Part shown: positions 1 to 33,768 of the stretch, in pieces
How the letters are laid out: each line of letters starts with the position of its first letter
Numbering within the stretch: the first letter of the stretch is position 1
Assembly (NCBI GenBank): GCA_018830465.1
Contig: JAHJSI010000048.1
Coordinates: 1 to 33,768 of the forward strand
Reading direction: 5' to 3'
Source of the DNA: Patescibacteria group bacterium
Lineage (GTDB): Bacteria; Patescibacteriota; Patescibacteriia; UBA2169
DNA: 33,768 nucleotides
Program-made: the position numbers and the translations under genes
Notes under the pieces: generated by a model
The model's database searches: none
The model's input: the letters and a program-made list of their open reading frames with translations, nothing else
What the model was told of the DNA's origin: nothing

Positions 1-23
1 AATTCTAAAACAAACTAGACACA

Positions 24-52
24 TTGTCAAAGTTCTTAATTTGTTTTATAAT
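24..52 (+). promoter_or_regulatory. candidate sigma70-type promoter for parA-parB
   Basis: TTGTCA (24-29), 17-nt spacer, TATAAT (47-52), about 80 nt upstream of the parA ATG at 131. Confidence 0.45.
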
Positions 53-130
53 TACAAGCGAGCATGAAGCGAAAGCTTGCTTTCATTTCATGCGAGCGAT
101 GTAATTACACGCATGTATAATAAAGACTAT

Positions 131-904
131 ATGGCGCGAATAATTTCAGTAGTAAACCAGAAAGGCGGGGTTGGGAAGACAACAACATCAATAAATTTGG
201 CAGTATATCTGGCTGCTCTTGGAAAATATGTTCTGCTTGTTGATTTAGACCCGCAGGCAAACGCGACAAGCGGCATTGGGATCAACTATAATGAGCTTAA
301 AAATGGCTTATATGAAGTTTTAAGCGGAAGTACGGACATACGCTCTATAATACAGCAACATGATTTAGATGGCTTAAAAATCGCGCCAGCAACTAGTGCT
401 TTAGCAGGAGCGTCAGTTGAGCTGGTAAATATAGATAGAAGGGAATTTAGGCTTTTAGATGTAGTTGATCAAGTTCGGCATGAGTTTGACTATATTATCA
501 TTGATTCTCCTCCATCTTTAGGCCTTTTGACCATAAACGGACTTGTTGCCGCTGATGAAATTTTAATCCCTGTTCAAGCAGAATATTTTGCCTTAGAAGG
601 ACTTGGGCAATTAATGAATACAATTAATTTGATAAAAGAAAATATAAAGCCAGAAGTAAAAGTATTAGGCGCGGTTCTTACAATGTATGACAGCAGACAA
701 AAATTATCAGAGCAGGTAATGCATGAATTATACCAATATTTTCCTGATAAGATTTTCAGAAGCGCAATACCGCGCAATGTAAGGCTTGCAGAGTCGCCTT
801 CATTTGGAAAATCAATTTTACATTATGATCCAAAATCAAAAGGAGCGAAAGCATACGAGAGACTTGCGAAAGAACTCCTTGAGATGCATGAAAATTATAA
901 ATAA
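131..904 (+). CDS. parA: chromosome partitioning ATPase ParA/Soj
   Basis: Frame of ORF 77-904. Deviant Walker A NQKGGVGKTTT begins a few residues after the ATG at 131. DLDPQANAT and IIIDSPPSLG motifs present. 77 (TTG) and 113 (ATG) are possible but unnecessary N-terminal extensions. Confidence 0.93.
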   Translation: MARIISVVNQKGGVGKTTTSINLAVYLAALGKYVLLVDLDPQANATSGIGINYNELKNGLYEVLSGSTDIRSIIQQHDLDGLKIAPATSALAGASVELVNIDRREFRLLDVVDQVRHEFDYIIIDSPPSLGLLTINGLVAADEILIPVQAEYFALEGLGQLMNTINLIKENIKPEVKVLGAVLTMYDSRQKLSEQVMHELYQYFPDKIFRSAIPRNVRLAESPSFGKSILHYDPKSKGAKAYERLAKELLEMHENYK

Positions 905-905
905 T

Positions 906-1775
906 ATGACAAAACAAAATTTTGGGCTTGGCCGCGGGCTTAGCTCTCTTATTCCAAATAAAGAACAAGTTGCAAGCGTGCCAGCTGGAACAGATTCTAG
1001 TGTTGGACAGATGATTGAATTAGATATTAAAAAGATACAGTCAAACAGGCACAATCCTCGCAAATTTTTTGATGAGGAAAAACTCAAAGAGCTTTCTGAA
1101 TCAATCAAAGACCATGGAATCATACAGCCTTTAGTTGTTGTTCCAAATACTAATGGAACTTATGAGCTCATAGCAGGGGAGCGGCGCCTTAGAGCGTCAA
1201 AACTTGCCGGGCTTGATAAAGTGCCTGCTATAATGCGCGAAGCAGATGAATTAGAAAGATTAGAATTAGCTTTGATTGAAAATATACAGCGCTCTGACTT
1301 GAATCCAATTGAAGAAGCTCAAGCTTACCAAAAATTAAATGATGAATTTGGATTAACCCAAGAAGAAATAGGCAAGAAGGTAAATAAAACACGGCCTTTG
1401 ATTTCAAACGCTATCCGTCTTTTAGGTCTTGCGAGCGAAATACAAAAAGCAGTCGCGGAGCGAAAAATTACAACAGGCCACGCGCGATTAATTCTTGAAA
1501 TAAAAGACGATGATAAGCGCATGCAGATGTTTAGGAAGATAATAGATCAAAAGCTTAATATCAGCGACACATCCCGCGAAGTAAAGCAAGTTGAAGTTAA
1601 CAGGCACACAAGAAAGATTATCAAAGATCCTAATATTGAAGAATACGAAAAACAACTTCGCGACAAATTAGGCACAAAGGTAATAATTGGAAGGCGTGGA
1701 ACCAAGACAGGCCTTATTACAATTGAATTTTACGGCGAGGACGAGTTAAAAGATATTATTTCAAAAATTATTTAG
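906..1775 (+). CDS. parB: chromosome partitioning protein ParB/Spo0J
   Basis: Frame of ORF 786-1775. The ATG at 906 lies 1 nt after the parA stop and gives the canonical N-terminus MTKQNFGLGRGLSSLIP. ParB box IQPLVV..YELIAGERRLRAS and HTH LTQEEIGKKVNKTRPLISN present. Confidence 0.93.
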   Translation: MTKQNFGLGRGLSSLIPNKEQVASVPAGTDSSVGQMIELDIKKIQSNRHNPRKFFDEEKLKELSESIKDHGIIQPLVVVPNTNGTYELIAGERRLRASKLAGLDKVPAIMREADELERLELALIENIQRSDLNPIEEAQAYQKLNDEFGLTQEEIGKKVNKTRPLISNAIRLLGLASEIQKAVAERKITTGHARLILEIKDDDKRMQMFRKIIDQKLNISDTSREVKQVEVNRHTRKIIKDPNIEEYEKQLRDKLGTKVIIGRRGTKTGLITIEFYGEDELKDIISKII

Positions 1776-3228
1776 ACCTGAATTCTCGTATTGTATCCCA
1801 AATGCCTTTTGAGGTGCCTGATTTTATATTGTCTTTTGCTGCTCTTGTTTTTACAAATCTTAGCCAGTCTCGGTTAGGGCCTTTTCTGTTTTTTTCTGTG
1901 ATAATTTCAACCATATCGCCGCTGCGAAGAGGCCTGTCAAGTGTTGCCAATTGATTATTTATTCTTGCTCCTGTTGCTTTGTCTCCGATTTCCGTGTGTA
2001 TATGGTACGCGAAATCAATTGGAGTAGAGTCTTCAGGCAAGTCAATGACATCTCCTTTTGGAGTGAATACAAAAATTCTATCCTGGAATACGTCAATTTT
2101 TAATGAATCAAGATATTGCTCGCTGTCTTTTAATTCTTGCTGCCATTTTGACAGATCCTGAACCCAATCAAGCTCTTTGTCCAGTTGAATTGAGCCGTGT
2201 TCATCATAATTCCAATGAGCCGCGATTCCGTATTCAGCGTCCTTGTGCATTTCCAAAGTTCTTATTTGTATTTCTATTGTTTTGCCATGTTCAAAAAATA
2301 TTGTTGTGTGCAATGATTGGTATTTATTTGGTTTTGGCTGGGCAATGTAATCTTTAAACCTGTTTGGCACAAATCTCCATTTGTTGTGCACTATTCCAAG
2401 CGCTTTATAGCAGTCAGCAATAGTTGGAACCACCACGCGCAAAGCAATGATGTCATGGATTCTGTGCAGTTCATTATTATGTTTTTGAAGTTTTTGATAC
2501 AAACTCCAAAGGTCTTTGGTTCTGCCTGATATTTCAATGGTTCTGATTTTTTCTTTTCCAAGCTCTTTGCGCACTTTGGCGCACATATTTGAGAGTATTG
2601 CTTCGCGGTTTTTGAAATGACTGTCTATTGCTTGTTTTAGCGAAGTGTATTCTTTTGGATATAAATATTTGAATGACAAATCCTCAAGCTTTCCTTTGAT
2701 TTGCCAAATGCCTAAGCGATTAGCGATTGGCGCGTAAATTTCCAAAGTTTCCCTTGCTATGCGCTCTTGCTTTCTGCCTTCTAATGCTTCAAGAGTTTTC
2801 AGATTATGCAGTCTGTCCGCGAATTTTATAAATATAACTCTAATGTCTGACGCCATTGCAATGAACATTTTGCGGAGATTTTCTATGTACCGCTCAATGC
2901 CCCTGTATTTTAGTTTCCCGAGATTGGTAATCCCTTCAACTAATTTCGCGACATCTTTTCCAAATTCTTTTTCAATGTCTTTTAACGTCTTATTTGTGTC
3001 TTCTGGCACATCATGCAATAAGCCGGCTATTATTGTGTCCTGGTCAAGATGGTATTTTGCCAGTGTGATTGCCGTGTTCAGCGAGTGATTAATATATGAC
3101 TCTCCATTTTTTCTTTTTTGGCCTTTGTGCGCTTCATCCGCGAAATCAAAAGCCAACCTAACAAGGTCTTTATCAACTTGCAGATTTTCTTGGTTTATTG
3201 TTTTGATTAGATCGTTTATTGACGGCAT
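1768..3228 (-). CDS. rel: short RelA/SpoT-homologue (p)ppGpp synthetase/hydrolase (HD + synthetase + TGS, no ACT/RRM tail)
   Basis: 486-aa ORF. HD motif LLHDVPEDT; synthetase core (DIIALRVVV, YIAQPKPNKYQSLHTT, IEIQIRT); TGS (IFVFTPKGDVIDLPEDSTPIDFAYHIH). The protein ends shortly after TGS. Its stop overlaps the parB stop convergently (1768-1775). Confidence 0.9.
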   Translation of the reverse strand: MPSINDLIKTINQENLQVDKDLVRLAFDFADEAHKGQKRKNGESYINHSLNTAITLAKYHLDQDTIIAGLLHDVPEDTNKTLKDIEKEFGKDVAKLVEGITNLGKLKYRGIERYIENLRKMFIAMASDIRVIFIKFADRLHNLKTLEALEGRKQERIARETLEIYAPIANRLGIWQIKGKLEDLSFKYLYPKEYTSLKQAIDSHFKNREAILSNMCAKVRKELGKEKIRTIEISGRTKDLWSLYQKLQKHNNELHRIHDIIALRVVVPTIADCYKALGIVHNKWRFVPNRFKDYIAQPKPNKYQSLHTTIFFEHGKTIEIQIRTLEMHKDAEYGIAAHWNYDEHGSIQLDKELDWVQDLSKWQQELKDSEQYLDSLKIDVFQDRIFVFTPKGDVIDLPEDSTPIDFAYHIHTEIGDKATGARINNQLATLDRPLRSGDMVEIITEKNRKGPNRDWLRFVKTRAAKDNIKSGTSKGIWDTIREFRSK

Positions 3229-3238
3229 ACTTAATTTT

Positions 3239-5488
3239 TTATTCTGCGTCTTTTATGAATTTGCATTCTTTGCTGGAACATTTGTATGTATCTTTTGGAC
3301 CGTATACAAGCTGGGAGCCGCATTCTGGACATTTTTCTCCAACAGGTTTTGCAAAGAAAGCTGTTTTGCATGCAGGATATTGGTTGCAGGCGAAAAAGGT
3401 TCTGCCTTTTTTAGATTTTTTTTCTATGATTTCACCTTTGCCGCATTCTGGGCAAGTGACGCCTGTTCCTTTTTCAATGTTTTTTATTCCTTTGCAATCT
3501 GGATATTTTGAACATCCAAGGAACTTGCCGTATCTTCCATGCTTAACCTGCATAGCAGCGCCGCATTTTTCGCATTTTTCATTTGTTGTTTCCACTTCTT
3601 CTGGTTCTCCATCTTCTCCTAATGGCTTTGTGTTCTTGCATTCAGGATAACCTGTGCAAGCTAGGAACCGTCCGAATCTGCCTGTTTTTATAATCATTTC
3701 CTTCCCGCATTTGCCGCATTTTTCATCTGTTTTTTCTTCTGTTAAATTTTTTTTATCTAACGTTTTTGTTTTTTCCATAAGATTTTTTTTAAATGGTTCA
3801 TAAAATTCAGATATTGCCTTTTCCCAATCAAGCTTTCCTTCCGCGATTTCATCAAGCTCATCTTCCATGCGAGCCGTGAATTTGTAATCAACAATTTTTG
3901 GGAAATGCTCAACTAAAATATCAATGACAAGAAAAGCAATGTCAGTCGGCTTTAGGCGCCTGTTTTCAATACGATCAACATATCCGCGGTCAATCACAGT
4001 GCTGATGGTCGGCGCGTAAGTGGAAGGCCGTCCAATTTCATTTTCTTCCAATGTTTTAACAAGGGACGCGTCAGAGTATCTAGCTGGGGGTTCTGTAAAA
4101 TGCTGATTAGGATCAATTTTAGCTGGATCAACTTTTTCATCCTGCTCAAGTTCTGGGAGAATATCTTCTTTTTGAACTGCTTTATAGATTTTCAAAAATC
4201 CATCAAACTTGATTGTTTGGCCTGTTGCCCGGAATGTGTATGTTGCGTCTGTTTTCGCGCTTACATCTATAGATGTGTTATCCATTATTGCTTCTGGCAT
4301 TTGAGACGCGACAGCGCGCCTCCAGATTAAATCATATAATCTGTGCTGGTTTTTATCTAAACTGTGATTAATTATATCAGGGCTTTGAGCGGCTTCCGTG
4401 GGTCTGATTGCTTCATGCGCTTCTTGAGCTGTTTTTGATTTTGTTTTAAATACTCTTGGCTTGTCTAATATATATTCTTTGCCAAACGTTTTTTCTAAAT
4501 ACTGCTTTGCATCGCCCAAAAATTTGCTGGATAAATTCAAAGAGTCAGTGCGCATATATGTGATATATCCTTGCTCATACAATTGCTGCGCTACGCGCAT
4601 TGTCTGCTTTGATGAAAATCCTAGTTTTCTGTTTGCTTCTTGCTGAAGAGTTGAAGTAGTAAATGGGGCATATGGATTTTTTTCGGTTTCTTTTTTCTCA
4701 ATGCGCGTTATTGTATAATCTGCGTCTTTCAGGGCGTCCATGATTTGTTTGGCATGCTTCTCATCCGCAATTTCAAATTTATCCAAAGATCCTTCGTTTA
4801 TTGAATGAAGCTTTGCAGAAAAATATCCTTGAGGAAGATTTTTTGGGTCAAGAGTCGTATTTGCGTCTATAGAGACGCCCCCATGGGGCGTCTTTACAAA
4901 GATAGCATCAATGGTCCAATATTCTTTTGCTTCAAATTGCTTGATTTCACGCTCTCTCTCAACAATTAATCTAACTGCGACTGATTGCACTCTGCCAGCG
5001 CTAAGGCCGCGAGCGACTTTTTTCCAAAGAAAAGGTGATAGCTCATATCCAACTAATCTATCTAAGATTCTGCGCGCTTGCTGTGCGTTTACTCGCTGCA
5101 TGTCAATGTCGCGCGGATTCTTTAAAGATTCATCAATTGCGGATTTTGTAATTTCATGAAAAGTAATTCTTTTTACTTGTTCTTTTTTTGGTTTTAATAG
5201 CTCAACTAAATGCCAAGCAATTGCCTCGCCTTCTCGATCTTCGTCAGTTGCGAAGTAGATATATTTACTATTTTTAGCTGCCTTTTTTAAATCAGCAACA
5301 ACTTTTTTCTTATCCTTGTCTTCCACAACATATGTAGGAGTAAAATGGTCGTCAACATCAATACCCATCTCCTTTTTAGGAAGATCTCGTATGTGTCCGA
5401 ATGATGATTTGATTATGTATCCTTTTCCAAGAAATTTTGTGATTGTCTTGGCTTTAGTTGGGGATTCTACGATTACAAGATTTGACAT
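3239..5488 (-). CDS. topA: DNA topoisomerase I
   Basis: 749-aa ORF. TOPRIM (LVIVESPTKAKTI, DEDREGEAIAWH), catalytic Tyr motif GYITYMRTDS, and four C-terminal Cys4 zinc ribbons (CGKCG..CTGYPEC, CEKCG..CSKYPDC, CPECG..CNQYPAC, CPECG..CSSKEC). Confidence 0.95.
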   Translation of the reverse strand: MSNLVIVESPTKAKTITKFLGKGYIIKSSFGHIRDLPKKEMGIDVDDHFTPTYVVEDKDKKKVVADLKKAAKNSKYIYFATDEDREGEAIAWHLVELLKPKKEQVKRITFHEITKSAIDESLKNPRDIDMQRVNAQQARRILDRLVGYELSPFLWKKVARGLSAGRVQSVAVRLIVEREREIKQFEAKEYWTIDAIFVKTPHGGVSIDANTTLDPKNLPQGYFSAKLHSINEGSLDKFEIADEKHAKQIMDALKDADYTITRIEKKETEKNPYAPFTTSTLQQEANRKLGFSSKQTMRVAQQLYEQGYITYMRTDSLNLSSKFLGDAKQYLEKTFGKEYILDKPRVFKTKSKTAQEAHEAIRPTEAAQSPDIINHSLDKNQHRLYDLIWRRAVASQMPEAIMDNTSIDVSAKTDATYTFRATGQTIKFDGFLKIYKAVQKEDILPELEQDEKVDPAKIDPNQHFTEPPARYSDASLVKTLEENEIGRPSTYAPTISTVIDRGYVDRIENRRLKPTDIAFLVIDILVEHFPKIVDYKFTARMEDELDEIAEGKLDWEKAISEFYEPFKKNLMEKTKTLDKKNLTEEKTDEKCGKCGKEMIIKTGRFGRFLACTGYPECKNTKPLGEDGEPEEVETTNEKCEKCGAAMQVKHGRYGKFLGCSKYPDCKGIKNIEKGTGVTCPECGKGEIIEKKSKKGRTFFACNQYPACKTAFFAKPVGEKCPECGSQLVYGPKDTYKCSSKECKFIKDAE
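4863..4893. repeat. GC-rich overlapping double hairpin inside topA
   Basis: GCGTCT-ATAG-AGACGC (4863-4878) overlaps GACGCCCC-CAT-GGGGCGTC (4874-4892; 8 G/C-rich bp, 3-nt loop). On the minus strand it encodes KTPHGGVSID. It is conspicuously GC-rich in an AT-rich gene. Confidence 0.4.
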
Positions 5489-6810
5489 GTTTCTCTATTG
5501 TTTAATATAAATTTTTCTTTTATCCAATATTTTCGCAATTTACCTGTTAAATAAAGCGAGCCAGTGATGAGAAGCGCGTCATTTGTGCGCAGTTTTTTTA
5601 TTGTCTGCTTCAATGCTTTTAGCGAATCATGTTGAATGGATTTCTTTTTAAGTTTTTTGGCGTCAGCCAAAGGCTGGTCAGCCTCTGGCTGAAATTTTGA
5701 AAGTGTTTCTGGGGCATAAGATGTCCTGTCCGCGGTTTTAAATTCAGTAAATACTATTTTATCTGAATACGGAAGTATTATGCTGATCATTTTGCGCGCG
5801 TCTTTTGTATTGCTAGCAGCAAAGATAGTATATAGTTTATCATATGTCAAATTTTTTAGGTTGTGGACAACGCTTTTCATCTTGTCTGGATTATGCGCGC
5901 CATCAAGTATAATTAATGGATTTTTTTGCATGATTTCAAAGCGGCAAGGGAGAAGTTGTGTGCTTTTTATTGCAGATGAGATAATATTATTTTTAATGCC
6001 AATGTGTTTGGCAATTGCTTTAGCTAATGCTTTGTTTGCTAATTGGAATTTATTGTCTGATTTAATATGATGATATGATGTTTTTTTGCTTTTACAGATT
6101 TGTTTGAAGATTTTTAGAATATGAGGTCTTTTTTCGGTTGTGAAGAAATGCGTATTTAATTTTATAATTCCTGCTTTTTCTTTCGCGATTTTTGGCAATG
6201 TCTTTCCAAGAAGATGCGTATGGTCTAATCCAATATTTGTGCAAGCGCTGATTGATTTTTTAATAATATTTCCAGCGTCATATCTTCCACCGCATCCAAC
6301 TTCTAAAATTACGTAATCGCATTTCATTTTTTTGAAATATAGAATAGAGAGCGCGAAAAAGATTTCAAAATAGCTTGGCCTGCCGTATTTATAATTTTTT
6401 TCTCCGCCCAAGGAGGATCCGCATTGGGCGGACATGTCATTTATAATAGGTTTAACTTCATCAACAAGTTGCGCGAATACAAGAGGATCAATGAGCTTAT
6501 CATCAACCTTAATTTTTTCAATCGAAGTTGTGCAGTATGGGGAAGTAAAGGAGCCAACTTTAAACCCTGCTTTATATAATATGTTATGCAGATACGCTAC
6601 AGTAGAGCCCTTGCCTGATGTGCCGCTTATGTGTATAAAGCGAAAACCTCTCACAGGATTGTGGAGGCGTTTTATCAATTCTTGGGTACGTTTTAAGTAT
6701 TGCTCTGGCTGCGCGCTGTGCTTTTTCATGTATGCCTGGTCATGCGCGCTTGATGCGAGAGTTTCCAGATATTTGACAGCAGAGTAATATTTTTTAAATG
6801 ATTTAGTCAT
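5473..6810 (-). CDS. folC: Mur-ligase family protein, folylpolyglutamate synthase-like
   Basis: 445-aa ORF. P-loop HISGTSGKGST, plus NIGLDH and DGAHNP motifs typical of FolC/Mur ligases. The stop overlaps the topA start by 16 nt. FolC versus another Mur-ligase paralogue cannot be settled by eye. Confidence 0.7.
   Translation of the reverse strand: MTKSFKKYYSAVKYLETLASSAHDQAYMKKHSAQPEQYLKRTQELIKRLHNPVRGFRFIHISGTSGKGSTVAYLHNILYKAGFKVGSFTSPYCTTSIEKIKVDDKLIDPLVFAQLVDEVKPIINDMSAQCGSSLGGEKNYKYGRPSYFEIFFALSILYFKKMKCDYVILEVGCGGRYDAGNIIKKSISACTNIGLDHTHLLGKTLPKIAKEKAGIIKLNTHFFTTEKRPHILKIFKQICKSKKTSYHHIKSDNKFQLANKALAKAIAKHIGIKNNIISSAIKSTQLLPCRFEIMQKNPLIILDGAHNPDKMKSVVHNLKNLTYDKLYTIFAASNTKDARKMISIILPYSDKIVFTEFKTADRTSYAPETLSKFQPEADQPLADAKKLKKKSIQHDSLKALKQTIKKLRTNDALLITGSLYLTGKLRKYWIKEKFILNNRETCQIL
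5663..5692. repeat. 30-nt GC-rich double-hairpin repeat, copy A (in-frame in folC)
   Basis: TCAGCCAAAGGCTGGTCAGCCTCTGGCTGA. 25/30 identical to the prfB copy. Its reverse complement is 26/30 identical to the comEC copy. Encodes QPEADQPLAD in folC (minus strand). Confidence 0.8.
6403..6432. repeat. possible diverged copy of the 30-nt repeat (in-frame in folC)
   Basis: The reverse complement TCCGCCCAATGCGGATCCTCCTTGGGCGGA matches the comEC copy at 20/30 positions. It is 30 nt long and sits in the same codon phase, encoding SAQCGSSLGG versus SARGGPASGW. It also forms a 9-bp stem, TCCGCCCAA/TTGGGCGGA. Confidence 0.35.
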
Positions 6811-6811
6811 G

Positions 6812-6952
6812 TTATTCTCGTTTGTCTTTTCGCAGCCACCAGACTAATCCATATACCAGAGGAGTGTCTATTAACGCGAACGCGACTTTGAAAAGCCAGT
6901 AGGGGATAATTAATGAAAAGATTGATAGTTTCTGCCGAGTTGAAATTTTCAT
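6812..6952 (-). CDS. candidate 46-aa small membrane protein (below ORF-track cutoff)
   Basis: ATG 6952-6950 to TAA 6814-6812: MKISTRQKLSIFSLIIPYWLFKVAFALIDTPLVYGLVWWLRKDKRE. Hydrophobic core with basic ends. It fills the dprA-folC gap, starting 10 nt after the dprA stop and stopping 1 nt before the folC ATG. No SD, so it could be chance. Confidence 0.4.
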   Translation of the reverse strand: MKISTRQKLSIFSLIIPYWLFKVAFALIDTPLVYGLVWWLRKDKRE

Positions 6953-6962
6953 AAGATATAAG

Positions 6963-8060
6963 TTAGCGCGCTAACGCGTATTTCATCGCGCCTATGTGTT
7001 TTACTTTACCTTTCATTTCCATAAGCGTTAATGTTGCATTTATAGCGCTTGTTGGCATTTTAGTCAAGCGCGTGAGCTCATCAGCGTGGATTGGCTCAAG
7101 TGATAAGTGTTCTAGAATTTTTGCCTCGTCCGCGCTGTCCGCGGTTATTTTTTGAGCCGCGATATAATCAGTTGCTTGCTTCAGATTAAGAGCGTCTAAA
7201 ATGTCTTGAGCGTTTGTGACTGGATGAGCTCCCATTTTTATTAAATTATTCGTGCCAAAAGATGTCTCGCTTGTAATTGTGCCTGGCACCGCGAAAACTT
7301 CTCTGTTTTGATCTAAGGCATGGCGCGCTGTAATTAAGGCGCCTGATTTTTCCGCTGCTTCTACAATAAGAGTTCCAAGCGATAGGCCGGAGATTACTCT
7401 GTTGCGCTGTGGAAAATGCTGTTTATATGGAGGAGTGCCTATTGGATGCTCTGATATAATGCATCCTCCTGTGTTTATTATTTTTTCTGAAAGCATTCTA
7501 TTATGAACTGGATAAATATTTATTTTTTCAATCCCGCACCCTAAAACAGCGACTGTTTTTCCGCACGCGTCTAAACATGCTTGATGAGCTATCGCATCAA
7601 TTCCCAAAGCTAAGCCGCTTACAATTATAATGCCGTTTCGCGCGAGTTCTGATGTGATTATTTGCGCTGCTTGTTTTCCGTATTCTGAAAATTTTCTTGA
7701 GCCAATCACTGCTAAAAGAAAATCATCATCATTAGGCAAGGCGCCTCTATAGAATAGGGTAGGAGGCGGATCATAAACTTCTTTTAAAAGTTTTGGATAT
7801 TTTTCATCTTCTAGCGTGAGTATTGTAATTCCTTCTTTTTCATGATTTTCCATTTCTTGGTCTAAATTAATCTCCGCGCGCATGCGAATGAATTCTGCAA
7901 TGCATTTTTCACCAAATCCAAGTTGCTCTAACTTGGTCATTGGAACATTCCACGCATCTTCTAAAGATGAGCAAAATTTATATAATTTACTGAATCTTTT
8001 TGGGCCAATGCATGGAATTTTGGCTAATCCTAGCCAGTATTTTGTGTTTTTGTTTGACAT
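6963..8060 (-). CDS. dprA: DNA processing protein DprA/Smf
   Basis: 365-aa ORF. Rossmann-like core GSRKFSEYGKQ..IIVSGLALGIDAIAHQ and LIVEAAEKSGALITARHALDQNREVFAVPG, with a C-terminal winged-helix-like tail. The dprA-topA neighbourhood is common in bacteria. Confidence 0.92.
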   Translation of the reverse strand: MSNKNTKYWLGLAKIPCIGPKRFSKLYKFCSSLEDAWNVPMTKLEQLGFGEKCIAEFIRMRAEINLDQEMENHEKEGITILTLEDEKYPKLLKEVYDPPPTLFYRGALPNDDDFLLAVIGSRKFSEYGKQAAQIITSELARNGIIIVSGLALGIDAIAHQACLDACGKTVAVLGCGIEKINIYPVHNRMLSEKIINTGGCIISEHPIGTPPYKQHFPQRNRVISGLSLGTLIVEAAEKSGALITARHALDQNREVFAVPGTITSETSFGTNNLIKMGAHPVTNAQDILDALNLKQATDYIAAQKITADSADEAKILEHLSLEPIHADELTRLTKMPTSAINATLTLMEMKGKVKHIGAMKYALAR

Positions 8061-8081
8061 TTTTTATGTTTGTGGTATAAT
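8054..8081 (+). promoter_or_regulatory. near-consensus extended -10 promoter for the 8141 small gene
   Basis: TTGACA (8054-8059, overlapping the dprA start codon on the other strand), 16-nt spacer containing TGg, TATAAT (8076-8081). Confidence 0.65.
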
Positions 8082-8140
8082 ATTGGACATTAACAATCAA
8101 GAAATATCCTATTCAATCTTTCATGCGCAAGGAGAGACTC

Positions 8141-8440
8141 ATGACAAAGAAAGAAAAGGCGCAAGCGATTGCAATGCATTCCGCGATGCAAGAGGCAGGA
8201 ATTTCAGCAAACATGATTCTCAAGTTTGCCACAACGCCAGAGGTCCATGGATATTATAGGGGTCTGTTTCTCGCTAGCCATCGCCAGTCAAACCCCTATA
8301 TCCTCATTCGCAAGATTGAGGAGCGCAAGAAGAATGGCTTGCGCATGAACCAGCGCAGACAGCCGACAGCTCGTTCAATCCATCGGACTCGCCTTGTCAT
8401 TGAGAGGCACAAGAACGGCCAACAGCTCGCACTTTTCTAA
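8141..8440 (+). CDS. orphan basic small protein (99 aa), GC-rich relative to flanks
   Basis: AAGGAGAG (8129-8136) lies 4 nt before the ATG at 8141. The ORF-track start at 8123 has no SD. Product: MTKKEKAQAIAMHSAMQEAG...RKKNGLRMNQRRQPTARSIHRTRLVIERHKNGQQLALF. It has its own promoter and terminator. No family recognised. Confidence 0.6.
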   Translation: MTKKEKAQAIAMHSAMQEAGISANMILKFATTPEVHGYYRGLFLASHRQSNPYILIRKIEERKKNGLRMNQRRQPTARSIHRTRLVIERHKNGQQLALF

Positions 8441-8464
8441 GATCCCTGGGATTATATCACAAGA

Positions 8465-8499
8465 GAGGCATCCAGAAAATCGGATGCCTTTTTCTTTTT
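8465..8499 (+). terminator. intrinsic terminator after the 8141 gene
   Basis: Stem GGCATCC (8467-8473) / GGATGCC (8482-8488), 8-nt loop, followed by TTTTTCTTTTT. The T-run abuts the mfd stop codon (8498-8500). Confidence 0.75.
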
Positions 8500-10936
8500 A
8501 CAATTGCTTTACGCATATTTCCAGTTTTTTCATCCAATCAGAACCAAGGTCTTTTTTTGGCACTTTTATTTTTTCTGTTCCATACTGCCAATGCGGACAT
8601 TTGTCCAGAATTTTAGCAAATATTCTTGGCTCAATCGGCTTTAAGGTTTGCAGAATAATATATTGCTCTTGAGAAGCAGAAGATGTAAAAGCTGTATCAA
8701 TCGCGCTTATGCCAGCTTGCTTTCCAAGAATTTTAAGAGAGAAAATATAGAAAAGATTTTCAATCGGCTTTGGAAGCGCTCCATCTTTCTGGAGTTCATT
8801 TTTTGCGCGCGTGATCTCATCAATAGAATCAATCAAAGCCCATTCGTGATAAAGCTCAATTCGTTTTTGCTTGTCTTTCTCAAAGAATTTAGGAATCCTT
8901 GCTTCAATAGGCAAGTCAACAGAAATATCAGACAGCATTTCACTTGGCGCGCCTGATTTGATTTCTTCAACAGCATTATTCAGCAAGCGAAGATACAATC
9001 CTAATCCAATTGACTTCACATGCCCATGCTGGGCTTTTCCTAGAACATTTCCAACGCCTCGAATCTCCATATCAGCTTGGGCAATATCAAAACCTGCCCC
9101 AAGTTCTTTCGCGGCTTCTAAAGCTCGCAAGCGTTTTTCCGCTCCACCAGTTAATTTTTGCCTTCTGAAGAAAAAGTAAGCATATGCCTGCCTTGATCCT
9201 CTGCCGATTCTTCCGCGAATTTGATGCAATTGCGATAGCCCGAATTGAACAGCATTATCAACAATTAAAGTATTAACATTAGGAAGGTCAACTCCGTTTT
9301 CAATAATAGTTGAGCAAACAAGAACATCAATTTTTTGCTTGTCAAAATCATGCATTTGTTTAGCCATTTCCTGCTCTGGCATTTGTCCATGAAGCATTCC
9401 AATTTTTATTTTTGGCAATAAATCCTGAAGTTCCTGCTTTTTAAGGTGCATTGTCTCAACTTTATTGTAAAGATAATACACTTGTCCTTTGCGTTTTATT
9501 TCACCTTGAATCGCTTGGGCAATATGCTTTTGATTATAGGATTCTATAATTGTATTAATCGGCTTTCTTCCGCCGGGAGGAGTGGAAATTGTGGAAATAG
9601 CGCGCACTCCTGATACTGCCAAATGCAGAGTTCTGGGAATAGGCGTTGCTGTTAATGTGAGCACATGGGATTCAGAACGAAGTCTTTTTAACTGCTCTTT
9701 GTGGTTAACTCCAAATCTTTGCTCTTCATCAATAACAATAAGCCCTAGATTTTTGAATTTAACGTCTTCTGATAAAAGGCGATGAGTGCCGATAATAATA
9801 TCAATTTTGCCTTTTTTTATTTGATCAATTGTTTTTAACTGCTCTTGTTTTGATTGAAATCTTGAGAGCGCGGCTATGTTAATTGGAAGATTTTTTAATC
9901 TGTCAGTAAATGTGTCAATATGCTGCTGAGTAAGAATTGTGGTAGGGGACAGAACAGCAACCTGGAATCCTTCTAAAGCGACTTTAGCGGCAGCGCGGAT
10001 TGCTATTTCTGTTTTTCCAAAACCAACATCACCGCAAACTAGTCGGTCCATTGGGATTTCATCACTCAAATCATCACAAATTGTTTCAATAACTTTTTTT
10101 TGATCGTCTGTTTCAGTATAAGGGAAAGACTTAGCAAGATCTTGCTCAATTTTTTCAGCTCTTGGTATTGCGATTGCTTTTGAAAGCTGGCGTTTTGCCT
10201 GGGTATTAAGCAGTTCGCGCGCGTGATGCAAAGTTTCTATGCTTACTTTGCTTAAAGATTTGCCCCAGCCAGAAGAAGACAAGCGGTTCAACGTAGGGTT
10301 GGGATCGCCAATGTATTTTTCCATTTTCTCGGCAGATGTGACAGGCAAGAACAAGGCATCATTTTCCGCGTAGCATAGTTTAAAATATTCTCTTGAAATA
10401 TTGTCAATCTTTTGCTCGACCATTCCATCAAATTTCGCGATCCCATGATCAATATGAACAACATAATCTCCTGTTTGCAGATTCTTTATAAATGAGGTCA
10501 GTTTGTATTTTTGTTTTTGTTCGTCTTTGGACGCGAATAATTTTGTTAATTGATGAATGTTTGCCCGCGTAAAATTGATTTCCACATCAGGCGAAGAAGG
10601 GAACGGTTCAAAAATAATATATTTGATTGGCGTATTGCAATTATTCTGGACAGGCGGGCGATCAAGAGCTTCTTGTTTAGTTAAAATTATTAAGCGATTA
10701 TGGCTGTTTTTTGTTTTTAAATGCGTTATTAAATTTAATTTCGCAAATTCATCATCAACCAAAAATAAAATCCGCGATTTGATTTTATCGCTATGATCTA
10801 TTATTTTTTCAAGCAAAAATGCATGTATTACAGGATTTGTGGGGATTTTTACAACTATTTTTTGCTTAGAATTAAGTTTTTCCGCAATACGCTTAACATC
10901 CTCCGAAATATCCGGAGGAGCTTGTCTTTGCTCCAT
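8498..10936 (-). CDS. mfd: transcription-repair coupling factor Mfd, N-terminally short form
   Basis: 812-aa ORF. CarD-like RNAP-interaction motif GDYVVHIDHGIAKFDGM already at about residue 156. SF2 motifs: VCGDVGFGKTEIAIRAA, VIDEEQRFG, TATPIPRTL, QLHQIRGRIGRG. Confidence 0.9.
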   Translation of the reverse strand: MEQRQAPPDISEDVKRIAEKLNSKQKIVVKIPTNPVIHAFLLEKIIDHSDKIKSRILFLVDDEFAKLNLITHLKTKNSHNRLIILTKQEALDRPPVQNNCNTPIKYIIFEPFPSSPDVEINFTRANIHQLTKLFASKDEQKQKYKLTSFIKNLQTGDYVVHIDHGIAKFDGMVEQKIDNISREYFKLCYAENDALFLPVTSAEKMEKYIGDPNPTLNRLSSSGWGKSLSKVSIETLHHARELLNTQAKRQLSKAIAIPRAEKIEQDLAKSFPYTETDDQKKVIETICDDLSDEIPMDRLVCGDVGFGKTEIAIRAAAKVALEGFQVAVLSPTTILTQQHIDTFTDRLKNLPINIAALSRFQSKQEQLKTIDQIKKGKIDIIIGTHRLLSEDVKFKNLGLIVIDEEQRFGVNHKEQLKRLRSESHVLTLTATPIPRTLHLAVSGVRAISTISTPPGGRKPINTIIESYNQKHIAQAIQGEIKRKGQVYYLYNKVETMHLKKQELQDLLPKIKIGMLHGQMPEQEMAKQMHDFDKQKIDVLVCSTIIENGVDLPNVNTLIVDNAVQFGLSQLHQIRGRIGRGSRQAYAYFFFRRQKLTGGAEKRLRALEAAKELGAGFDIAQADMEIRGVGNVLGKAQHGHVKSIGLGLYLRLLNNAVEEIKSGAPSEMLSDISVDLPIEARIPKFFEKDKQKRIELYHEWALIDSIDEITRAKNELQKDGALPKPIENLFYIFSLKILGKQAGISAIDTAFTSSASQEQYIILQTLKPIEPRIFAKILDKCPHWQYGTEKIKVPKKDLGSDWMKKLEICVKQL

Positions 10937-10969
10937 AATTTAATTATATATTAGCGCAAATTCTGTGTA

Positions 10970-10999
10970 TTGACAAGTGTGATTAAGATGTGCTAAAAT
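10970..10999 (+). promoter_or_regulatory. strong + strand promoter pointing into the mfd-pth spacer
   Basis: TTGACA (10970-10975), 18-nt spacer ending TGc, TAAAAT (10994-10999). Both flanking genes are on the minus strand, so it can only drive the spacer transcript. Confidence 0.55.
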
Positions 11000-11008
11000 T
11001 TTCTACTA

Positions 11009-11166
11009 TTCTTCTTATTCATCTGCTTGTAGTCCGTCTTGCGCGGGAACCCCTCCTAACCTGCGACGGACATCAAGTCAGGATTAATTGTTTTTACGAT
11101 TAACCCTGCGCTACAAGCAGATGCATGAGAAGAACCATGTACCGCTCACTCCGCTCAAGTACAGGG
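11009..11166 (+). ncRNA. candidate structured small RNA of unknown class (alternative: MITE-like inverted-repeat element)
   Basis: A 24-nt arm (11009-11032) pairs with 11111-11134: 22 Watson-Crick pairs, 1 G-U and 1 mismatch. It encloses two hairpins, 11033-11070 and 11079-11108. A third hairpin at 11135-11166 has a loop carrying CCGCTCA twice. GC-richer than its surroundings. No ORF. Confidence 0.4.
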
Positions 11167-11194
11167 CAAGCTAGTAAAATTGGGATGAAAATAT

Positions 11195-11752
11195 TTAGAT
11201 AGATATAGTTGTTTTCTGTATGCCAGATAGCCATTCATCTATAACCCCTGGAATTTTTTTCAGGGATTTTTTTATAATCTTTTCTCCATCCTTTGTTGGC
11301 GACTTTAGAATGTAGTCCTCAGAAGACACGCGCTGTTTGCCTGCTTTTTTTTCCGCAATGCCAATCTTCAATCGTGCCACGCTCTCTGCCCGTAGGGCTT
11401 TTAGCACTGACTGCATGCCTTGGTGTCCGCCTGATGAGCCATCTGGACGCAGGCGCAGTGTGCCTATCAGCAGATCAATATCATCATAAATAATCAAAAT
11501 ATCTTCTTTCTTGATTTTATAATATCTTGCAATCTTGCCAACGGCATCACCGGATTTATTCATAAAGGTCTGCGGTTTTGCAAGAATTACTTTTGTTTTT
11601 CCAATTTTTTCTTCCACAACAAGAGCATTGAATTTGTCATCTTGTTTAAAGCTCTTTTTGTCCGCAAGCATGTCAACAGCATGAAATCCAGTATTGTGGC
11701 GCTGTTTTTCGTGTTCTTCACCTGGGTTTCCTAATCCAATTATTAGTTTCAT
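11195..11752 (-). CDS. pth: peptidyl-tRNA hydrolase
   Basis: 185-aa ORF. N-terminus MKLIIGLGNPGEEHEKQRHNTGF, plus DDIDLLIGTLRLRPDGSSGGHQG. AAGGAGA lies 7 nt upstream of the ATG. Confidence 0.93.
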   Translation of the reverse strand: MKLIIGLGNPGEEHEKQRHNTGFHAVDMLADKKSFKQDDKFNALVVEEKIGKTKVILAKPQTFMNKSGDAVGKIARYYKIKKEDILIIYDDIDLLIGTLRLRPDGSSGGHQGMQSVLKALRAESVARLKIGIAEKKAGKQRVSSEDYILKSPTKDGEKIIKKSLKKIPGVIDEWLSGIQKTTISI

Positions 11753-11756
11753 AAAA

Positions 11757-13157
11757 TTATCTCCTTATATTCTTTGTGACTAATCTTCTGTGCCTGTGCG
11801 TCACGCGTTTATGCCTTGGTTTTATTGTTTCCATTTCTTCTTTTTTTATCTCGCGCTGCTTTACTGTAAGTTTAACAGGTACGCCTTCAAAATCAAATTT
11901 TTCCCGCAAAGAATTTATTAAATACTGCTGATATGATTTCGCAAGAGAGGTTTTGTTCGGAATTTCAAGCAAGAAAGACGGTGGATTTGCTTTTGTCTGC
12001 TTAAGATAGAGCAAACGAGGCCTGCGAGTTCCTTTTCCAATAGTTGGCTTGCGTTTTTTGACAGCGCTCTTTATAAATTTATCAAGCGCGTTATCAGTTA
12101 TTTCTCTTTCAAGGTTTGTTTTGATATTTTCCGCGAGAGATAGGATTTCTTTTGTGCGCTTGTTTTCTATCGCGCTTGTGAAAATAATAGGAACCCATGA
12201 AAGATTTGGGAAAGATGAATCAATATATTGCTTGTATTTGTTTATTGTGCCTTCATCTTTGTCGGCAATTAAATCCCATTTGTTGGCAATTATAATAAGG
12301 CCTTTACTCATGTCTTCAATTTCACGCGCAAGCCGATGGTCTTGTGATGTAAGATTTTCTGAAATATCAATAATCAACGCGACAACATGGGCGCGCTCAA
12401 TCGCGGCCATTGATTTATTAATGCTTAAATGCTCAATTTCATCTCCTTGTTTTGTTTTTCTGCGAATTCCAGCAGTATCAATAACTGTGTATGCAAAGTC
12501 TTTATACGTTATTTGAATATCCTGCGAATCGCGAGTTGTGTGCGGAGTTTCTGATACAATCATGCGATCCTCTCCGTATATGCTATTTAGAATAGATGAT
12601 TTGCCAACATTCGGCTTTCCAATTAAAGCAAGTTTGATATCTGAATCTTTTTCATCTTGTTTTTGTTCTGGAATTAATTTTACAACCTCGTCAAGAAGAT
12701 CTCCAATTCCAGATCCATTGATACTTGAGATAAGATGCATTTTAAGGCCAAGTTTTTCAAATTCATGCGCGTTAGATCTTCGTTTTGCATTATCGCATTT
12801 ATTTACAACAAGCAATATCGGCTTTCCAAGCTTTCTTAATTGCTTAATTATGCGCGCGTCGTCGTCAAGAACCCCAACATTGACATCAACCATAAATAAA
12901 ATTACGTTAGCCTTTTTTTGCATGCTAGTTGCATGCTTGATTATCAATTCATGATAAACATCGTCTTTTTTTGGATCCAAGCCGCCAGTATCAATTATTA
13001 TAAACTGTTTGTCGCGCCAGAAAACTTCAGCATCAAGAACATCTCTGGTTGTTCCAGATTCTGGCAATACAAGAGCTTGGTTCTTTTCTACAATTTTATT
13101 AAAAAGAGATGACTTGCCGACATTGCTCCGACCCACTATTATTATTTTAGATTTCAT
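11757..13157 (-). CDS. der: ribosome-associated GTPase Der/EngA
   Basis: 466-aa ORF. Two G domains (GRSNVGKSSLFN..DTGG..NKCD and GKPNVGKSSILN..DTAG..NKWD) plus a KH-like C-domain. Extra Arg/His-rich tail KPRHKRVTHRHRRLVTKNIRR. Confidence 0.93.
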   Translation of the reverse strand: MKSKIIIVGRSNVGKSSLFNKIVEKNQALVLPESGTTRDVLDAEVFWRDKQFIIIDTGGLDPKKDDVYHELIIKHATSMQKKANVILFMVDVNVGVLDDDARIIKQLRKLGKPILLVVNKCDNAKRRSNAHEFEKLGLKMHLISSINGSGIGDLLDEVVKLIPEQKQDEKDSDIKLALIGKPNVGKSSILNSIYGEDRMIVSETPHTTRDSQDIQITYKDFAYTVIDTAGIRRKTKQGDEIEHLSINKSMAAIERAHVVALIIDISENLTSQDHRLAREIEDMSKGLIIIANKWDLIADKDEGTINKYKQYIDSSFPNLSWVPIIFTSAIENKRTKEILSLAENIKTNLEREITDNALDKFIKSAVKKRKPTIGKGTRRPRLLYLKQTKANPPSFLLEIPNKTSLAKSYQQYLINSLREKFDFEGVPVKLTVKQREIKKEEMETIKPRHKRVTHRHRRLVTKNIRR

Positions 13158-14539
13158 ACGTTATCTTCGCCGACAATTATAAGCAGATCAGCGTCAACAG
13201 GAGTTATGAATTCAGGAATATTAGATGATATGTTCGCGTTCAAAGCTTCTTTGATTTTTAGCATGTCATTTGACAATTCTTGATCTGATAAATTATATAT
13301 CACTGTTTTTTCATATCCTCTTTGCTGGGCATTAGAAATATTCGCGATATCAAAAGATAATTTTCTCAGTTTGTCGGCAGTTCTTGCGGCCAATCCTTCG
13401 TGATTGGTTCCATTTTGAATTATGACGCGCAAAAATGAATCTTTTTGCTCATTATTTTTTTCTGATATTGCGCCTTGCTTAATTATATTCTGGGCAGCTA
13501 ATTTTATTTCCGAAAAATCGTCAGCGCCCATTCTTGGCCTTAAAAGATATGAACCTTCTTCAGTCTGGTCAACCATCAAAAGACCGCCTGCTTCCGCGTT
13601 TAACACGATTTGATTTAAGTTTTTTAGATCAATTTCGCCTCCTATATCATACAGTCTGAAAAGTTCCCATATTTCCATATTAGTTTCTATATGCTTTCCA
13701 ATAATTTCCGATATTGCAAGAATTTTATTTGGATTCAATAGTGTGGACATTGCCAATACTCTTGCTTGCAAAGCTTTTAGAATCTGCTGCTGCCTTCTCG
13801 CGCGCGCGAAATCGCTTCCTTCTCCTGCGGTGCCATGGCGCGAGCGCACATACTTAAGAGCTTCGTCTCCCGAGAGATTCTGCCATCCTTCGTCAAAATG
13901 AACTGACTCATAGCCAAAGTTTTCATCTGGATATTCATAATCAGTAAAAGAAGCGGGAACCTCAACTCTTATTCCGCCTAAAGCATCTATAATTTTTACA
14001 AATCCTTCAAAATCAATTTTTACATAATAATGAATATCAAGGCCGCTAATTCTTTCTATTGTATGCTTTGCAAGCAAAGATCCTGATTGCGGCCTTTTTT
14101 CAGCATCTAGAGCGATTCCATACGCGTGCGCTGCATTGATTTTTTGCCATCCAACATCTTTGATTGGAACAATAAGATCTCTTGGAATTGACAGCAGTCC
14201 CATTTTTTTATCCACTTGATCAATGCTTGCAATCATTATTGTATCAGTAAGATTTCCTCCGTCATGATTTTCTCCTCCTATTCCAAGCAATAATATATTA
14301 ATTCTGCCGTCTTCTTCGCCTTTAATTGATTTATTTTCAGAAGATACAAGATGTTTCAACTGGTTAATAACAGACGTGTTTCCAAATTGTTCTGCTATAA
14401 CATCGCTTGATATGACAGCTCTGGTGGTATATATCAGAGAAAGAAAAATTATGAACACAATAAGTGTTGGCACTATTTTTTTGATTTTTTGCTTCTGCGC
14501 TTCTTGGCTCAAGAAATCTATTTGTTGGCGGTTATGCAT
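13154..14539 (-). CDS. LytR-CpsA-Psr (LCP) family cell-envelope transferase with LytR_C domain
   Basis: 461-aa ORF. N-terminal TM segment; LCP core (INILLLGIGGENHDGGNLTDTIMIASID, RSRHG..DFARARRQQ); C-terminal LytR_C-like segment (VIIQNGTNHEGLAARTADKL). Confidence 0.85.
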   Translation of the reverse strand: MHNRQQIDFLSQEAQKQKIKKIVPTLIVFIIFLSLIYTTRAVISSDVIAEQFGNTSVINQLKHLVSSENKSIKGEEDGRINILLLGIGGENHDGGNLTDTIMIASIDQVDKKMGLLSIPRDLIVPIKDVGWQKINAAHAYGIALDAEKRPQSGSLLAKHTIERISGLDIHYYVKIDFEGFVKIIDALGGIRVEVPASFTDYEYPDENFGYESVHFDEGWQNLSGDEALKYVRSRHGTAGEGSDFARARRQQQILKALQARVLAMSTLLNPNKILAISEIIGKHIETNMEIWELFRLYDIGGEIDLKNLNQIVLNAEAGGLLMVDQTEEGSYLLRPRMGADDFSEIKLAAQNIIKQGAISEKNNEQKDSFLRVIIQNGTNHEGLAARTADKLRKLSFDIANISNAQQRGYEKTVIYNLSDQELSNDMLKIKEALNANISSNIPEFITPVDADLLIIVGEDNV

Positions 14540-14616
14540 GAGTATTATAGATTTGTTGCAATCTCTTATTTAGTAATGATACTATTATACAAGATTAGAA
14601 GTCTTTAGTAAATAAG

Positions 14617-14644
14617 TTGCAAATTATTGAAATTTTGCTATAAT
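14617..14644 (+). promoter_or_regulatory. extended -10 promoter for lepB-hisS
   Basis: TTGCAA (14617-14622), 16-nt spacer ending TGc, TATAAT (14639-14644), 11 nt before the lepB ATG. Confidence 0.55.
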
Positions 14645-14655
14645 CATTATCGTTT

Positions 14656-15273
14656 ATGGAGAACAACAAACAAATACCTGAAATAGAGAAAATGATGCAA
14701 GAAGAGCCAGAAGTCGGAGCCACCAGCGCTTTGGCGTTTATTGGAGAGCTAATAAAAATAACTTTAATCTCTTTGGCGATTATTGTGCCGGTTCGGTATT
14801 TTTTAATAAAGCCTTTTTATGTTAATGGCGCTTCAATGGAGCCCTCGTTTTATAATCATGAATATTTAATTATAGATGAGATTAGCTATAGATTTTCTCC
14901 TCCTCAAAGGGGAGATGTGGTTGTATTTAAGTATCCAAAAGATATCAGCCAGTTTTTTATAAAACGAATTATTGGCCTGCCAGGAGAGCGCGTAGTGATC
15001 TCTAATGGGGAAGTTGTTGTTTATAATTCAAATTATTTAGAAGGAATGTCTCTTGAGGAGGAATATCTATCTGAGCATATTACAACTTTTGGGGATGTTG
15101 ATATAGTTCTTAAGGAAGAAGAATATTTTGTTTTAGGCGATAACAGGGCCGCAAGTTTGGATTCAAGAAGGTTTGGGTCTCTTTCAAAGGATTTTATTAT
15201 AGGAAAAGCATGGATTAGGGGATGGCCTTTGGATAGAATCGGAATTTTGGATCATTATTTTTTTGGATTTTAA
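14656..15273 (+). CDS. lepB: signal peptidase I (S26)
   Basis: 205-aa ORF. TM anchor, catalytic Ser box NGASMEPS, Lys box KRIIGLPGE, and GDNRAASLDSR. Confidence 0.92.
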   Translation: MENNKQIPEIEKMMQEEPEVGATSALAFIGELIKITLISLAIIVPVRYFLIKPFYVNGASMEPSFYNHEYLIIDEISYRFSPPQRGDVVVFKYPKDISQFFIKRIIGLPGERVVISNGEVVVYNSNYLEGMSLEEEYLSEHITTFGDVDIVLKEEEYFVLGDNRAASLDSRRFGSLSKDFIIGKAWIRGWPLDRIGILDHYFFGF

Positions 15274-15283
15274 TTTTAATTAT

Positions 15284-16630
15284 ATGTTTAAAGCAAAGAA
15301 AGTTAAAGATTCTAAGCAAGAACCGAAAAAAATTAAGCGCGCTTCCAAGCATTCAGCCATTCTTAGAGGATTTAAAGATATTCTGCCTGAACACATGTGC
15401 TATTGGCAGCATGTTTATAATCTAGCGCATAAGTTATTTTTTGATTATGGGTATGGACAAATAGAAGTGCCGCTTTTAGAACAAACTTCTCTTTATAAAA
15501 GAACAATAGGAGAACATACAGATATCGTTACAAAAGAAATGTTTACATTTGAAGACAAAGGAGGCGATAGTGTTTCTTTGCGTCCTGAACTCACTCCTGG
15601 AATTGCTCGAGCATATGTTGAGCACGGAATGCTGAATCGACCACAGCCAGTTAAAATGTACAGTATTGGACCTTTGTTCAGATATGACAGGCCCCAAGCA
15701 GGACGGTTTAGGCAGTTTCATCAGTTAGATATGGAAATAATTGGAGATGAAAATCCCATTGCTGACGCTGAAATAATTTTTTTGTCATATTTATTTTGCA
15801 AAAAGCTTGGGATTGATGTTGTAATGCATATAAATAGTTTGGGCATGCCAGAATCAAGAGAAGAGTATATAAAATTGCTAAAAGAGTATTACAAGCCAAA
15901 AAGGCGTCTTTTGTGCGAAGATTGCAAAAAGCGGCTTACAAAAAATACCTTGCGGCTTTTGGACTGCAAAGAGCCGTCATGCCGAGATTTAACTCAAGAA
16001 GCGCCGCAGCTTATTGATTATCTTGACGATGAATCAAAACAGCACTTTGTTCGCGTTCTTGAATATTTAGACGAATCAGAAGTTCCTTATGAATTAAATC
16101 CATTTATTGTTCGAGGACTTGATTATTACAATAGAACTGCGTTTGAGATAATGCCGGTTTTTGAAAAAGCAGAGGAAGATAAAATTCCTCAAGCTATTGG
16201 AGGAGGTGGAAGGTATGACCAGCTTATAGAATTGATTGGAGGCAGGCCTGCTCATGGAGTTGGAATGGCGTTTGGTTTAGAGCGTTTGATTGATGTTGTT
16301 CATAAGTCTAAAAAGGATAGTGTGAAAAGAAAAAGGCCTCAGGTATTTTTAGCGCAGCTTGGAGAAGAGGCGGCTAAAAGAGCTTTTCCTCTTTTTGAGC
16401 GATTAAGAGAATCAGGAATTTGTGTCCGAGCAAATTTTTCAAAATCAGGCCTAAAACAGCAATTGGAAATCGCGGATAAATTAGGCGTTGTGTATTCTGT
16501 CATACTTGGACAAAAAGAGTTTTTAGATGAAACAATTATTATTAGGGATATGGAGAACGGAATTCAAGAAGTTGTTGACCTTGAAAAGATTGTTGATGAA
16601 CTAAAGAAGAGGTTGAAGAATCACGAATAA
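15284..16630 (+). CDS. hisS: histidine--tRNA ligase
   Basis: Frame of ORF 15263-16630, taking the first ATG at 15284. Class II motifs LRPELTPGIARAY, FRYDRPQAGRFRQFHQLDMEIIG, GGGGRYDQL and GVGMAFGLERL, with an anticodon-binding C-domain. Confidence 0.93.
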   Translation: MFKAKKVKDSKQEPKKIKRASKHSAILRGFKDILPEHMCYWQHVYNLAHKLFFDYGYGQIEVPLLEQTSLYKRTIGEHTDIVTKEMFTFEDKGGDSVSLRPELTPGIARAYVEHGMLNRPQPVKMYSIGPLFRYDRPQAGRFRQFHQLDMEIIGDENPIADAEIIFLSYLFCKKLGIDVVMHINSLGMPESREEYIKLLKEYYKPKRRLLCEDCKKRLTKNTLRLLDCKEPSCRDLTQEAPQLIDYLDDESKQHFVRVLEYLDESEVPYELNPFIVRGLDYYNRTAFEIMPVFEKAEEDKIPQAIGGGGRYDQLIELIGGRPAHGVGMAFGLERLIDVVHKSKKDSVKRKRPQVFLAQLGEEAAKRAFPLFERLRESGICVRANFSKSGLKQQLEIADKLGVVYSVILGQKEFLDETIIIRDMENGIQEVVDLEKIVDELKKRLKNHE

Positions 16631-16636
16631 TATCCA

Positions 16637-16665
16637 TTGACAGTATTTGTATATTTTGATACATT
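16637..16665 (+). promoter_or_regulatory. extended -10 promoter for the rpsU operon
   Basis: TTGACA (16637-16642), 17-nt spacer ending TGa, TACATT (16660-16665). Confidence 0.55.
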
Positions 16666-16726
16666 AAACATAATAATTGTTTAGATTTTTATTTTTATTT
16701 AAGACAAGTTTTTAATTGATTAAAAC

Positions 16727-16993
16727 ATGCCAATTACTATAAAGAAGAGAGACAATGAACCAAATGAGCGCCTAATTAGGCGTTTTTCTCGAAGAATCCA
16801 AACTAGTGGATTATTGCTTCGCGCTAAAAAAAGACAGTATTTTGAGCACAGAAAGAATAAGAACCACCTAAAACGCGATGCTCTTCGAAGACTTATGATG
16901 CGAGCTAAAGATGACTATTTGAGGAAAATAGGCATGCTTGAAGAAGACACTTATGGACGAACATTCAAAAGCCGTACATTCAAGAGGAGTTAA
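16727..16993 (+). CDS. rpsU: 30S ribosomal protein S21
   Basis: 88-aa highly basic ORF: MPITIKKRDNEPNERLIRRFSRRIQTSGLL..RKNKNHLKR. Typical rpsU-yqeY adjacency. Confidence 0.88.
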   Translation: MPITIKKRDNEPNERLIRRFSRRIQTSGLLLRAKKRQYFEHRKNKNHLKRDALRRLMMRAKDDYLRKIGMLEEDTYGRTFKSRTFKRS

Positions 16994-17005
16994 TTTTAGC
17001 AATTT

Positions 17006-17461
17006 ATGAAGCTTGTCGAAAAATTAGATAATGATTTTAAGTCAGCGCTTAAGAACAAGGATGCTGAAAAGCTTTCTATATTTCGTCTTGTACGCTCAAG
17101 CATAAAGAATCTTGAAATTTCAAAGCACGGAGAAGCTTCTGATGAAGATGTCATAGAAATTCTGCAGCGCGAGATAAAACAGCACAAAGAATCAATTGAC
17201 GCGAATAAAACTGCAAAACGCAAAGATGAAGTAAATCGTCTTCAAGCTGAAGTTGAATTACTGCAGCCGTATTTGCCAGAGGGAATTTCTTCTGACGAGT
17301 TAAAAGACGTGGTTGAGTGCGCGATTGCTGAAATACAAGCAGTTGATGTGTCTGATATGGGAAAGGTAATGGGTAAAGTAATGCCTCAGGTAAAAGGACG
17401 TACGACTGGAGATGAAGTTAATCAAATGGTTCGCAATCTTCTTCAAAATAACAAAAATTAA
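17006..17461 (+). CDS. GatB/YqeY domain protein
   Basis: 151-aa ORF. KLVEKLDNDFKSALKNKDAEKLSIFRLVRSSIKNLEI and C-terminal DMGKVMGKVMPQVKGRTTGDEVNQMV are typical of the YqeY family. Confidence 0.85.
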   Translation: MKLVEKLDNDFKSALKNKDAEKLSIFRLVRSSIKNLEISKHGEASDEDVIEILQREIKQHKESIDANKTAKRKDEVNRLQAEVELLQPYLPEGISSDELKDVVECAIAEIQAVDVSDMGKVMGKVMPQVKGRTTGDEVNQMVRNLLQNNKN

Positions 17462-17472
17462 TAATAAAAATT

Positions 17473-17706
17473 ATGTCGAAATCAGGAAAATTTGTGTTGG
17501 GTGCTCTATTGGGCGCTGCTGCTGCTGCGCTTTTAACTCCTATTGCGGGAAAGAAGACAAGGCAAAAATTGCAAAAAACCGTTGAAAAAGTTAAGTCTGA
17601 TGAAAGAGTTAATCAGATTATTGAGAAAGGTTCAGAGATTTTCGAGAAAGCAAAAGACGCGGCAGGAGAAAAAATAAACCAACAAACCAAAACTAAAAGA
17701 AAATAA
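17473..17706 (+). CDS. YtxH-like small membrane-anchored protein
   Basis: 77-aa ORF. N-terminal GxxxG-rich helix FVLGALLGAAAAALLTPIAGKKTRQKL followed by a charged helix. Confidence 0.7.
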   Translation: MSKSGKFVLGALLGAAAAALLTPIAGKKTRQKLQKTVEKVKSDERVNQIIEKGSEIFEKAKDAAGEKINQQTKTKRK

Positions 17707-17712
17707 TTTAAC

Positions 17713-20700
17713 ATGCGCAAATTGAGCAAAGTTTTTTTGCAGAATCATCTGAAAGCGCGTTTGATGCTGGCTATTTTGTCTTGTTTTTTTATAGCAGGCT
17801 TTTTTGTTGTGAATGCAGATTCTTTGGTTTTTAATATTGCATACGCGCAAGGCGACAATTATGGCTTGGACAGCGGATTTCAGGAAGTAGCGATTCAATC
17901 AGACAGAGATATAAAGCAGATTATTGCTTTGATTATAAATATATTTCTTGGATTTCTTGGGATTATCGCGGTTATTTTGATTTTGTACGCGGGATACATG
18001 TGGATGACTGCCGGCGGAAATGAAGAAAAGGTTGCTCAAGCTAAATTAATTCTGCGCAATGCTGTGATTGGCTTGGTAATTGTTTTGTCTAGCTGGGCAA
18101 TCGCGTCTTTCGTAATTAGCCGTTTGAGCGATGCTACAGGTGGTGGTGGTGTTGGAACTTGGTGTTCTTCTGATCCTGCGCCTTCGTGCGTTCCAGATAA
18201 TGCTAAATGCGCGCTAGGTTTGTATTGCGATGGTTCATGCGTGTGTCGGTTTGCCGGCGGAGGCGGGGGTCTTGGCGATAATTTTGAAATTAAGAATTTC
18301 CAAACAGCGCATGATGGCCCAACGCCAGATGATGATGTATATCTTTGCAGTAGTGTTGGAACAATTTTTAATGAAATGCTTATTGATCCGACAGTTCAAA
18401 ATGCATGGAGCGATGATACTCTTGAAATTAGGCGAATAGATGACAATGGAACCGCGGTGGATGAAAAAATGTCAGCAAACATGCAAACAGCCAGCAATAT
18501 TATTGATATAAGCCCCACAGAAGCAGGTCTAGACAATAATCAATGGCCTGAGTATAGCAAATTTGAAGTCCATATTCCTAAAACAATAGAAGGCATATCA
18601 GGAAGGACTTTGAGCAATTGCCTGCCGCCAGCGTGCAATGATAGAGTTGCTTATTATTCTTGGGAATTTTTTACAACTGATAAAGATGATGTGCAAGATC
18701 CATATCTTGTTTCAACATATCCTGAAATAACTCCGGAGAATAATAATGTTAATCGGAAAATGACATTTAGTTTGGTATTTTCAGAATCAATAAAAACTGT
18801 CAGTTTTCTTGATGGAGATACTTTTAAAACAGGCCAGACTAATATTATAGTTGAAGAAGCAGCGAGCGGCGCAATAATTCCTTCGGATCAATTTTTTGCG
18901 CGAGTTACTGATGATGGAATTTATTTTAGTTTGAAAGATACTTATGTTGCGTCTTATGATGGTTTGCTTGGACATTTTGATCCATATACGCGTTATAAAA
19001 TTACTGTTCAAGGAATCAAAGATCTTTGCAATAGAGATATGACATTTCAAGGACCATGGTTTTTTACCACAAACGGCGTGACTGCTGGAGTGCAGGGAGT
19101 GTATCCTCCTAATGGATTTAATAATACATGTCCAAGTTCAGAAACATTTATTCAGTTTAGAACTTCAATGTATGATATAACAACTGACTCATGCGCTGTT
19201 GGAAATAGCTTAGTGCAGGGTGGTTTAGGAATTTCTGAACGCACTGCTTTTAATGTCGCATTAACAGGACAAGAAGGCGGAGATTTTCCAGTAGCAGGAT
19301 GGGATCCTGAGAATCCGAATAAATATTGCAGAATGTATGAATTCGCGCCAATTTCTAACTGGCTTGGCATTGGGACTGCTTATAATCCAAAAGTCACTTA
19401 TAAAATTTCGCCTGATGCGAGTCCTGTGACATTTAACCAAGCAGATGATGAATGGGAATTTACTGTTGTGCCAGAGGACCAGTGCGCTTATCCGCCGTAT
19501 ATTACAAGCATAAGCCCTACTAAAGGAGCTTGGGGGCAGTGCGTTACTATTAGAGGCAGGCATTTTGGAACAGGGCCTGTTGCTGATCCGCCTGGGGCAT
19601 ATTCAAAATTAAATCTAGAAGAGCATAGCACAAATCCTGCTTACCGAGAGAATCGAGGAGTTGATGTTACGGATCCAGCAATAATAACCTTTTGGGAATC
19701 TGGCGCGGGAAAAGATGGCATTTATTGGACAAGCGCTTCTAATTGGACAGAAAATTATATTGTTGCTGATGTAGAGGACTTGAAATCAACATCTCAATTG
19801 CACCAGGATAAAGATTTAGATGTTGATGTAAGAATTAGCTCTTATATAGATCTTGATGACAATGGAACTAAAGAAACAGAATTGCCTAGCAATACTATTC
19901 AATTTTTAATCGATGATTTAAATTATATAGGACCTTGTCTTTATAATATTAGGCCTGAGCGCGGTTATTGGGGAGATAAAGTGACGCTTACAGGACGTGA
20001 TCTTGGTTCAGGCGTTGATCCTGATAAAGTAACATTTTATAATGGTTTAGATTTGAGCGCTTCCACTATTCTTGGTGATAGCGGCACATGGACATCCAGC
20101 GAAGTTAGAAATATTATTGTGCCTGAATATGCTTTTCAAGATCCCGCGGGAGACCAAGAGGTTTTTATTACAGTTAATGGAGTAGATTCAAACTGGCTTG
20201 ATTTTGATATTAGCGCGGGCAAAGGCGACACATGCTCTTCTGTGCCAGCTTCTTGCTCTCCAGAACCAAGTATTTGCGGTTCTGGGCTAGAGTGCCGATT
20301 GCCAAGTGAGCCAGAGGAATGCACATGCCAAATTCCAGACAGATTAATAATTCGCAACCCTGCTCCAAGCGCGTGCGCTGATTCATGTACTAACGCGGTA
20401 ATTAGTTTTGAAATAACAAAGAATATTAATACAACAACAGCTGATAATACTACTATCAAACTTTTACAGTGCGCTGATGATAATTGCGTATGGGCTGATG
20501 GAACTGATGTTTCAATTACTCCAACGCCTGCAAGCAAGAGAGTGGAAATAAATCATCAATTAAATATTAATAAATGGTATCGAGTTGCTGTTTTAGGCGG
20601 AGCTAGCGGATTAAAAGCATCTGATGGAAAAGAAATTTATAATACAAATTTTGATGCTGGAGGAACTCAAGCTTATTCATGGAAATTTAGGACAGGGAAT

Positions 20701-23556
20701 TCTGCTTGCGGAGTATATAGAATAGACATGTCTCCTTCTGGAGGAATATTATATGAAAACAAAAGCTATGAATACACAGCTGTATCATACTCAAGACCTA
20801 ATTCATGCTCAAGTACAGGCCAGCAGATCGCGGCAGTATTTAATTGGGCAGGTAAAGAAACGACTTCAGATAATGGAGCAAATGATTGTGAGAATAATTC
20901 CGCGCACCCAAAGCTTGGCTCAATGAGCCCTGCTTCATCAATAGCAATTTCAACTGCTTCTGTTTTAGCTCTTTCTGTTGGCGCAGAGCTTCCTGCATGG
21001 ATTTGCGCTGAATCATCTGGAGTATATGGATCAGCTCCTGTAATATTGAAAGCGAGTTGTAAATCTGCCGCGGATTGCACAATTGGCTTGTGCGTTGCTG
21101 ATTGTGTTGAAGGAATTTGCCAGCCAAAAATTTATCCGGCTCCAGGATTCAGTCCTCAATCTGGAGAGATAGGAACATGGATGACAATTACTGGATGTTA
21201 TTTTGGAAATGATTGGGGACAAGTGAAAACTGGAGGCACAGATGCTTTGCGGCCTGATGAGGCATTATGCGGAAATACTTGGAGCAATACGCAAATTATA
21301 GCAGAAACGCAATCTGATGGCGTGGTAGAAGTTATCCGTATGGGAGATGGACAAAGCGATGATACTAATCCAGCGCAGTTTAATATAACTAGTGATGTAT
21401 GGCCAGCAATTTGCAGAGTGACTCCTGCACAAGAGAGAATTGGAAGAGTTATTGAAATCAAGGGGCAAAATTTCGGCTTATTTTCTGATTTTCAAACTAG
21501 AACTGGTTCAGGAACAGATAATCCATCATATGGCGCGACATACGCAAGCCCGCCGCAATCTGATAAAACCACGGATGAAGTGTCAGAAAGCGCTGGGTGT
21601 GCTTCAGGCGGATGGGGACCTGACCATATTTGCATAAGAGTTGTTCAGGGCGCGCCAATTGGAGAAGGAGTCGTAGAAGTTATTCGTGATAATGTTTCAA
21701 GCGCTGGATATTATTTTAAAGTCATAGACATTAGCACGCGGCCGCAAGATGCGGAAGATTTATATGTTGCATCATATACTCCTGGAGAAGGAAATTTAGC
21801 GTGTCTTAATATGATTATAGAAGTAGGGCTTGTGAACAAGCTTGATGTTGACTCGCTTGATTCAAGCAAATTCTATGTGCAAGAATCAGGCGGTGCGATT
21901 ATTGAAGGAACAATCCAAGCAGAGATTGGAAGAAATTCTAAATTGCGATTTATTCCATCTGCTCCATTAACAACTAGTACAAATTACAAAATTATACTCA
22001 AAGGAGGCACAGGAGGATTAAGAAGTTTATCTGGTGGAATTATTGTTGAGAGTGGTGTTTGTTCACTAACTGGAGGTGATTGTGAAATTGCGTTTAATAC
22101 AGTTGATAATGCTGGAGATGACATGTGTAAAATATCGCATTTAGAAATTGCGCCGAATTCCCCAGTATTTACTTGCGCGCATGATAATTGCGATAAAGAT
22201 ATTGATTTTACAATGACTGGGCGTCAAACAAAATTTTCAGCTGTTCCTATTAATTTTTATAATCAGCCGGCTTTAAGCAATTCAGATATATTGTGGTCAT
22301 CAAGCAATGTTGATATCATTGCTGATTCATATAATTCAGGCCAAAACCCTTTGCCATGGGCTAATTTTAGAGTTATGCCGAAAGACGGCAGTTCAATTAT
22401 TAGAGCATACTCTGAAGATGCGAATGTTTCCGGCTCAACAGAAGCGCGCGTGTTTTTATGCGAGAATCCATGGCCTACTGGTATGGATGTTGACGGAGAG
22501 CCATTCCAAGACAGAATTGGATATGATACATCAGAGAATCCAAAAACAAACTTTTCTACATTTTATTGTCGAGACAAGGGAGAGAGCGGAACAGCAGATG
22601 ATTTGCCAGAAATTTCTAAATCAGCTGAATTTGGCCTCACAACACCAGGAAGAAGCGTTCCTGGGCTTTTGAAGGAAGTATTTTTCACACAGCCATATTC
22701 AAAAACATGTATAGAAAGTGATGAAACAGAAAAAATTGGCATATCTTGTTCATCTAGTACTGATTGTGATCCAGGAGGCGTATGCATTGGCGAGATTGAC
22801 GCGATTGGCATTCGAGTGCTGAAGAATCCAAATAATCTATCTGTAAGCGAATGGTATAATTCTCAGGACTTTGAAAAAGGAAGTCCGAAATCAGTTCAAA
22901 TTGACAAATTTGACGCCTTACAAGACGGGCGCACAATTTATGTGAGCGCGATTAATGACACAGATATTACACCAGGAACTGCGTCTATTTATAATAATAT
23001 TTATCTAATTTCAATAAATGACAAAGCTCATCCAGACACTATTGAAATATATAATCAGTTAGTTGAGAACTGGAGATTCTTGGTAAATATCATAGACAAT
23101 GATGATAAAGAAAAATTACGGCGGGATTTGCAAAGAGTTGATGATGCGTATTATATGGCTAGTGTTATTGAGAATAAGGGATATGCAGTAAAACTTGAGT
23201 CAGGCACTAGGATGAAAGGGCATTCTGTGAGTGTTTGGCCTTCATGGGATCAGGCATTAGTTCAAGATTTTGGCGCGTCTTTTCCAAAAGATCCTGTGAA
23301 TAAGGTATATTGTTCAGATCTATTACAGCCAACCTGCTGGAATGGAAGCAATCTTGTGTGCAATGGAAATTTTCCTGATGGATCTAAATCAACATATTAT
23401 AGGTATAAATATGTTGAAGGAATCCAGAAACAAGCGATTTTGCAATTTAATCTTGAATATAGCACAAGCGCTGACTGGGCTAATGTATTTGTTGGTCCTG
23501 GGTGGACGCCAGGTACAAATGCGTGTGTTAATATGGAATATATAAAAATTTATTAG
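17713..23556 (+). CDS. giant (1947 aa) cell-surface protein: signal/TM, T4SS-pilin (TrbC/VirB2)-like two-TM module, Cys-rich knots, multiple Ig-like and IPT/TIG-like domains
   Basis: Uninterrupted 5.8-kb ORF. Pilin-like module at residues about 61-138 (IINIFLGFLGIIAVILILYAGYMWMTAGGNEEKVAQAKLILRNAVIGLVIVLSSWAIASFV). Repeated motifs of SbsA/Big-type (PYLVSTYPE..FSLVFSESI) and IPT-type (ITSISPTKGAWGQCVTIRGRHFG, IRPERGYWGDKVTLTGRDLG, SPQSGEIGTWMTITGCYFG, VTPAQERIGRVIEIKGQNFG). Cys-rich linkers such as CSSVPASCSPEPSICGSGLEC. Confidence 0.85.
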   Translation: MRKLSKVFLQNHLKARLMLAILSCFFIAGFFVVNADSLVFNIAYAQGDNYGLDSGFQEVAIQSDRDIKQIIALIINIFLGFLGIIAVILILYAGYMWMTAGGNEEKVAQAKLILRNAVIGLVIVLSSWAIASFVISRLSDATGGGGVGTWCSSDPAPSCVPDNAKCALGLYCDGSCVCRFAGGGGGLGDNFEIKNFQTAHDGPTPDDDVYLCSSVGTIFNEMLIDPTVQNAWSDDTLEIRRIDDNGTAVDEKMSANMQTASNIIDISPTEAGLDNNQWPEYSKFEVHIPKTIEGISGRTLSNCLPPACNDRVAYYSWEFFTTDKDDVQDPYLVSTYPEITPENNNVNRKMTFSLVFSESIKTVSFLDGDTFKTGQTNIIVEEAASGAIIPSDQFFARVTDDGIYFSLKDTYVASYDGLLGHFDPYTRYKITVQGIKDLCNRDMTFQGPWFFTTNGVTAGVQGVYPPNGFNNTCPSSETFIQFRTSMYDITTDSCAVGNSLVQGGLGISERTAFNVALTGQEGGDFPVAGWDPENPNKYCRMYEFAPISNWLGIGTAYNPKVTYKISPDASPVTFNQADDEWEFTVVPEDQCAYPPYITSISPTKGAWGQCVTIRGRHFGTGPVADPPGAYSKLNLEEHSTNPAYRENRGVDVTDPAIITFWESGAGKDGIYWTSASNWTENYIVADVEDLKSTSQLHQDKDLDVDVRISSYIDLDDNGTKETELPSNTIQFLIDDLNYIGPCLYNIRPERGYWGDKVTLTGRDLGSGVDPDKVTFYNGLDLSASTILGDSGTWTSSEVRNIIVPEYAFQDPAGDQEVFITVNGVDSNWLDFDISAGKGDTCSSVPASCSPEPSICGSGLECRLPSEPEECTCQIPDRLIIRNPAPSACADSCTNAVISFEITKNINTTTADNTTIKLLQCADDNCVWADGTDVSITPTPASKRVEINHQLNINKWYRVAVLGGASGLKASDGKEIYNTNFDAGGTQAYSWKFRTGNSACGVYRIDMSPSGGILYENKSYEYTAVSYSRPNSCSSTGQQIAAVFNWAGKETTSDNGANDCENNSAHPKLGSMSPASSIAISTASVLALSVGAELPAWICAESSGVYGSAPVILKASCKSAADCTIGLCVADCVEGICQPKIYPAPGFSPQSGEIGTWMTITGCYFGNDWGQVKTGGTDALRPDEALCGNTWSNTQIIAETQSDGVVEVIRMGDGQSDDTNPAQFNITSDVWPAICRVTPAQERIGRVIEIKGQNFGLFSDFQTRTGSGTDNPSYGATYASPPQSDKTTDEVSESAGCASGGWGPDHICIRVVQGAPIGEGVVEVIRDNVSSAGYYFKVIDISTRPQDAEDLYVASYTPGEGNLACLNMIIEVGLVNKLDVDSLDSSKFYVQESGGAIIEGTIQAEIGRNSKLRFIPSAPLTTSTNYKIILKGGTGGLRSLSGGIIVESGVCSLTGGDCEIAFNTVDNAGDDMCKISHLEIAPNSPVFTCAHDNCDKDIDFTMTGRQTKFSAVPINFYNQPALSNSDILWSSSNVDIIADSYNSGQNPLPWANFRVMPKDGSSIIRAYSEDANVSGSTEARVFLCENPWPTGMDVDGEPFQDRIGYDTSENPKTNFSTFYCRDKGESGTADDLPEISKSAEFGLTTPGRSVPGLLKEVFFTQPYSKTCIESDETEKIGISCSSSTDCDPGGVCIGEIDAIGIRVLKNPNNLSVSEWYNSQDFEKGSPKSVQIDKFDALQDGRTIYVSAINDTDITPGTASIYNNIYLISINDKAHPDTIEIYNQLVENWRFLVNIIDNDDKEKLRRDLQRVDDAYYMASVIENKGYAVKLESGTRMKGHSVSVWPSWDQALVQDFGASFPKDPVNKVYCSDLLQPTCWNGSNLVCNGNFPDGSKSTYYRYKYVEGIQKQAILQFNLEYSTSADWANVFVGPGWTPGTNACVNMEYIKIY

Positions 23557-23560
23557 TTTG

Positions 23561-23569
23561 TGGTATAAT
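23561..23569 (+). promoter_or_regulatory. extended -10 element (TGgTATAAT) 6 nt upstream of ATG 23576, possible leaderless start
   Basis: TGGTATAAT at 23561-23569. It is part of a 16-mer (23556-23571) identical to 8068-8083. No -35 seen. Confidence 0.4.
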
Positions 23570-23575
23570 ATATTT

Positions 23576-24331
23576 ATGTTTGAAGACGGGCAACAAAATC
23601 AAAGTCAAGGCAAAGCAGAGGATATTTTTGCAAGTACTGATACAGGCACAACGCCAGTACCAGCTTCACAGCCTCAAGCCGCGCAAACACCTCAACCTCA
23701 AAGCGCTTTAACAAGCGGAAAAATTAAGCCAGCGCTACCGCAAGCAGGAGGAGTTCCATCAGCCCAAGTTTCAGGGGCGCGTGAAACTGGTTTTCCCTTT
23801 AAAAAATTTGTAATTATATTTGGAGTTAGTTTCGGAATTATAGCAATCGCGGGCGCTTTGTTTGTTATTTTAAATAACAAAGCATCAGAGTCTTCTATGG
23901 AGCCAGTACCAACATTAGGCCAGCCGCAAAATGAGCCTGAAACAGATAATACTCCTGATGAAGACAAAATTCCTTCTGCTGATGAGAAGGATGAAGCAGA
24001 AGAACAAGAGCAAGATGAAGGCGGAGTATTAGACAATTTTCAGCAAACACAACAAGACAAGGCATTAAATCCAATCGCCGATGATCTCGCGTCAAAAGAC
24101 ACGGACCAAGACGGCCTAAGCGACGCAAAAGAATTTAACATAGGAACAAATTATAGGCTGGTTGATAGCGATAATGACGGACTCTCTGACTGGGAAGAAG
24201 TTTCTATATTTGGAACTGATCCGCTAGACAAGGACTCTGATAATGATTCATATTTAGATGGTGAAGAAGTGCAAAATGGATACAATCCGCTAGGAGAAGG
24301 GAAATTATTAAATTTTGAAAAAGCTGAATAA
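23576..24331 (+). CDS. single-pass membrane protein with thrombospondin type 3-like Ca-binding repeats
   Basis: Frame of ORF 23558-24331, taking the first ATG at 23576. Low-complexity N-terminus, TM segment FVIIFGVSFGIIAIAGALFVIL, acidic linker, then DTDQDGLSDAKE, DSDNDGLSDWEE and DKDSDNDSYLDGEE repeats. Confidence 0.8.
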   Translation: MFEDGQQNQSQGKAEDIFASTDTGTTPVPASQPQAAQTPQPQSALTSGKIKPALPQAGGVPSAQVSGARETGFPFKKFVIIFGVSFGIIAIAGALFVILNNKASESSMEPVPTLGQPQNEPETDNTPDEDKIPSADEKDEAEEQEQDEGGVLDNFQQTQQDKALNPIADDLASKDTDQDGLSDAKEFNIGTNYRLVDSDNDGLSDWEEVSIFGTDPLDKDSDNDSYLDGEEVQNGYNPLGEGKLLNFEKAE

Positions 24332-24334
24332 ATT

Positions 24335-25768
24335 ATGTTAGGATTTGGAAAAAAGCCTGCCCAAAAAGCAGAAAATAAACAAGATAATAAAAATACGCCA
24401 AACACAGCGCCTGTTCCTGTTATTGATATTTCTGATGACAAGTTTACAGTAATGCCAAAACAGTATCTTCCTCAAAAGGGAAAATTTTCTAAAGCCCCAG
24501 CTTCTATAAGTGCTGGGCCAGGGCAAGGAATTAATAAAAAGTTTTTAATATTAGGCGGCGCGGCATTATTGATATTAATAATAATTTCAGCGATTTTGTA
24601 TTTTGTATTTTTCTTTTCAGGAGACACAAGCGCGCCAGTTGCTATAGCGCCTGAAGAAGCCCAGGTTAAAACAGATAGCCCTGCAAAAGATATAACCACA
24701 GGCGCAGCAGAACCAGAAATAAAAGAGAAAATAATCACTAGCCAAGCATATGATGATTCAAACGTTTTGATTGGGTCAATAAATATTACAATACCCGCGA
24801 CAGTTGTTCAGGAATTTGGCACAGGAATCGGAATAACAGTCCTTGCGCCAGAGGATTTGAGCTTGCCAGAAGACATAACAATATTGGGAGGATTGTATTC
24901 TGTATATCCTTCTGGAGTTTCTTTTGATGAACCGCTTTCCATTGAAATAATTGTATCAGATGTTCCTCAAGGAGTGAGCCAATCAGACGTGTATCCAGCA
25001 TATTTGCGCGGAGTTAAATGGCAAGAGTTTGATGACTACCAAGCGCCAGCTTCTGTTACTGGATTTATTTTAACGCTTGAAAAATTTCCAACTGGACCAA
25101 TTGCCGTAATTTGGAGTCCAGAAGAGGAAGATGATGATACAGGCTCATTTGATTTTATTAAAGCAGTTCCAAGCATTGATACTGATTCAGACGGTCTTAC
25201 TGATACAGAAGAGGGAATGATTGGAACAAGCTATTTGTCAGTTGATTCAGATGAGGACACTTATCAGGATCTTGATGAAATTTTAAATGGATATAATCCT
25301 TTGGTTGGCGGAGGATCTAGACTTGAGGAATCTGGAATATTCGCGACTTATACTAATTTAACATACGGATATCACGCAACTTATCCAGCGCAATGGCTTG
25401 CTGATTCATTAGATCAGACAAATAAGCAAGTATTATTCATATCAGAAACAGAAGAGTTCTTTGAGATTTTGATCGAAGAAAATCCTCTTAATACTCCAAT
25501 AGTTGACTGGTATCGCGCGCAGTCGCCATCTTTGAAAAATGTTGAGCTTGATGTAACTGTTATAGACAAGCGTCCAGCTGTATGGAGTGTTGATGGATTA
25601 ACTTTGTACGCTTCAAAGGATGGACTTATCTATATTCTTACATATAACAGAGGCACTCGAGATGAAATCAGCTGGCCGAATATGTTTGAATATTTCTATA
25701 ATAGCTTTGTGTTTGGAAATACTTTTAATGATGCTGGCACGGCAACTACTACGCCAGAGGGCATATAA
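24335..25768 (+). CDS. single-pass membrane protein with thrombospondin type 3-like repeats and C-terminal globular domain
   Basis: 477-aa ORF. TM segment LILGGAALLILIIISAILYFVFFF. DTDSDGLTDTEE and DSDEDTYQDLDEILNGYNPL repeats parallel the upstream paralogue. Confidence 0.8.
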   Translation: MLGFGKKPAQKAENKQDNKNTPNTAPVPVIDISDDKFTVMPKQYLPQKGKFSKAPASISAGPGQGINKKFLILGGAALLILIIISAILYFVFFFSGDTSAPVAIAPEEAQVKTDSPAKDITTGAAEPEIKEKIITSQAYDDSNVLIGSINITIPATVVQEFGTGIGITVLAPEDLSLPEDITILGGLYSVYPSGVSFDEPLSIEIIVSDVPQGVSQSDVYPAYLRGVKWQEFDDYQAPASVTGFILTLEKFPTGPIAVIWSPEEEDDDTGSFDFIKAVPSIDTDSDGLTDTEEGMIGTSYLSVDSDEDTYQDLDEILNGYNPLVGGGSRLEESGIFATYTNLTYGYHATYPAQWLADSLDQTNKQVLFISETEEFFEILIEENPLNTPIVDWYRAQSPSLKNVELDVTVIDKRPAVWSVDGLTLYASKDGLIYILTYNRGTRDEISWPNMFEYFYNSFVFGNTFNDAGTATTTPEGI

Positions 25769-25775
25769 ATAATTT

Positions 25776-26189
25776 ATGCGCATTGTATTTATCAATCAAG
25801 TATCTGGCACTGCTCGGATTCCTAGGGCAGTGCTTTTGGCTTTAGCCGCGCGAACACAAAAATTGTTCAAGCAGAAAATGCGTGGAAAGTCATTGTGCGC
25901 TGTATTCGCGAGCGCGCGAGAATCAAAAAAATTAAATTCTAAATATCGCGCCAAAAAGCGCGCTACCAATGTTTTATCATTTGAATCAGCAGAAGCTGAT
26001 GAGTTGGGGGATATTATAATTTGTCCGGAGATTGCGCGCAAGGAATCAGGCGCAATGCGCGCGGGATTCAATTGGTGGGTAAGTTATTTATTTGTGCACG
26101 GGCTTTTGCATTTAATTGGTTATGACCATAAAACAAAATCAGAGGAAAACAAAATGGACAAATTAATCCAAAAGATTATATGCGAATAA
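25776..26189 (+). CDS. ybeY: rRNA maturation endoribonuclease YbeY
   Basis: 137-aa ORF. LNSKYRAKKRATNVLSF and metal-binding motif HGLLHLIGYDH. Confidence 0.9.
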   Translation: MRIVFINQVSGTARIPRAVLLALAARTQKLFKQKMRGKSLCAVFASARESKKLNSKYRAKKRATNVLSFESAEADELGDIIICPEIARKESGAMRAGFNWWVSYLFVHGLLHLIGYDHKTKSEENKMDKLIQKIICE

Positions 26190-26542
26190 ATATATTTCGG
26201 AGGATTAAAAGGGCTGTCTTTGGGCTTGCGTCAGTCATCACTTCTGATACTAGCGTTCGCTCAATGAGCGTGATTGGCATTTTGGTAATTGCTGCTGCTT
26301 TCTGGCTTCAAATATCTAGAATTGAATTTATAGTTGTCCTTGTAATTATATTTTCCGTGATTACAATAGAAGGCATTAATACTATTTTAGAAAGGGTGAT
26401 TGATTTAGTGGAGCCCCGCTACAAAGATATAATAGGAGAGATAAAAGACGCTCTTGCCGGGTTTGTTCTGCTTTCAAGCATAGGCGCGGCAATCGTTGGA
26501 GCAATCATCTTTTGGCCGTATTTGGCAGAAAAATTTATATAA
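26180..26542 (+). CDS. dgkA: diacylglycerol/undecaprenol kinase family (DAGK_prokar)
   Basis: 120-aa ORF with three TM segments. EGINTILERVID motif. Overlaps ybeY by 10 nt; ybeY-dgkA is a conserved pair. Confidence 0.8.
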   Translation: MRINIFRRIKRAVFGLASVITSDTSVRSMSVIGILVIAAAFWLQISRIEFIVVLVIIFSVITIEGINTILERVIDLVEPRYKDIIGEIKDALAGFVLLSSIGAAIVGAIIFWPYLAEKFI

Positions 26543-26548
26543 TTTCAT

Positions 26549-26594
26549 TGTACACAAAATTGATACAATAATTTAAAAAGCTGTACACAAAATT
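26549..26594 (+). repeat. two exact copies of TGTACACAAAATT, 33 bp apart, upstream of ftsA
   Basis: Copies at 26549-26561 and 26582-26594. Each begins with the palindrome TGTACA. They lie between the dgkA stop and the ftsA promoter. Confidence 0.6.
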
Positions 26595-26621
26595 TGTTCA
26601 GGCTGTGGAAAAGTAAATCCA

Positions 26622-26650
26622 TTTACATTTTTGATTGTTTTTTGTATACT
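26622..26650 (+). promoter_or_regulatory. candidate ftsA-ftsZ promoter
   Basis: TTTACA (26622-26627), 17-nt spacer, TATACT (26645-26650). This favours the ATG at 26682 as the ftsA start. Confidence 0.45.
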
Positions 26651-26681
26651 TAGAATGAGTCTAAATATAAACAAAAGTATT

Positions 26682-27980
26682 ATGTCGCAAGTAGAACTAA
26701 TAACTGGAATTGACATTGGCTCTAGCAGTACTCGTATTGCTGTTGGCGAGGCATCCCAAGATTCTGACAGGGTAAATATAATAGGATTTTCTGAAGGAGA
26801 GTCTAATGGAGTTTCTAAGGGAGTTATTAGAAGCATTGAAGAAGTTGTTGAATCAGTTATTAGCGTAAAAACAAGAGCTGAAAAAATGACAAGCATGAGA
26901 ATAGATCATGCTATTGTTGGTATTTCGGGAAGCCATATTACAGCTCAAGACAGTAAAGGCGTTATAGCAGTTGCAAGGGCTGATGGAGAAATCAGGGAAG
27001 ATGATGTTGATAGGGTTTTAGAGGCGGCGCAGGCAGTTAGCGTTCCGCCAAATTACGAGATTATACATGTTCTGCCTAAAACTTTTTCAATAGATAATCA
27101 GACAGACATAAAAGACCCAATCGGAATGAATGGAGTTCGGCTGGAAGTTGAGGCCCAGATTATAGAAGGACAGTCCGCGCATATTAAGAATCTTACAAAA
27201 GCAGTATCTTTGTCAGGACTTTCTATAGATGATTTAGTGCTTTCTTCTTTGGCTTCATCAGAAGCCGCTTTAACAGAAAGGCAAAAAGATTTAGGAGTTG
27301 TATTAATAAATATCGGAGCGGCAACAACAAGCATATTAGTATTTGAAGAAGGAGATATACTGCTTGTTAAAGTTCTTCCTATTGGATCAGCTCATATTAC
27401 GAATGACATAGCGATTGGTTTGCGCACGAATATTGATATTGCTGAAAAAATTAAAATTCAATATGGATCCACTTTGTCAAGTATTGGCAAAGGACACTCA
27501 AGTTCAACGGGGCATACGCCCCGGCACATGCCGGGCGGACAAGACGAAGTATCTCTTTCTCAAATTGATGAACAAGAAGAAGGCGGCTTTTCTAGAAAAT
27601 ATTTAGCAGAGATTATTGAGGCAAGAGTTGAAGAAATATTTCATCTTGTGGATAAAGAGCTTAAGTCGGTTGAGAAGTCTGGAAAGCTGCCAGCAGGAGC
27701 AATCTTGACTGGAGGGGGTGCGAAATTGCCAGGAGTAATTGAATCAGCAAAACGGGTATTCCGTTTGCCAGCGTCAATCGGCGCTCCGATTTCTGTTGAT
27801 AGCGCGATTGATAAATTGAATAATCCAGAATATACAACAGCAGTTGGATTAGTGAAGTGGGGATATGCCAACCAAATATCTTCACAAGGATCTTTTGGCT
27901 CGATTGGAATTAGAGGATTTAAAGGCATTCATGCTATTGGCAGCAAATTTAAGTCAGTTATTCATTTTTTTAAATCATAA
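26682..27980 (+). CDS. ftsA: cell division protein FtsA
   Basis: Frame of ORF 26631-27980, with ATG 26682 giving MSQVELITGIDIGSSSTRIAVGE. Actin-fold phosphate motifs LINIGAATTSILVFEEGD and LTGGGAKLPG. Confidence 0.92.
   Translation: MSQVELITGIDIGSSSTRIAVGEASQDSDRVNIIGFSEGESNGVSKGVIRSIEEVVESVISVKTRAEKMTSMRIDHAIVGISGSHITAQDSKGVIAVARADGEIREDDVDRVLEAAQAVSVPPNYEIIHVLPKTFSIDNQTDIKDPIGMNGVRLEVEAQIIEGQSAHIKNLTKAVSLSGLSIDDLVLSSLASSEAALTERQKDLGVVLINIGAATTSILVFEEGDILLVKVLPIGSAHITNDIAIGLRTNIDIAEKIKIQYGSTLSSIGKGHSSSTGHTPRHMPGGQDEVSLSQIDEQEEGGFSRKYLAEIIEARVEEIFHLVDKELKSVEKSGKLPAGAILTGGGAKLPGVIESAKRVFRLPASIGAPISVDSAIDKLNNPEYTTAVGLVKWGYANQISSQGSFGSIGIRGFKGIHAIGSKFKSVIHFFKS
27509..27538. repeat. GC-rich tandem hairpin insert inside ftsA
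   Basis: GGGGC-ATAC-GCCCC (27509-27522) and CCGGC-ACAT-GCCGG (27521-27534) share two bases, followed by GCGG. Encodes TGHTPRHMPGG within an apparently extended linker. Confidence 0.45.
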
Positions 27981-28030
27981 ACGCATAAATAGAGAGTAAA
28001 ACAAAATTGTTAAGTAAATGATATAATAGT

Positions 28031-29203
28031 ATGGAAATTAAACCAGAAATTGAGACATTCGCAAAAATAAAAGTTATTGGCGTGGGAGGCGGAGGATGCG
28101 CGGCAGTAAATCGGATGATTGAAGAGCGTATCCGAGGAGTTGAGTTTGTTGCTGTAAATACAGACGCTCAAGCGCTTCATCATAATAAAGCATCTACTAA
28201 AGTGCATATTGGTCAGACTGTCACAAGGGGTTTAGGGGCTGGGATGAATCCTGACTTGGGCCGCAAGTCAGCAGAAGAAACGCAGGATGAACTCAAAGAT
28301 ATTTTAAAAGACACTGACATGGTATTTATCACATGCGGTCTTGGCGGTGGAACAGGAACCGGAGCAGCGCCAGTTATTGCTGATATTGCCAGAGATTTAG
28401 GCGCTCTTACTGTAGCAATTGTGACGAAGCCGTTTATGTTTGAAGGACAGCAAAGGCGCGCGATTGCTGAGGCAGGATTAGAAGAGCTTATGGAAAAGGT
28501 TGATACAATAATCACAATTCCGAATGACAGGCTTTTGCAGGTGATTGACAAAAAGACAGCTTTAATGGCAGCGTTTAGGGTTGTTGATGATGTATTAAGG
28601 CAAGGCGTTCAGGGCATTTCAGAAGTTATCAGCGTGCCAGGCGAGATTAATGTTGACTTTGCCGACGCAAAAGCAATAATGAGCGGAGCTGGAAGCGCTT
28701 TAATGGGAATCGGCCGTGGAAGCGGAGAAAATAGAGCAATTGACGCCGCAAAAGCGGCCATTGACAGTCCTTTGCTTGAGATGTCAATTGATGGAGCTCG
28801 CGGCATACTGTTTACTGTAACTGGTTCTTCTGATTTGGGCATGTATGAGATTAATGAGGCAGCAAAAATTATTACAGGCGCGGCTGATGATGACGCAAAA
28901 ATTATTTTTGGAGCTGTTATAAATGAAGAAATGAAAGATGAGATTAAGATAACTGTTATAGCAACAGGGTTTGAAGGCGCGGGAAGGGCGCCAACTCAGC
29001 CAGTTATAGGTCAAGCGGAAGAATTCAAAACTTCAAGTGATATTGATAAAAAGAGGTCGATTTTTTTTGAGAGAGGCAGAACAGAAGCGCAAAAATCTCG
29101 AAATGATGTTGATTTGGAAGAAAGCGCGATTAAAGAGGATGATGCTCAAGAAGAACAAGAGGAATTAGAAATACCCGCGTTTATCCGCAAGAAAATGAAT
29201 TAA
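28031..29203 (+). CDS. ftsZ: cell division GTPase FtsZ
   Basis: 390-aa [20 protein letters not shown], tubulin signature [15 protein letters not shown], and C-terminal conserved peptide EIPAFIRKK. Confidence 0.96.
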
Positions 29204-29205
29204 TT

Positions 29206-29724
29206 ATGCAATGCCCCGCATGCGCCCATGAAGCAACAAAAGTATTAGATTCTCGCTTGTCTGAACAGGATAATACAGTAAAACGAAGGAGAGAATGCGA
29301 GAAGTGCTTTTTTCGTTTTTCAACAAGAGAGGAAACAGAAATTTTAAATATCACTGTTATAAAGCGCGATGGAAGGCATGAGGCGTATTCAAGAGAAAAA
29401 TTATCCGCGGGTTTTCATAAGGCGTTAGAGAAAAGGCCAATAACAAACCAAGAGCTTCGCATACTTATTTCAAACATAGAGAGAGATATGTACGGCCTTA
29501 ATAAAGTGGAGATTAAGGCATCGCAGATTGGCGATATCGCAATGCGTCATCTTAAAAAGCTGGATAAGGTCGCGTATATTAGATTTGCTTCCGTGTATCG
29601 CGAGTTTAAAGATGTTAATACTTTTTATGAAGAATTAAATAAGCTTATAGGAAAAAGAAAAACATATGTTAAACGAACAAAACAAAAGCGCGCAGCCAAA
29701 AAATCAAAACGAATCAAAAGATGA
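29206..29724 (+). CDS. nrdR: transcriptional repressor NrdR
   Basis: 172-aa ORF. Zinc ribbon MQCPACAHEATKVLDSR..CEKC followed by an ATP-cone, with a Lys-rich tail. Confidence 0.92.
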   Translation: MQCPACAHEATKVLDSRLSEQDNTVKRRRECEKCFFRFSTREETEILNITVIKRDGRHEAYSREKLSAGFHKALEKRPITNQELRILISNIERDMYGLNKVEIKASQIGDIAMRHLKKLDKVAYIRFASVYREFKDVNTFYEELNKLIGKRKTYVKRTKQKRAAKKSKRIKR

Positions 29725-29998
29725 AGTGCTTGAAAGGCTTGCGCGTGAAAATTTGAATCTAACTCGCGAGATTCTTGAATACGTTAAAAAGACAAAACGA
29801 TATATTTTATTCGGCCAGATTTTGAACGTGATTAAAGTTGTATTGATTATTGGCCCGATTATAATTGCTATTATATACTTGCCATCAATAATTAGAGAGT
29901 TTATTTCAACATATTCAGATTTATTAGGAGGAGGCACAGGGAATGCTATTTTACAGGGAGGCGGATTTGTTGATCAATTATTTGGAGAAAAGCAATAA
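29666..29998 (+). CDS. hypothetical small membrane protein
   Basis: 110-aa ORF. TM segment VIKVVLIIGPIIIAIIYLPSII and a Gly-rich tail. The ATG at 29666 overlaps nrdR by 59 nt. An in-frame GTG at 29726 would start 2 nt after the nrdR stop. Confidence 0.55.
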   Translation: MLNEQNKSAQPKNQNESKDEVLERLARENLNLTREILEYVKKTKRYILFGQILNVIKVVLIIGPIIIAIIYLPSIIREFISTYSDLLGGGTGNAILQGGGFVDQLFGEKQ

Positions 29999-30004
29999 TT
30001 TTTT

Positions 30005-31231
30005 ATGATTTTTGAGAAACTGCCTAATCATATTAAACAAGCATTAATTATTACTGTAATTATAAGCATTACCGCGGGCGGGCTTGTCGGCGGCATAGTT
30101 GGAATTTTACTTGCTGGATATTCAAGCAAAAATTTATGGCCATATGTGAGTGATTCGCTTGGATTAAATGATCAAATCTCTGATTTTAATCAAAATGGAC
30201 AGAATATCATAAATCAAGCTGTTGTAGAGGACAGCGCCGCGACTCAAGTTGTTGAACAAGCATCAGGCGCGGTTGTTTCTATTATTGTCACACAGGATCT
30301 TTCAGAATTTTATAACAAAACAGGACCAATGTATCTATTTTATTCTATGCCTCCAACAGGAAAACAAGAGATTGGCGGAGGAAGCGGGTTTATTATTACA
30401 ACAGATGGCATGATTGTGACGAACAGGCATGTAGTTGATAATAATAATGCTGAATATACTGTTGTTTTAAACGACGGAACTCAGTATGAAGCCCAAGTCC
30501 TGGCCCGAGATGATCTGAATGATATTGCTATTATAAAGATTGAAGCGGATAATCTGCCTATTTTGGATTTAGGGGATTCTAATTATATAAAAACAGGGCA
30601 AACAGTTATAGCTATTGGAAATTCTTTGGGCGAGTATCGCAATACCGTCACAAAAGGAGTCATATCAGGAATTAATAGGAGGGTTGTTGCTGGAGATAGC
30701 GTCGGTTTTTCAGAAGTGATTGAAGAAGCAGTTCAAACAGATGCTGCTATTAATTCTGGAAATTCTGGAGGTCCTTTGATTGATTTATTTGGAAAAGTTA
30801 TTGGGGTTAATACTGCTGTATCAAGACAAGGGCAGTTGATTGGTTTTGCAATTCCAATAAATAGCGTTAAAAGCGTAATAGATAGCGTGCGTGAATATGG
30901 CAGGATTGTGCGTCCGTTCTTAGGGGTGCGATATGTTTTATTAAATGAAGAAATTGCGAAAGCAAATAATATAATTGATATTAGTTATGGAGCTTTAATT
31001 GTTCGTGGTGAAATATGGACTGATTTGGCGATTGTTCCAGGATCTCCTGCCAATAAAGCGGGAATTGTTGAGAATGACATTATTTTAGAGATTAATGGGG
31101 AGAAAATTACGCAAGAGAATGGTCTGGCTAAAATAATTGCTAAATATAAGCCAAATGACACTGTGCGCTTAAAAGTGTATCATAAAGGCGAGGAAAAAGA
31201 GGTTGAAGCAGTGTTAGTTGAGCGAGAATAA
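30005..31231 (+). CDS. HtrA/DegP-like trypsin-fold serine protease with PDZ domain
   Basis: 408-aa ORF. N-terminal TM segment; catalytic triad contexts TNRHVV, NDIAIIKI and GNSGGPL; PDZ segment GSPANKAGIVENDIILEINGEKI. Confidence 0.9.
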   Translation: MIFEKLPNHIKQALIITVIISITAGGLVGGIVGILLAGYSSKNLWPYVSDSLGLNDQISDFNQNGQNIINQAVVEDSAATQVVEQASGAVVSIIVTQDLSEFYNKTGPMYLFYSMPPTGKQEIGGGSGFIITTDGMIVTNRHVVDNNNAEYTVVLNDGTQYEAQVLARDDLNDIAIIKIEADNLPILDLGDSNYIKTGQTVIAIGNSLGEYRNTVTKGVISGINRRVVAGDSVGFSEVIEEAVQTDAAINSGNSGGPLIDLFGKVIGVNTAVSRQGQLIGFAIPINSVKSVIDSVREYGRIVRPFLGVRYVLLNEEIAKANNIIDISYGALIVRGEIWTDLAIVPGSPANKAGIVENDIILEINGEKITQENGLAKIIAKYKPNDTVRLKVYHKGEEKEVEAVLVERE

Positions 31232-31236
31232 CTATG

Positions 31237-31266
31237 TCAGCCAAGGGCTGACCAGCTTTTGGCTGG
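31237..31266. repeat. 30-nt GC-rich double-hairpin repeat, copy B (intergenic, 5 nt after the htrA-like stop)
   Basis: TCAGCCAAGGGCTGACCAGCTTTTGGCTGG, 25/30 identical to the prfB copy. As + strand RNA it can form a 13-bp stem using G-U pairs. No T-run follows. Confidence 0.8.
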
Positions 31267-31297
31267 CTCTGTAATAGTTTGTAAATTTATATAGATT

Positions 31298-32429
31298 ATG
31301 CAAGATTTAATTAAGAAGTTACAAGAGCTCTTGGGAAAAATTTCTGAGACAGAGAGGTTGCTTTGATATTGACTTGAAAAAGGAAAGAATTATTGAATTA
31401 GAGAAACAAGCAAGCTCTCCCGCATTTTGGGAAAATCAAAAACAAGCGCAAGAGATAACTCATCAGTTATCTGATTTTCGCGATGAAGTGAATACATGGG
31501 AATCACTCTCTCGAGATGTTGTTGGCACTTTGGAAATCGCGCAGGATTTAGAAAAAGAACAAGATGAAGAGCTTGAAAGAGATGTTATAAAAAAGACGGA
31601 GGAGTTGCTTAACAATTTTGAAAGATTAGAGTTTACAGTTTTTTTTCAGGGTAAATTTTCGGCCAAAGGCCGACCAGCCTCTGGCTGGGATGAGCATGGA
31701 GCAATTGTGTCAATTAGCGCTGGAGCAGGCGGAACTGACGCGCAAGATTGGGCAGAAATGCTGGAGCGCATGCTTTTGCGGTATTGCGAGCGCAAGGAGT
31801 TTAAAACGCGCATTCTAGACAGACAGCAGGGCGCAGAAGCTGGAATTAAAAGTTCTACATTTGAAGTAAGCGGCAAGTACGCGTACGCATGGTTAAAATC
31901 AGAATCAGGAGTGCATCGGTTGGTTAGAATATCTCCTTTTGACGCGGATAAGTCCAGGCATACTTCTTTTGCTTTAGTTGATATTATTCCTGATTTGGGC
32001 GATGTTAAGGGCATAGAAATTAAGGATGAAGATCTGCGCGTGGATGTGTTTCGCGCTTCTGGGCATGGCGGGCAGTCAGTGAACACCACAGACAGCGCTG
32101 TCAGAATCGTGCATGAACCAAGCAAAATTGTCGTCACATGCCAAAATGAAAGATCCCAGCAGCAGAACAAGCAGACCGCGATGAAGATTCTGCGGTCGCG
32201 GTTAGCGCAAAAACAAGAACAAGAAAGAGACGCGCAGGAGCGAAGAATTCGCGGTGACGTGAAAAGCGCGGAATGGGGCTCGCAAATCCGCTCTTATGTC
32301 ATACATCCGTATAAAATGGTTAAAGATCATAGGACTAATTTAGAGACATCAGATGTTGATGCAATTCTACGCGGGGAGCTTGACAAGTTCAGCGAATTTT
32401 ATATAAAATGGATTTTTAAGCAAAAGTAA
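31298..32429 (+). CDS. prfB: peptide chain release factor 2, expressed via programmed +1 frameshift (31298-31363 joined to 31365-32429)
   Basis: Frame 0 from ATG 31298 reads MQDLIKKLQELLGKISETERLL, then CTT TGA (31361-31366). The +1 frame continues DIDLKKERIIELEKQ into ORF 31374-32429. SPF tripeptide (RISPFD) and GGQ (SGHGGQSVN) present. Confidence 0.92.
31351..31367 (+). promoter_or_regulatory. RF2 autoregulatory +1 frameshift site
   Basis: SD-like AGAGAGG (31351-31357), 3-nt spacer TTG, slippery CTT, in-frame TGA, then T. Same architecture as E. coli AGGGGG-UAU-CUU-UGA-C. Confidence 0.88.
31659..31688. repeat. 30-nt GC-rich double-hairpin repeat, copy C (in-frame in prfB)
   Basis: TCGGCCAAAGGCCGACCAGCCTCTGGCTGG. 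Codon-phased from its first base; encodes SAKGRPASGW. Confidence 0.85.
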
Positions 32430-32471
32430 ATTCTGTTCTTTTCACATTTATAAAAAGAAGGAGGTGTTAGT

Positions 32472-32732
32472 ATGAGCGTTCAAGCGGTGCATAATGCAAT
32501 CACAGTGGTTCCACTTGGCATGCAGGCAAGAAATAAGGAGGATGCCAAGAGGATTCTCAAAGAGCTGCTCGAAAAAAATGCAACAGGAAAGCTTGAGAAT
32601 CCACTGGAAGATGCTCAGTTGCGCAAGCTGGAACAAGACCTCAAGCGCATCAGCAAGTTGTGGGCGACTCTCTATGGACAACAGACCATTAAGCTGTGGA
32701 TCAGTTTTGCCCGGAGACACGGCATTGTGTGA
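32472..32732 (+). CDS. orphan small protein (86 aa), GC-rich relative to flanks
   Basis: AAGGAGG (32458-32464) lies 7 nt before ATG 32472. Product: MSVQAVHNAITVVPLGMQARNKEDAKRILKELLEKNATGKLENPLEDAQLRKLEQDLKRISKLW... Followed by a strong terminator. No family recognised. Confidence 0.6.
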   Translation: MSVQAVHNAITVVPLGMQARNKEDAKRILKELLEKNATGKLENPLEDAQLRKLEQDLKRISKLWATLYGQQTIKLWISFARRHGIV

Positions 32733-32763
32733 TGTTGACTGATTGTCTGCCAGTGGCGCGTGT

Positions 32764-32804
32764 GAGGCTTTGAATCCAAAATGGATTCAAAGCCTCTTTT
32801 TTTT
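32764..32804 (+). terminator. intrinsic terminator after the 32472 gene
   Basis: Perfect 14-bp stem GAGGCTTTGAATCC (32764-32777) / GGATTCAAAGCCTC (32783-32796), 5-nt loop, then eight T (32797-32804). Confidence 0.85.
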
Positions 32805-32812
32805 GATACAAT
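32804..32812 (+). promoter_or_regulatory. extended -10 element (TGaTACAAT) 6 nt upstream of the comEC ATG, possible leaderless start
   Basis: TGATACAAT at 32804-32812, then ATATAT, then ATG at 32819. Confidence 0.4.
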
Positions 32813-32818
32813 ATATAT

Positions 32819-33768
32819 ATGGAGGTTTCTAAATCAAAAATATTTTTGCTTTGCTTATTGTCATTCGTAATTGGCGTTGGAGTGATGTCGTTTATTTCCG
32901 CCAGAGGCGGACCAGCCTCTGGCTGGGAGTTTTTGGCATCTTTTTATGCTTTTTTATTGTTGGATATTATTGTGTTGATAGTGTTTTGGTCGCATCGCAA
33001 GTACAGAATAACAGCTCTTTTGGGGCTGTTTTTTATTTTAGGCATAGCACGAATGATTTTAGCTCAGCCGAATTTGGAAGATGCTGGCCATATTGCGTAT
33101 TACAACGACCAAGATTTAGTTGTAGAAGGCGTTGTTATTATGGAGCCAGATGTGCGTTTAGATCATCAAAAGTTAACTCTTGAAGTGCGTGGTGTGTCAG
33201 TAAGCGATGATGAAGTCAGTGGACGGCTGCTCGTTAAAACAAATCTATATCCAGAATATAAGTATGGAGAATTGGTGCGCGTCAAATGTGAGATTGAACA
33301 GCCAGAACAAATAGAGGATTTCGCGTATGACAAGTATTTAGCGCGATATGATATTTACAGCGTATGCTGGCGCGGTCAGATCGAAAAGATTGATTCAGGC
33401 AAGGGCAATCCAGTGATGGCTGGCATTTTAGCTGTGAAAATATATTTCATGGATACAATCAATCAAATCATCAGCGAGCCGCATGCCGCATTTCTTGCTG
33501 GTTTATTAGTCGGAGCTAGGCGCGGCATACCTGAATATTTACTAGAAGCTTTCAATCGCACTGGCACAACGCACATTATCGCGATTTCTGGATCTAACAT
33601 TACAATCATCGCAGCAGTCATAATTGGATTTTTACAATTTCTTGGAGTAGCGCGCAAACGCGCGTTTTGGTGGATAAGCGCTGGCATTGTGATATTCGTG
33701 ATTATGACCGGAGCAACCGCGTCAGTTGTGCGCGCTGGCATTATGGGCATCTTTGTCTTGCTTGCTCG
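32819..33768 (+). CDS. comEC: DNA internalisation channel ComEC/Rec2, 5' part (runs off the window end)
   Basis: Absent from the ORF track because no stop is reached. Hand translation from ATG 32819 stays open to 33768: MEVSKSKIFLLCLLSFVIGVGVMSFISARGGPASGWEFLASF...LVKTNLYPEYKYGELVRVKCEIEQP...RTGTTHIIAISGSNITII...TASVVRAGIMGIFVLLA. This is the DUF4131 OB-like segment followed by competence-domain motifs. Confidence 0.85.
   Translation, partial: MEVSKSKIFLLCLLSFVIGVGVMSFISARGGPASGWEFLASFYAFLLLDIIVLIVFWSHRKYRITALLGLFFILGIARMILAQPNLEDAGHIAYYNDQDLVVEGVVIMEPDVRLDHQKLTLEVRGVSVSDDEVSGRLLVKTNLYPEYKYGELVRVKCEIEQPEQIEDFAYDKYLARYDIYSVCWRGQIEKIDSGKGNPVMAGILAVKIYFMDTINQIISEPHAAFLAGLLVGARRGIPEYLLEAFNRTGTTHIIAISGSNITIIAAVIIGFLQFLGVARKRAFWWISAGIVIFVIMTGATASVVRAGIMGIFVLLA
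32897..32926. repeat. 30-nt GC-rich double-hairpin repeat, copy D (in-frame in comEC)
   Basis: TCCGCCAGAGGCGGACCAGCCTCTGGCTGG, 27/30 identical to the prfB copy and in the same codon phase. Encodes SARGGPASGW at ComEC residues 27-36. Confidence 0.85.

Follow-up and report, generated by a model that had tools for sequence, protein, structure and literature searches.

A 30-bp palindromic double-hairpin repeat resembling REP and RPE elements inside genes of Patescibacteria

Known palindromic repeats and how the 30-bp unit compares

RPEs are tolerated as surface peptide segments, and RPE-1, which has a length of 100-150 bp, is known only from Rickettsia. The element described here resembles the RPEs in being a palindromic repeat that lies in frame in genes of functional proteins of a small AT-rich genome (PMC3733652), but its unit is 30 bp long, occurs in many Patescibacteria classes as well as in other phyla, and has recurrently entered one and the same site. 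REPs form many dispersed copies that are mostly non-coding, but some are intragenic, with dimers encoding 20-30 residues (PMC3733652), and such intragenic REPs are found in Opitutus terrae and Rickettsia conorii (Di Nocera et al. 2013, PMC3733652). Like the present element, REPs and REPINs are short (20-40 bp) GC-rich palindromes, often in inverted pairs that are able to form a larger hairpin, and presumably an enzyme acting in trans moves them, as may be supposed also for the 30-bp element. In this element, however, the unpaired tag (GTAG or CGTC) that known REP super-families carry is missing (at most 10/113 copies have one within 8 nt of an end, at no consistent position), no RAYT was found in the window (the whole stretch of 33,768 nt that was analysed, a contig of a Patescibacteria group bacterium) or in the 8-kb loci examined, and its halves abut with zero spacer to give exactly 30 bp. 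REPs are mainly extragenic, whereas 72% of the Patescibacteria copies lie inside open frames with 150 or more codons; in these compact AT-rich genomes, most surviving copies are inside genes. In Bacteroidota the copies are extragenic (6/6 outside open frames of at least 100 codons). Many REP families are species-specific and some occur in multiple species, whereas the 30-bp sequence is nearly the same in several phyla.

With single-strand transposition of the IS200/IS605 family and its hairpin-ended derivatives the element has in common that there is no target duplication, that insertion takes place 3' of a short specific target, that the ends are hairpins, that loss can be precise, and that there is a strand bias, but no associated transposase is present at the window or the loci examined. 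The guide and cleavage sequences of IS608 are known, and as the hairpins reach the ends of the 30-bp unit and leave no room for sequences of this type, the likeness is one of behaviour only. Like the present element, the GC clusters or double-hairpin elements of fungal mitochondria are GC-rich in AT-rich genomes and occur intergenically as well as in frame within genes. They are regarded as mobile, and we know of no enzyme for them; they are organellar, of variable length and unrelated in sequence, and no homology is implied. Known uptake sequences (DUS/USS) occur about once per kb and arise by point mutation, whereas there is about one element per 7 kb in the window, with a lower density elsewhere, and resolved copies are 30-bp insertions. 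No published description of the family was found in the literature searched, and the unit appears to be a diminutive relative of REPs and RPEs.

Copies in the window and their host genes

The window contains four strong copies and one decayed copy (Table 1). The strong copies had been noticed in a preliminary description of this DNA, the coordinates and sequences of which proved correct, as did the identity counts (relative to the prfB copy 27/30 for comEC, 25/30 for the intergenic copy and 25/30 for folC, with 26/30 between the reverse complement of the folC copy and the comEC copy). The hosts given there, RF2, ComEC and a FolC of the Mur-ligase type, are supported by domains and homologues, but the coding G+C content, estimated at about one third, has to be corrected, as the window was measured at 35-41% G+C. 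With a covariance model that was built from copies of other genomes, the four strong copies score 44-53 bits (E 1e-12 to 1e-15), and the half-unit CCAGCCTCTGGCTGG has 7 matches with up to 3 mismatches in the window versus 0.31 expected from shuffles. The ORF-borne copies lie in essential genes, are exactly 10 codons long and keep the frames open, as had been stated, and all five window copies are missing from the closest homologues (59-76% identity).

Table 1. Positions of the 30-bp copies and of the genes that carry or adjoin them
Feature	Position	Strand	Remarks
folylpolyglutamate or dihydrofolate synthase-like ORF (folC-like), 445 aa	5473-6810	-	Mur-ligase type protein; two copies inside
strong copy, 30 bp	5663-5692	-	inside folC-like ORF; covariance model 48 bits
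decayed copy, 30 bp	6403-6432	-	in the same folC ORF as the 5663 copy; covariance model 15 bits
intergenic copy, A:T type	31237-31266	+	covariance model 44 bits
prfB	31298-32429	+	PCRF and RF-1 domains; customary +1 frameshift site (31361-31366, CTT TGA)
prfB (RF2) copy, G:C type	31659-31688	+	covariance model 51.3 bits
comEC, 5' part	32819-33768	+	Competence and DUF4131 domains; continues past window end
comEC copy, C:G type	32897-32926	+	covariance model 53 bits

The strong folC copy reads TCAGCCAGAGGCTGACCAGCCTTTGGCTGA on the gene strand, gives QPEADQPLAD in phase +1, and scores only 34.9 bits with the model on the opposite, plus strand. Its 10-residue block is missing from 119/119 closest FolC homologues, and the empty site would have been AAATT/CGCC. 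The decayed copy belongs to a symmetric sub-family (TCCGCC-CAA-GGCGGA / TCCGCC-TTG-GGCGGA) and gives SAQCGSSLGG in the frame of the gene, and G-to-T substitutions at positions 10 and 19 break both of its short stems; intact counterparts of this block (SAQGGSALGG-type) occur in MiaA homologues. Also this block corresponds to a 10-residue gap in 119/119 closest FolC homologues, and solved FolC structures likewise show gaps at the block sites.

The RF2 copy gives SAKGRPASGW in phase 0 and sits between a native Phe codon (TTT) and an Asp codon (GAT). None of the 119 closest RF2 homologues has the block, solved structures of RF2 lack it as well, and in a structure model it is a coil (residues 93-105, pLDDT <50) between domain 1 and domain 2. 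In ComEC, the copy gives SARGGPASGW in phase 0 and occupies the loop that follows the first hydrophobic segment; the block is found in 0/150 ComEC cluster representatives, and the nearest of these (59% identity) has a loop that is about 10 residues shorter. Judged by the alignments, the RF2 block and both FolC blocks are clean 10-residue insertions and the ComEC block is lineage-specific, in agreement with the earlier proposal that the blocks were inserted and are not ancestral. The intergenic copy starts 6 nt past the stop codon of an htrA-like gene, lies 32 nt upstream of the prfB start, carries a TGA in phase 0, and shows no terminator-like site on the plus strand. There is no Rfam match at the gathering score in the window, and elsewhere in 31200-32960 there are chance-level matches only.

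Structure and covariation of the unit

The unit consists of two inverted 15-bp hairpin halves with zero spacer, each half folding into a 6-bp stem capped by a 3-nt loop. The consensus is TC-N-GCC-NNA-GGC-N'-GA followed by YC-N-GCC-TNN-GGC-N'-GR. The two-hairpin fold that had been proposed is not the sole fold: RNA folding of five copies gives a single long hairpin as the minimum-energy structure in three of them, because the two halves are also mutually complementary. The mutual inversion of the halves, the fifth copy and the presence of the family in several phyla go beyond what had been noticed before.

Pair 3:13 is G:C in the prfB copy, C:G in the comEC copy and A:T in the other two strong copies, just as reported initially. 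Among 113 non-redundant copies it is CG in 70, AT in 23, GC in 12, a wobble pair in 6 and unpaired in 2, and this pairing in 98% of the copies, as compared to 52% expected, substantiates the compensatory stem changes that had been claimed from four copies. The covariation score was reached by 0/500 shuffles (70 distinct sequences). Hairpin 2 covaries too, in copies outside the search-pattern selection (CCCGCC..GGCGGG, TCGGCC..GGCCGA, CCAACC..GGTTGG). The stems are held paired by compensatory changes even at the price of an amino-acid change, as in the RF2 copy, where pair 3:13 is kept in phase 0 as G:C and Gly is changed to Arg. The loop positions 7 and 24 covary as well (78% paired versus 47% expected), which the two-hairpin model alone does not predict.

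Positions 1, 9, 22 and 30 are 93-100% conserved although they were free in the search pattern, and outside the loops the sequence is near-invariant across phyla. The C:G and G:C types are stop-free in all six frames, and the A:T type has a stop in phase 0. In orthologous pairs the stems are 100% identical, with flanks that are only ~69% identical; recurrent insertion explains such a stem identity amid diverged flanks, and selection on the sequence would do so too.

Distribution, targets and turnover

When genomes, one for each species, were scanned with a pattern, at least 120 stretches matched; the repeat is dispersed, as had been suspected. The matches listed are mostly from many Patescibacteria classes, with Omnitrophota, Bacteroidota, Planctomycetota, Verrucomicrobiota and a small number of viral contigs making up the rest; with relaxed patterns, about a dozen real copies are found in viral contigs. 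Within the matched 8-kb loci the covariance model detects further copies, for example five in locus L030. The copies occupy dozens of unrelated genes and intergenic DNA, and insertions were seen also in TsaD, HisS, the CCA-adding enzyme, tgt, a ValS-like protein, DnaJ and MiaA. Copies are not significantly more alike within a genome than between genomes (0.60 versus 0.55, p = 0.12), and this absence of genome-own sub-families is unlike the outcome of simple bursts from a local master copy.

The insertion is a precise 30-bp block without target duplication, and for MiaA a filled/empty pair has been resolved at the nucleotide level. The element is preceded by T in 82% of the copies and usually followed on its 3' side by a non-T and then a purine. 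As T at position -1 is found in 21/27 non-coding copies and 28/28 sense phase-0 copies, the target preference is independent of frame, and as the flanks do not covary, they represent the target and not a stem. Within open frames of 150 codons or more, all six phases are occupied, the A:T type never being in phase 0, and there is no frame constraint at entry. The position of the copies with respect to starts and stops is not fixed, and the ratio of sense to antisense strand is 47:23 (p = 0.006).

At one identical site, 7/120 MiaA homologues carry the block. These belong to 6 separate tree groups, with neighbours of up to 84% identity that lack it, and this MiaA loop has been entered in several separate lineages. 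Next to the filled MiaA allele, the sequence is still similar to that of the closest empty allele. Altogether, individual lineages gain copies separately, and part of the copies decay. An extra codon is present two codons downstream of the block in 5/7 filled MiaA alleles and in the alleles of loci L032 and L049, and in 0 empty alleles; plain transposition does not explain this linked codon.

There is no transposase in the window, and ~0.8 Mb of loci contain a single HUH transposase, an unrelated IS200-like ORF of a Moanabacter genome. A unit also sits within a 1.92-kb insertion sequence of Moanabacter, ~50 nt from the left end; this insertion sequence is bounded by inverted ends of its own.

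Origin and mode of spread

With a probability of roughly 0.6, the 30-mers are very small, selfish, non-autonomous palindromic insertion elements of the REP-dimer or RPE kind. Such units have entered genes as well as non-coding DNA in both orientations, the sense strand being favoured 2:1, and they may be moved in trans by a hairpin-recognising single-stranded-DNA enzyme, which could be an HUH tyrosine transposase of the IS200/IS605 or RAYT type or a functional equivalent. The lack of a target duplication, the hairpin ends, the T-rich 5' target and the strand bias are consistent with a single-strand mechanism. Uptake followed by homologous recombination, as well as phages, may aid the crossing of lineages. 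The element would be translated as a Gly/Ala/Pro/Ser-rich loop and be selfish or near-neutral for the host, and selection would retain only copies in flexible surface loops; copies likely survive in genes because they comprise exactly 10 codons, are stop-free in the case of the C:G and G:C types, and are located at surface-loop sites. The analogy to RPEs and REPs that had been drawn in the preliminary description is thus supported, and of the four natures it considered (mobile, recombinational, uptake-signal or RNA-level) a mobile element is the best supported one, an uptake signal or an RNA-level function being less likely. The outcomes that it had named as arguing against its view, ancestral residues on the one hand and a lack of further copies or of significant covariation on the other, were both looked for, and neither was observed.

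It is unlikely that the repeat is instead a cis-acting signal of the host that is under selection, be it the site of a conserved dimeric DNA-binding protein or an mRNA structure with a role in stability, processing or ribosome pausing. The near-invariant non-loop sequence across phyla, the identical stems of orthologous pairs with diverged flanks, the sense-strand excess, the dyad symmetry together with the 7:24 covariation, and the lack of genome-own sub-families would fit such a signal, but its presence is patchy and lineage-specific even inside one gene family, copies decay (6403-6432), and they are found in both orientations, in six phases and in non-coding DNA without a fixed spacing to starts or stops. 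There is also no Rfam family and no terminator tail, and one copy is carried inside an insertion sequence.

Slightly less probable still is that the unit is a cassette of the uptake-signal type or one driven by recombination, which owes its spread for the most part to uptake of DNA and homologous recombination, filled alleles of conserved genes replacing empty ones across lineages without any transposition, although competence genes are reportedly prevalent in Patescibacteria (PMC12455944) and DprA and ComEC are encoded in the window. The filling of one MiaA site in scattered lineages, mostly with the linked extra codon, and again the lack of genome-own sub-families point in this direction, as does the fact that the main non-CPR carriers found here, Omnitrophota and Bacteroidota, reportedly are the phyla that most often share genes with Patescibacteria. 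Recombination cannot seed non-homologous sites, however, and yet dozens of unrelated genes and intergenic DNA are filled, and the flanks of filled MiaA still look like the closest empty allele. Moreover, the density in the window, and even more so elsewhere, is below that of uptake sequences, and every resolved copy is a 30-bp insertion and not a product of point mutation.

That the unit is a minimal MITE or footprint, made up of the two terminal inverted repeats that remained when a DDE-type insertion sequence lost its interior, and moved by the transposase of that element, is very improbable. The two halves are indeed mutual inverted repeats, and the Moanabacter unit lies near the left end of an insertion sequence, but none of the resolved filled/empty comparisons reveals a target-site duplication, a gene flanked by the two halves was not found at any locus examined, and in Moanabacter the terminal repeats of the insertion sequence are different and the unit is internal, which is why the unit is a passenger there. 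Chance similarity, for which as for the other two no supporting point was found, can be dismissed by the shuffles and the covariance-model E-values, an assembly artefact by the RF2 insertion being common to three independent assemblies (NCBI, ENA and JGI), and ancestral protein sequence by the homologues without blocks.

A more far-reaching idea can be put forward tentatively: the six-frame-open 30-bp hairpin doublet might be the smallest known active mobile DNA, still moving across phyla among ultra-small bacteria, their neighbours and phages, and time and again re-entering the same surface loops of conserved proteins, either via an unrecognised hairpin-specific enzyme or via a drive by uptake and recombination. 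If this is true, the near-invariant sequence would mark a conserved recognition system that is so far undescribed.

Insertion of the element in conserved genes

The four related 30-mers of the preliminary description are present in the window exactly as they had been given, and repeat finding groups a fifth, weaker member (6401-6434) with them. With a covariance model that was trained solely on element copies from other genomes, the four reach 44-53 bits (E 1e-12 to 1e-15), as compared to 15 bits for the fifth, and according to the model score each copy has the orientation of its host gene or of the neighbouring genes. Seven sites in the window match the half-unit with no more than three mismatches, as compared to 0.31 expected, and the copies have a G+C content of 60-73% in a window of 35-41%.

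In RF2, the product of prfB, the block reads FFQGKF-SAKGRPASGW-DEHGAIVSISAGAGG. All 119 closest homologues (local identity at most 70-78%) have an exact ten-residue gap at this place, with the aromatic residue directly followed by Asp, and the gap is identical in solved RF2 structures. In an AlphaFold2 model the block forms a coil (residues 93-105, pLDDT below 50) between the helix of domain 1 and the first domain-2 strand. The insertion is found in three independent assemblies (NCBI, ENA, JGI) and is therefore no assembly artefact; a metagenome scan aimed at the empty RF2 site, i.e. the site without the block, returned only one contig, and this is filled. FolC carries two blocks, SAQCGSSLGG and QPEADQPLAD, opposite exact ten-residue gaps in its 119 closest homologues (identity at most 76%), and one homologue has a different ten-residue block at the first of the two sites. 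In ComEC, the loop with the block SARGGPASGW exceeds that of the nearest cluster representative (59% identical) by about ten residues, and none of 150 cluster representatives has a block of this type. The gaps in RF2 and FolC homologues and the block-free ComEC representatives thus bear out that the blocks were inserted, and chance, artefact and ancestral protein sequence are refuted as explanations.

The window, which is part of a Patescibacteria genome from a metagenome assembly, contains a run of housekeeping genes (ParA, ParB, RelA/SpoT, TopA, FolC, DprA, Mfd, Pth, Der, HisS, FtsA, FtsZ, NrdR, HtrA, RF2 and ComEC) and no transposase among its genes. Rfam gave nothing relevant to the element at gathering or permissive thresholds, and a terminator role of the intergenic copy was rejected, there being no T tract on the + strand. 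Coordinates are compiled in the table.

Coordinates of element copies and other features in the window and in 8-kb loci fetched from other genomes (L numbers)
Sequence	Position	Strand	Feature
Window	5663-5692	-	Element copy in folC
Window	6403-6432	-	Decayed element copy in folC
Window	31237	+	Intergenic element copy
Window	31659	+	Element copy in prfB
Window	32897	+	Element copy in comEC
Window	11009-11032 / 11111-11134		24-nt inverted repeat in the mfd-like/pth spacer, 92% complementary, arms 78 nt apart
Window	14540-14655		Gene orientation switch, - genes left, + genes right
Window	17713-23556		1947-residue ORF
Window	31298-31367		Classical programmed +1 frameshift site of prfB (CTT TGA at 31361-31366, ATG at 31298)
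L088	6800-6850		Element copy with hairpin-forming segment (21-28 nt) nested in first half
L030	6826-6883		Element copy with hairpin-forming segment (21-28 nt) nested in first half
L129	1714-1900		MiaA, filled allele
L132	3001-3190		MiaA, filled allele
L130	1261-1420		MiaA, empty allele
L133	3001-3160		MiaA, empty allele
L013, L019, L057, L059, L069, L083, L106			Candidatus Moanabacter insertion sequence

Some further features of the window were noted in passing. In prfB, the CTT TGA is in frame with the ATG, the main ORF goes on in the +1 frame, and a purine-rich AGAGAGG lies a few bases 5' of the frameshift site. The 1947-residue ORF, which has a T4SS_pilin domain match and faint Big_5 and TIG matches and precedes a protein that contains a bacterial TSP3 repeat, probably encodes a large surface protein. 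At the gene orientation switch the GC skew turns positive; a replication origin was considered for this position and rejected, as there is no DnaA-box cluster by which an origin could be demonstrated, and a divergent promoter region is the probable reading of the switch. Because such a cluster is absent near 14.6 kb, the strand bias of the element cannot be linked to replication direction.

Distribution across genomes and phyla

A pattern scan of one genome per species, which left 3:13, the two loops and the two terminal positions free, gave at least 120 matching stretches in several phyla, and the element is thus a dispersed repeat, as had been proposed. About ten matches in genomes of more than 60% G+C were discarded as chance-like, as they do not have the T of position 1 and the G of position 30, and so were most first-pass viral matches, which are without T1 and G30. 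With chance-like matches and identical duplicates removed, 113 copies were kept among the matches listed. Assigned by record title, the matches listed include at least 64 copies (60 loci) from Patescibacteria (Paceibacteria-type groups, Microgenomates, Saccharibacteria, Berkelbacteria, Doudnabacteria and others), at least 9 from Omnitrophota (one complete chromosome included), at least 6 from Bacteroidota (including the complete Marivirga tractuosa genome), at least 4 from Planctomycetota, at least 10 from Verrucomicrobiota/Lentisphaerae, and at least 13 from assemblies labelled Pseudomonadota, with at least one label being doubtful. In a locus labelled 'uncultured Gammaproteobacteria' (L064), a ValS-like protein is 76% identical to that of a Saccharibacteria contig (L098) and has the element at the same site. 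Some carriers may have received their Pseudomonadota label through an error of binning or naming.

The covariance model detected further copies within the already fetched loci, up to five in one of them (L030), and with a relaxed pattern about a dozen real copies, most of them non-coding, were detected in viral contigs. No description of the element was found in the searched literature. Independent work has reported exchange between Patescibacteria, Omnitrophota and Bacteroidota (PMC12455944), which matches the host range of the element found here.

Pairing is conserved, not the encoded residue

Each half of the element consists of a 6-bp stem with a 3-nt loop, and the halves are inverted copies of one another. 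Positions that had been left free in the pattern are nearly invariant among the matches listed (T1 100% after filtering, A9 93%, T22 96%, G30 97%). In the same set, the pair 3:13 is C:G in 70 copies, A:T in 23, G:C in 12, a wobble pair in 6 and unpaired in 2, which means pairing in 98% of the copies, as compared to 52% expected from column composition. With 70 distinct sequences, the observed covariation was reached by no shuffle. Copies outside the pattern selection have compensatory changes in hairpin 2 and elsewhere in the stems, too (CCCGCC..GGCGGG, TCGGCC..GGCCGA, TCACCC..GGGTGA, CCAACC..GGTTGG). In a copy read in phase 0, changes at position 3 are synonymous (Ser), and a Gly codon begins with position 13. 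The RF2 copy has kept the pair as G:C at the price of a Gly to Arg exchange; it is therefore the pairing that is conserved and not the residue, just as the preliminary description had claimed.

The loops are related as well: among the matches listed, pair 9:22 is A:T in 93% of the copies and 7:24 is paired in 78% as compared to 47% expected, while the middle positions 8 and 23 merely drift to A and T. Because the loops of both halves are also related, one long hairpin rivals the two short ones in folding energy. This form conflicts with positions 3:28 and 13:18, and the element is read as a duplex with nested dyad symmetry. An extension of the stem into the flanks was rejected, as there is no flank covariation. 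A second, fully symmetric sub-type (TCCGCC-CAA-GGCGGA / TCCGCC-TTG-GGCGGA) encodes SAQGGSALGG, and the decayed window copy belongs to it.

Reading frames, strand and target site

Long open frames host copies in all six phases. The C:G and G:C types are stop-free in every frame; the A:T type contains a TGA in phase 0 and is never found in that phase. Among the matches listed, 47 copies are in sense and 23 in antisense orientation in open frames of at least 150 codons (p = 0.006), with some of them not being independent events because several sites are common to multiple genomes. The commonest class is sense phase 0, read as (F)SAxGGPASGW(D/E/K/N). All six Bacteroidota copies among the matches listed are outside open frames of at least 100 codons.

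Among the matches listed, position -1 is T in 82%, +31 is a base other than T, and +32 is a purine in 92%, and these flank preferences hold for each frame class and for non-coding DNA. As the flanks do not covary with each other, they represent the target and not a part of the stem. The filled/empty comparisons that could be resolved show a precise 30-bp gain without duplication, with the empty sites (slash at the insertion point) being TTT/GAT in RF2, AAATT/C at FolC site 2 and, in a nucleotide-level comparison, AAATTT/AAT in MiaA.

Turnover and the MiaA site

All five window copies are lineage-specific, and one has already decayed. Clean ten-residue gaps were found among the fetched loci in TsaD, HisS, the CCA-adding enzyme, tgt, a ValS-like synthetase, DnaJ and MiaA, and several of these sites are filled in more than one genome. 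In shared-site pairs, the flanks are about 69% identical and the elements 87-100%, with differences confined to the loops. Within-genome copies are not significantly more alike than between-genome copies, i.e. no genome-specific sub-families were detected.

In MiaA, 7 of the 120 closest homologues have the block at exactly the same place. A neighbour-joining tree places them in six separate groups, and the sequences closest to them, with identities of up to 84%, are empty, so that either the same loop has been hit repeatedly or alleles have been exchanged repeatedly. Two codons 3' of the block, five of the seven filled homologues and the filled alleles of two fetched loci (L032, L049) have an extra codon for Ala or Val (NG[A/V]EII versus NGEII), which is found in none of the 113 empty alleles. 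This linked codon hints at a short cassette moved by recombination.

At the site where the CCA-adding enzymes of L003 and L015 have SAQGGPA(A/S)GW, the homologue of L103 has SQAPKGGTKSASPW, apparently the remnant of an old copy whose protein sequence has decayed. A TsaD-like ORF with the element block (L010, - strand, about 458 codons) has other extra segments, such as HPEFISGSTDKMLKQVQHDN and SLRAERSNLSVNSAKQSAKS, and in some flanks (L010, L087, L095, L101) there are other GC-rich inverted repeats, e.g. ATCCCGTA...TACGGGAT. There may be additional families of in-frame palindromic inserts in these genomes.

Nature of the element

The element is most likely a selfish, non-autonomous palindromic element of the REP-dimer or RPE kind, because it inserts precisely, has compensated hairpins, a short 5' target, no duplication and a strand bias, is patchy and lineage-specific in its presence, decays, tolerates all six frames and has become a passenger of an insertion sequence. 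The original interpretation as a structured in-frame repeat analogous to RPE or REP elements, for which mobility was one of several options, is supported. Opitutus terrae and Rickettsia conorii are known to have REPs within genes, as well as REP dimers coding for 20-30 residues (PMC3733652). Unlike REPs, the element has no GTAG or CGTC tag, its two halves form a 30-bp doublet with zero spacer, its Patescibacteria copies lie mainly within genes, and it keeps almost one sequence across phyla.

A cis-signal of the host is a possible alternative in view of that invariance and the sense bias, but copies are present patchily, decay and follow no positional logic, which makes it a poor fit. A drive by DNA uptake or recombination could account for the same-site recurrence and the linked MiaA codon, but leaves the spread to unrelated sites unaccounted for. 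The lack of a target duplication speaks against a DDE-type MITE.

As to the mobilisation of the palindromic element, an autonomous version bounded by both halves was looked for and not found, and about 3100 ORFs in the loci, probed with IS608 TnpA and RAYT sequences, included no associated enzyme; of two probe matches, one was an unrelated IS200-like ORF and the other a false match to a PHP-domain protein. From its behaviour, a hairpin-recognising single-strand (HUH-type) mechanism can be named as a candidate, albeit a rather doubtful one. In Candidatus Moanabacter there is a 1.92-kb insertion sequence with at least seven full-length copies of 97-99% identity and a partial match in L106; it has the ends GACCccATtCGAAAAGC, a two-part transposase ORF on the opposite strand, and a copy of the 30-bp element about 50 nt inward of the left end. 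As a clue to the mobilising enzyme it was rejected, the element copies there being passengers.

Implications

Small Patescibacteria genomes are usually considered poor in mobile DNA. If the reading as a selfish palindromic element is correct, a widespread and apparently undescribed repeat family is added to these bacteria, which is relevant for bacterial repeat research as well as for Patescibacteria genomics. Essential proteins, namely RF2, FolC, ComEC, MiaA, DnaJ, TsaD and aminoacyl-tRNA synthetases, would then bear ten-residue passengers of non-protein origin, which would affect alignment, phylogeny, structure prediction and gene calling in these lineages. The 30-bp design that is open in six frames, together with the same-site recurrence, would make it a clean natural system for the persistence of selfish DNA within genes, and the near-identical copies in Patescibacteria, Omnitrophota, Bacteroidota and viral contigs could be used to trace how ultra-small bacteria and their neighbours exchange DNA.

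Follow-up and report, generated by a model that had tools for sequence, protein, structure and literature searches.

The genomes of Patescibacteria (CPR) are tiny and leave hardly any DNA unused. What, in such a genome, is encoded by a spacer that holds no ORF and carries a strong promoter followed by a large predicted fold? We addressed this question for one locus in a stretch of 33,768 nucleotides from a Patescibacteria group bacterium (GCA_018830465.1 JAHJSI010000048.1:1-33768), referred to below as the window. A first-pass annotation of this DNA had described, on the + strand between two minus-strand genes, a promoter-equipped structured element, and had hesitated between an unknown sRNA and a MITE.

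A promoter and a three-way junction in the pth-mfd spacer

The locus is flanked by two genes of the minus strand, an mfd-like helicase gene (8498-10936) and pth (11195-11752), the latter followed by der and a LytR-family gene. On the + strand, a sigma-70-type promoter occupies positions 10970-10999, with the -35 hexamer TTGACA at 10970-10975, an 18-nt spacer and the TG-extended -10 element TGcTAAAAT at 10991-10999; it lies exactly where it had been annotated and agrees with the consensus at 11 of 12 positions. From the geometry of this promoter, transcription is predicted to start at 11006-11008, about 7 nt past the -10. The mfd promoter is arranged back-to-back on the minus strand (10948-10976: TTGTCA at 10976-10971, a 17-nt spacer and TAATAT at 10953-10948), and the two -35 hexamers overlap. 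The mfd ATG is found at 10936, about 12 nt after the mfd -10, so that the mfd mRNA would be nearly leaderless and devoid of a Shine-Dalgarno (SD) sequence.

The core of the element (11009-11134) sits within the pth-mfd spacer and overlaps no ORF. Its + strand folds into a three-way junction of about 126 nt (the core of the RNA being about 130 nt), with a minimum free energy (MFE) of -64.6 kcal/mol against -38.4 +/- 4.1 kcal/mol in 200 dinucleotide shuffles (z = -6.4), none of which (0/200) was as stable. The 24-nt arms that had been noticed at 11009-11032 and 11111-11134 are present and 92% complementary, but the helix that they form is one pair longer than described, the 5' strand (11009-11033) pairing with 11110-11134. 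This closing helix encloses two hairpins, as had been claimed, which we located at 11036-11071 and 11079-11108. The first, arm 1, consists of a stem (11036-11039/11068-11071, then 11042-11047/11060-11065) topped by a 12-nt apical loop, AACCCCUCCUAA (11048-11059), which is unpaired in both the MFE and the consensus folds; within it, the heptamer CCCUCCU (11051-11057) contains the anti-Shine-Dalgarno core CCUCC. The junction strand J1/2 (11072-11078, the CAUCAAGUC region) leads to arm 2 (11079-11108), composed of a conserved AGG/CCU base and a variable, covarying upper hairpin. The impression of a GC-richer region was confirmed, the G+C content of the element being 0.45-0.47 and that of its flanks 0.25-0.37.

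The 3' end of the transcript is less sharply delimited. A trailing hairpin with CCGCUCA twice in its loop (11142-11148 and 11151-11157) exists at 11135-11166, as reported, but it is not conserved, relatives having at this place a U-run or a separate terminator; as judged from this comparison, it is specific to the window's genome and lies outside the conserved family. Since no U-run follows the closing helix in the window, we considered as transcript end a terminator-like hairpin with a T-run at 11246-11275 (+), antisense within the last codons of pth; this hairpin may represent the 3' end, a chance match being conceivable. Among the 59 aligned homologs, 23 have a U-run within 25 nt of the closing helix, and others a separate terminator hairpin. 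In many relatives the U-run comes directly after the 3' strand of the closing helix, which implies that the helix doubles as an intrinsic terminator. We therefore place the gene at 11006-11135 on the + strand, with a possible extension to about 11170 or about 11275. In one genome of the same genus, an extra GC-rich, long palindromic hairpin that is absent from the window was observed between the RNA and pth (L006:1695-1760).

Base pairs, loop and promoter are conserved on the + strand

The promoter is a conserved feature of the locus. In all same-family homologs the RNA is preceded, on its own strand, by TTGACA(AG) and a TGnTAnnnT -10; for the back-to-back mfd promoter, a mirrored -10 box, TAGCGYA, is conserved in all of them as well. 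A promoter of the TTGACA / TGnTAnnnT type precedes 55 of the 59 homologs (score of at least 9 of 13, with TTGACA exact or near-exact).

The relatives' loci were then compared for covariation. Among 13 members of the window's family, 22 of the 45 predicted pairs show compensatory changes, distributed over the arm-1 and arm-2 stems and the outer closing helix; the arm-1 stem, for example, occurs as CGCGGG/CCUGCG, GUUGGG/CCUAAC and GCCGAG/CUUGGC. In an alignment of 30 sequences, 92.6% of the cells are standard pairs, against 40-49% when the partners are slid by 1-3 columns, changes on both sides are seen in 41 of 44 base pairs, and the covariation score reaches 0.80 against 0.11-0.17, a value attained by none of 500 shuffles (0/500). 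The structure computed by RNAalifold has compensatory changes in 38 of its 40 pairs; the closing helix (modelled helices 1 and 2) has them in 25 of 26 pairs and helix 7, in arm 2, in all seven (7/7). The strand on which selection acts can be read from the wobble pairs: two alignments contain 189 and 173 G·U pairs against 19 and 30 A·C/C·A cells, respectively, and this excess indicates that the + strand transcript is the selected molecule. The window itself scores 113 bits with the covariance model in the sense orientation and 37 bits in the antisense orientation. The sRNA reading is thus borne out by a conserved + strand promoter and terminators, extensive compensatory changes and strand-specific G·U pairs, and we regard the existence of a real, conserved RNA gene on the + strand as almost certain.

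Across the family, the closing helix is formed by the two ends of the RNA and measures 25-30 bp. It is invariant inside the window's family (CUGCUUGUAG/CUACAAGCAG) and covaries freely elsewhere. The apical loop of arm 1 is 9-12 nt long, most commonly ACCCCUCCUAA or AUCCCUCCUAU, and it contains CCCUCCU in 59 of 59 aligned homologs drawn from several classes; the heptamer is invariant while the stem beneath it covaries. Near the junction, arm 1 carries an internal loop, GGY-GAA ... AGUA-RCC, which a strict motif match recovers in 22 of the 47 homologs that do not belong to the window's family. This GAA/AGUA loop looks like a loop-E or S-turn module, by its sequence; in the window's family it is replaced by plain pairs. 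The junction strand reads AAGU(U)A, to which J1/2 of the window corresponds, and in arm 2 the AAGG/CCUU base is conserved, whereas the top is variable and covaries.

A single-copy locus of Patescibacteria

The genome from which the window derives is 624 kb long and 95% complete, and the element is present there as a single copy. As a side observation in the same genome, a 390-aa ORF at C39:12993-14163 (-) appears to be a fusion of a dUTPase-like N-terminal part with a thymidylate-kinase-like part (P-loop GIDGAGKTT). BLAST searches found one copy in each of 13 same-family genomes (13/13). A first covariance model (R1) detected the RNA in 77 of 401 genomes of the class, at one locus in each. A second model (R2), trained on 30 diverse members, detected it in 46 of 401 genomes drawn from across the phylum and covering several other classes, again at a single locus per genome. 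Since scoring was limited to 8 prefilter candidates per genome, both counts are minimum values. Outside the window's family, the RNA was present in about 12-19% of the sampled genomes, these figures being again lower bounds from filtered searches. The annotated sRNA therefore stands as a + strand RNA gene but not as a local one, since its family spans several classes of a phylum.

We also scanned 185,579 species, one genome per species, with exact patterns. The pattern of the window's family matched records named Candidatus Komeilibacteria and Parcubacteria group, and that of the wider family matched Doudnabacteria, Saccharibacteria, Torokbacteria, Nealsonbacteria, Buchananbacteria and 'Patescibacteria group'. 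All 30 wider-family pattern loci score 51-91 bits with R2; these confirmed matches come from CPR or from unclassified or generically labelled MAGs, and none is convincingly non-CPR. Conversely, R2 did not recognise the eight pattern matches whose source lies clearly outside the CPR (Magnetococcales, an Alphaproteobacteria MAG, a Gammaproteobacteria MAG (L129), Nitrososphaerales, Chloroflexota, Lachnospiraceae, Eubacteriales and Fibrobacteraceae). One confirmed match (L176) is labelled 'uncultured Gammaproteobacteria', a label also borne by same-family CPR MAGs. Indeed, the RNA-carrying MAGs of loci L105, L111-L115 and L176 group with Komeilibacteria and are named 'uncultured Gammaproteobacteria bacterium'; these labels are probably wrong. 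As far as tested, the RNA family is specific to Patescibacteria.

In the window and its 13 relatives, the RNA is divergent from mfd at 14 of 14 loci compared, and the gene downstream is pth wherever it could be identified, except at loci L012 and L017. The pth-mfd/dprA spacers of relatives carry the RNA at the same syntenic site, next to pth and opposite mfd or dprA, and other classes likewise show the arrangement lytR-der-pth-[RNA]-(mfd)-dprA.

These results bear directly on the second reading of the first-pass annotation, a MITE or another mobile element bounded by 24-bp terminal inverted repeats. Although a 126-bp unit with 24-nt inverted arms, richer in G+C than its flanks, is what such an element would look like, the arms occur at one locus in the 624-kb genome, relatives across the phylum have one syntenic copy each, and the arms covary as an RNA helix. 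The arms are not flanked by a target-site duplication either, no direct repeat being found beside them (...ttctacta before the first arm, ccatgtac... after the second), and the element has its own conserved promoter. We consider the probability of a mobile element to be negligible, and this reading was dropped.

No match to known RNA families

When the whole window was compared with Rfam 15 at gathering thresholds, no family matched, in agreement with the first-pass annotation, which had recognised no known RNA. At E <= 10, the locus gave chance matches only (PsrR1, nuoG and a plastid motif); the PsrR1 match, on the 11246-11275 hairpin, scores 24 bits where the gathering score is 42. The same search of 21 homolog loci (13 + 8; E <= 10 / E <= 1) yielded nothing at the RNA, and literature searches returned no description of a CPR ncRNA of this kind. 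The family thus appears to be new, in that no Rfam 15 model matches it and no mention of it was found in the literature searches.

Could the RNA nevertheless be a highly divergent member of a universal family, that is SRP/4.5S RNA, 6S RNA or 5S rRNA? In size, promoter strength, pairing of its two ends and breadth of conservation it resembles housekeeping RNAs, SRP RNA is undetectable in these genomes, and the GAAGUUAAG string together with a CCC..CC..AAC loop recalls 5S rRNA. SRP RNA was the first to be suspected, ffs being undetectable: like 4.5S RNA, the new RNA is a small RNA of the abundant type with paired ends, in genomes without a recognisable SRP RNA. Unlike it, however, it shows neither the conserved helix-8 motifs nor the GNRA tetraloop or symmetric loop of SRP RNA, and RF00169 and RF01854 match neither at the locus (E <= 10) nor elsewhere in the genomes. 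Moreover, the protein partners are missing. The SRP54-type GTPase domain (PF00448) is absent from 40 carrier or relative genomes, and in the window's genome Ffh/FtsY motif searches and tblastn with E. coli Ffh (used as a probe only) were negative, while SmpB was found by the same method at E = 1e-24 as a positive control. A weak tblastn match of the Ffh query in the window is topoisomerase I, and a 442-aa 'SRP54-like' match near the RNA in one Saccharibacteria genome is Der/EngA. This agrees with published work, according to which Parcubacteria lack ffh and ffs and many CPR lack SRP subunits (PMC4508563, PMC8080830). Because these genomes lack Ffh and FtsY, the RNA is not SRP RNA.

The 5S candidate, considered for the GAAGUUAAG string and the loop resembling loop C of 5S rRNA, was rejected because a canonical 5S gene lies elsewhere in 24 of 31 genomes, among them the window's own, where it adjoins the 23S gene (C60:3746-3862, 85 bits); RF00001 gives no match at the locus. 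As for 6S RNA, RF00013 does not match at E <= 10 in the window or at the 21 homolog loci, and the RNA folds around a three-way junction with a single long helix; it has no 6S-type central bubble with a long helix on either side. With no score at the locus from any Rfam model even at E <= 10, we judge a divergent universal RNA to be very improbable. ARAGORN found no tRNA and no tmRNA in the window. It also found no tmRNA in the 95%-complete genome, in which SmpB is clearly encoded (C29:590-1036); the tmRNA has either diverged or falls in a part of the genome that the assembly lacks.

A candidate anti-Shine-Dalgarno loop

The invariant heptamer suggests how the RNA could act. We propose that the exposed CCCUCCU loop, in which the anti-SD core CCUCC is extended by flanking pyrimidines, acts in trans by pairing with G-rich SD-type sequences (AGGAGGG) of mRNAs, and that it would thereby reduce or adjust the translation or stability of these mRNAs. 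In this model, a stable scaffold is provided by the long helix together with the junction, the long helix serving also as terminator. Taken by itself, this mechanism is a serious candidate that we place somewhat short of probable; the RNA gene and the pairing mechanism, blended into one account, form the best overall explanation, to which we give an about even chance of being right.

C-rich-loop sRNAs with the same mode of action are known from other phyla, as RsaE/RoxS in Firmicutes and 6C in Actinobacteria. Those with CCUCC-type hairpin loops are a known class that includes cuckoo/CcsR (alpha-r14/r35), with CCUCCUCCC loops (PMC4615179). What defines this functional class, an unpaired CCUCC-type motif in the loop of an independently transcribed small RNA, is also predicted for the new RNA. 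It shares with cuckoo/CcsR, RsaE/RoxS and 6C an independent gene that has a promoter and a terminator of its own and no partner gene beside it, and an unpaired CCUCC pyrimidine motif, complementary to ribosome-binding sites, in a hairpin loop. It differs from them in having one motif loop rather than two or more, a 25-30-bp closing helix with a three-way junction and, in most lineages, the GAA/AGUA internal loop, and it has no similarity to them in sequence or by Rfam model, none of the cuckoo/CcsR, RsaE and 6C models scoring at the locus. Furthermore, these sRNAs do not extend beyond an order or class and often occur in several copies, whereas the new RNA is spread over several classes with fixed synteny.

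In the window's genome, SDs are of the GGAGG type, for instance UAAGGAG before pth. In two lineages (L075, L083), an ORF downstream on the same strand carries UAGGAGGG, the exact 8-nt complement of the loop. This would be a weak hint of SD pairing, weak because every SD complements CCUCC, so that such a match is not discriminating by itself. Longer complements of the loop (AGGAGGGG) occur rarely in the window's genome, and none lies at a start codon; a unique extended target was sought there and none was found, and the GGAGGG-type SDs precede only 9 ORFs, with no obvious pattern. Separately, we observed that the RNA is followed on the same strand by an ORF for a small membrane protein or lipoprotein (60-166 aa) at loci L075, L083, L087, L079, L054 and L055, and that UAGGAGGG is the SD of this ORF at L075 and L083; at loci of the latter type, the RNA might act in cis as a leader.

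Alternative roles of the RNA

Base-pairing sRNAs are usually confined to a genus or a family. The phylum-wide conservation, fixed synteny and internal-loop motif of the new RNA are atypical of them and better fit a protein-bound housekeeping RNA. Accordingly, the C-rich loop, the loop-E/S-turn-like module and the junction could be protein-recognition sites of a housekeeping ribonucleoprotein (RNP), in which the RNA would be a scaffold or a decoy, for a KH- or S1-type RNA-binding protein or for a factor that normally reads the 3' tail of 16S rRNA. A family that is phylum-wide, single-copy and strongly promoted, with an invariant 7-nt single-stranded motif and the GAA...AGUARC internal loop in 22 of the 47 homologs outside the window's family, speaks for this role, as does the resemblance of the loop to the 16S 3' end (16S of the window's genome, GGAACACCUCCU; loop, GGAACCCCUCCU): the two share the CCUCC core and pyrimidine flanks and agree at 12 of 13 bases (GGAACACCUCCUU in 16S, GGAACCCCUCCUA in the loop), the motif being presented here in a closed hairpin loop and not at a free 3' end. 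Yet no partner protein emerged from the analysis and no RNA-binding gene is consistently adjacent, the neighbours being pth, der, mfd or dprA, and lytR; the window's own family lacks the S-turn-like module; and the loop flanks do not co-vary with variants of the 16S tail. We view an RNP scaffold or decoy as the foremost competitor of SD pairing, a real but rather unlikely option, and we are doubtful of its more specific form, an unrecognised CPR housekeeping RNA serving as an RNP subunit in translation initiation or in ribosome or mRNA handling through its 16S-tail-like CCCUCCU loop. Mimicry of the 16S tail beyond the core was rejected, the 12/13 identity not being tracked in relatives with different tails; since the loop flanks do not follow the tail variants, only the CCCUCCU core is under selection. 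Such variants occur within the family: the 16S 3' tail is GGAACACCUCCUUUCU in the window's genome (C6:27942-28000), GGAUCACCUCCUUUCU in most Patescibacteria and GGAACAACUCCUUUCU in genus g3 (L168, L169), where the anti-SD core CCUCC has become ACUCC.

The fixed position of the locus across classes, beside the 3' end of pth and opposite mfd or dprA, raises another possibility, that of an action in cis, either as an antisense to read-through transcripts of pth-mfd/dprA or as a conserved (bidirectional) terminator or insulator hairpin. The closing helix followed by a U-run works as a terminator in many species, the -35 of the RNA overlaps that of the mfd promoter, and the minus strand of the element also folds stably (-66 kcal/mol). 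However, a three-way junction, two covarying arms and an invariant 7-nt loop would all be superfluous in a terminator, and the counts of G·U against A·C pairs show selection on the + strand RNA. In most species the RNA ends before the stop codon of pth, and hence does not overlap the coding sequence; in the window, an antisense overlap would arise only if pth were read through or if the RNA extended to the hairpin at 11246-11275, inside pth. Finally, pth is not the neighbour in some lineages (L012, L017). A role confined to cis is therefore improbable, and pairing of the loop with SD sequences in trans remains our preferred mechanism.

Significance for Patescibacteria

Several widespread structured RNAs are orphans of unclear role, among them the raiA motif, OLE, HEARO and ROOL/GOLLD. 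The new RNA resembles these in having been found by comparative analysis, with strong covariation over a wide range, and in having no known biochemical role; unlike them, it is much smaller, at about 130 nt, and restricted to Patescibacteria, and their Rfam models are unrelated to it. According to a 2022 preprint, the cultured model TM7x had no validated small RNAs (bioRxiv 10.1101/2022.03.25.485537). With the covariance model, a spacer that recurs as 'empty' in thousands of CPR MAGs can now be annotated, and the RNA offers a handle for genetics in the few cultivable Saccharibacteria. The hypothesis that we put forward is that of an anti-SD mimic that sequesters ribosome-binding sites or titrates a factor binding the 16S tail. 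If the RNA were an RNP subunit, it would join the short list of widely conserved bacterial RNAs; if it were a housekeeping RNA, it would be a near-universal new RNA for about a quarter of bacterial diversity, in genomes without SRP. One genomic address and one invariant 7-nt loop have been kept from Komeilibacteria to Saccharibacteria. Together with the structural constraint and the strong promoter, this conservation suggests that the RNA has an important, probably translation-related, role in organisms that have discarded the signal recognition particle.

Follow-up and report, generated by a model that had tools for sequence, protein, structure and literature searches.

The window, a 33,768-nucleotide stretch of contig JAHJSI010000048.1 from a Patescibacteria group bacterium, contains on its + strand a reading frame that is uninterrupted over 17713..23556 and gives a product of 1,947 aa (Table 1). 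No ORF in the 623,858-bp assembly (a genome of ~624 kb) is longer. The computed mass of the giant protein is 211.4 kDa, it is acidic and Cys-rich, and no published description of it was found in the literature. The genes lepB and hisS also lie upstream, and dgkA is followed by ftsA and ftsZ. The earlier note on this DNA had described a housekeeping cluster with rpsU-yqeY-ytxH upstream and ybeY-dgkA downstream. The cluster is as described except that two genes for TSP3-repeat proteins, here called partner 1 and partner 2, had been missed before ybeY. On the + strand, no terminator-like site was found between 14843 and 26891 apart from a weak one inside the giant gene (20731-20744).

Table 1. 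Features of the giant gene, its product and its neighbours. Positions are those of the window; residue numbers are those of the protein concerned.
Feature	Position	Strand	Basis and remarks
rpsU, yqeY, ytxH	16727..17706	+	Upstream of giant, co-oriented, gaps <=12 nt
Giant ORF	17713..23556	+	1,947 aa, 211 kDa, pI 4.4, 57 Cys; candidate modular VirB2-type pilin / surface fibre
Long signal peptide, residues 1-45	17713..17847	+	Sequence, hydropathy, comparison with contig C4 pilins
T4SS_pilin (VirB2-like) two-helix hairpin, residues 65-134	17905..18114	+	PF18895, NF045849; most conserved part of giant
Gly-rich linker, Cys module 1 and second Gly run	18121..18282	+	6 Cys, residues 151-178; variable, 16% identity among orthologues
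Big_5 bacterial Ig-like domain, residues 327-453	18691..19071	+	Pfam and segment scan
Two IPT/TIG-like domains, residues ~595-740 and 741-838	19495..20226	+	Segment scan
Cys module 2, residues 841-872	20233..20328	+	6 Cys; C-S-S-x-P-A...C-x-C pattern as in module 1
Cys module 3, residues 1116-1136	21058..21120	+	C1116, C1122, C1131 and C1136 invariant in orthologues
Two further IPT/TIG-like domains, residues ~1146-1345	21148..21747	+	Segment scan, two stretches, 26.9 bits
Weak Big_5-like Ig domain, residues 1348-1432	21754..22008	+	18.4 bits, below cut-off
Conserved C-terminal head, residues 1571-1947	22423..23553	+	Alignment, AF2 model, class-wide survey
Putative stem-less type IV pilin/GspG-like sub-domain, residues ~1799-1916	23107..23460	+	Profile matches, hhalign; Cys-containing loop inserted
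Partner 1, 257 aa	23558..24331	+	Directly after giant; start perhaps ATG at 23576
Partner 2, 477 aa	24335..25768	+	Cytoplasmic tail, TM helix 69-93, beta domain 132-260, TSP3-like repeats 280-330, alpha/beta domain 336-456
ybeY, dgkA	25776..26542	+	Downstream, before ftsA and ftsZ

Eleven orthologues of 1,865-2,095 aa, taken from assemblies in different public sources (NCBI, ENA, JGI, Logan), align with the giant protein over its whole length from residue 1 to the end, and the neighbouring genes are the same ones in all three of the orthologue contigs examined (P0004, P0006, P0026). The arrangement rpsU-yqeY / giant / partners / ybeY-dgkA-ftsA-ftsZ is kept in dozens of species, and the giant is retained together with both partners in 51 of the 83 fetched loci. 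A profile of the C-terminal head matched 113 of the 121 genomes of the class, usually with one copy per genome, and gave a strong match in only one of 80 genomes outside it. The giant gene is no isolated oddity: together with the genes of the two TSP3 membrane proteins it makes up a conserved module of three, and it belongs to the core genes of the whole class, usually in single copy. In most relatives a second, shorter pilin-headed gene precedes the giant, and among the 83 loci there are over 130 ORFs that have a pilin head and a length of at least 500 aa.

Contigs C4 and C22 of the same genome both end within pilin ORFs, and such assembly breaks inside other pilin genes mean that pilin paralogues do confuse the assembler. 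This would favour the explanation that the giant is an assembly chimera, or a mis-called ORF, in which a small pilin gene has been joined to an unrelated surface-protein gene. The end-to-end orthologues from independent assemblies with their shared neighbours, the abundance of long pilin-headed ORFs and the even composition along the whole of the giant gene effectively refute it.

Hydropathy analysis of the whole protein gave exactly three hydrophobic segments, residues 13-43 (the signal peptide), 66-102 and 107-139, and none after residue 139. The last two are separated by a short, polar and basic loop, TAGGNEEKVAQAKLILRN, in which the K/R residues lie, and an acidic segment precedes helix 1. 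The layout therefore matches that of a Sec-type signal peptide followed by two hydrophobic helices with a short polar basic loop. Cleavage of the signal peptide is predicted after AYA and before Q46, and the pattern A-x-A↓Q is common to the giant and the free pilins of the same genome.

The suggestion that the N-terminal module is T4SS-pilin-like was borne out by profile searches. Pfam T4SS_pilin (PF18895) matched residues 65-134 with 38.9 bits against a curated cut-off of 26.6, a six-frame search with the same model gave 45.3 bits, and NCBIfam NF045849 (Mbov_0395 pilin-like conjugal transfer protein) gave 43 bits against a cut-off of 40. The TrbC/VirB2 model PF04956 stayed at 14.4 bits, under its cut-off of 27.9, in the Pfam scan of the giant; one free pilin of the same genome reaches this family with 39 bits. 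The hairpin makes up only 4% of the protein. Here the giant and its 11 orthologues are on average 61% identical, while the values of the remaining regions lie at 12-47%; in a wider set drawn from many orders, with 71 giant proteins and 69 shorter ones that have a pilin head, the hairpin averages ~53% identity. When compared with four free pilins of 149-154 aa whose genes open contig C4 of this genome, the hairpin and its linker show 58-65% identity, for which gene conversion within the genome could partly account. Both the giant and the free pilins have AG(F/Y)xWMTAGGNEE in the loop and S(Q/R)LSDATGGGG as their linker, and the giant's own version of the latter, SRLSDATGGGG, occurs also in free pilin C4_1228. 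A fifth, pilin-headed ORF on contig C22 has 37% identity in the hairpin. These comparisons support the assignment of the N-terminal module as a bona fide VirB2-type/PF18895 pilin hairpin on the basis of sequence.

The fusion of this module to a giant ectodomain with Ig-like domains was likewise confirmed, TIG (PF01833) scoring 45 bits against a Pfam cut-off of 20.9 and Big_5 (PF13205) 36.9 bits against 23.6. The segment scan located four TIG-like stretches, at ~595, ~741 and, for the last two, ~1146, and Big_5 domains at 327-453 and, more weakly, at 1348-1432, in line with the IPT/TIG-like and bacterial Ig-like domains that had been proposed. All four of the Cys-rich strings noted previously are present (residues 151-178, 841-872, 1116-1136 and 1679-1691), and in module 2 C841 and C861 are invariant among the orthologues. 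The label 'Cys-knot' given to them is another matter: the best Pfam matches of the Cys modules were DX (E=0.077) and, in one orthologue, Dickkopf_N (E=0.006), and no Pfam family backs a Cys-knot. The ectodomain varies widely between lineages, from 1,500 to 6,000 aa, with LamG, VWA, PKD and Cys repeats. A search of the giant's C-terminus for an LPXTG sorting signal with a hydrophobic tail found neither, the protein ending in ...ACVNMEYIKIY.

The C-terminal part had been described as an unassigned domain of about 350 aa. A conserved domain of ~370 aa does exist there, but it is not wholly unassignable, as its last ~150 aa are GspG-like by profile comparison. An AF2 model of this head had a pLDDT of 81 and a pTM of 0.78. 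Foldseek searches of the model against PDB and BFVD gave no fold match at E<0.001; the best matches, to phage tail proteins, Tsi3 and DcrB, had TM scores of ~0.12-0.14 when normalised to the query and at most ~0.3 when normalised to the target, and were rejected. Profile searches of PDB with the head returned only MotY, at E of about 0.1, and a Pfam scan of 18 head sequences gave no family with a useful E-value; the PF08334 model does not score the head.

When the head profile was run against the ORFs of its own genome, the sole non-self match was a type IV pilin (contig C33:12-497; E=0.0075), and weak matches to pilins with a prepilin motif were obtained in 10 of 80 genomes of other classes. 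Comparison by hhalign of the head with a GspG-type family of PF08334-annotated CPR pilins gave 97.3% (E=2e-11) over 89 columns, this family having been seeded from the head search itself, while reversed and unrelated controls gave <=0.7%. With a pilin family picked independently of the head, the match covered a 33-column helix only, at 89.7-93.5%. The pilin-like lobe starts directly at an amphipathic helix, which is long and is followed by 'LP-x-DP-x-N ... Y-x-Y ... LEY', and the alignment with the T2SS GspG / type IV pilin head (PF08334, PF07963) extends over the helix, the 'LP-x-DP' turn and the 'Y-x-Y ... LE' strands. Unlike GspG, the lobe has neither prepilin leader nor stem, contains an inserted Cys loop and is placed at the far end of an 1,800-aa chain; a leader of the form G↓F-T-L-I-E with a hydrophobic N-terminal helix was found nowhere in the giant. 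The last ~150 residues of the head are thus putatively a type IV pilin/GspG-like globular domain without its hydrophobic stem, as judged from profile comparisons only. If so, a pilus part has been re-used as a building block outside the pilus.

Free-standing pilins with the same hairpin and the same signal-peptide pattern as the giant are the small patescibacterial T4SS pilins of PF18895, such as those of the Southlakia epibionticum array. Together with T4SS genes, the pilins proved essential in the one Tn-seq study of Patescibacteria, and so in the one species examined (PMC10633639). The small pilins have 100-200 aa and occur in arrays, often near virB4, whereas the giant has 1,947 aa, is solitary and lies in a housekeeping cluster. 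When PF18895-bearing ORFs were collected from 300 genomes of the phylum, the best 150 matches were mostly small pilins. In the genome studied here a VirB4-like ATPase gene is present on contig C22, two genes upstream of the pilin-headed ORF mentioned above; VirB4 was found in 59 of 61 class genomes, with 70-84% identity. The T4SS locus of a genome from the same family reads PrgI - VirB4 - ... - 473-aa pilin-headed protein - ... - DsbA-like oxidoreductase, and in another class a 1,239-aa pilin-headed protein is encoded within an array of small pilins. The giant gene is outside the T4SS locus and, where one contig holds both, is separated from virB4 by tens of kb or more. The ORF on contig C22 was considered as the missing 'short' paralogue and rejected, as only its hairpin matches the short paralogues found elsewhere. 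A search with AAA_10 for a T4SS coupling protein gave a match on contig C10 which is FtsK and not a T4CP.

Our favoured interpretation, tentative and falling somewhat short of an even chance, is that the giant is a modular VirB2-type pilin, a long disulfide-stabilised surface fibre which has a core T4SS pilin hairpin as its base and co-assembles with the T4SS pilins. The protein would be exported by Sec and cleaved by signal peptidase, and the hairpin would then be placed like a VirB2 pilin, with its basic loop on the inner side of the membrane and its two ends on the outer side. Both termini are reportedly turned outward in the solved VirB2-family pili, as Costa and colleagues are said to have found in 2016. 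With both ends of the hairpin outside, the whole ectodomain would be extracellular and would form a stalk which is stabilised by disulfides and Ca and measures tens of nm in length. As the hairpin is under the same constraints as the free pilins it is presumably used as they are, and it would enter the pilin pool handled by the core T4SS. A VirB2-type helix has no room for an extension of 1,800 aa on each of its subunits, which leaves a minor-subunit role as the only conceivable one. The giant may be a rare subunit of the assembly, probably the first one and hence the distal one. A secretion filament or channel would thereby carry its own contact fibre covalently, with the head contacting the host surface or another filament. 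We know of no Patescibacterium in which a pilus built of PF18895-type pilins has been seen, so that joining a pilus, or another T4SS-dependent filament, is what we think the giant does by analogy. Contact with the host is inferred, and a role in host attachment or as an envelope-spanning structure, as suggested earlier, is plausible.

The position of the gene in a constitutive housekeeping and cell-division cluster, not adjoining virB4, and its status as a class-wide and usually single-copy core gene would also suit a protein in which the hairpin is nothing but a pilin-derived two-helix anchor. The giant would then be a permanent membrane-rooted component of the envelope, working with its Ca-repeat partners independently of the T4SS; it might form a coat, fibrillar or of S-layer type, or serve as a spacer that keeps the wall off the membrane. 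The constant neighbours fit this too, as they encode membrane proteins which cross the membrane once, carry Ca-binding repeats and have conserved motifs on the cytoplasmic side, and a membrane-rooted array of Ig domains would resemble the archaeal S-layer glycoproteins. A passive anchor would, however, be expected to keep its hydrophobicity rather than its sequence, whereas the hairpin with its polar loop is the best conserved part of the protein and stays close to the free pilins. The wide variation in the size and domains of the ectodomain also fits a contact protein better than a lattice. We consider such an anchor unlikely, though it deserves serious attention.

The partners raise a further possibility. 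Partner 1 consists of a cytoplasmic tail with the motif EDIFASTD, one TM helix, an acidic linker and TSP3 Ca-binding repeats. The AF2 model of partner 2 (pLDDT 79) gave Foldseek matches to ZU5 (E=2e-5) and to the PsbP family (E=6e-5, TM for the target 0.54). In relatives there are two to four TSP3 partners, and of their cytoplasmic motifs [ED][DE]IF was found in 30 of 53 loci against 18 of 881 background ORFs and HTMPxKF in 12 loci. The conservation of these motifs, the number of partners, the PsbP-like and ZU5-like interaction folds and a gene order that is conserved across orders are what would be expected if the giant, the shorter pilin-headed paralogue and the TSP3 partners made up an organelle of their own, in which the hairpins bundle and the partners form a base linked to the cytoplasm with no part played by the T4SS. 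Yet neither an ATPase nor any other assembly factor is encoded in the module, the partners have no similarity to known pilus bases, and the giant shares its hairpin with the free pilins that are linked to the T4SS. A separate fibre of this kind is in our view improbable.

A bolder version of the favoured interpretation, in which the giant co-assembles with T4SS pilins, would combine two unrelated pilus systems. The VirB2-like hairpin would load a ~200-kDa stalk as the first and distal T4SS subunit, the type IV pilin-derived head would dock on type IV pili of the cell itself or of the host, or on a receptor, and the base would be tied by the TSP3 partners to the division machinery, with which they would share a transcript. 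Were this true, the cell would have, where it meets its host, a physical coupling between the type IV pilus machinery and the essential T4SS; we regard it as speculative and quite improbable.

Modular type IV pilins with grafted adhesive modules are known from Streptococcus sanguinis (PilB/PilC). The design principle, a pilin module with a large C-terminal passenger, is shared with the giant. The pilin class is unrelated, however, with a class III signal peptide and an N-terminal hydrophobic helix in place of a Sec-type signal and a VirB2-type hairpin, and the passenger of the giant is ten times larger. The PrgB-type surface adhesins of Gram-positive conjugative T4SSs, mentioned in PMC12102498, are a possible functional equivalent in that they too are large surface proteins for cell-cell contact of a monoderm T4SS; no sequence relationship to them was found, and the giant is anchored not by the wall but by a pilin hairpin, without LPXTG. 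The Pam pili of Mycosynbacter amalyticus are CPR-specific surface filaments with Ig-like domains and disulfides. Their pilins, however, have 39-55 kDa, assemble by donor-strand exchange, lack a VirB2-like hairpin and occur mainly in Saccharimonadia and Microgenomatia (PMC13278184), so that they were rejected as relatives of the giant. A survey of 3,035 genomes (Quinonero-Coronel et al. 2025) reported no adhesin for the patescibacterial T4SS (PMC12102498), and fusion of T4SS pilins to large ectodomains is not mentioned in PMC12102498, PMC10633639, PMC12857230 or PMC11665869. If it joins a pilus, the giant would be the first VirB2-type pilin to carry a cargo.

Most Patescibacteria spend their lives attached to other cells, and the group may account for a large part of bacterial diversity. 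As the product of a class-wide core gene in which the hairpin is covalently joined to an 1,800-aa stalk and a head, the giant is a concrete candidate for the missing contact device of their T4SS. Experiments could start from the loop motif of the hairpin, from the head or from either partner, and the conserved module should be useful as an annotation marker. Most of these proteins are nameless in public sources, and the names that do occur are generic ones like 'hypothetical protein', 'Ig-like domain-containing protein' and 'IPT/TIG domain-containing protein'.

The gene of 1,947 codons in the window is real, ancient and class-wide. The description that best suits its product, here called the giant, is that of a modular VirB2-type pilin whose distal head probably derives from a type IV pilin. 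Its architecture, conservation and genomic setting are established here; its mechanism and function are inferred. ORF listing and translation gave a single open frame, the longest of the genome (623,858 bp in 61 contigs, ∼95% complete; the window is contig C38). The product has a mass of 211 kDa, a pI of 4.4 and 57 cysteines. The N-terminal T4SS-pilin-like module claimed in the earlier note was recognised by Pfam and by NF045849, the NCBIfam pilin-like conjugal transfer model (43 against a cut-off of 40), with the classical TrbC/VirB2 model of Pfam staying below its cut-off (14.4 against 27.9 bits). The Ig/IPT array claimed beyond it was also found. All of the quoted Cys-rich strings are present but the name 'Cys-knot' finds no support from any family model; Cys modules 1 and 2 have a clear common pattern, and modules 1 and 4 are absent or poorly kept in orthologues. 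Hydropathy indicated only three hydrophobic segments, the signal peptide and the two helices of the pilin hairpin, therefore everything past residue 139 lies on one side of the membrane.

Features of the giant and its locus (residues refer to the giant, nt to the window)
Feature	Position	Basis
Giant ORF	nt 17713..23556 (+)	ORF listing and translation
T4SS_pilin PF18895 (hairpin)	residues 65-134	Pfam, 38.9 bits, curated cut-off 26.6
IPT/TIG		Pfam, 45 bits, above curated cut-off
Big_5		Pfam, 36.9 bits, above curated cut-off
Big_5	residues 327-453	piecewise scan
Four TIG-like domains	from about residues 595, 741 and 1146 (two at the last)	piecewise scan
Big_5-like	residues 1348-1432	piecewise scan, weak match
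Head domain	residues 1571-1947	alignment of 18 sequences
lepB	nt 14656-15273	
Promoter-like site ahead of rpsU	nt 16637-16665	consensus scan, good
Partner 1	nt 23558-24331 (start perhaps ATG at 23576)	
Partner 2	nt 24335-25768	

A search of 5.8 billion proteins retrieved 84 proteins of 1,083-3,407 aa from Parcubacteria-group, Kuenen-, Komeili-, Uhr-, Jackson- and Peregrinibacteria, nearly all with PF18895 and Big_5 and with or without TIG, LamG, VWA and Cys-repeat domains. Eleven orthologues of 1,865-2,095 aa could be aligned with the giant end to end. The gene order was the same around three orthologues (24-36% identical) whose contigs come from NCBI, ENA and JGI. An assembly chimera is ruled against by this collinearity across independent assemblies; the gene is neither a chimera nor a one-off.

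The order common to the window and these three contigs is lytR, der and pth (minus strand), then lepB, hisS, rpsU, yqeY, (ytxH), the giant, a TSP3 protein, a protein of ∼460 aa, ybeY, dgkA, ftsA and ftsZ. The earlier note had placed rpsU, yqeY and ytxH upstream and ybeY and dgkA downstream correctly but had missed the pair of genes that separates the giant from ybeY. The intergenic gaps from rpsU to dgkA are 0-12 nt and the consensus scan gave no convincing plus-strand terminator up to dgkA; co-transcription from rpsU to dgkA is likely on this sequence. Scanning a single genome of each species yielded at least 533 related stretches; 80 loci kept from these were examined with the three orthologue loci. 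Among these 83 loci, hisS or rpsU was upstream in 66 and both partner genes were downstream in 51. A tandem pair of pilin-headed genes, the first of 450-1,100 aa and the second of 1,500-4,600 aa, was present in 57, and a single one in 22, as in the source genome; in the closest relatives of this genome, ytxH or a small unannotated ORF stands where the short paralogue would be, or the position is empty. By record titles, the clade with this locus falls among Magasanik-, Uhr-, Falkow-, Kerfeld-, Jackson-, Kuenen-, Buchanan- and Veblenbacteria, which we take to be GTDB class ABY1. Many TPA metagenome-assembled genomes with this Patescibacteria-specific locus (L015, L017, L019 and others) are titled 'uncultured Gammaproteobacteria bacterium', which looks like a systematic mislabel in those submissions.

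The hairpin is the best-kept region of the giant, with 61% identity to the 11 orthologues against 12-47% elsewhere; across many orders, the hairpins of 71 giants and of 69 shorter proteins with a pilin head are on average ∼53% identical to one another. PF18895 occurs six times in the genome: in four free pilins that stand in tandem where contig C4 begins, once on C22 and in the giant itself. Three C4 pilins, of 149-154 aa, match the hairpin at 58-65% identity, and AG(F/Y)xWMTAGGNEE in the loop and S(Q/R)LSDATGGGG in the tail are part of this match. The giant therefore resembles a free pilin whose Gly-rich tail is prolonged by 1,800 residues. Giant and free pilins also have the same signal-peptide cleavage pattern, A-x-A|Q. 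Judged from its sequence, the hairpin is a real pilin, not a relic.

The genome has a T4SS: C22 carries the gene of a VirB4-like ATPase (P-loop_TraG, 95 bits), then two small genes and a pilin-headed ORF leaving the contig. Contigs C4 (1-1677) and C22 (2-571) both end inside these pilin genes, probably at an assembly break within one T4SS/pilin-array locus owing to the similar paralogues. Of 61 high-quality class genomes, 59 have a VirB4 homologue with 70-84% identity, and PF18895 occurs in 294 of the 301 genomes searched across the phylum. The complete T4SS locus of a same-family genome reads PrgI - x - VirB4 - x - x - 473-aa pilin-headed protein - x - DsbA-like oxidoreductase. In that family even the pilin linked to the T4SS is extended, and a disulfide-forming enzyme is encoded beside it. 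The oxidoreductase, of thioredoxin fold (L105, G333:C4:35000-54500, at 10854-11495, two genes past the pilin-headed protein), could be a disulfide former for exported Cys-rich proteins. In another class, a 1,239-aa pilin-headed CARDB protein lies within an array of small pilins.

The giant would be exported by Sec and then cleaved by signal peptidase. In most, indeed nearly all, of the 83 loci the pilin-headed genes have lepB four genes ahead of them, a linkage that may be functional, coincidental or simply conserved gene order; LepB substrates include long VirB2-type signal peptides. Given that the hairpin has an acidic N-terminal flank and a basic loop, and that known VirB2-family pilins have both termini on the outer side (F-pilus structure), we infer that the ectodomain is extracellular. 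The chain, with six recognised Ig-like domains and Cys modules among its parts, would reach tens of nm. The hairpin might, as a tentative reading, be handled like the free pilins and join T4SS-dependent assembly as a rare, probably distal, subunit. This is favoured because the sequence of the hairpin is kept the same as that of the free pilins; the main rival, that it is a passive anchor of a permanent envelope protein, seems rather unlikely. Host contact by the giant would agree with how the phylum lives and with the varied domains of adhesin type in relatives.

Published work already covers the small VirB2-like pilins of Patescibacteria and the arrays that they form (PMC10633639, PMC12102498, PMC12857230), and a survey found no adhesin such as PrgB for the patescibacterial T4SS (PMC12102498). 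The literature searched makes no mention of a hairpin fused to a large ectodomain, of the conserved locus or of the head domain.

Of 121 class genomes, 113 matched the head profile (106 of the 110 with high quality), usually once and within ORFs of 1,500-6,000 aa, with one strong match among 80 genomes of other classes. The family defined by the last 155 residues has 1,535 representatives, clustered at 50% identity, in a set of 1.84 billion proteins. No significant structural match to the AlphaFold2 model of the head (pLDDT 81, pTM 0.78) was found in the PDB or BFVD. In Falkowbacteria-type relatives (e.g. L049, 16555-19641) the head core opens a separate ORF of 900-1,200 aa right downstream of the giant. 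The head is split at the same point in L037, L083, L052, L059 and L032; in split-head loci the giant keeps the first ∼90 head residues and the core opens the next ORF (850-1,200 aa). The two ORFs overlap by a few bases in L037; either the gene has truly been divided or a frameshift may have recurred. A few class genomes (G401, G372, G311, G238) have in-frame stop codons (TGA, TAG, TAA) in the head match and may hold pseudogenes or sequencing errors, the gene being otherwise near-universal.

The head alignment has the pattern K-x-K-L-x-R-D-x-K-R-x-x-D ... L-x-x-Y ... G-x-x-P ... L-P-x-D-P-x-N ... Y-x-Y ... L-E-Y, reminiscent of GspG-type pilins. Weak profile matches (E 8e-7 to 9e-4 per genome) were found in 10 genomes of other classes, on ORFs of 144-323 aa and always at identical profile positions, where 0.08 false ones would be expected in total. 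At four of five inspected loci the matched ORFs bear the prepilin motif G|FTLIELLVV and are pilins. Against 2,750 six-frame ORFs of the genome itself, the only non-self match below E=1 was its own major type IV pilin (C33:12-497, E=0.0075). Profile-profile comparison of the head sub-domain with 28 CPR pilins (about half PF07963+PF08334, the rest PF07963 only), of which only the seed came from the head search, gave 97.3%, E=2e-11 over 89 columns; reversed or unrelated control alignments gave ≤0.7%. An independently chosen family of the genome's own pilin matched at the helix only (33 columns, 89.7-93.5%), and Pfam models, PDB profiles and Foldseek did not detect the pilin likeness. On balance, homology of the distal lobe to the type IV pilin head is likely. 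The lobe has neither prepilin leader nor hydrophobic stem and therefore no usual entry into a type IV filament. The fifth inspected locus (L101, G136:C1:6900-8200, 3-944 on the minus strand, another class) encodes a 314-aa protein with the pattern twice in tandem (RLSDIKKIRKALDLYY...HDPIE) and a plain N-terminal hydrophobic segment in place of the prepilin motif; it is a further case of pilin heads re-used outside pilins.

Both partners, the TSP3-repeat proteins directly downstream, carry TSP3 repeats of the DxDxDG type in the ectodomain, which a single TM helix joins to a cytoplasmic tail of low complexity; relatives have two to four such proteins. That giant and partners build a self-contained fibre is improbable. 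The AlphaFold2 model of partner 2 (35 sequences, pLDDT 79) has a beta domain (132-260) and an alpha/beta domain (336-456); with the whole model Foldseek found ZU5 domains (E=2e-5) and the PsbP family (E=6e-5, TM for target 0.54). In the cytoplasmic tails, [ED][DE]IF occurs near the N-terminus at 30 of 53 loci against 18 of 881 background ORFs (here EDIFASTD), and (I/V)HTMPxKF at 12 loci (here a weaker FTVMPKQY). These motifs may be docking peptides for a cytoplasmic partner.

What the first reader, a model, noticed from the sequence alone, without database searches (positions are those of the whole stretch)
31659..31688. Release factor 2 carries a 10-residue insert encoded by the repeat
The repeat encodes SAKGRPASGW between the conserved F-x-G segment and the (A/S)G(A/S)GG...DW motif: FFQGKFSAKGRPASGWDEHGAIVSISAGAGGTDAQDW. 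From my memory of E. coli RF2 ([26 protein letters not shown]), this spacer is about 10 residues shorter there. That would fit a clean 30-nt insertion into an essential translation factor. The insert lies at the domain 1/2 boundary region, so it may be surface-exposed and tolerated.
Basis: partly seen in the sequence, partly recalled or inferred. Interest (0 to 1): 0.6.

Follow-up and report, generated by a model that had tools for sequence, protein, structure and literature searches.

The report
Hairpin repeat inserted in-frame in RF2
A 30-base hairpin-forming repeat that is scattered through this tiny Patescibacteria genome has landed in frame in its only release factor 2 gene, adding a floppy 10-residue loop at a spot whose length is otherwise fixed in all 216 other bacterial RF2 compared, much as the palindromic elements of Rickettsia do in their host genes.

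Summary
Window 31659-31688 is an exact 30-nt, 70% G+C insert in prfB, encoding SAKGRPASGW. It lies between codons that are adjacent (…AAATTT|GAT…) in relatives, and there is no target-site duplication. None of 216 other RF2 carries any insert there: 19 relatives, the 119 nearest in a 5.8-billion-protein database, and 78 from other phyla.

The insert is one copy of a dispersed 30-nt double-hairpin repeat. This 0.62-Mb genome holds about 27 copies. The repeat occurs in 83 of 151 sampled genomes of the class, and a reversed-pattern control gave 1 hit.

About two thirds of the copies lie in frame inside housekeeping genes. These include PolA, LigA, MetRS, IleRS, PheT, RNR, L3, S16, L23, KsgA, FolC and ComEC. 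They mostly sit in the phase that encodes a Gly/Ala/Ser/Pro-rich peptide.

An AlphaFold model shows the insert as a disordered loop (pLDDT below 50) between the last helix of domain 1 and the first strand of domain 2. The SPF and GGQ motifs and the +1 frameshift site are intact. This is the only prfB in the genome, and TGA ends 21% of long ORFs.

My reading is a translated, tolerated selfish-DNA insert that behaves like a Rickettsia palindromic element. What moves it is unknown.

The parts
31659..31688 (+). The 30-nt double-hairpin repeat copy inserted in prfB. It encodes SAKGRPASGW, which is residues 99-108 counted from the post-frameshift Asp, or 121-130 of the full 376-aa RF2.
   Evidence: It folds as two 6-bp stems with 3-nt loops, -20 kcal/mol. 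It is 70% G+C against 43% for the gene.
31298..31366 (+). prfB frame 0: ATG to the in-frame TGA (MQDLIKKLQELLGKISETERLL*).
31350..31367 (+). Programmed +1 frameshift site of prfB: a Shine-Dalgarno-like GAGAGG, a 3-nt spacer, then CTT TGA T.
   Evidence: The layout is the same as the E. coli prfB site (from my own knowledge).
31365..32429 (+). prfB frame +1 body (354 aa plus stop). The SPF codon-recognition motif is at 31932-31940 and the GGQ catalytic motif at 32067-32075.
   Evidence: Pfam PCRF and RF-1 domains are on record for this protein.
31237..31266 (+). Intergenic copy of the same repeat. It starts 5 nt after the stop of the HtrA-like gene and ends 31 nt before the prfB ATG.
   Evidence: It folds as one 14-bp hairpin, z = -4.8.
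32897..32926 (+). Copy of the repeat in the ComEC-like gene, in the same phase (SARGGPASGW). It is 27/30 identical to the prfB copy, and the stem change is compensated (TCCGCC/GGCGGA).
5663..5692 (-). Copy of the repeat near the 3' end of folC, read in the other tolerated phase (QPEADQPLAD).
   Evidence: FolC identity.
6403..6432 (-). Degenerate copy of the TCCGCC subfamily inside folC (SAQCGSSLGG).

Best explanation
The 30 bases are one copy of a dispersed, GC-rich, 30-nt nested palindrome: two abutting hairpins with 6-bp stems and 3-nt loops, the second half roughly the reverse complement of the first. It behaves as small selfish or mobile DNA in this class of Patescibacteria. One copy was inserted, without target-site duplication, between the Phe (TTT) and Asp (GAT) codons of the linker that joins RF2 domain 1 to the codon-recognition domain 2.

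The element is 3n long and open in this phase, so the ribosome reads it through. RF2 gains a flexible Gly/Ala/Ser/Pro-rich decapeptide in a solvent-exposed hinge, away from the SPF and GGQ motifs.

I read the insert as tolerated (neutral or slightly harmful) rather than useful. Selection has acted only as a filter. Copies survive inside genes where they fall in loops and in a phase that gives a harmless peptide.

Shown: the insertion, its family, its distribution, its phase bias, the intact RF2 features and the disordered-loop prediction. Inferred: that it is translated, that RF2 still works, and that the element is mobile. Unknown: the enzyme or process that copies it.
For: - Insertion: the filled site here against the empty site in 9 relatives' DNA has unambiguous borders and no duplicated bases. 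The insert is absent from 216 other RF2.
- Repeat family: there are about 27 copies in 624 kb. Stem positions co-vary between copies (TCAGCC/GGCTGA, TCGGCC/GGCCGA, TCCGCC/GGCGGA, CCAGCC/GGCTGG, CCCGCC/GGCGGG).
- Distribution: counts within the family are patchy, with 15 here, 47 in G004, 21 in G005 and 0 in the same-genus G001. The repeat is found in 83 of 151 genomes and 77 of 136 genera of the class, against 1 reversed-pattern hit. 30-mers identical to the prfB copy occur in G004, whose RF2 is only 63% identical.
- Read through: every intragenic copy is 3n long and free of stops, including two copies with nested extra inserts of 18 and 21 nt (LigA and a glycosyltransferase).
- Phase use is skewed. 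In this genome the counts are A (SAKGRPASGW-like) 14, B (QPKADQPLAG-like) 4 and C (SQRLTSLWL-like) 0. In long ORFs of G004 they are 8, 7 and 2.
- Host genes are housekeeping genes. PolA, MetRS, FolC, PheT, KsgA, L3, S16, LigA and L23 were identified with NCBIfam.
- RF2 is intact and needed. The SPF and GGQ motifs and the frameshift site are present. It is the only prfB in the genome. TGA ends 62 of 300 long ORFs.
- Structure: residues 96-108 have pLDDT below 50 and lie between helix 68-92 and strand 113-119. The model matches ribosome-bound RF2 structures. Domain 1 is a mobile domain at the periphery of the A site that contacts the L11 stalk (PMC6742477; bioRxiv 10.1101/091256).
- The insert is real: identical DNA occurs in two other assemblies.
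Against: - There is no direct evidence of translation or of RF2 activity.
- No relative closer than about 72-78% identity is known. The insertion therefore cannot be dated, and no empty-site allele from the same species was seen.
- The linker length is invariant in all 216 other RF2. That could mean the site is constrained, so the insert may carry a cost.
- No enzyme that moves the element was identified, so 'mobile' rests on distribution alone.
- Phase C is not absolutely excluded. GluRS and Fmt of G004 carry it.
Confidence: 0.85

Rival explanations
1. The insert is an adaptive, lineage-specific extension of the domain 1-2 hinge. It would have been recruited from the repeat to tune RF2 domain-1 movement or its contact with the L11 stalk or the small subunit in these reduced ribosomes.
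For: The site is a hinge between domains that move relative to each other. The copy is a perfect double hairpin with no decay. The gene is essential.
Against: The same decapeptide-coding element sits in more than 15 unrelated proteins and in intergenic DNA. It is absent from RF2 of every relative, including genomes rich in the element. It is predicted to be disordered. A perfect copy suggests a recent insertion rather than conservation.
Confidence: 0.06
2. The 30 nt are not part of the protein. They would be excised from the mRNA or hopped over by the ribosome, like the GC-rich 'byp' inserts of Magnusiomyces mitochondria or T4 gene 60 (comparison from my own knowledge).
For: The element forms stable hairpins in RNA, -20 to -26 kcal/mol. 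It is found in essential genes.
Against: All intragenic copies, including composite ones, are multiples of 3 and free of stops. Phase use is strongly skewed towards harmless peptides. Neither would be selected if the sequence were never translated. There are no matching take-off and landing codons (TTT and GAT). No Rfam family matches.
Confidence: 0.03
3. The insert is an assembly artefact, or the gene is a decaying pseudogene.
For: The genome is a metagenome-assembled draft of 61 contigs. Repeats can confuse assemblers.
Against: Two other assemblies, made with different pipelines, give identical DNA. A 30-nt repeat is shorter than a read. The ORF, the motifs and the frameshift site are intact. 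It is the only prfB.
Confidence: 0.02

Closest known systems
Rickettsia palindromic elements (RPE; Ogata et al. 2000, as summarised in Delihas 2011, PMC3184786)
   Same: Both are dispersed palindromic repeats in a reduced genome. Both are found between genes and, in frame, inside housekeeping genes, where they are read through as extra peptide segments. Orthologues in relatives lack them.
   Different: RPEs are about 105-146 nt, alphaproteobacterial and unrelated in sequence. This element is 30 nt, consists of just two abutting hairpins, and is spread over more than half of a Patescibacteria class.
REP / REPIN elements with RAYT (Y1) transposases (Bertels & Rainey 2011, PMC3116915; Di Nocera et al. 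2013, PMC3733652)
   Same: The size (20-40 nt) is similar, both are GC-rich imperfect palindromes, and both have an inverted-doublet architecture. This genome does encode one RAYT-like Y1 protein.
   Different: REPs are extragenic by definition and carry a GTAG/CGTC tag. Here two thirds of the copies are intragenic and no such tag is present. The RAYT-like gene is flanked by a different repeat (GTCGCTCCCAGCGGC..., 6 copies). Across 151 genomes, presence of a Y1 gene is only weakly linked to the element (odds ratio 2.3, p = 0.015, uncorrected), and several high-copy genomes have no Y1 gene.
Small dispersed repeats of cyanobacteria (SDR, 21-27 nt; Elhai et al. 2008) and double-hairpin elements of Allomyces/chytrid mitochondria (Paquin, Laforest & Lang 2000); both cited from my own knowledge, not read here
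   Same: Both are ultra-short hairpin elements that spread within a genome, nest within each other and occasionally sit in genes.
   Different: They occur in different lineages with unrelated sequences. I could not check their in-frame behaviour or insertion signatures in the library.
Other in-frame hairpin repeats reported by this scan in Patescibacteria (unchecked AI notes)
   Same: The behaviour is the same: in-frame inserts in essential genes that resemble RPEs. One note describes a 15-nt-periodic tandem palindrome.
   Different: The core sequences and lengths differ (12-164 nt). None of those notes concerns RF2 or this 30-mer, and a sequence look-up found nothing.

Membership tests
Class I release factor RF2 (PrfB) | PCRF and RF-1 domains; full-length similarity to solved RF2 | tested here: met
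   E = 1e-96 to B. subtilis RF2 and 1e-82 to E. coli RF2 over residues 6-370. Pfam PF03462 and PF00472 are on record. Foldseek top hits are RF2.
Class I release factor RF2 (PrfB) | SPF codon-recognition tripeptide and GGQ catalytic motif | tested here: met
   SPF is at 31932-31940 and GGQ at 32067-32075.
Class I release factor RF2 (PrfB) | Autoregulatory +1 frameshift at CTT TGA preceded by a Shine-Dalgarno-like sequence | tested here: met
   GAGAGG-TTG-CTT-TGA-T lies at 31350-31367. Reading +1 restores the full N-terminus, which aligns with solved RF2 from residue 6.
RPE-like in-frame selfish palindromic repeats (a kind, not a homologous family) | Multi-copy dispersed palindromic sequence present both between genes and inside them | tested here: met
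   About 27 copies, roughly 18 inside ORFs and 9 intergenic.
RPE-like in-frame selfish palindromic repeats (a kind, not a homologous family) | Intragenic copies keep the reading frame, and orthologues lack them | tested here: met
   For RF2. All intragenic copies are 3n long and free of stops. In MetRS the same-genus orthologue has a different, shorter loop at the site.
RPE-like in-frame selfish palindromic repeats (a kind, not a homologous family) | Sequence or size relationship to the Rickettsia RPE families | tested here: not met
   The element is 30 nt against about 105-146 nt. It belongs to a different phylum and shares no sequence, so it works like an RPE but is not one.
REP/REPIN-RAYT | Extragenic location | tested here: not met
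   Two thirds of the copies are inside ORFs.
REP/REPIN-RAYT | Conserved GTAG or CGTC tetranucleotide at one end | tested here: not met
   Column counts of 15 + 46 copies show the ends [TC]C[ACG]GCC ... GGC[TCG]G[AG], with no GTAG or CGTC.
REP/REPIN-RAYT | A RAYT gene flanked by the same repeats | tested here: not met
   The only Y1-domain ORF (C12:4776-5447) is flanked by four copies of another repeat.
MITE | Terminal inverted repeats plus a target-site duplication; about 50-400 nt | tested here: not met
   There is no duplication at the RF2 site, and the length is 30 nt.
IS200/IS605-derived gene-less elements moved by Y1 transposases | Hairpins at both ends, no target duplication, insertion next to a fixed short target, and a Y1 transposase supplied in trans | tested here: inconclusive
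   Hairpins are present and there is no duplication. The flanks show only a T preference at position -2 (21 of 30 and 59 of 92). The link to Y1 genes is weak.

The most novel reading that the evidence does not exclude
The 30-nt double hairpin may be a still-active, class-wide, ultra-small mobile element, among the smallest known. It would be copied by an enzyme or process not yet recognised. That agent is not the genome's RAYT-like protein, which has its own repeat. Identical 30-mers in genera whose RF2 are only 63% identical would then reflect recognition by that machinery or horizontal spread. In-frame colonisation of loops, even in length-invariant linkers of essential factors such as RF2, would be a major source of protein-length change in Patescibacteria.
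Probability: 0.4. Interest if true: 0.7.

Novelty: new variant of a known kind. Interest (0 to 1): 0.45.

Why it matters
The result shows that even a translation factor needed to read UGA, at an interdomain linker whose length is the same in all 216 other RF2 examined, can absorb a piece of selfish DNA. It adds RF2 to a growing list of essential Patescibacteria genes that carry in-frame hairpin repeats, a behaviour classically known from Rickettsia.

In practical terms, such inserts inflate apparent protein divergence. They can mislead alignments, trees and domain annotation in these genomes. They also mark surface loops that tolerate insertions.

The element itself is only 30 nt, its stems co-vary, it is found in over half the genomes of a class, and it has no obvious transposase. 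That poses a clear question about how such short DNA is copied.

Tried and rejected
I could not look for empty-site reads or RNA evidence.
- Rfam: no family matches 31100-33100 at E <= 1.
- Literature: four searches found no description of such elements in Patescibacteria/CPR and no RPE in a release factor.
- Target-site duplication: none.
- Shared flanks: the GKF|...|D flanks of the RF2 and MetRS copies suggested a longer mobile unit. However, RF2 relatives already have GKF|D, and MetRS relatives have G[EA]F at the site. The flanks therefore belong to the host. At most they hint at a ...TTT|GA... target preference from two cases.
- Y1/RAYT as the mover: the only such gene here is flanked by a different repeat. 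The same-genus genome has 4 Y1 genes and 0 elements. G005 has 21 elements and no Y1 gene. The class-wide association is weak. The idea is not excluded, but it is not supported.
- DNA-uptake signal sequence: rejected. These are clean 30-nt insertions at low copy number, not motifs built up by point mutation (inference).
- Ribosomal bypass or RNA excision: rejected on the 3n rule and the phase bias.
- Protein motif spread by gene fusion: rejected because intergenic copies exist and the same DNA is read in two phases.
- Previous scan notes by sequence: nothing found.

Full report
**1. The observation**

Window 31659-31688 reads TCGGCCAAAGGCCGACCAGCCTCTGGCTGG and lies in the long + strand ORF 31374-32429.

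That ORF is the body of prfB:
- An ATG at 31298 opens a 22-codon frame that ends at CTT TGA (31361-31366).
- This is preceded at a 3-nt distance by GAGAGG, the classical +1 frameshift site.
- Reading +1 gives a 376-aa RF2. It aligns end to end with solved RF2 of B. subtilis (E = 1e-96) and E. coli (E = 1e-82).

In those alignments a single 10-residue gap opens in the known proteins at this linker, within two or three residues of SAKGRPASGW.

**2. It is an insertion, and a unique one**

RF2 genes were taken from 19 genomes, from the same genus (72% identity) to the same class. All read F|D at the point where the window reads F-SAKGRPASGW-D.

At the DNA level nine relatives have ...AA[AG]TT[TC]|GA[TC].... 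The window has AAATTT-[30 nt]-GATGAG. The borders cannot be moved by a single base, and nothing is duplicated.

Wider comparisons agree:
- None of the 119 nearest RF2 in a 5.8-billion-protein collection has anything at the site.
- Nor do 78 RF2 from Chloroflexota, Bacillota, Acidobacteriota and other phyla. All keep exactly ten residues between the [FYH]D and the AG.GG..AQDW motif.

The linker length is therefore fixed in 216 other RF2. This gene is the exception.

The insert is real. An ENA contig and a Logan contig from other assemblies carry identical DNA across the whole gene.

**3. What the 30 bases are**

They are one copy of a dispersed repeat:
- A 17-nt core gives 5 matches in the window against 0.01 expected.
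- A degenerate 21-mer gives 15 matches in the 624-kb genome against none for the reversed control.
- A structure-based scan plus inspection gives about 27 copies.

Each copy is two abutting 15-nt hairpins with a 6-bp stem and a 3-nt loop. The second half is roughly the reverse complement of the first, so the whole is a nested palindrome.

Copies differ at the third stem position, and the partner base changes with it (TCAGCC/GGCTGA, TCGGCC/GGCCGA, TCCGCC/GGCGGA, CCAGCC/GGCTGG, CCCGCC/GGCGGG). As RNA, the prfB copy folds as two hairpins (-20 kcal/mol). More symmetric copies fold as one 13-14-bp hairpin. The prfB copy is 70% G+C in a 43% gene. No Rfam family matches.

**4. Where the copies sit**

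About 18 of the 27 copies are inside long ORFs. These hosts were confirmed with NCBIfam:
- DNA polymerase I
- NAD-dependent DNA ligase
- MetRS
- PheT
- FolC (two copies)
- KsgA/RsmA
- ribosomal proteins L3 (two copies), S16 and L23

By eye, further hosts are IleRS, PEP synthase/PPDK, a class II ribonucleotide reductase, a glycosyltransferase and ComEC.

Every intragenic copy is a multiple of three and free of stops. This includes two copies that carry a further nested insert of 18 or 21 nt (LigA and the glycosyltransferase).

Because the element is quasi-palindromic, the two strands give equivalent phases. Use of the phases is skewed:

| Phase | Peptide type | This genome | Long ORFs of G004 |
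|---|---|---|---|
| A | S-A-[KRQ]-G-[RGW]-[PS]-A-[SL]-G-[WG] | 14 | 8 |
| B | QPKADQPLAG-like | 4 | 7 |
| C | SQRLTSLWL-like, bulky and hydrophobic | 0 | 2 |

G004 is a genome of the same family. Together the counts are 22, 11 and 2 against an even expectation, chi-square about 17 by my arithmetic.

This pattern is expected if the copies are translated and selection removes those that yield a harmful peptide. It would not be selected if the sequence were spliced out or bypassed.

**5. Distribution**

Within the family the strict pattern gives these counts:

| Genome | Copies |
|---|---|
| This genome | 15 |
| G004 | 47 |
| G005 | 21 |
| G002 | 6 |
| G010 | 4 |
| G007 | 3 |
| G003 | 1 |
| G006 | 1 |
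| G001 (same genus) and five others | 0 |

Across the class, 83 of 151 genomes and 77 of 136 genera have it, with one hit in all reversed-pattern controls.

The class is the ABY1-type group of Patescibacteria. Named neighbours of the RF2 are Kerfeld-, Komeili-, Kuenen-, Falkow-, Uhr- and Magasanikbacteria.

G004 holds 30-mers identical to the prfB copy, although its RF2 is only 63% identical. It also holds a longer composite form (KFQVSSFQPKAGQPLADKFQ) in LeuRS, GyrB, TyrRS and a glycosyltransferase.

Patchy copy numbers, filled and empty orthologous sites and nested copies all point to a mobile or at least self-propagating element.

**6. What moves it**

This is not resolved.
- The genome has one Y1 (IS200/RAYT-like) ORF, at C12:4776-5447. 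It is bracketed by four copies of a different repeat, GTCGCTCCCAGCGGC..., which has six copies genome-wide.
- The same-genus genome has four Y1 genes and no element. G005 has 21 elements and no Y1 gene.
- Over 151 genomes the two are weakly associated (odds ratio 2.3, Fisher p = 0.015, not corrected for phylogeny or genome size). Seven genomes with 8-20 copies have no Y1 gene.
- The flanks show only a T preference two bases outside each end.
- The RF2 and MetRS copies share GKF|...|D flanks, but those residues belong to the hosts.

**7. Consequence for RF2**

This is the only prfB. The second match in the genome is RF1, at 31% identity. TGA ends 62 of 300 long ORFs, so a working RF2 is needed. 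SPF (31932-31940) and GGQ (32067-32075) are intact.

An AlphaFold2 model built on the 20-sequence alignment has mean pLDDT 79. It places the insert (residues 99-108 of the 354-aa body) in the only long low-confidence stretch of the N-terminal half (96-108, pLDDT below 50). That stretch lies between the last helix of domain 1 (68-92) and the first strand of domain 2 (113-119). The model's best structural matches are ribosome-bound RF2.

Published cryo-EM work describes domain 1 as bridging the subunits at the periphery of the A site and contacting the L11 stalk. It moves relative to the codon-recognition superdomain (PMC6742477; bioRxiv 10.1101/091256).

The insert therefore lengthens a hinge on the outside of the factor, far from the decoding and catalytic loops. 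That it is harmless is an inference. The otherwise invariant linker length warns that it may carry some cost.

**8. Comparison with what is known**

The behaviour is that of the Rickettsia palindromic elements: dispersed palindromes read through in frame in housekeeping genes (Ogata et al. 2000, as reviewed in PMC3184786).

The element is not an RPE, given its length (30 nt against about 105-146 nt), its sequence and its phylum. It also fails the defining tests for three other classes:
- REP/REPIN: it is intragenic, has no GTAG/CGTC tag, and the RAYT-like gene has another repeat.
- MITE: there is no target duplication and it is too short.
- IS200/IS605-derived element: the tests were inconclusive.

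I found no paper describing such elements in Patescibacteria. Unchecked notes from this scan report many analogous in-frame hairpin repeats in other Patescibacteria genomes. Within that picture, this is one more family and one more host gene, not an isolated oddity.

**9. Verdict**

The finding is a new variant of a known kind, of moderate interest. Its main value is as a clean, well-controlled example of filled against empty sites in an essential gene with an invariant linker, and as a pointer to an ultra-short element whose copying mechanism is unknown.

Noticed in passing
G000:C12:4560-5518 (same genome, outside the window): A RAYT-like Y1 (IS200-type) ORF of about 190-220 aa is bracketed by four copies of a different about 32-nt GC-rich repeat (GCGGCAGGGTCGCTCCCAGCGGCCTTGTCGCT). 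A tRNA gene lies between two of them, and two more copies are on C18. It looks like a small REP-RAYT unit that is separate from the double-hairpin family.
   Followed up: partly
L033, L040, L057, L069 (genome G004): A longer composite form of the element, encoding KFQVSSFQPKAGQPLADKFQ, sits in frame in LeuRS, GyrB, TyrRS and a glycosyltransferase. RecG (L061) and Fmt (L035) of the same genome carry long in-frame stretches that look like several different hairpin elements stacked together.
   Followed up: partly
G000:C33 ~4870-4917 and G000:C14 1125-1175: Two copies of the 30-mer are themselves split by a further in-frame insert. LigA reads SAKGRP-DLPLGG-ASGW (+18 nt) and a glycosyltransferase reads SAKG-SPRCEAG-RPASGW (+21 nt). 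Small elements therefore insert into one another.
   Followed up: no
window 31237-32926: Three copies of the repeat lie within 1.7 kb (intergenic, prfB, comEC). Five of the genome's roughly 27 copies are in this 33.8-kb window, which suggests local spread or copy-to-copy conversion.
   Followed up: no
window 31350-31367: The prfB +1 programmed frameshift site (GAGAGG-N3-CTT TGA T) is conserved in this Patescibacteria genome. Automatic gene calls therefore start RF2 at TTG 31374 and miss the first 25 residues.
   Followed up: yes
G000:C5 2733-2762 and 3214-3243; C5 4066; C6 24733: Ribosomal proteins carry copies too. L3 has two (one internal, in phase B, and one in its C-terminal tail). L23 has a half-copy in an N-terminal extension. 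S16 has one in its C-terminal tail.
   Followed up: partly
window 32472-32732: An 86-aa ORF directly downstream of prfB has no Pfam hit on record. It is followed by a hairpin plus T-run (about 32765-32805) that looks like an intrinsic terminator.
   Followed up: no
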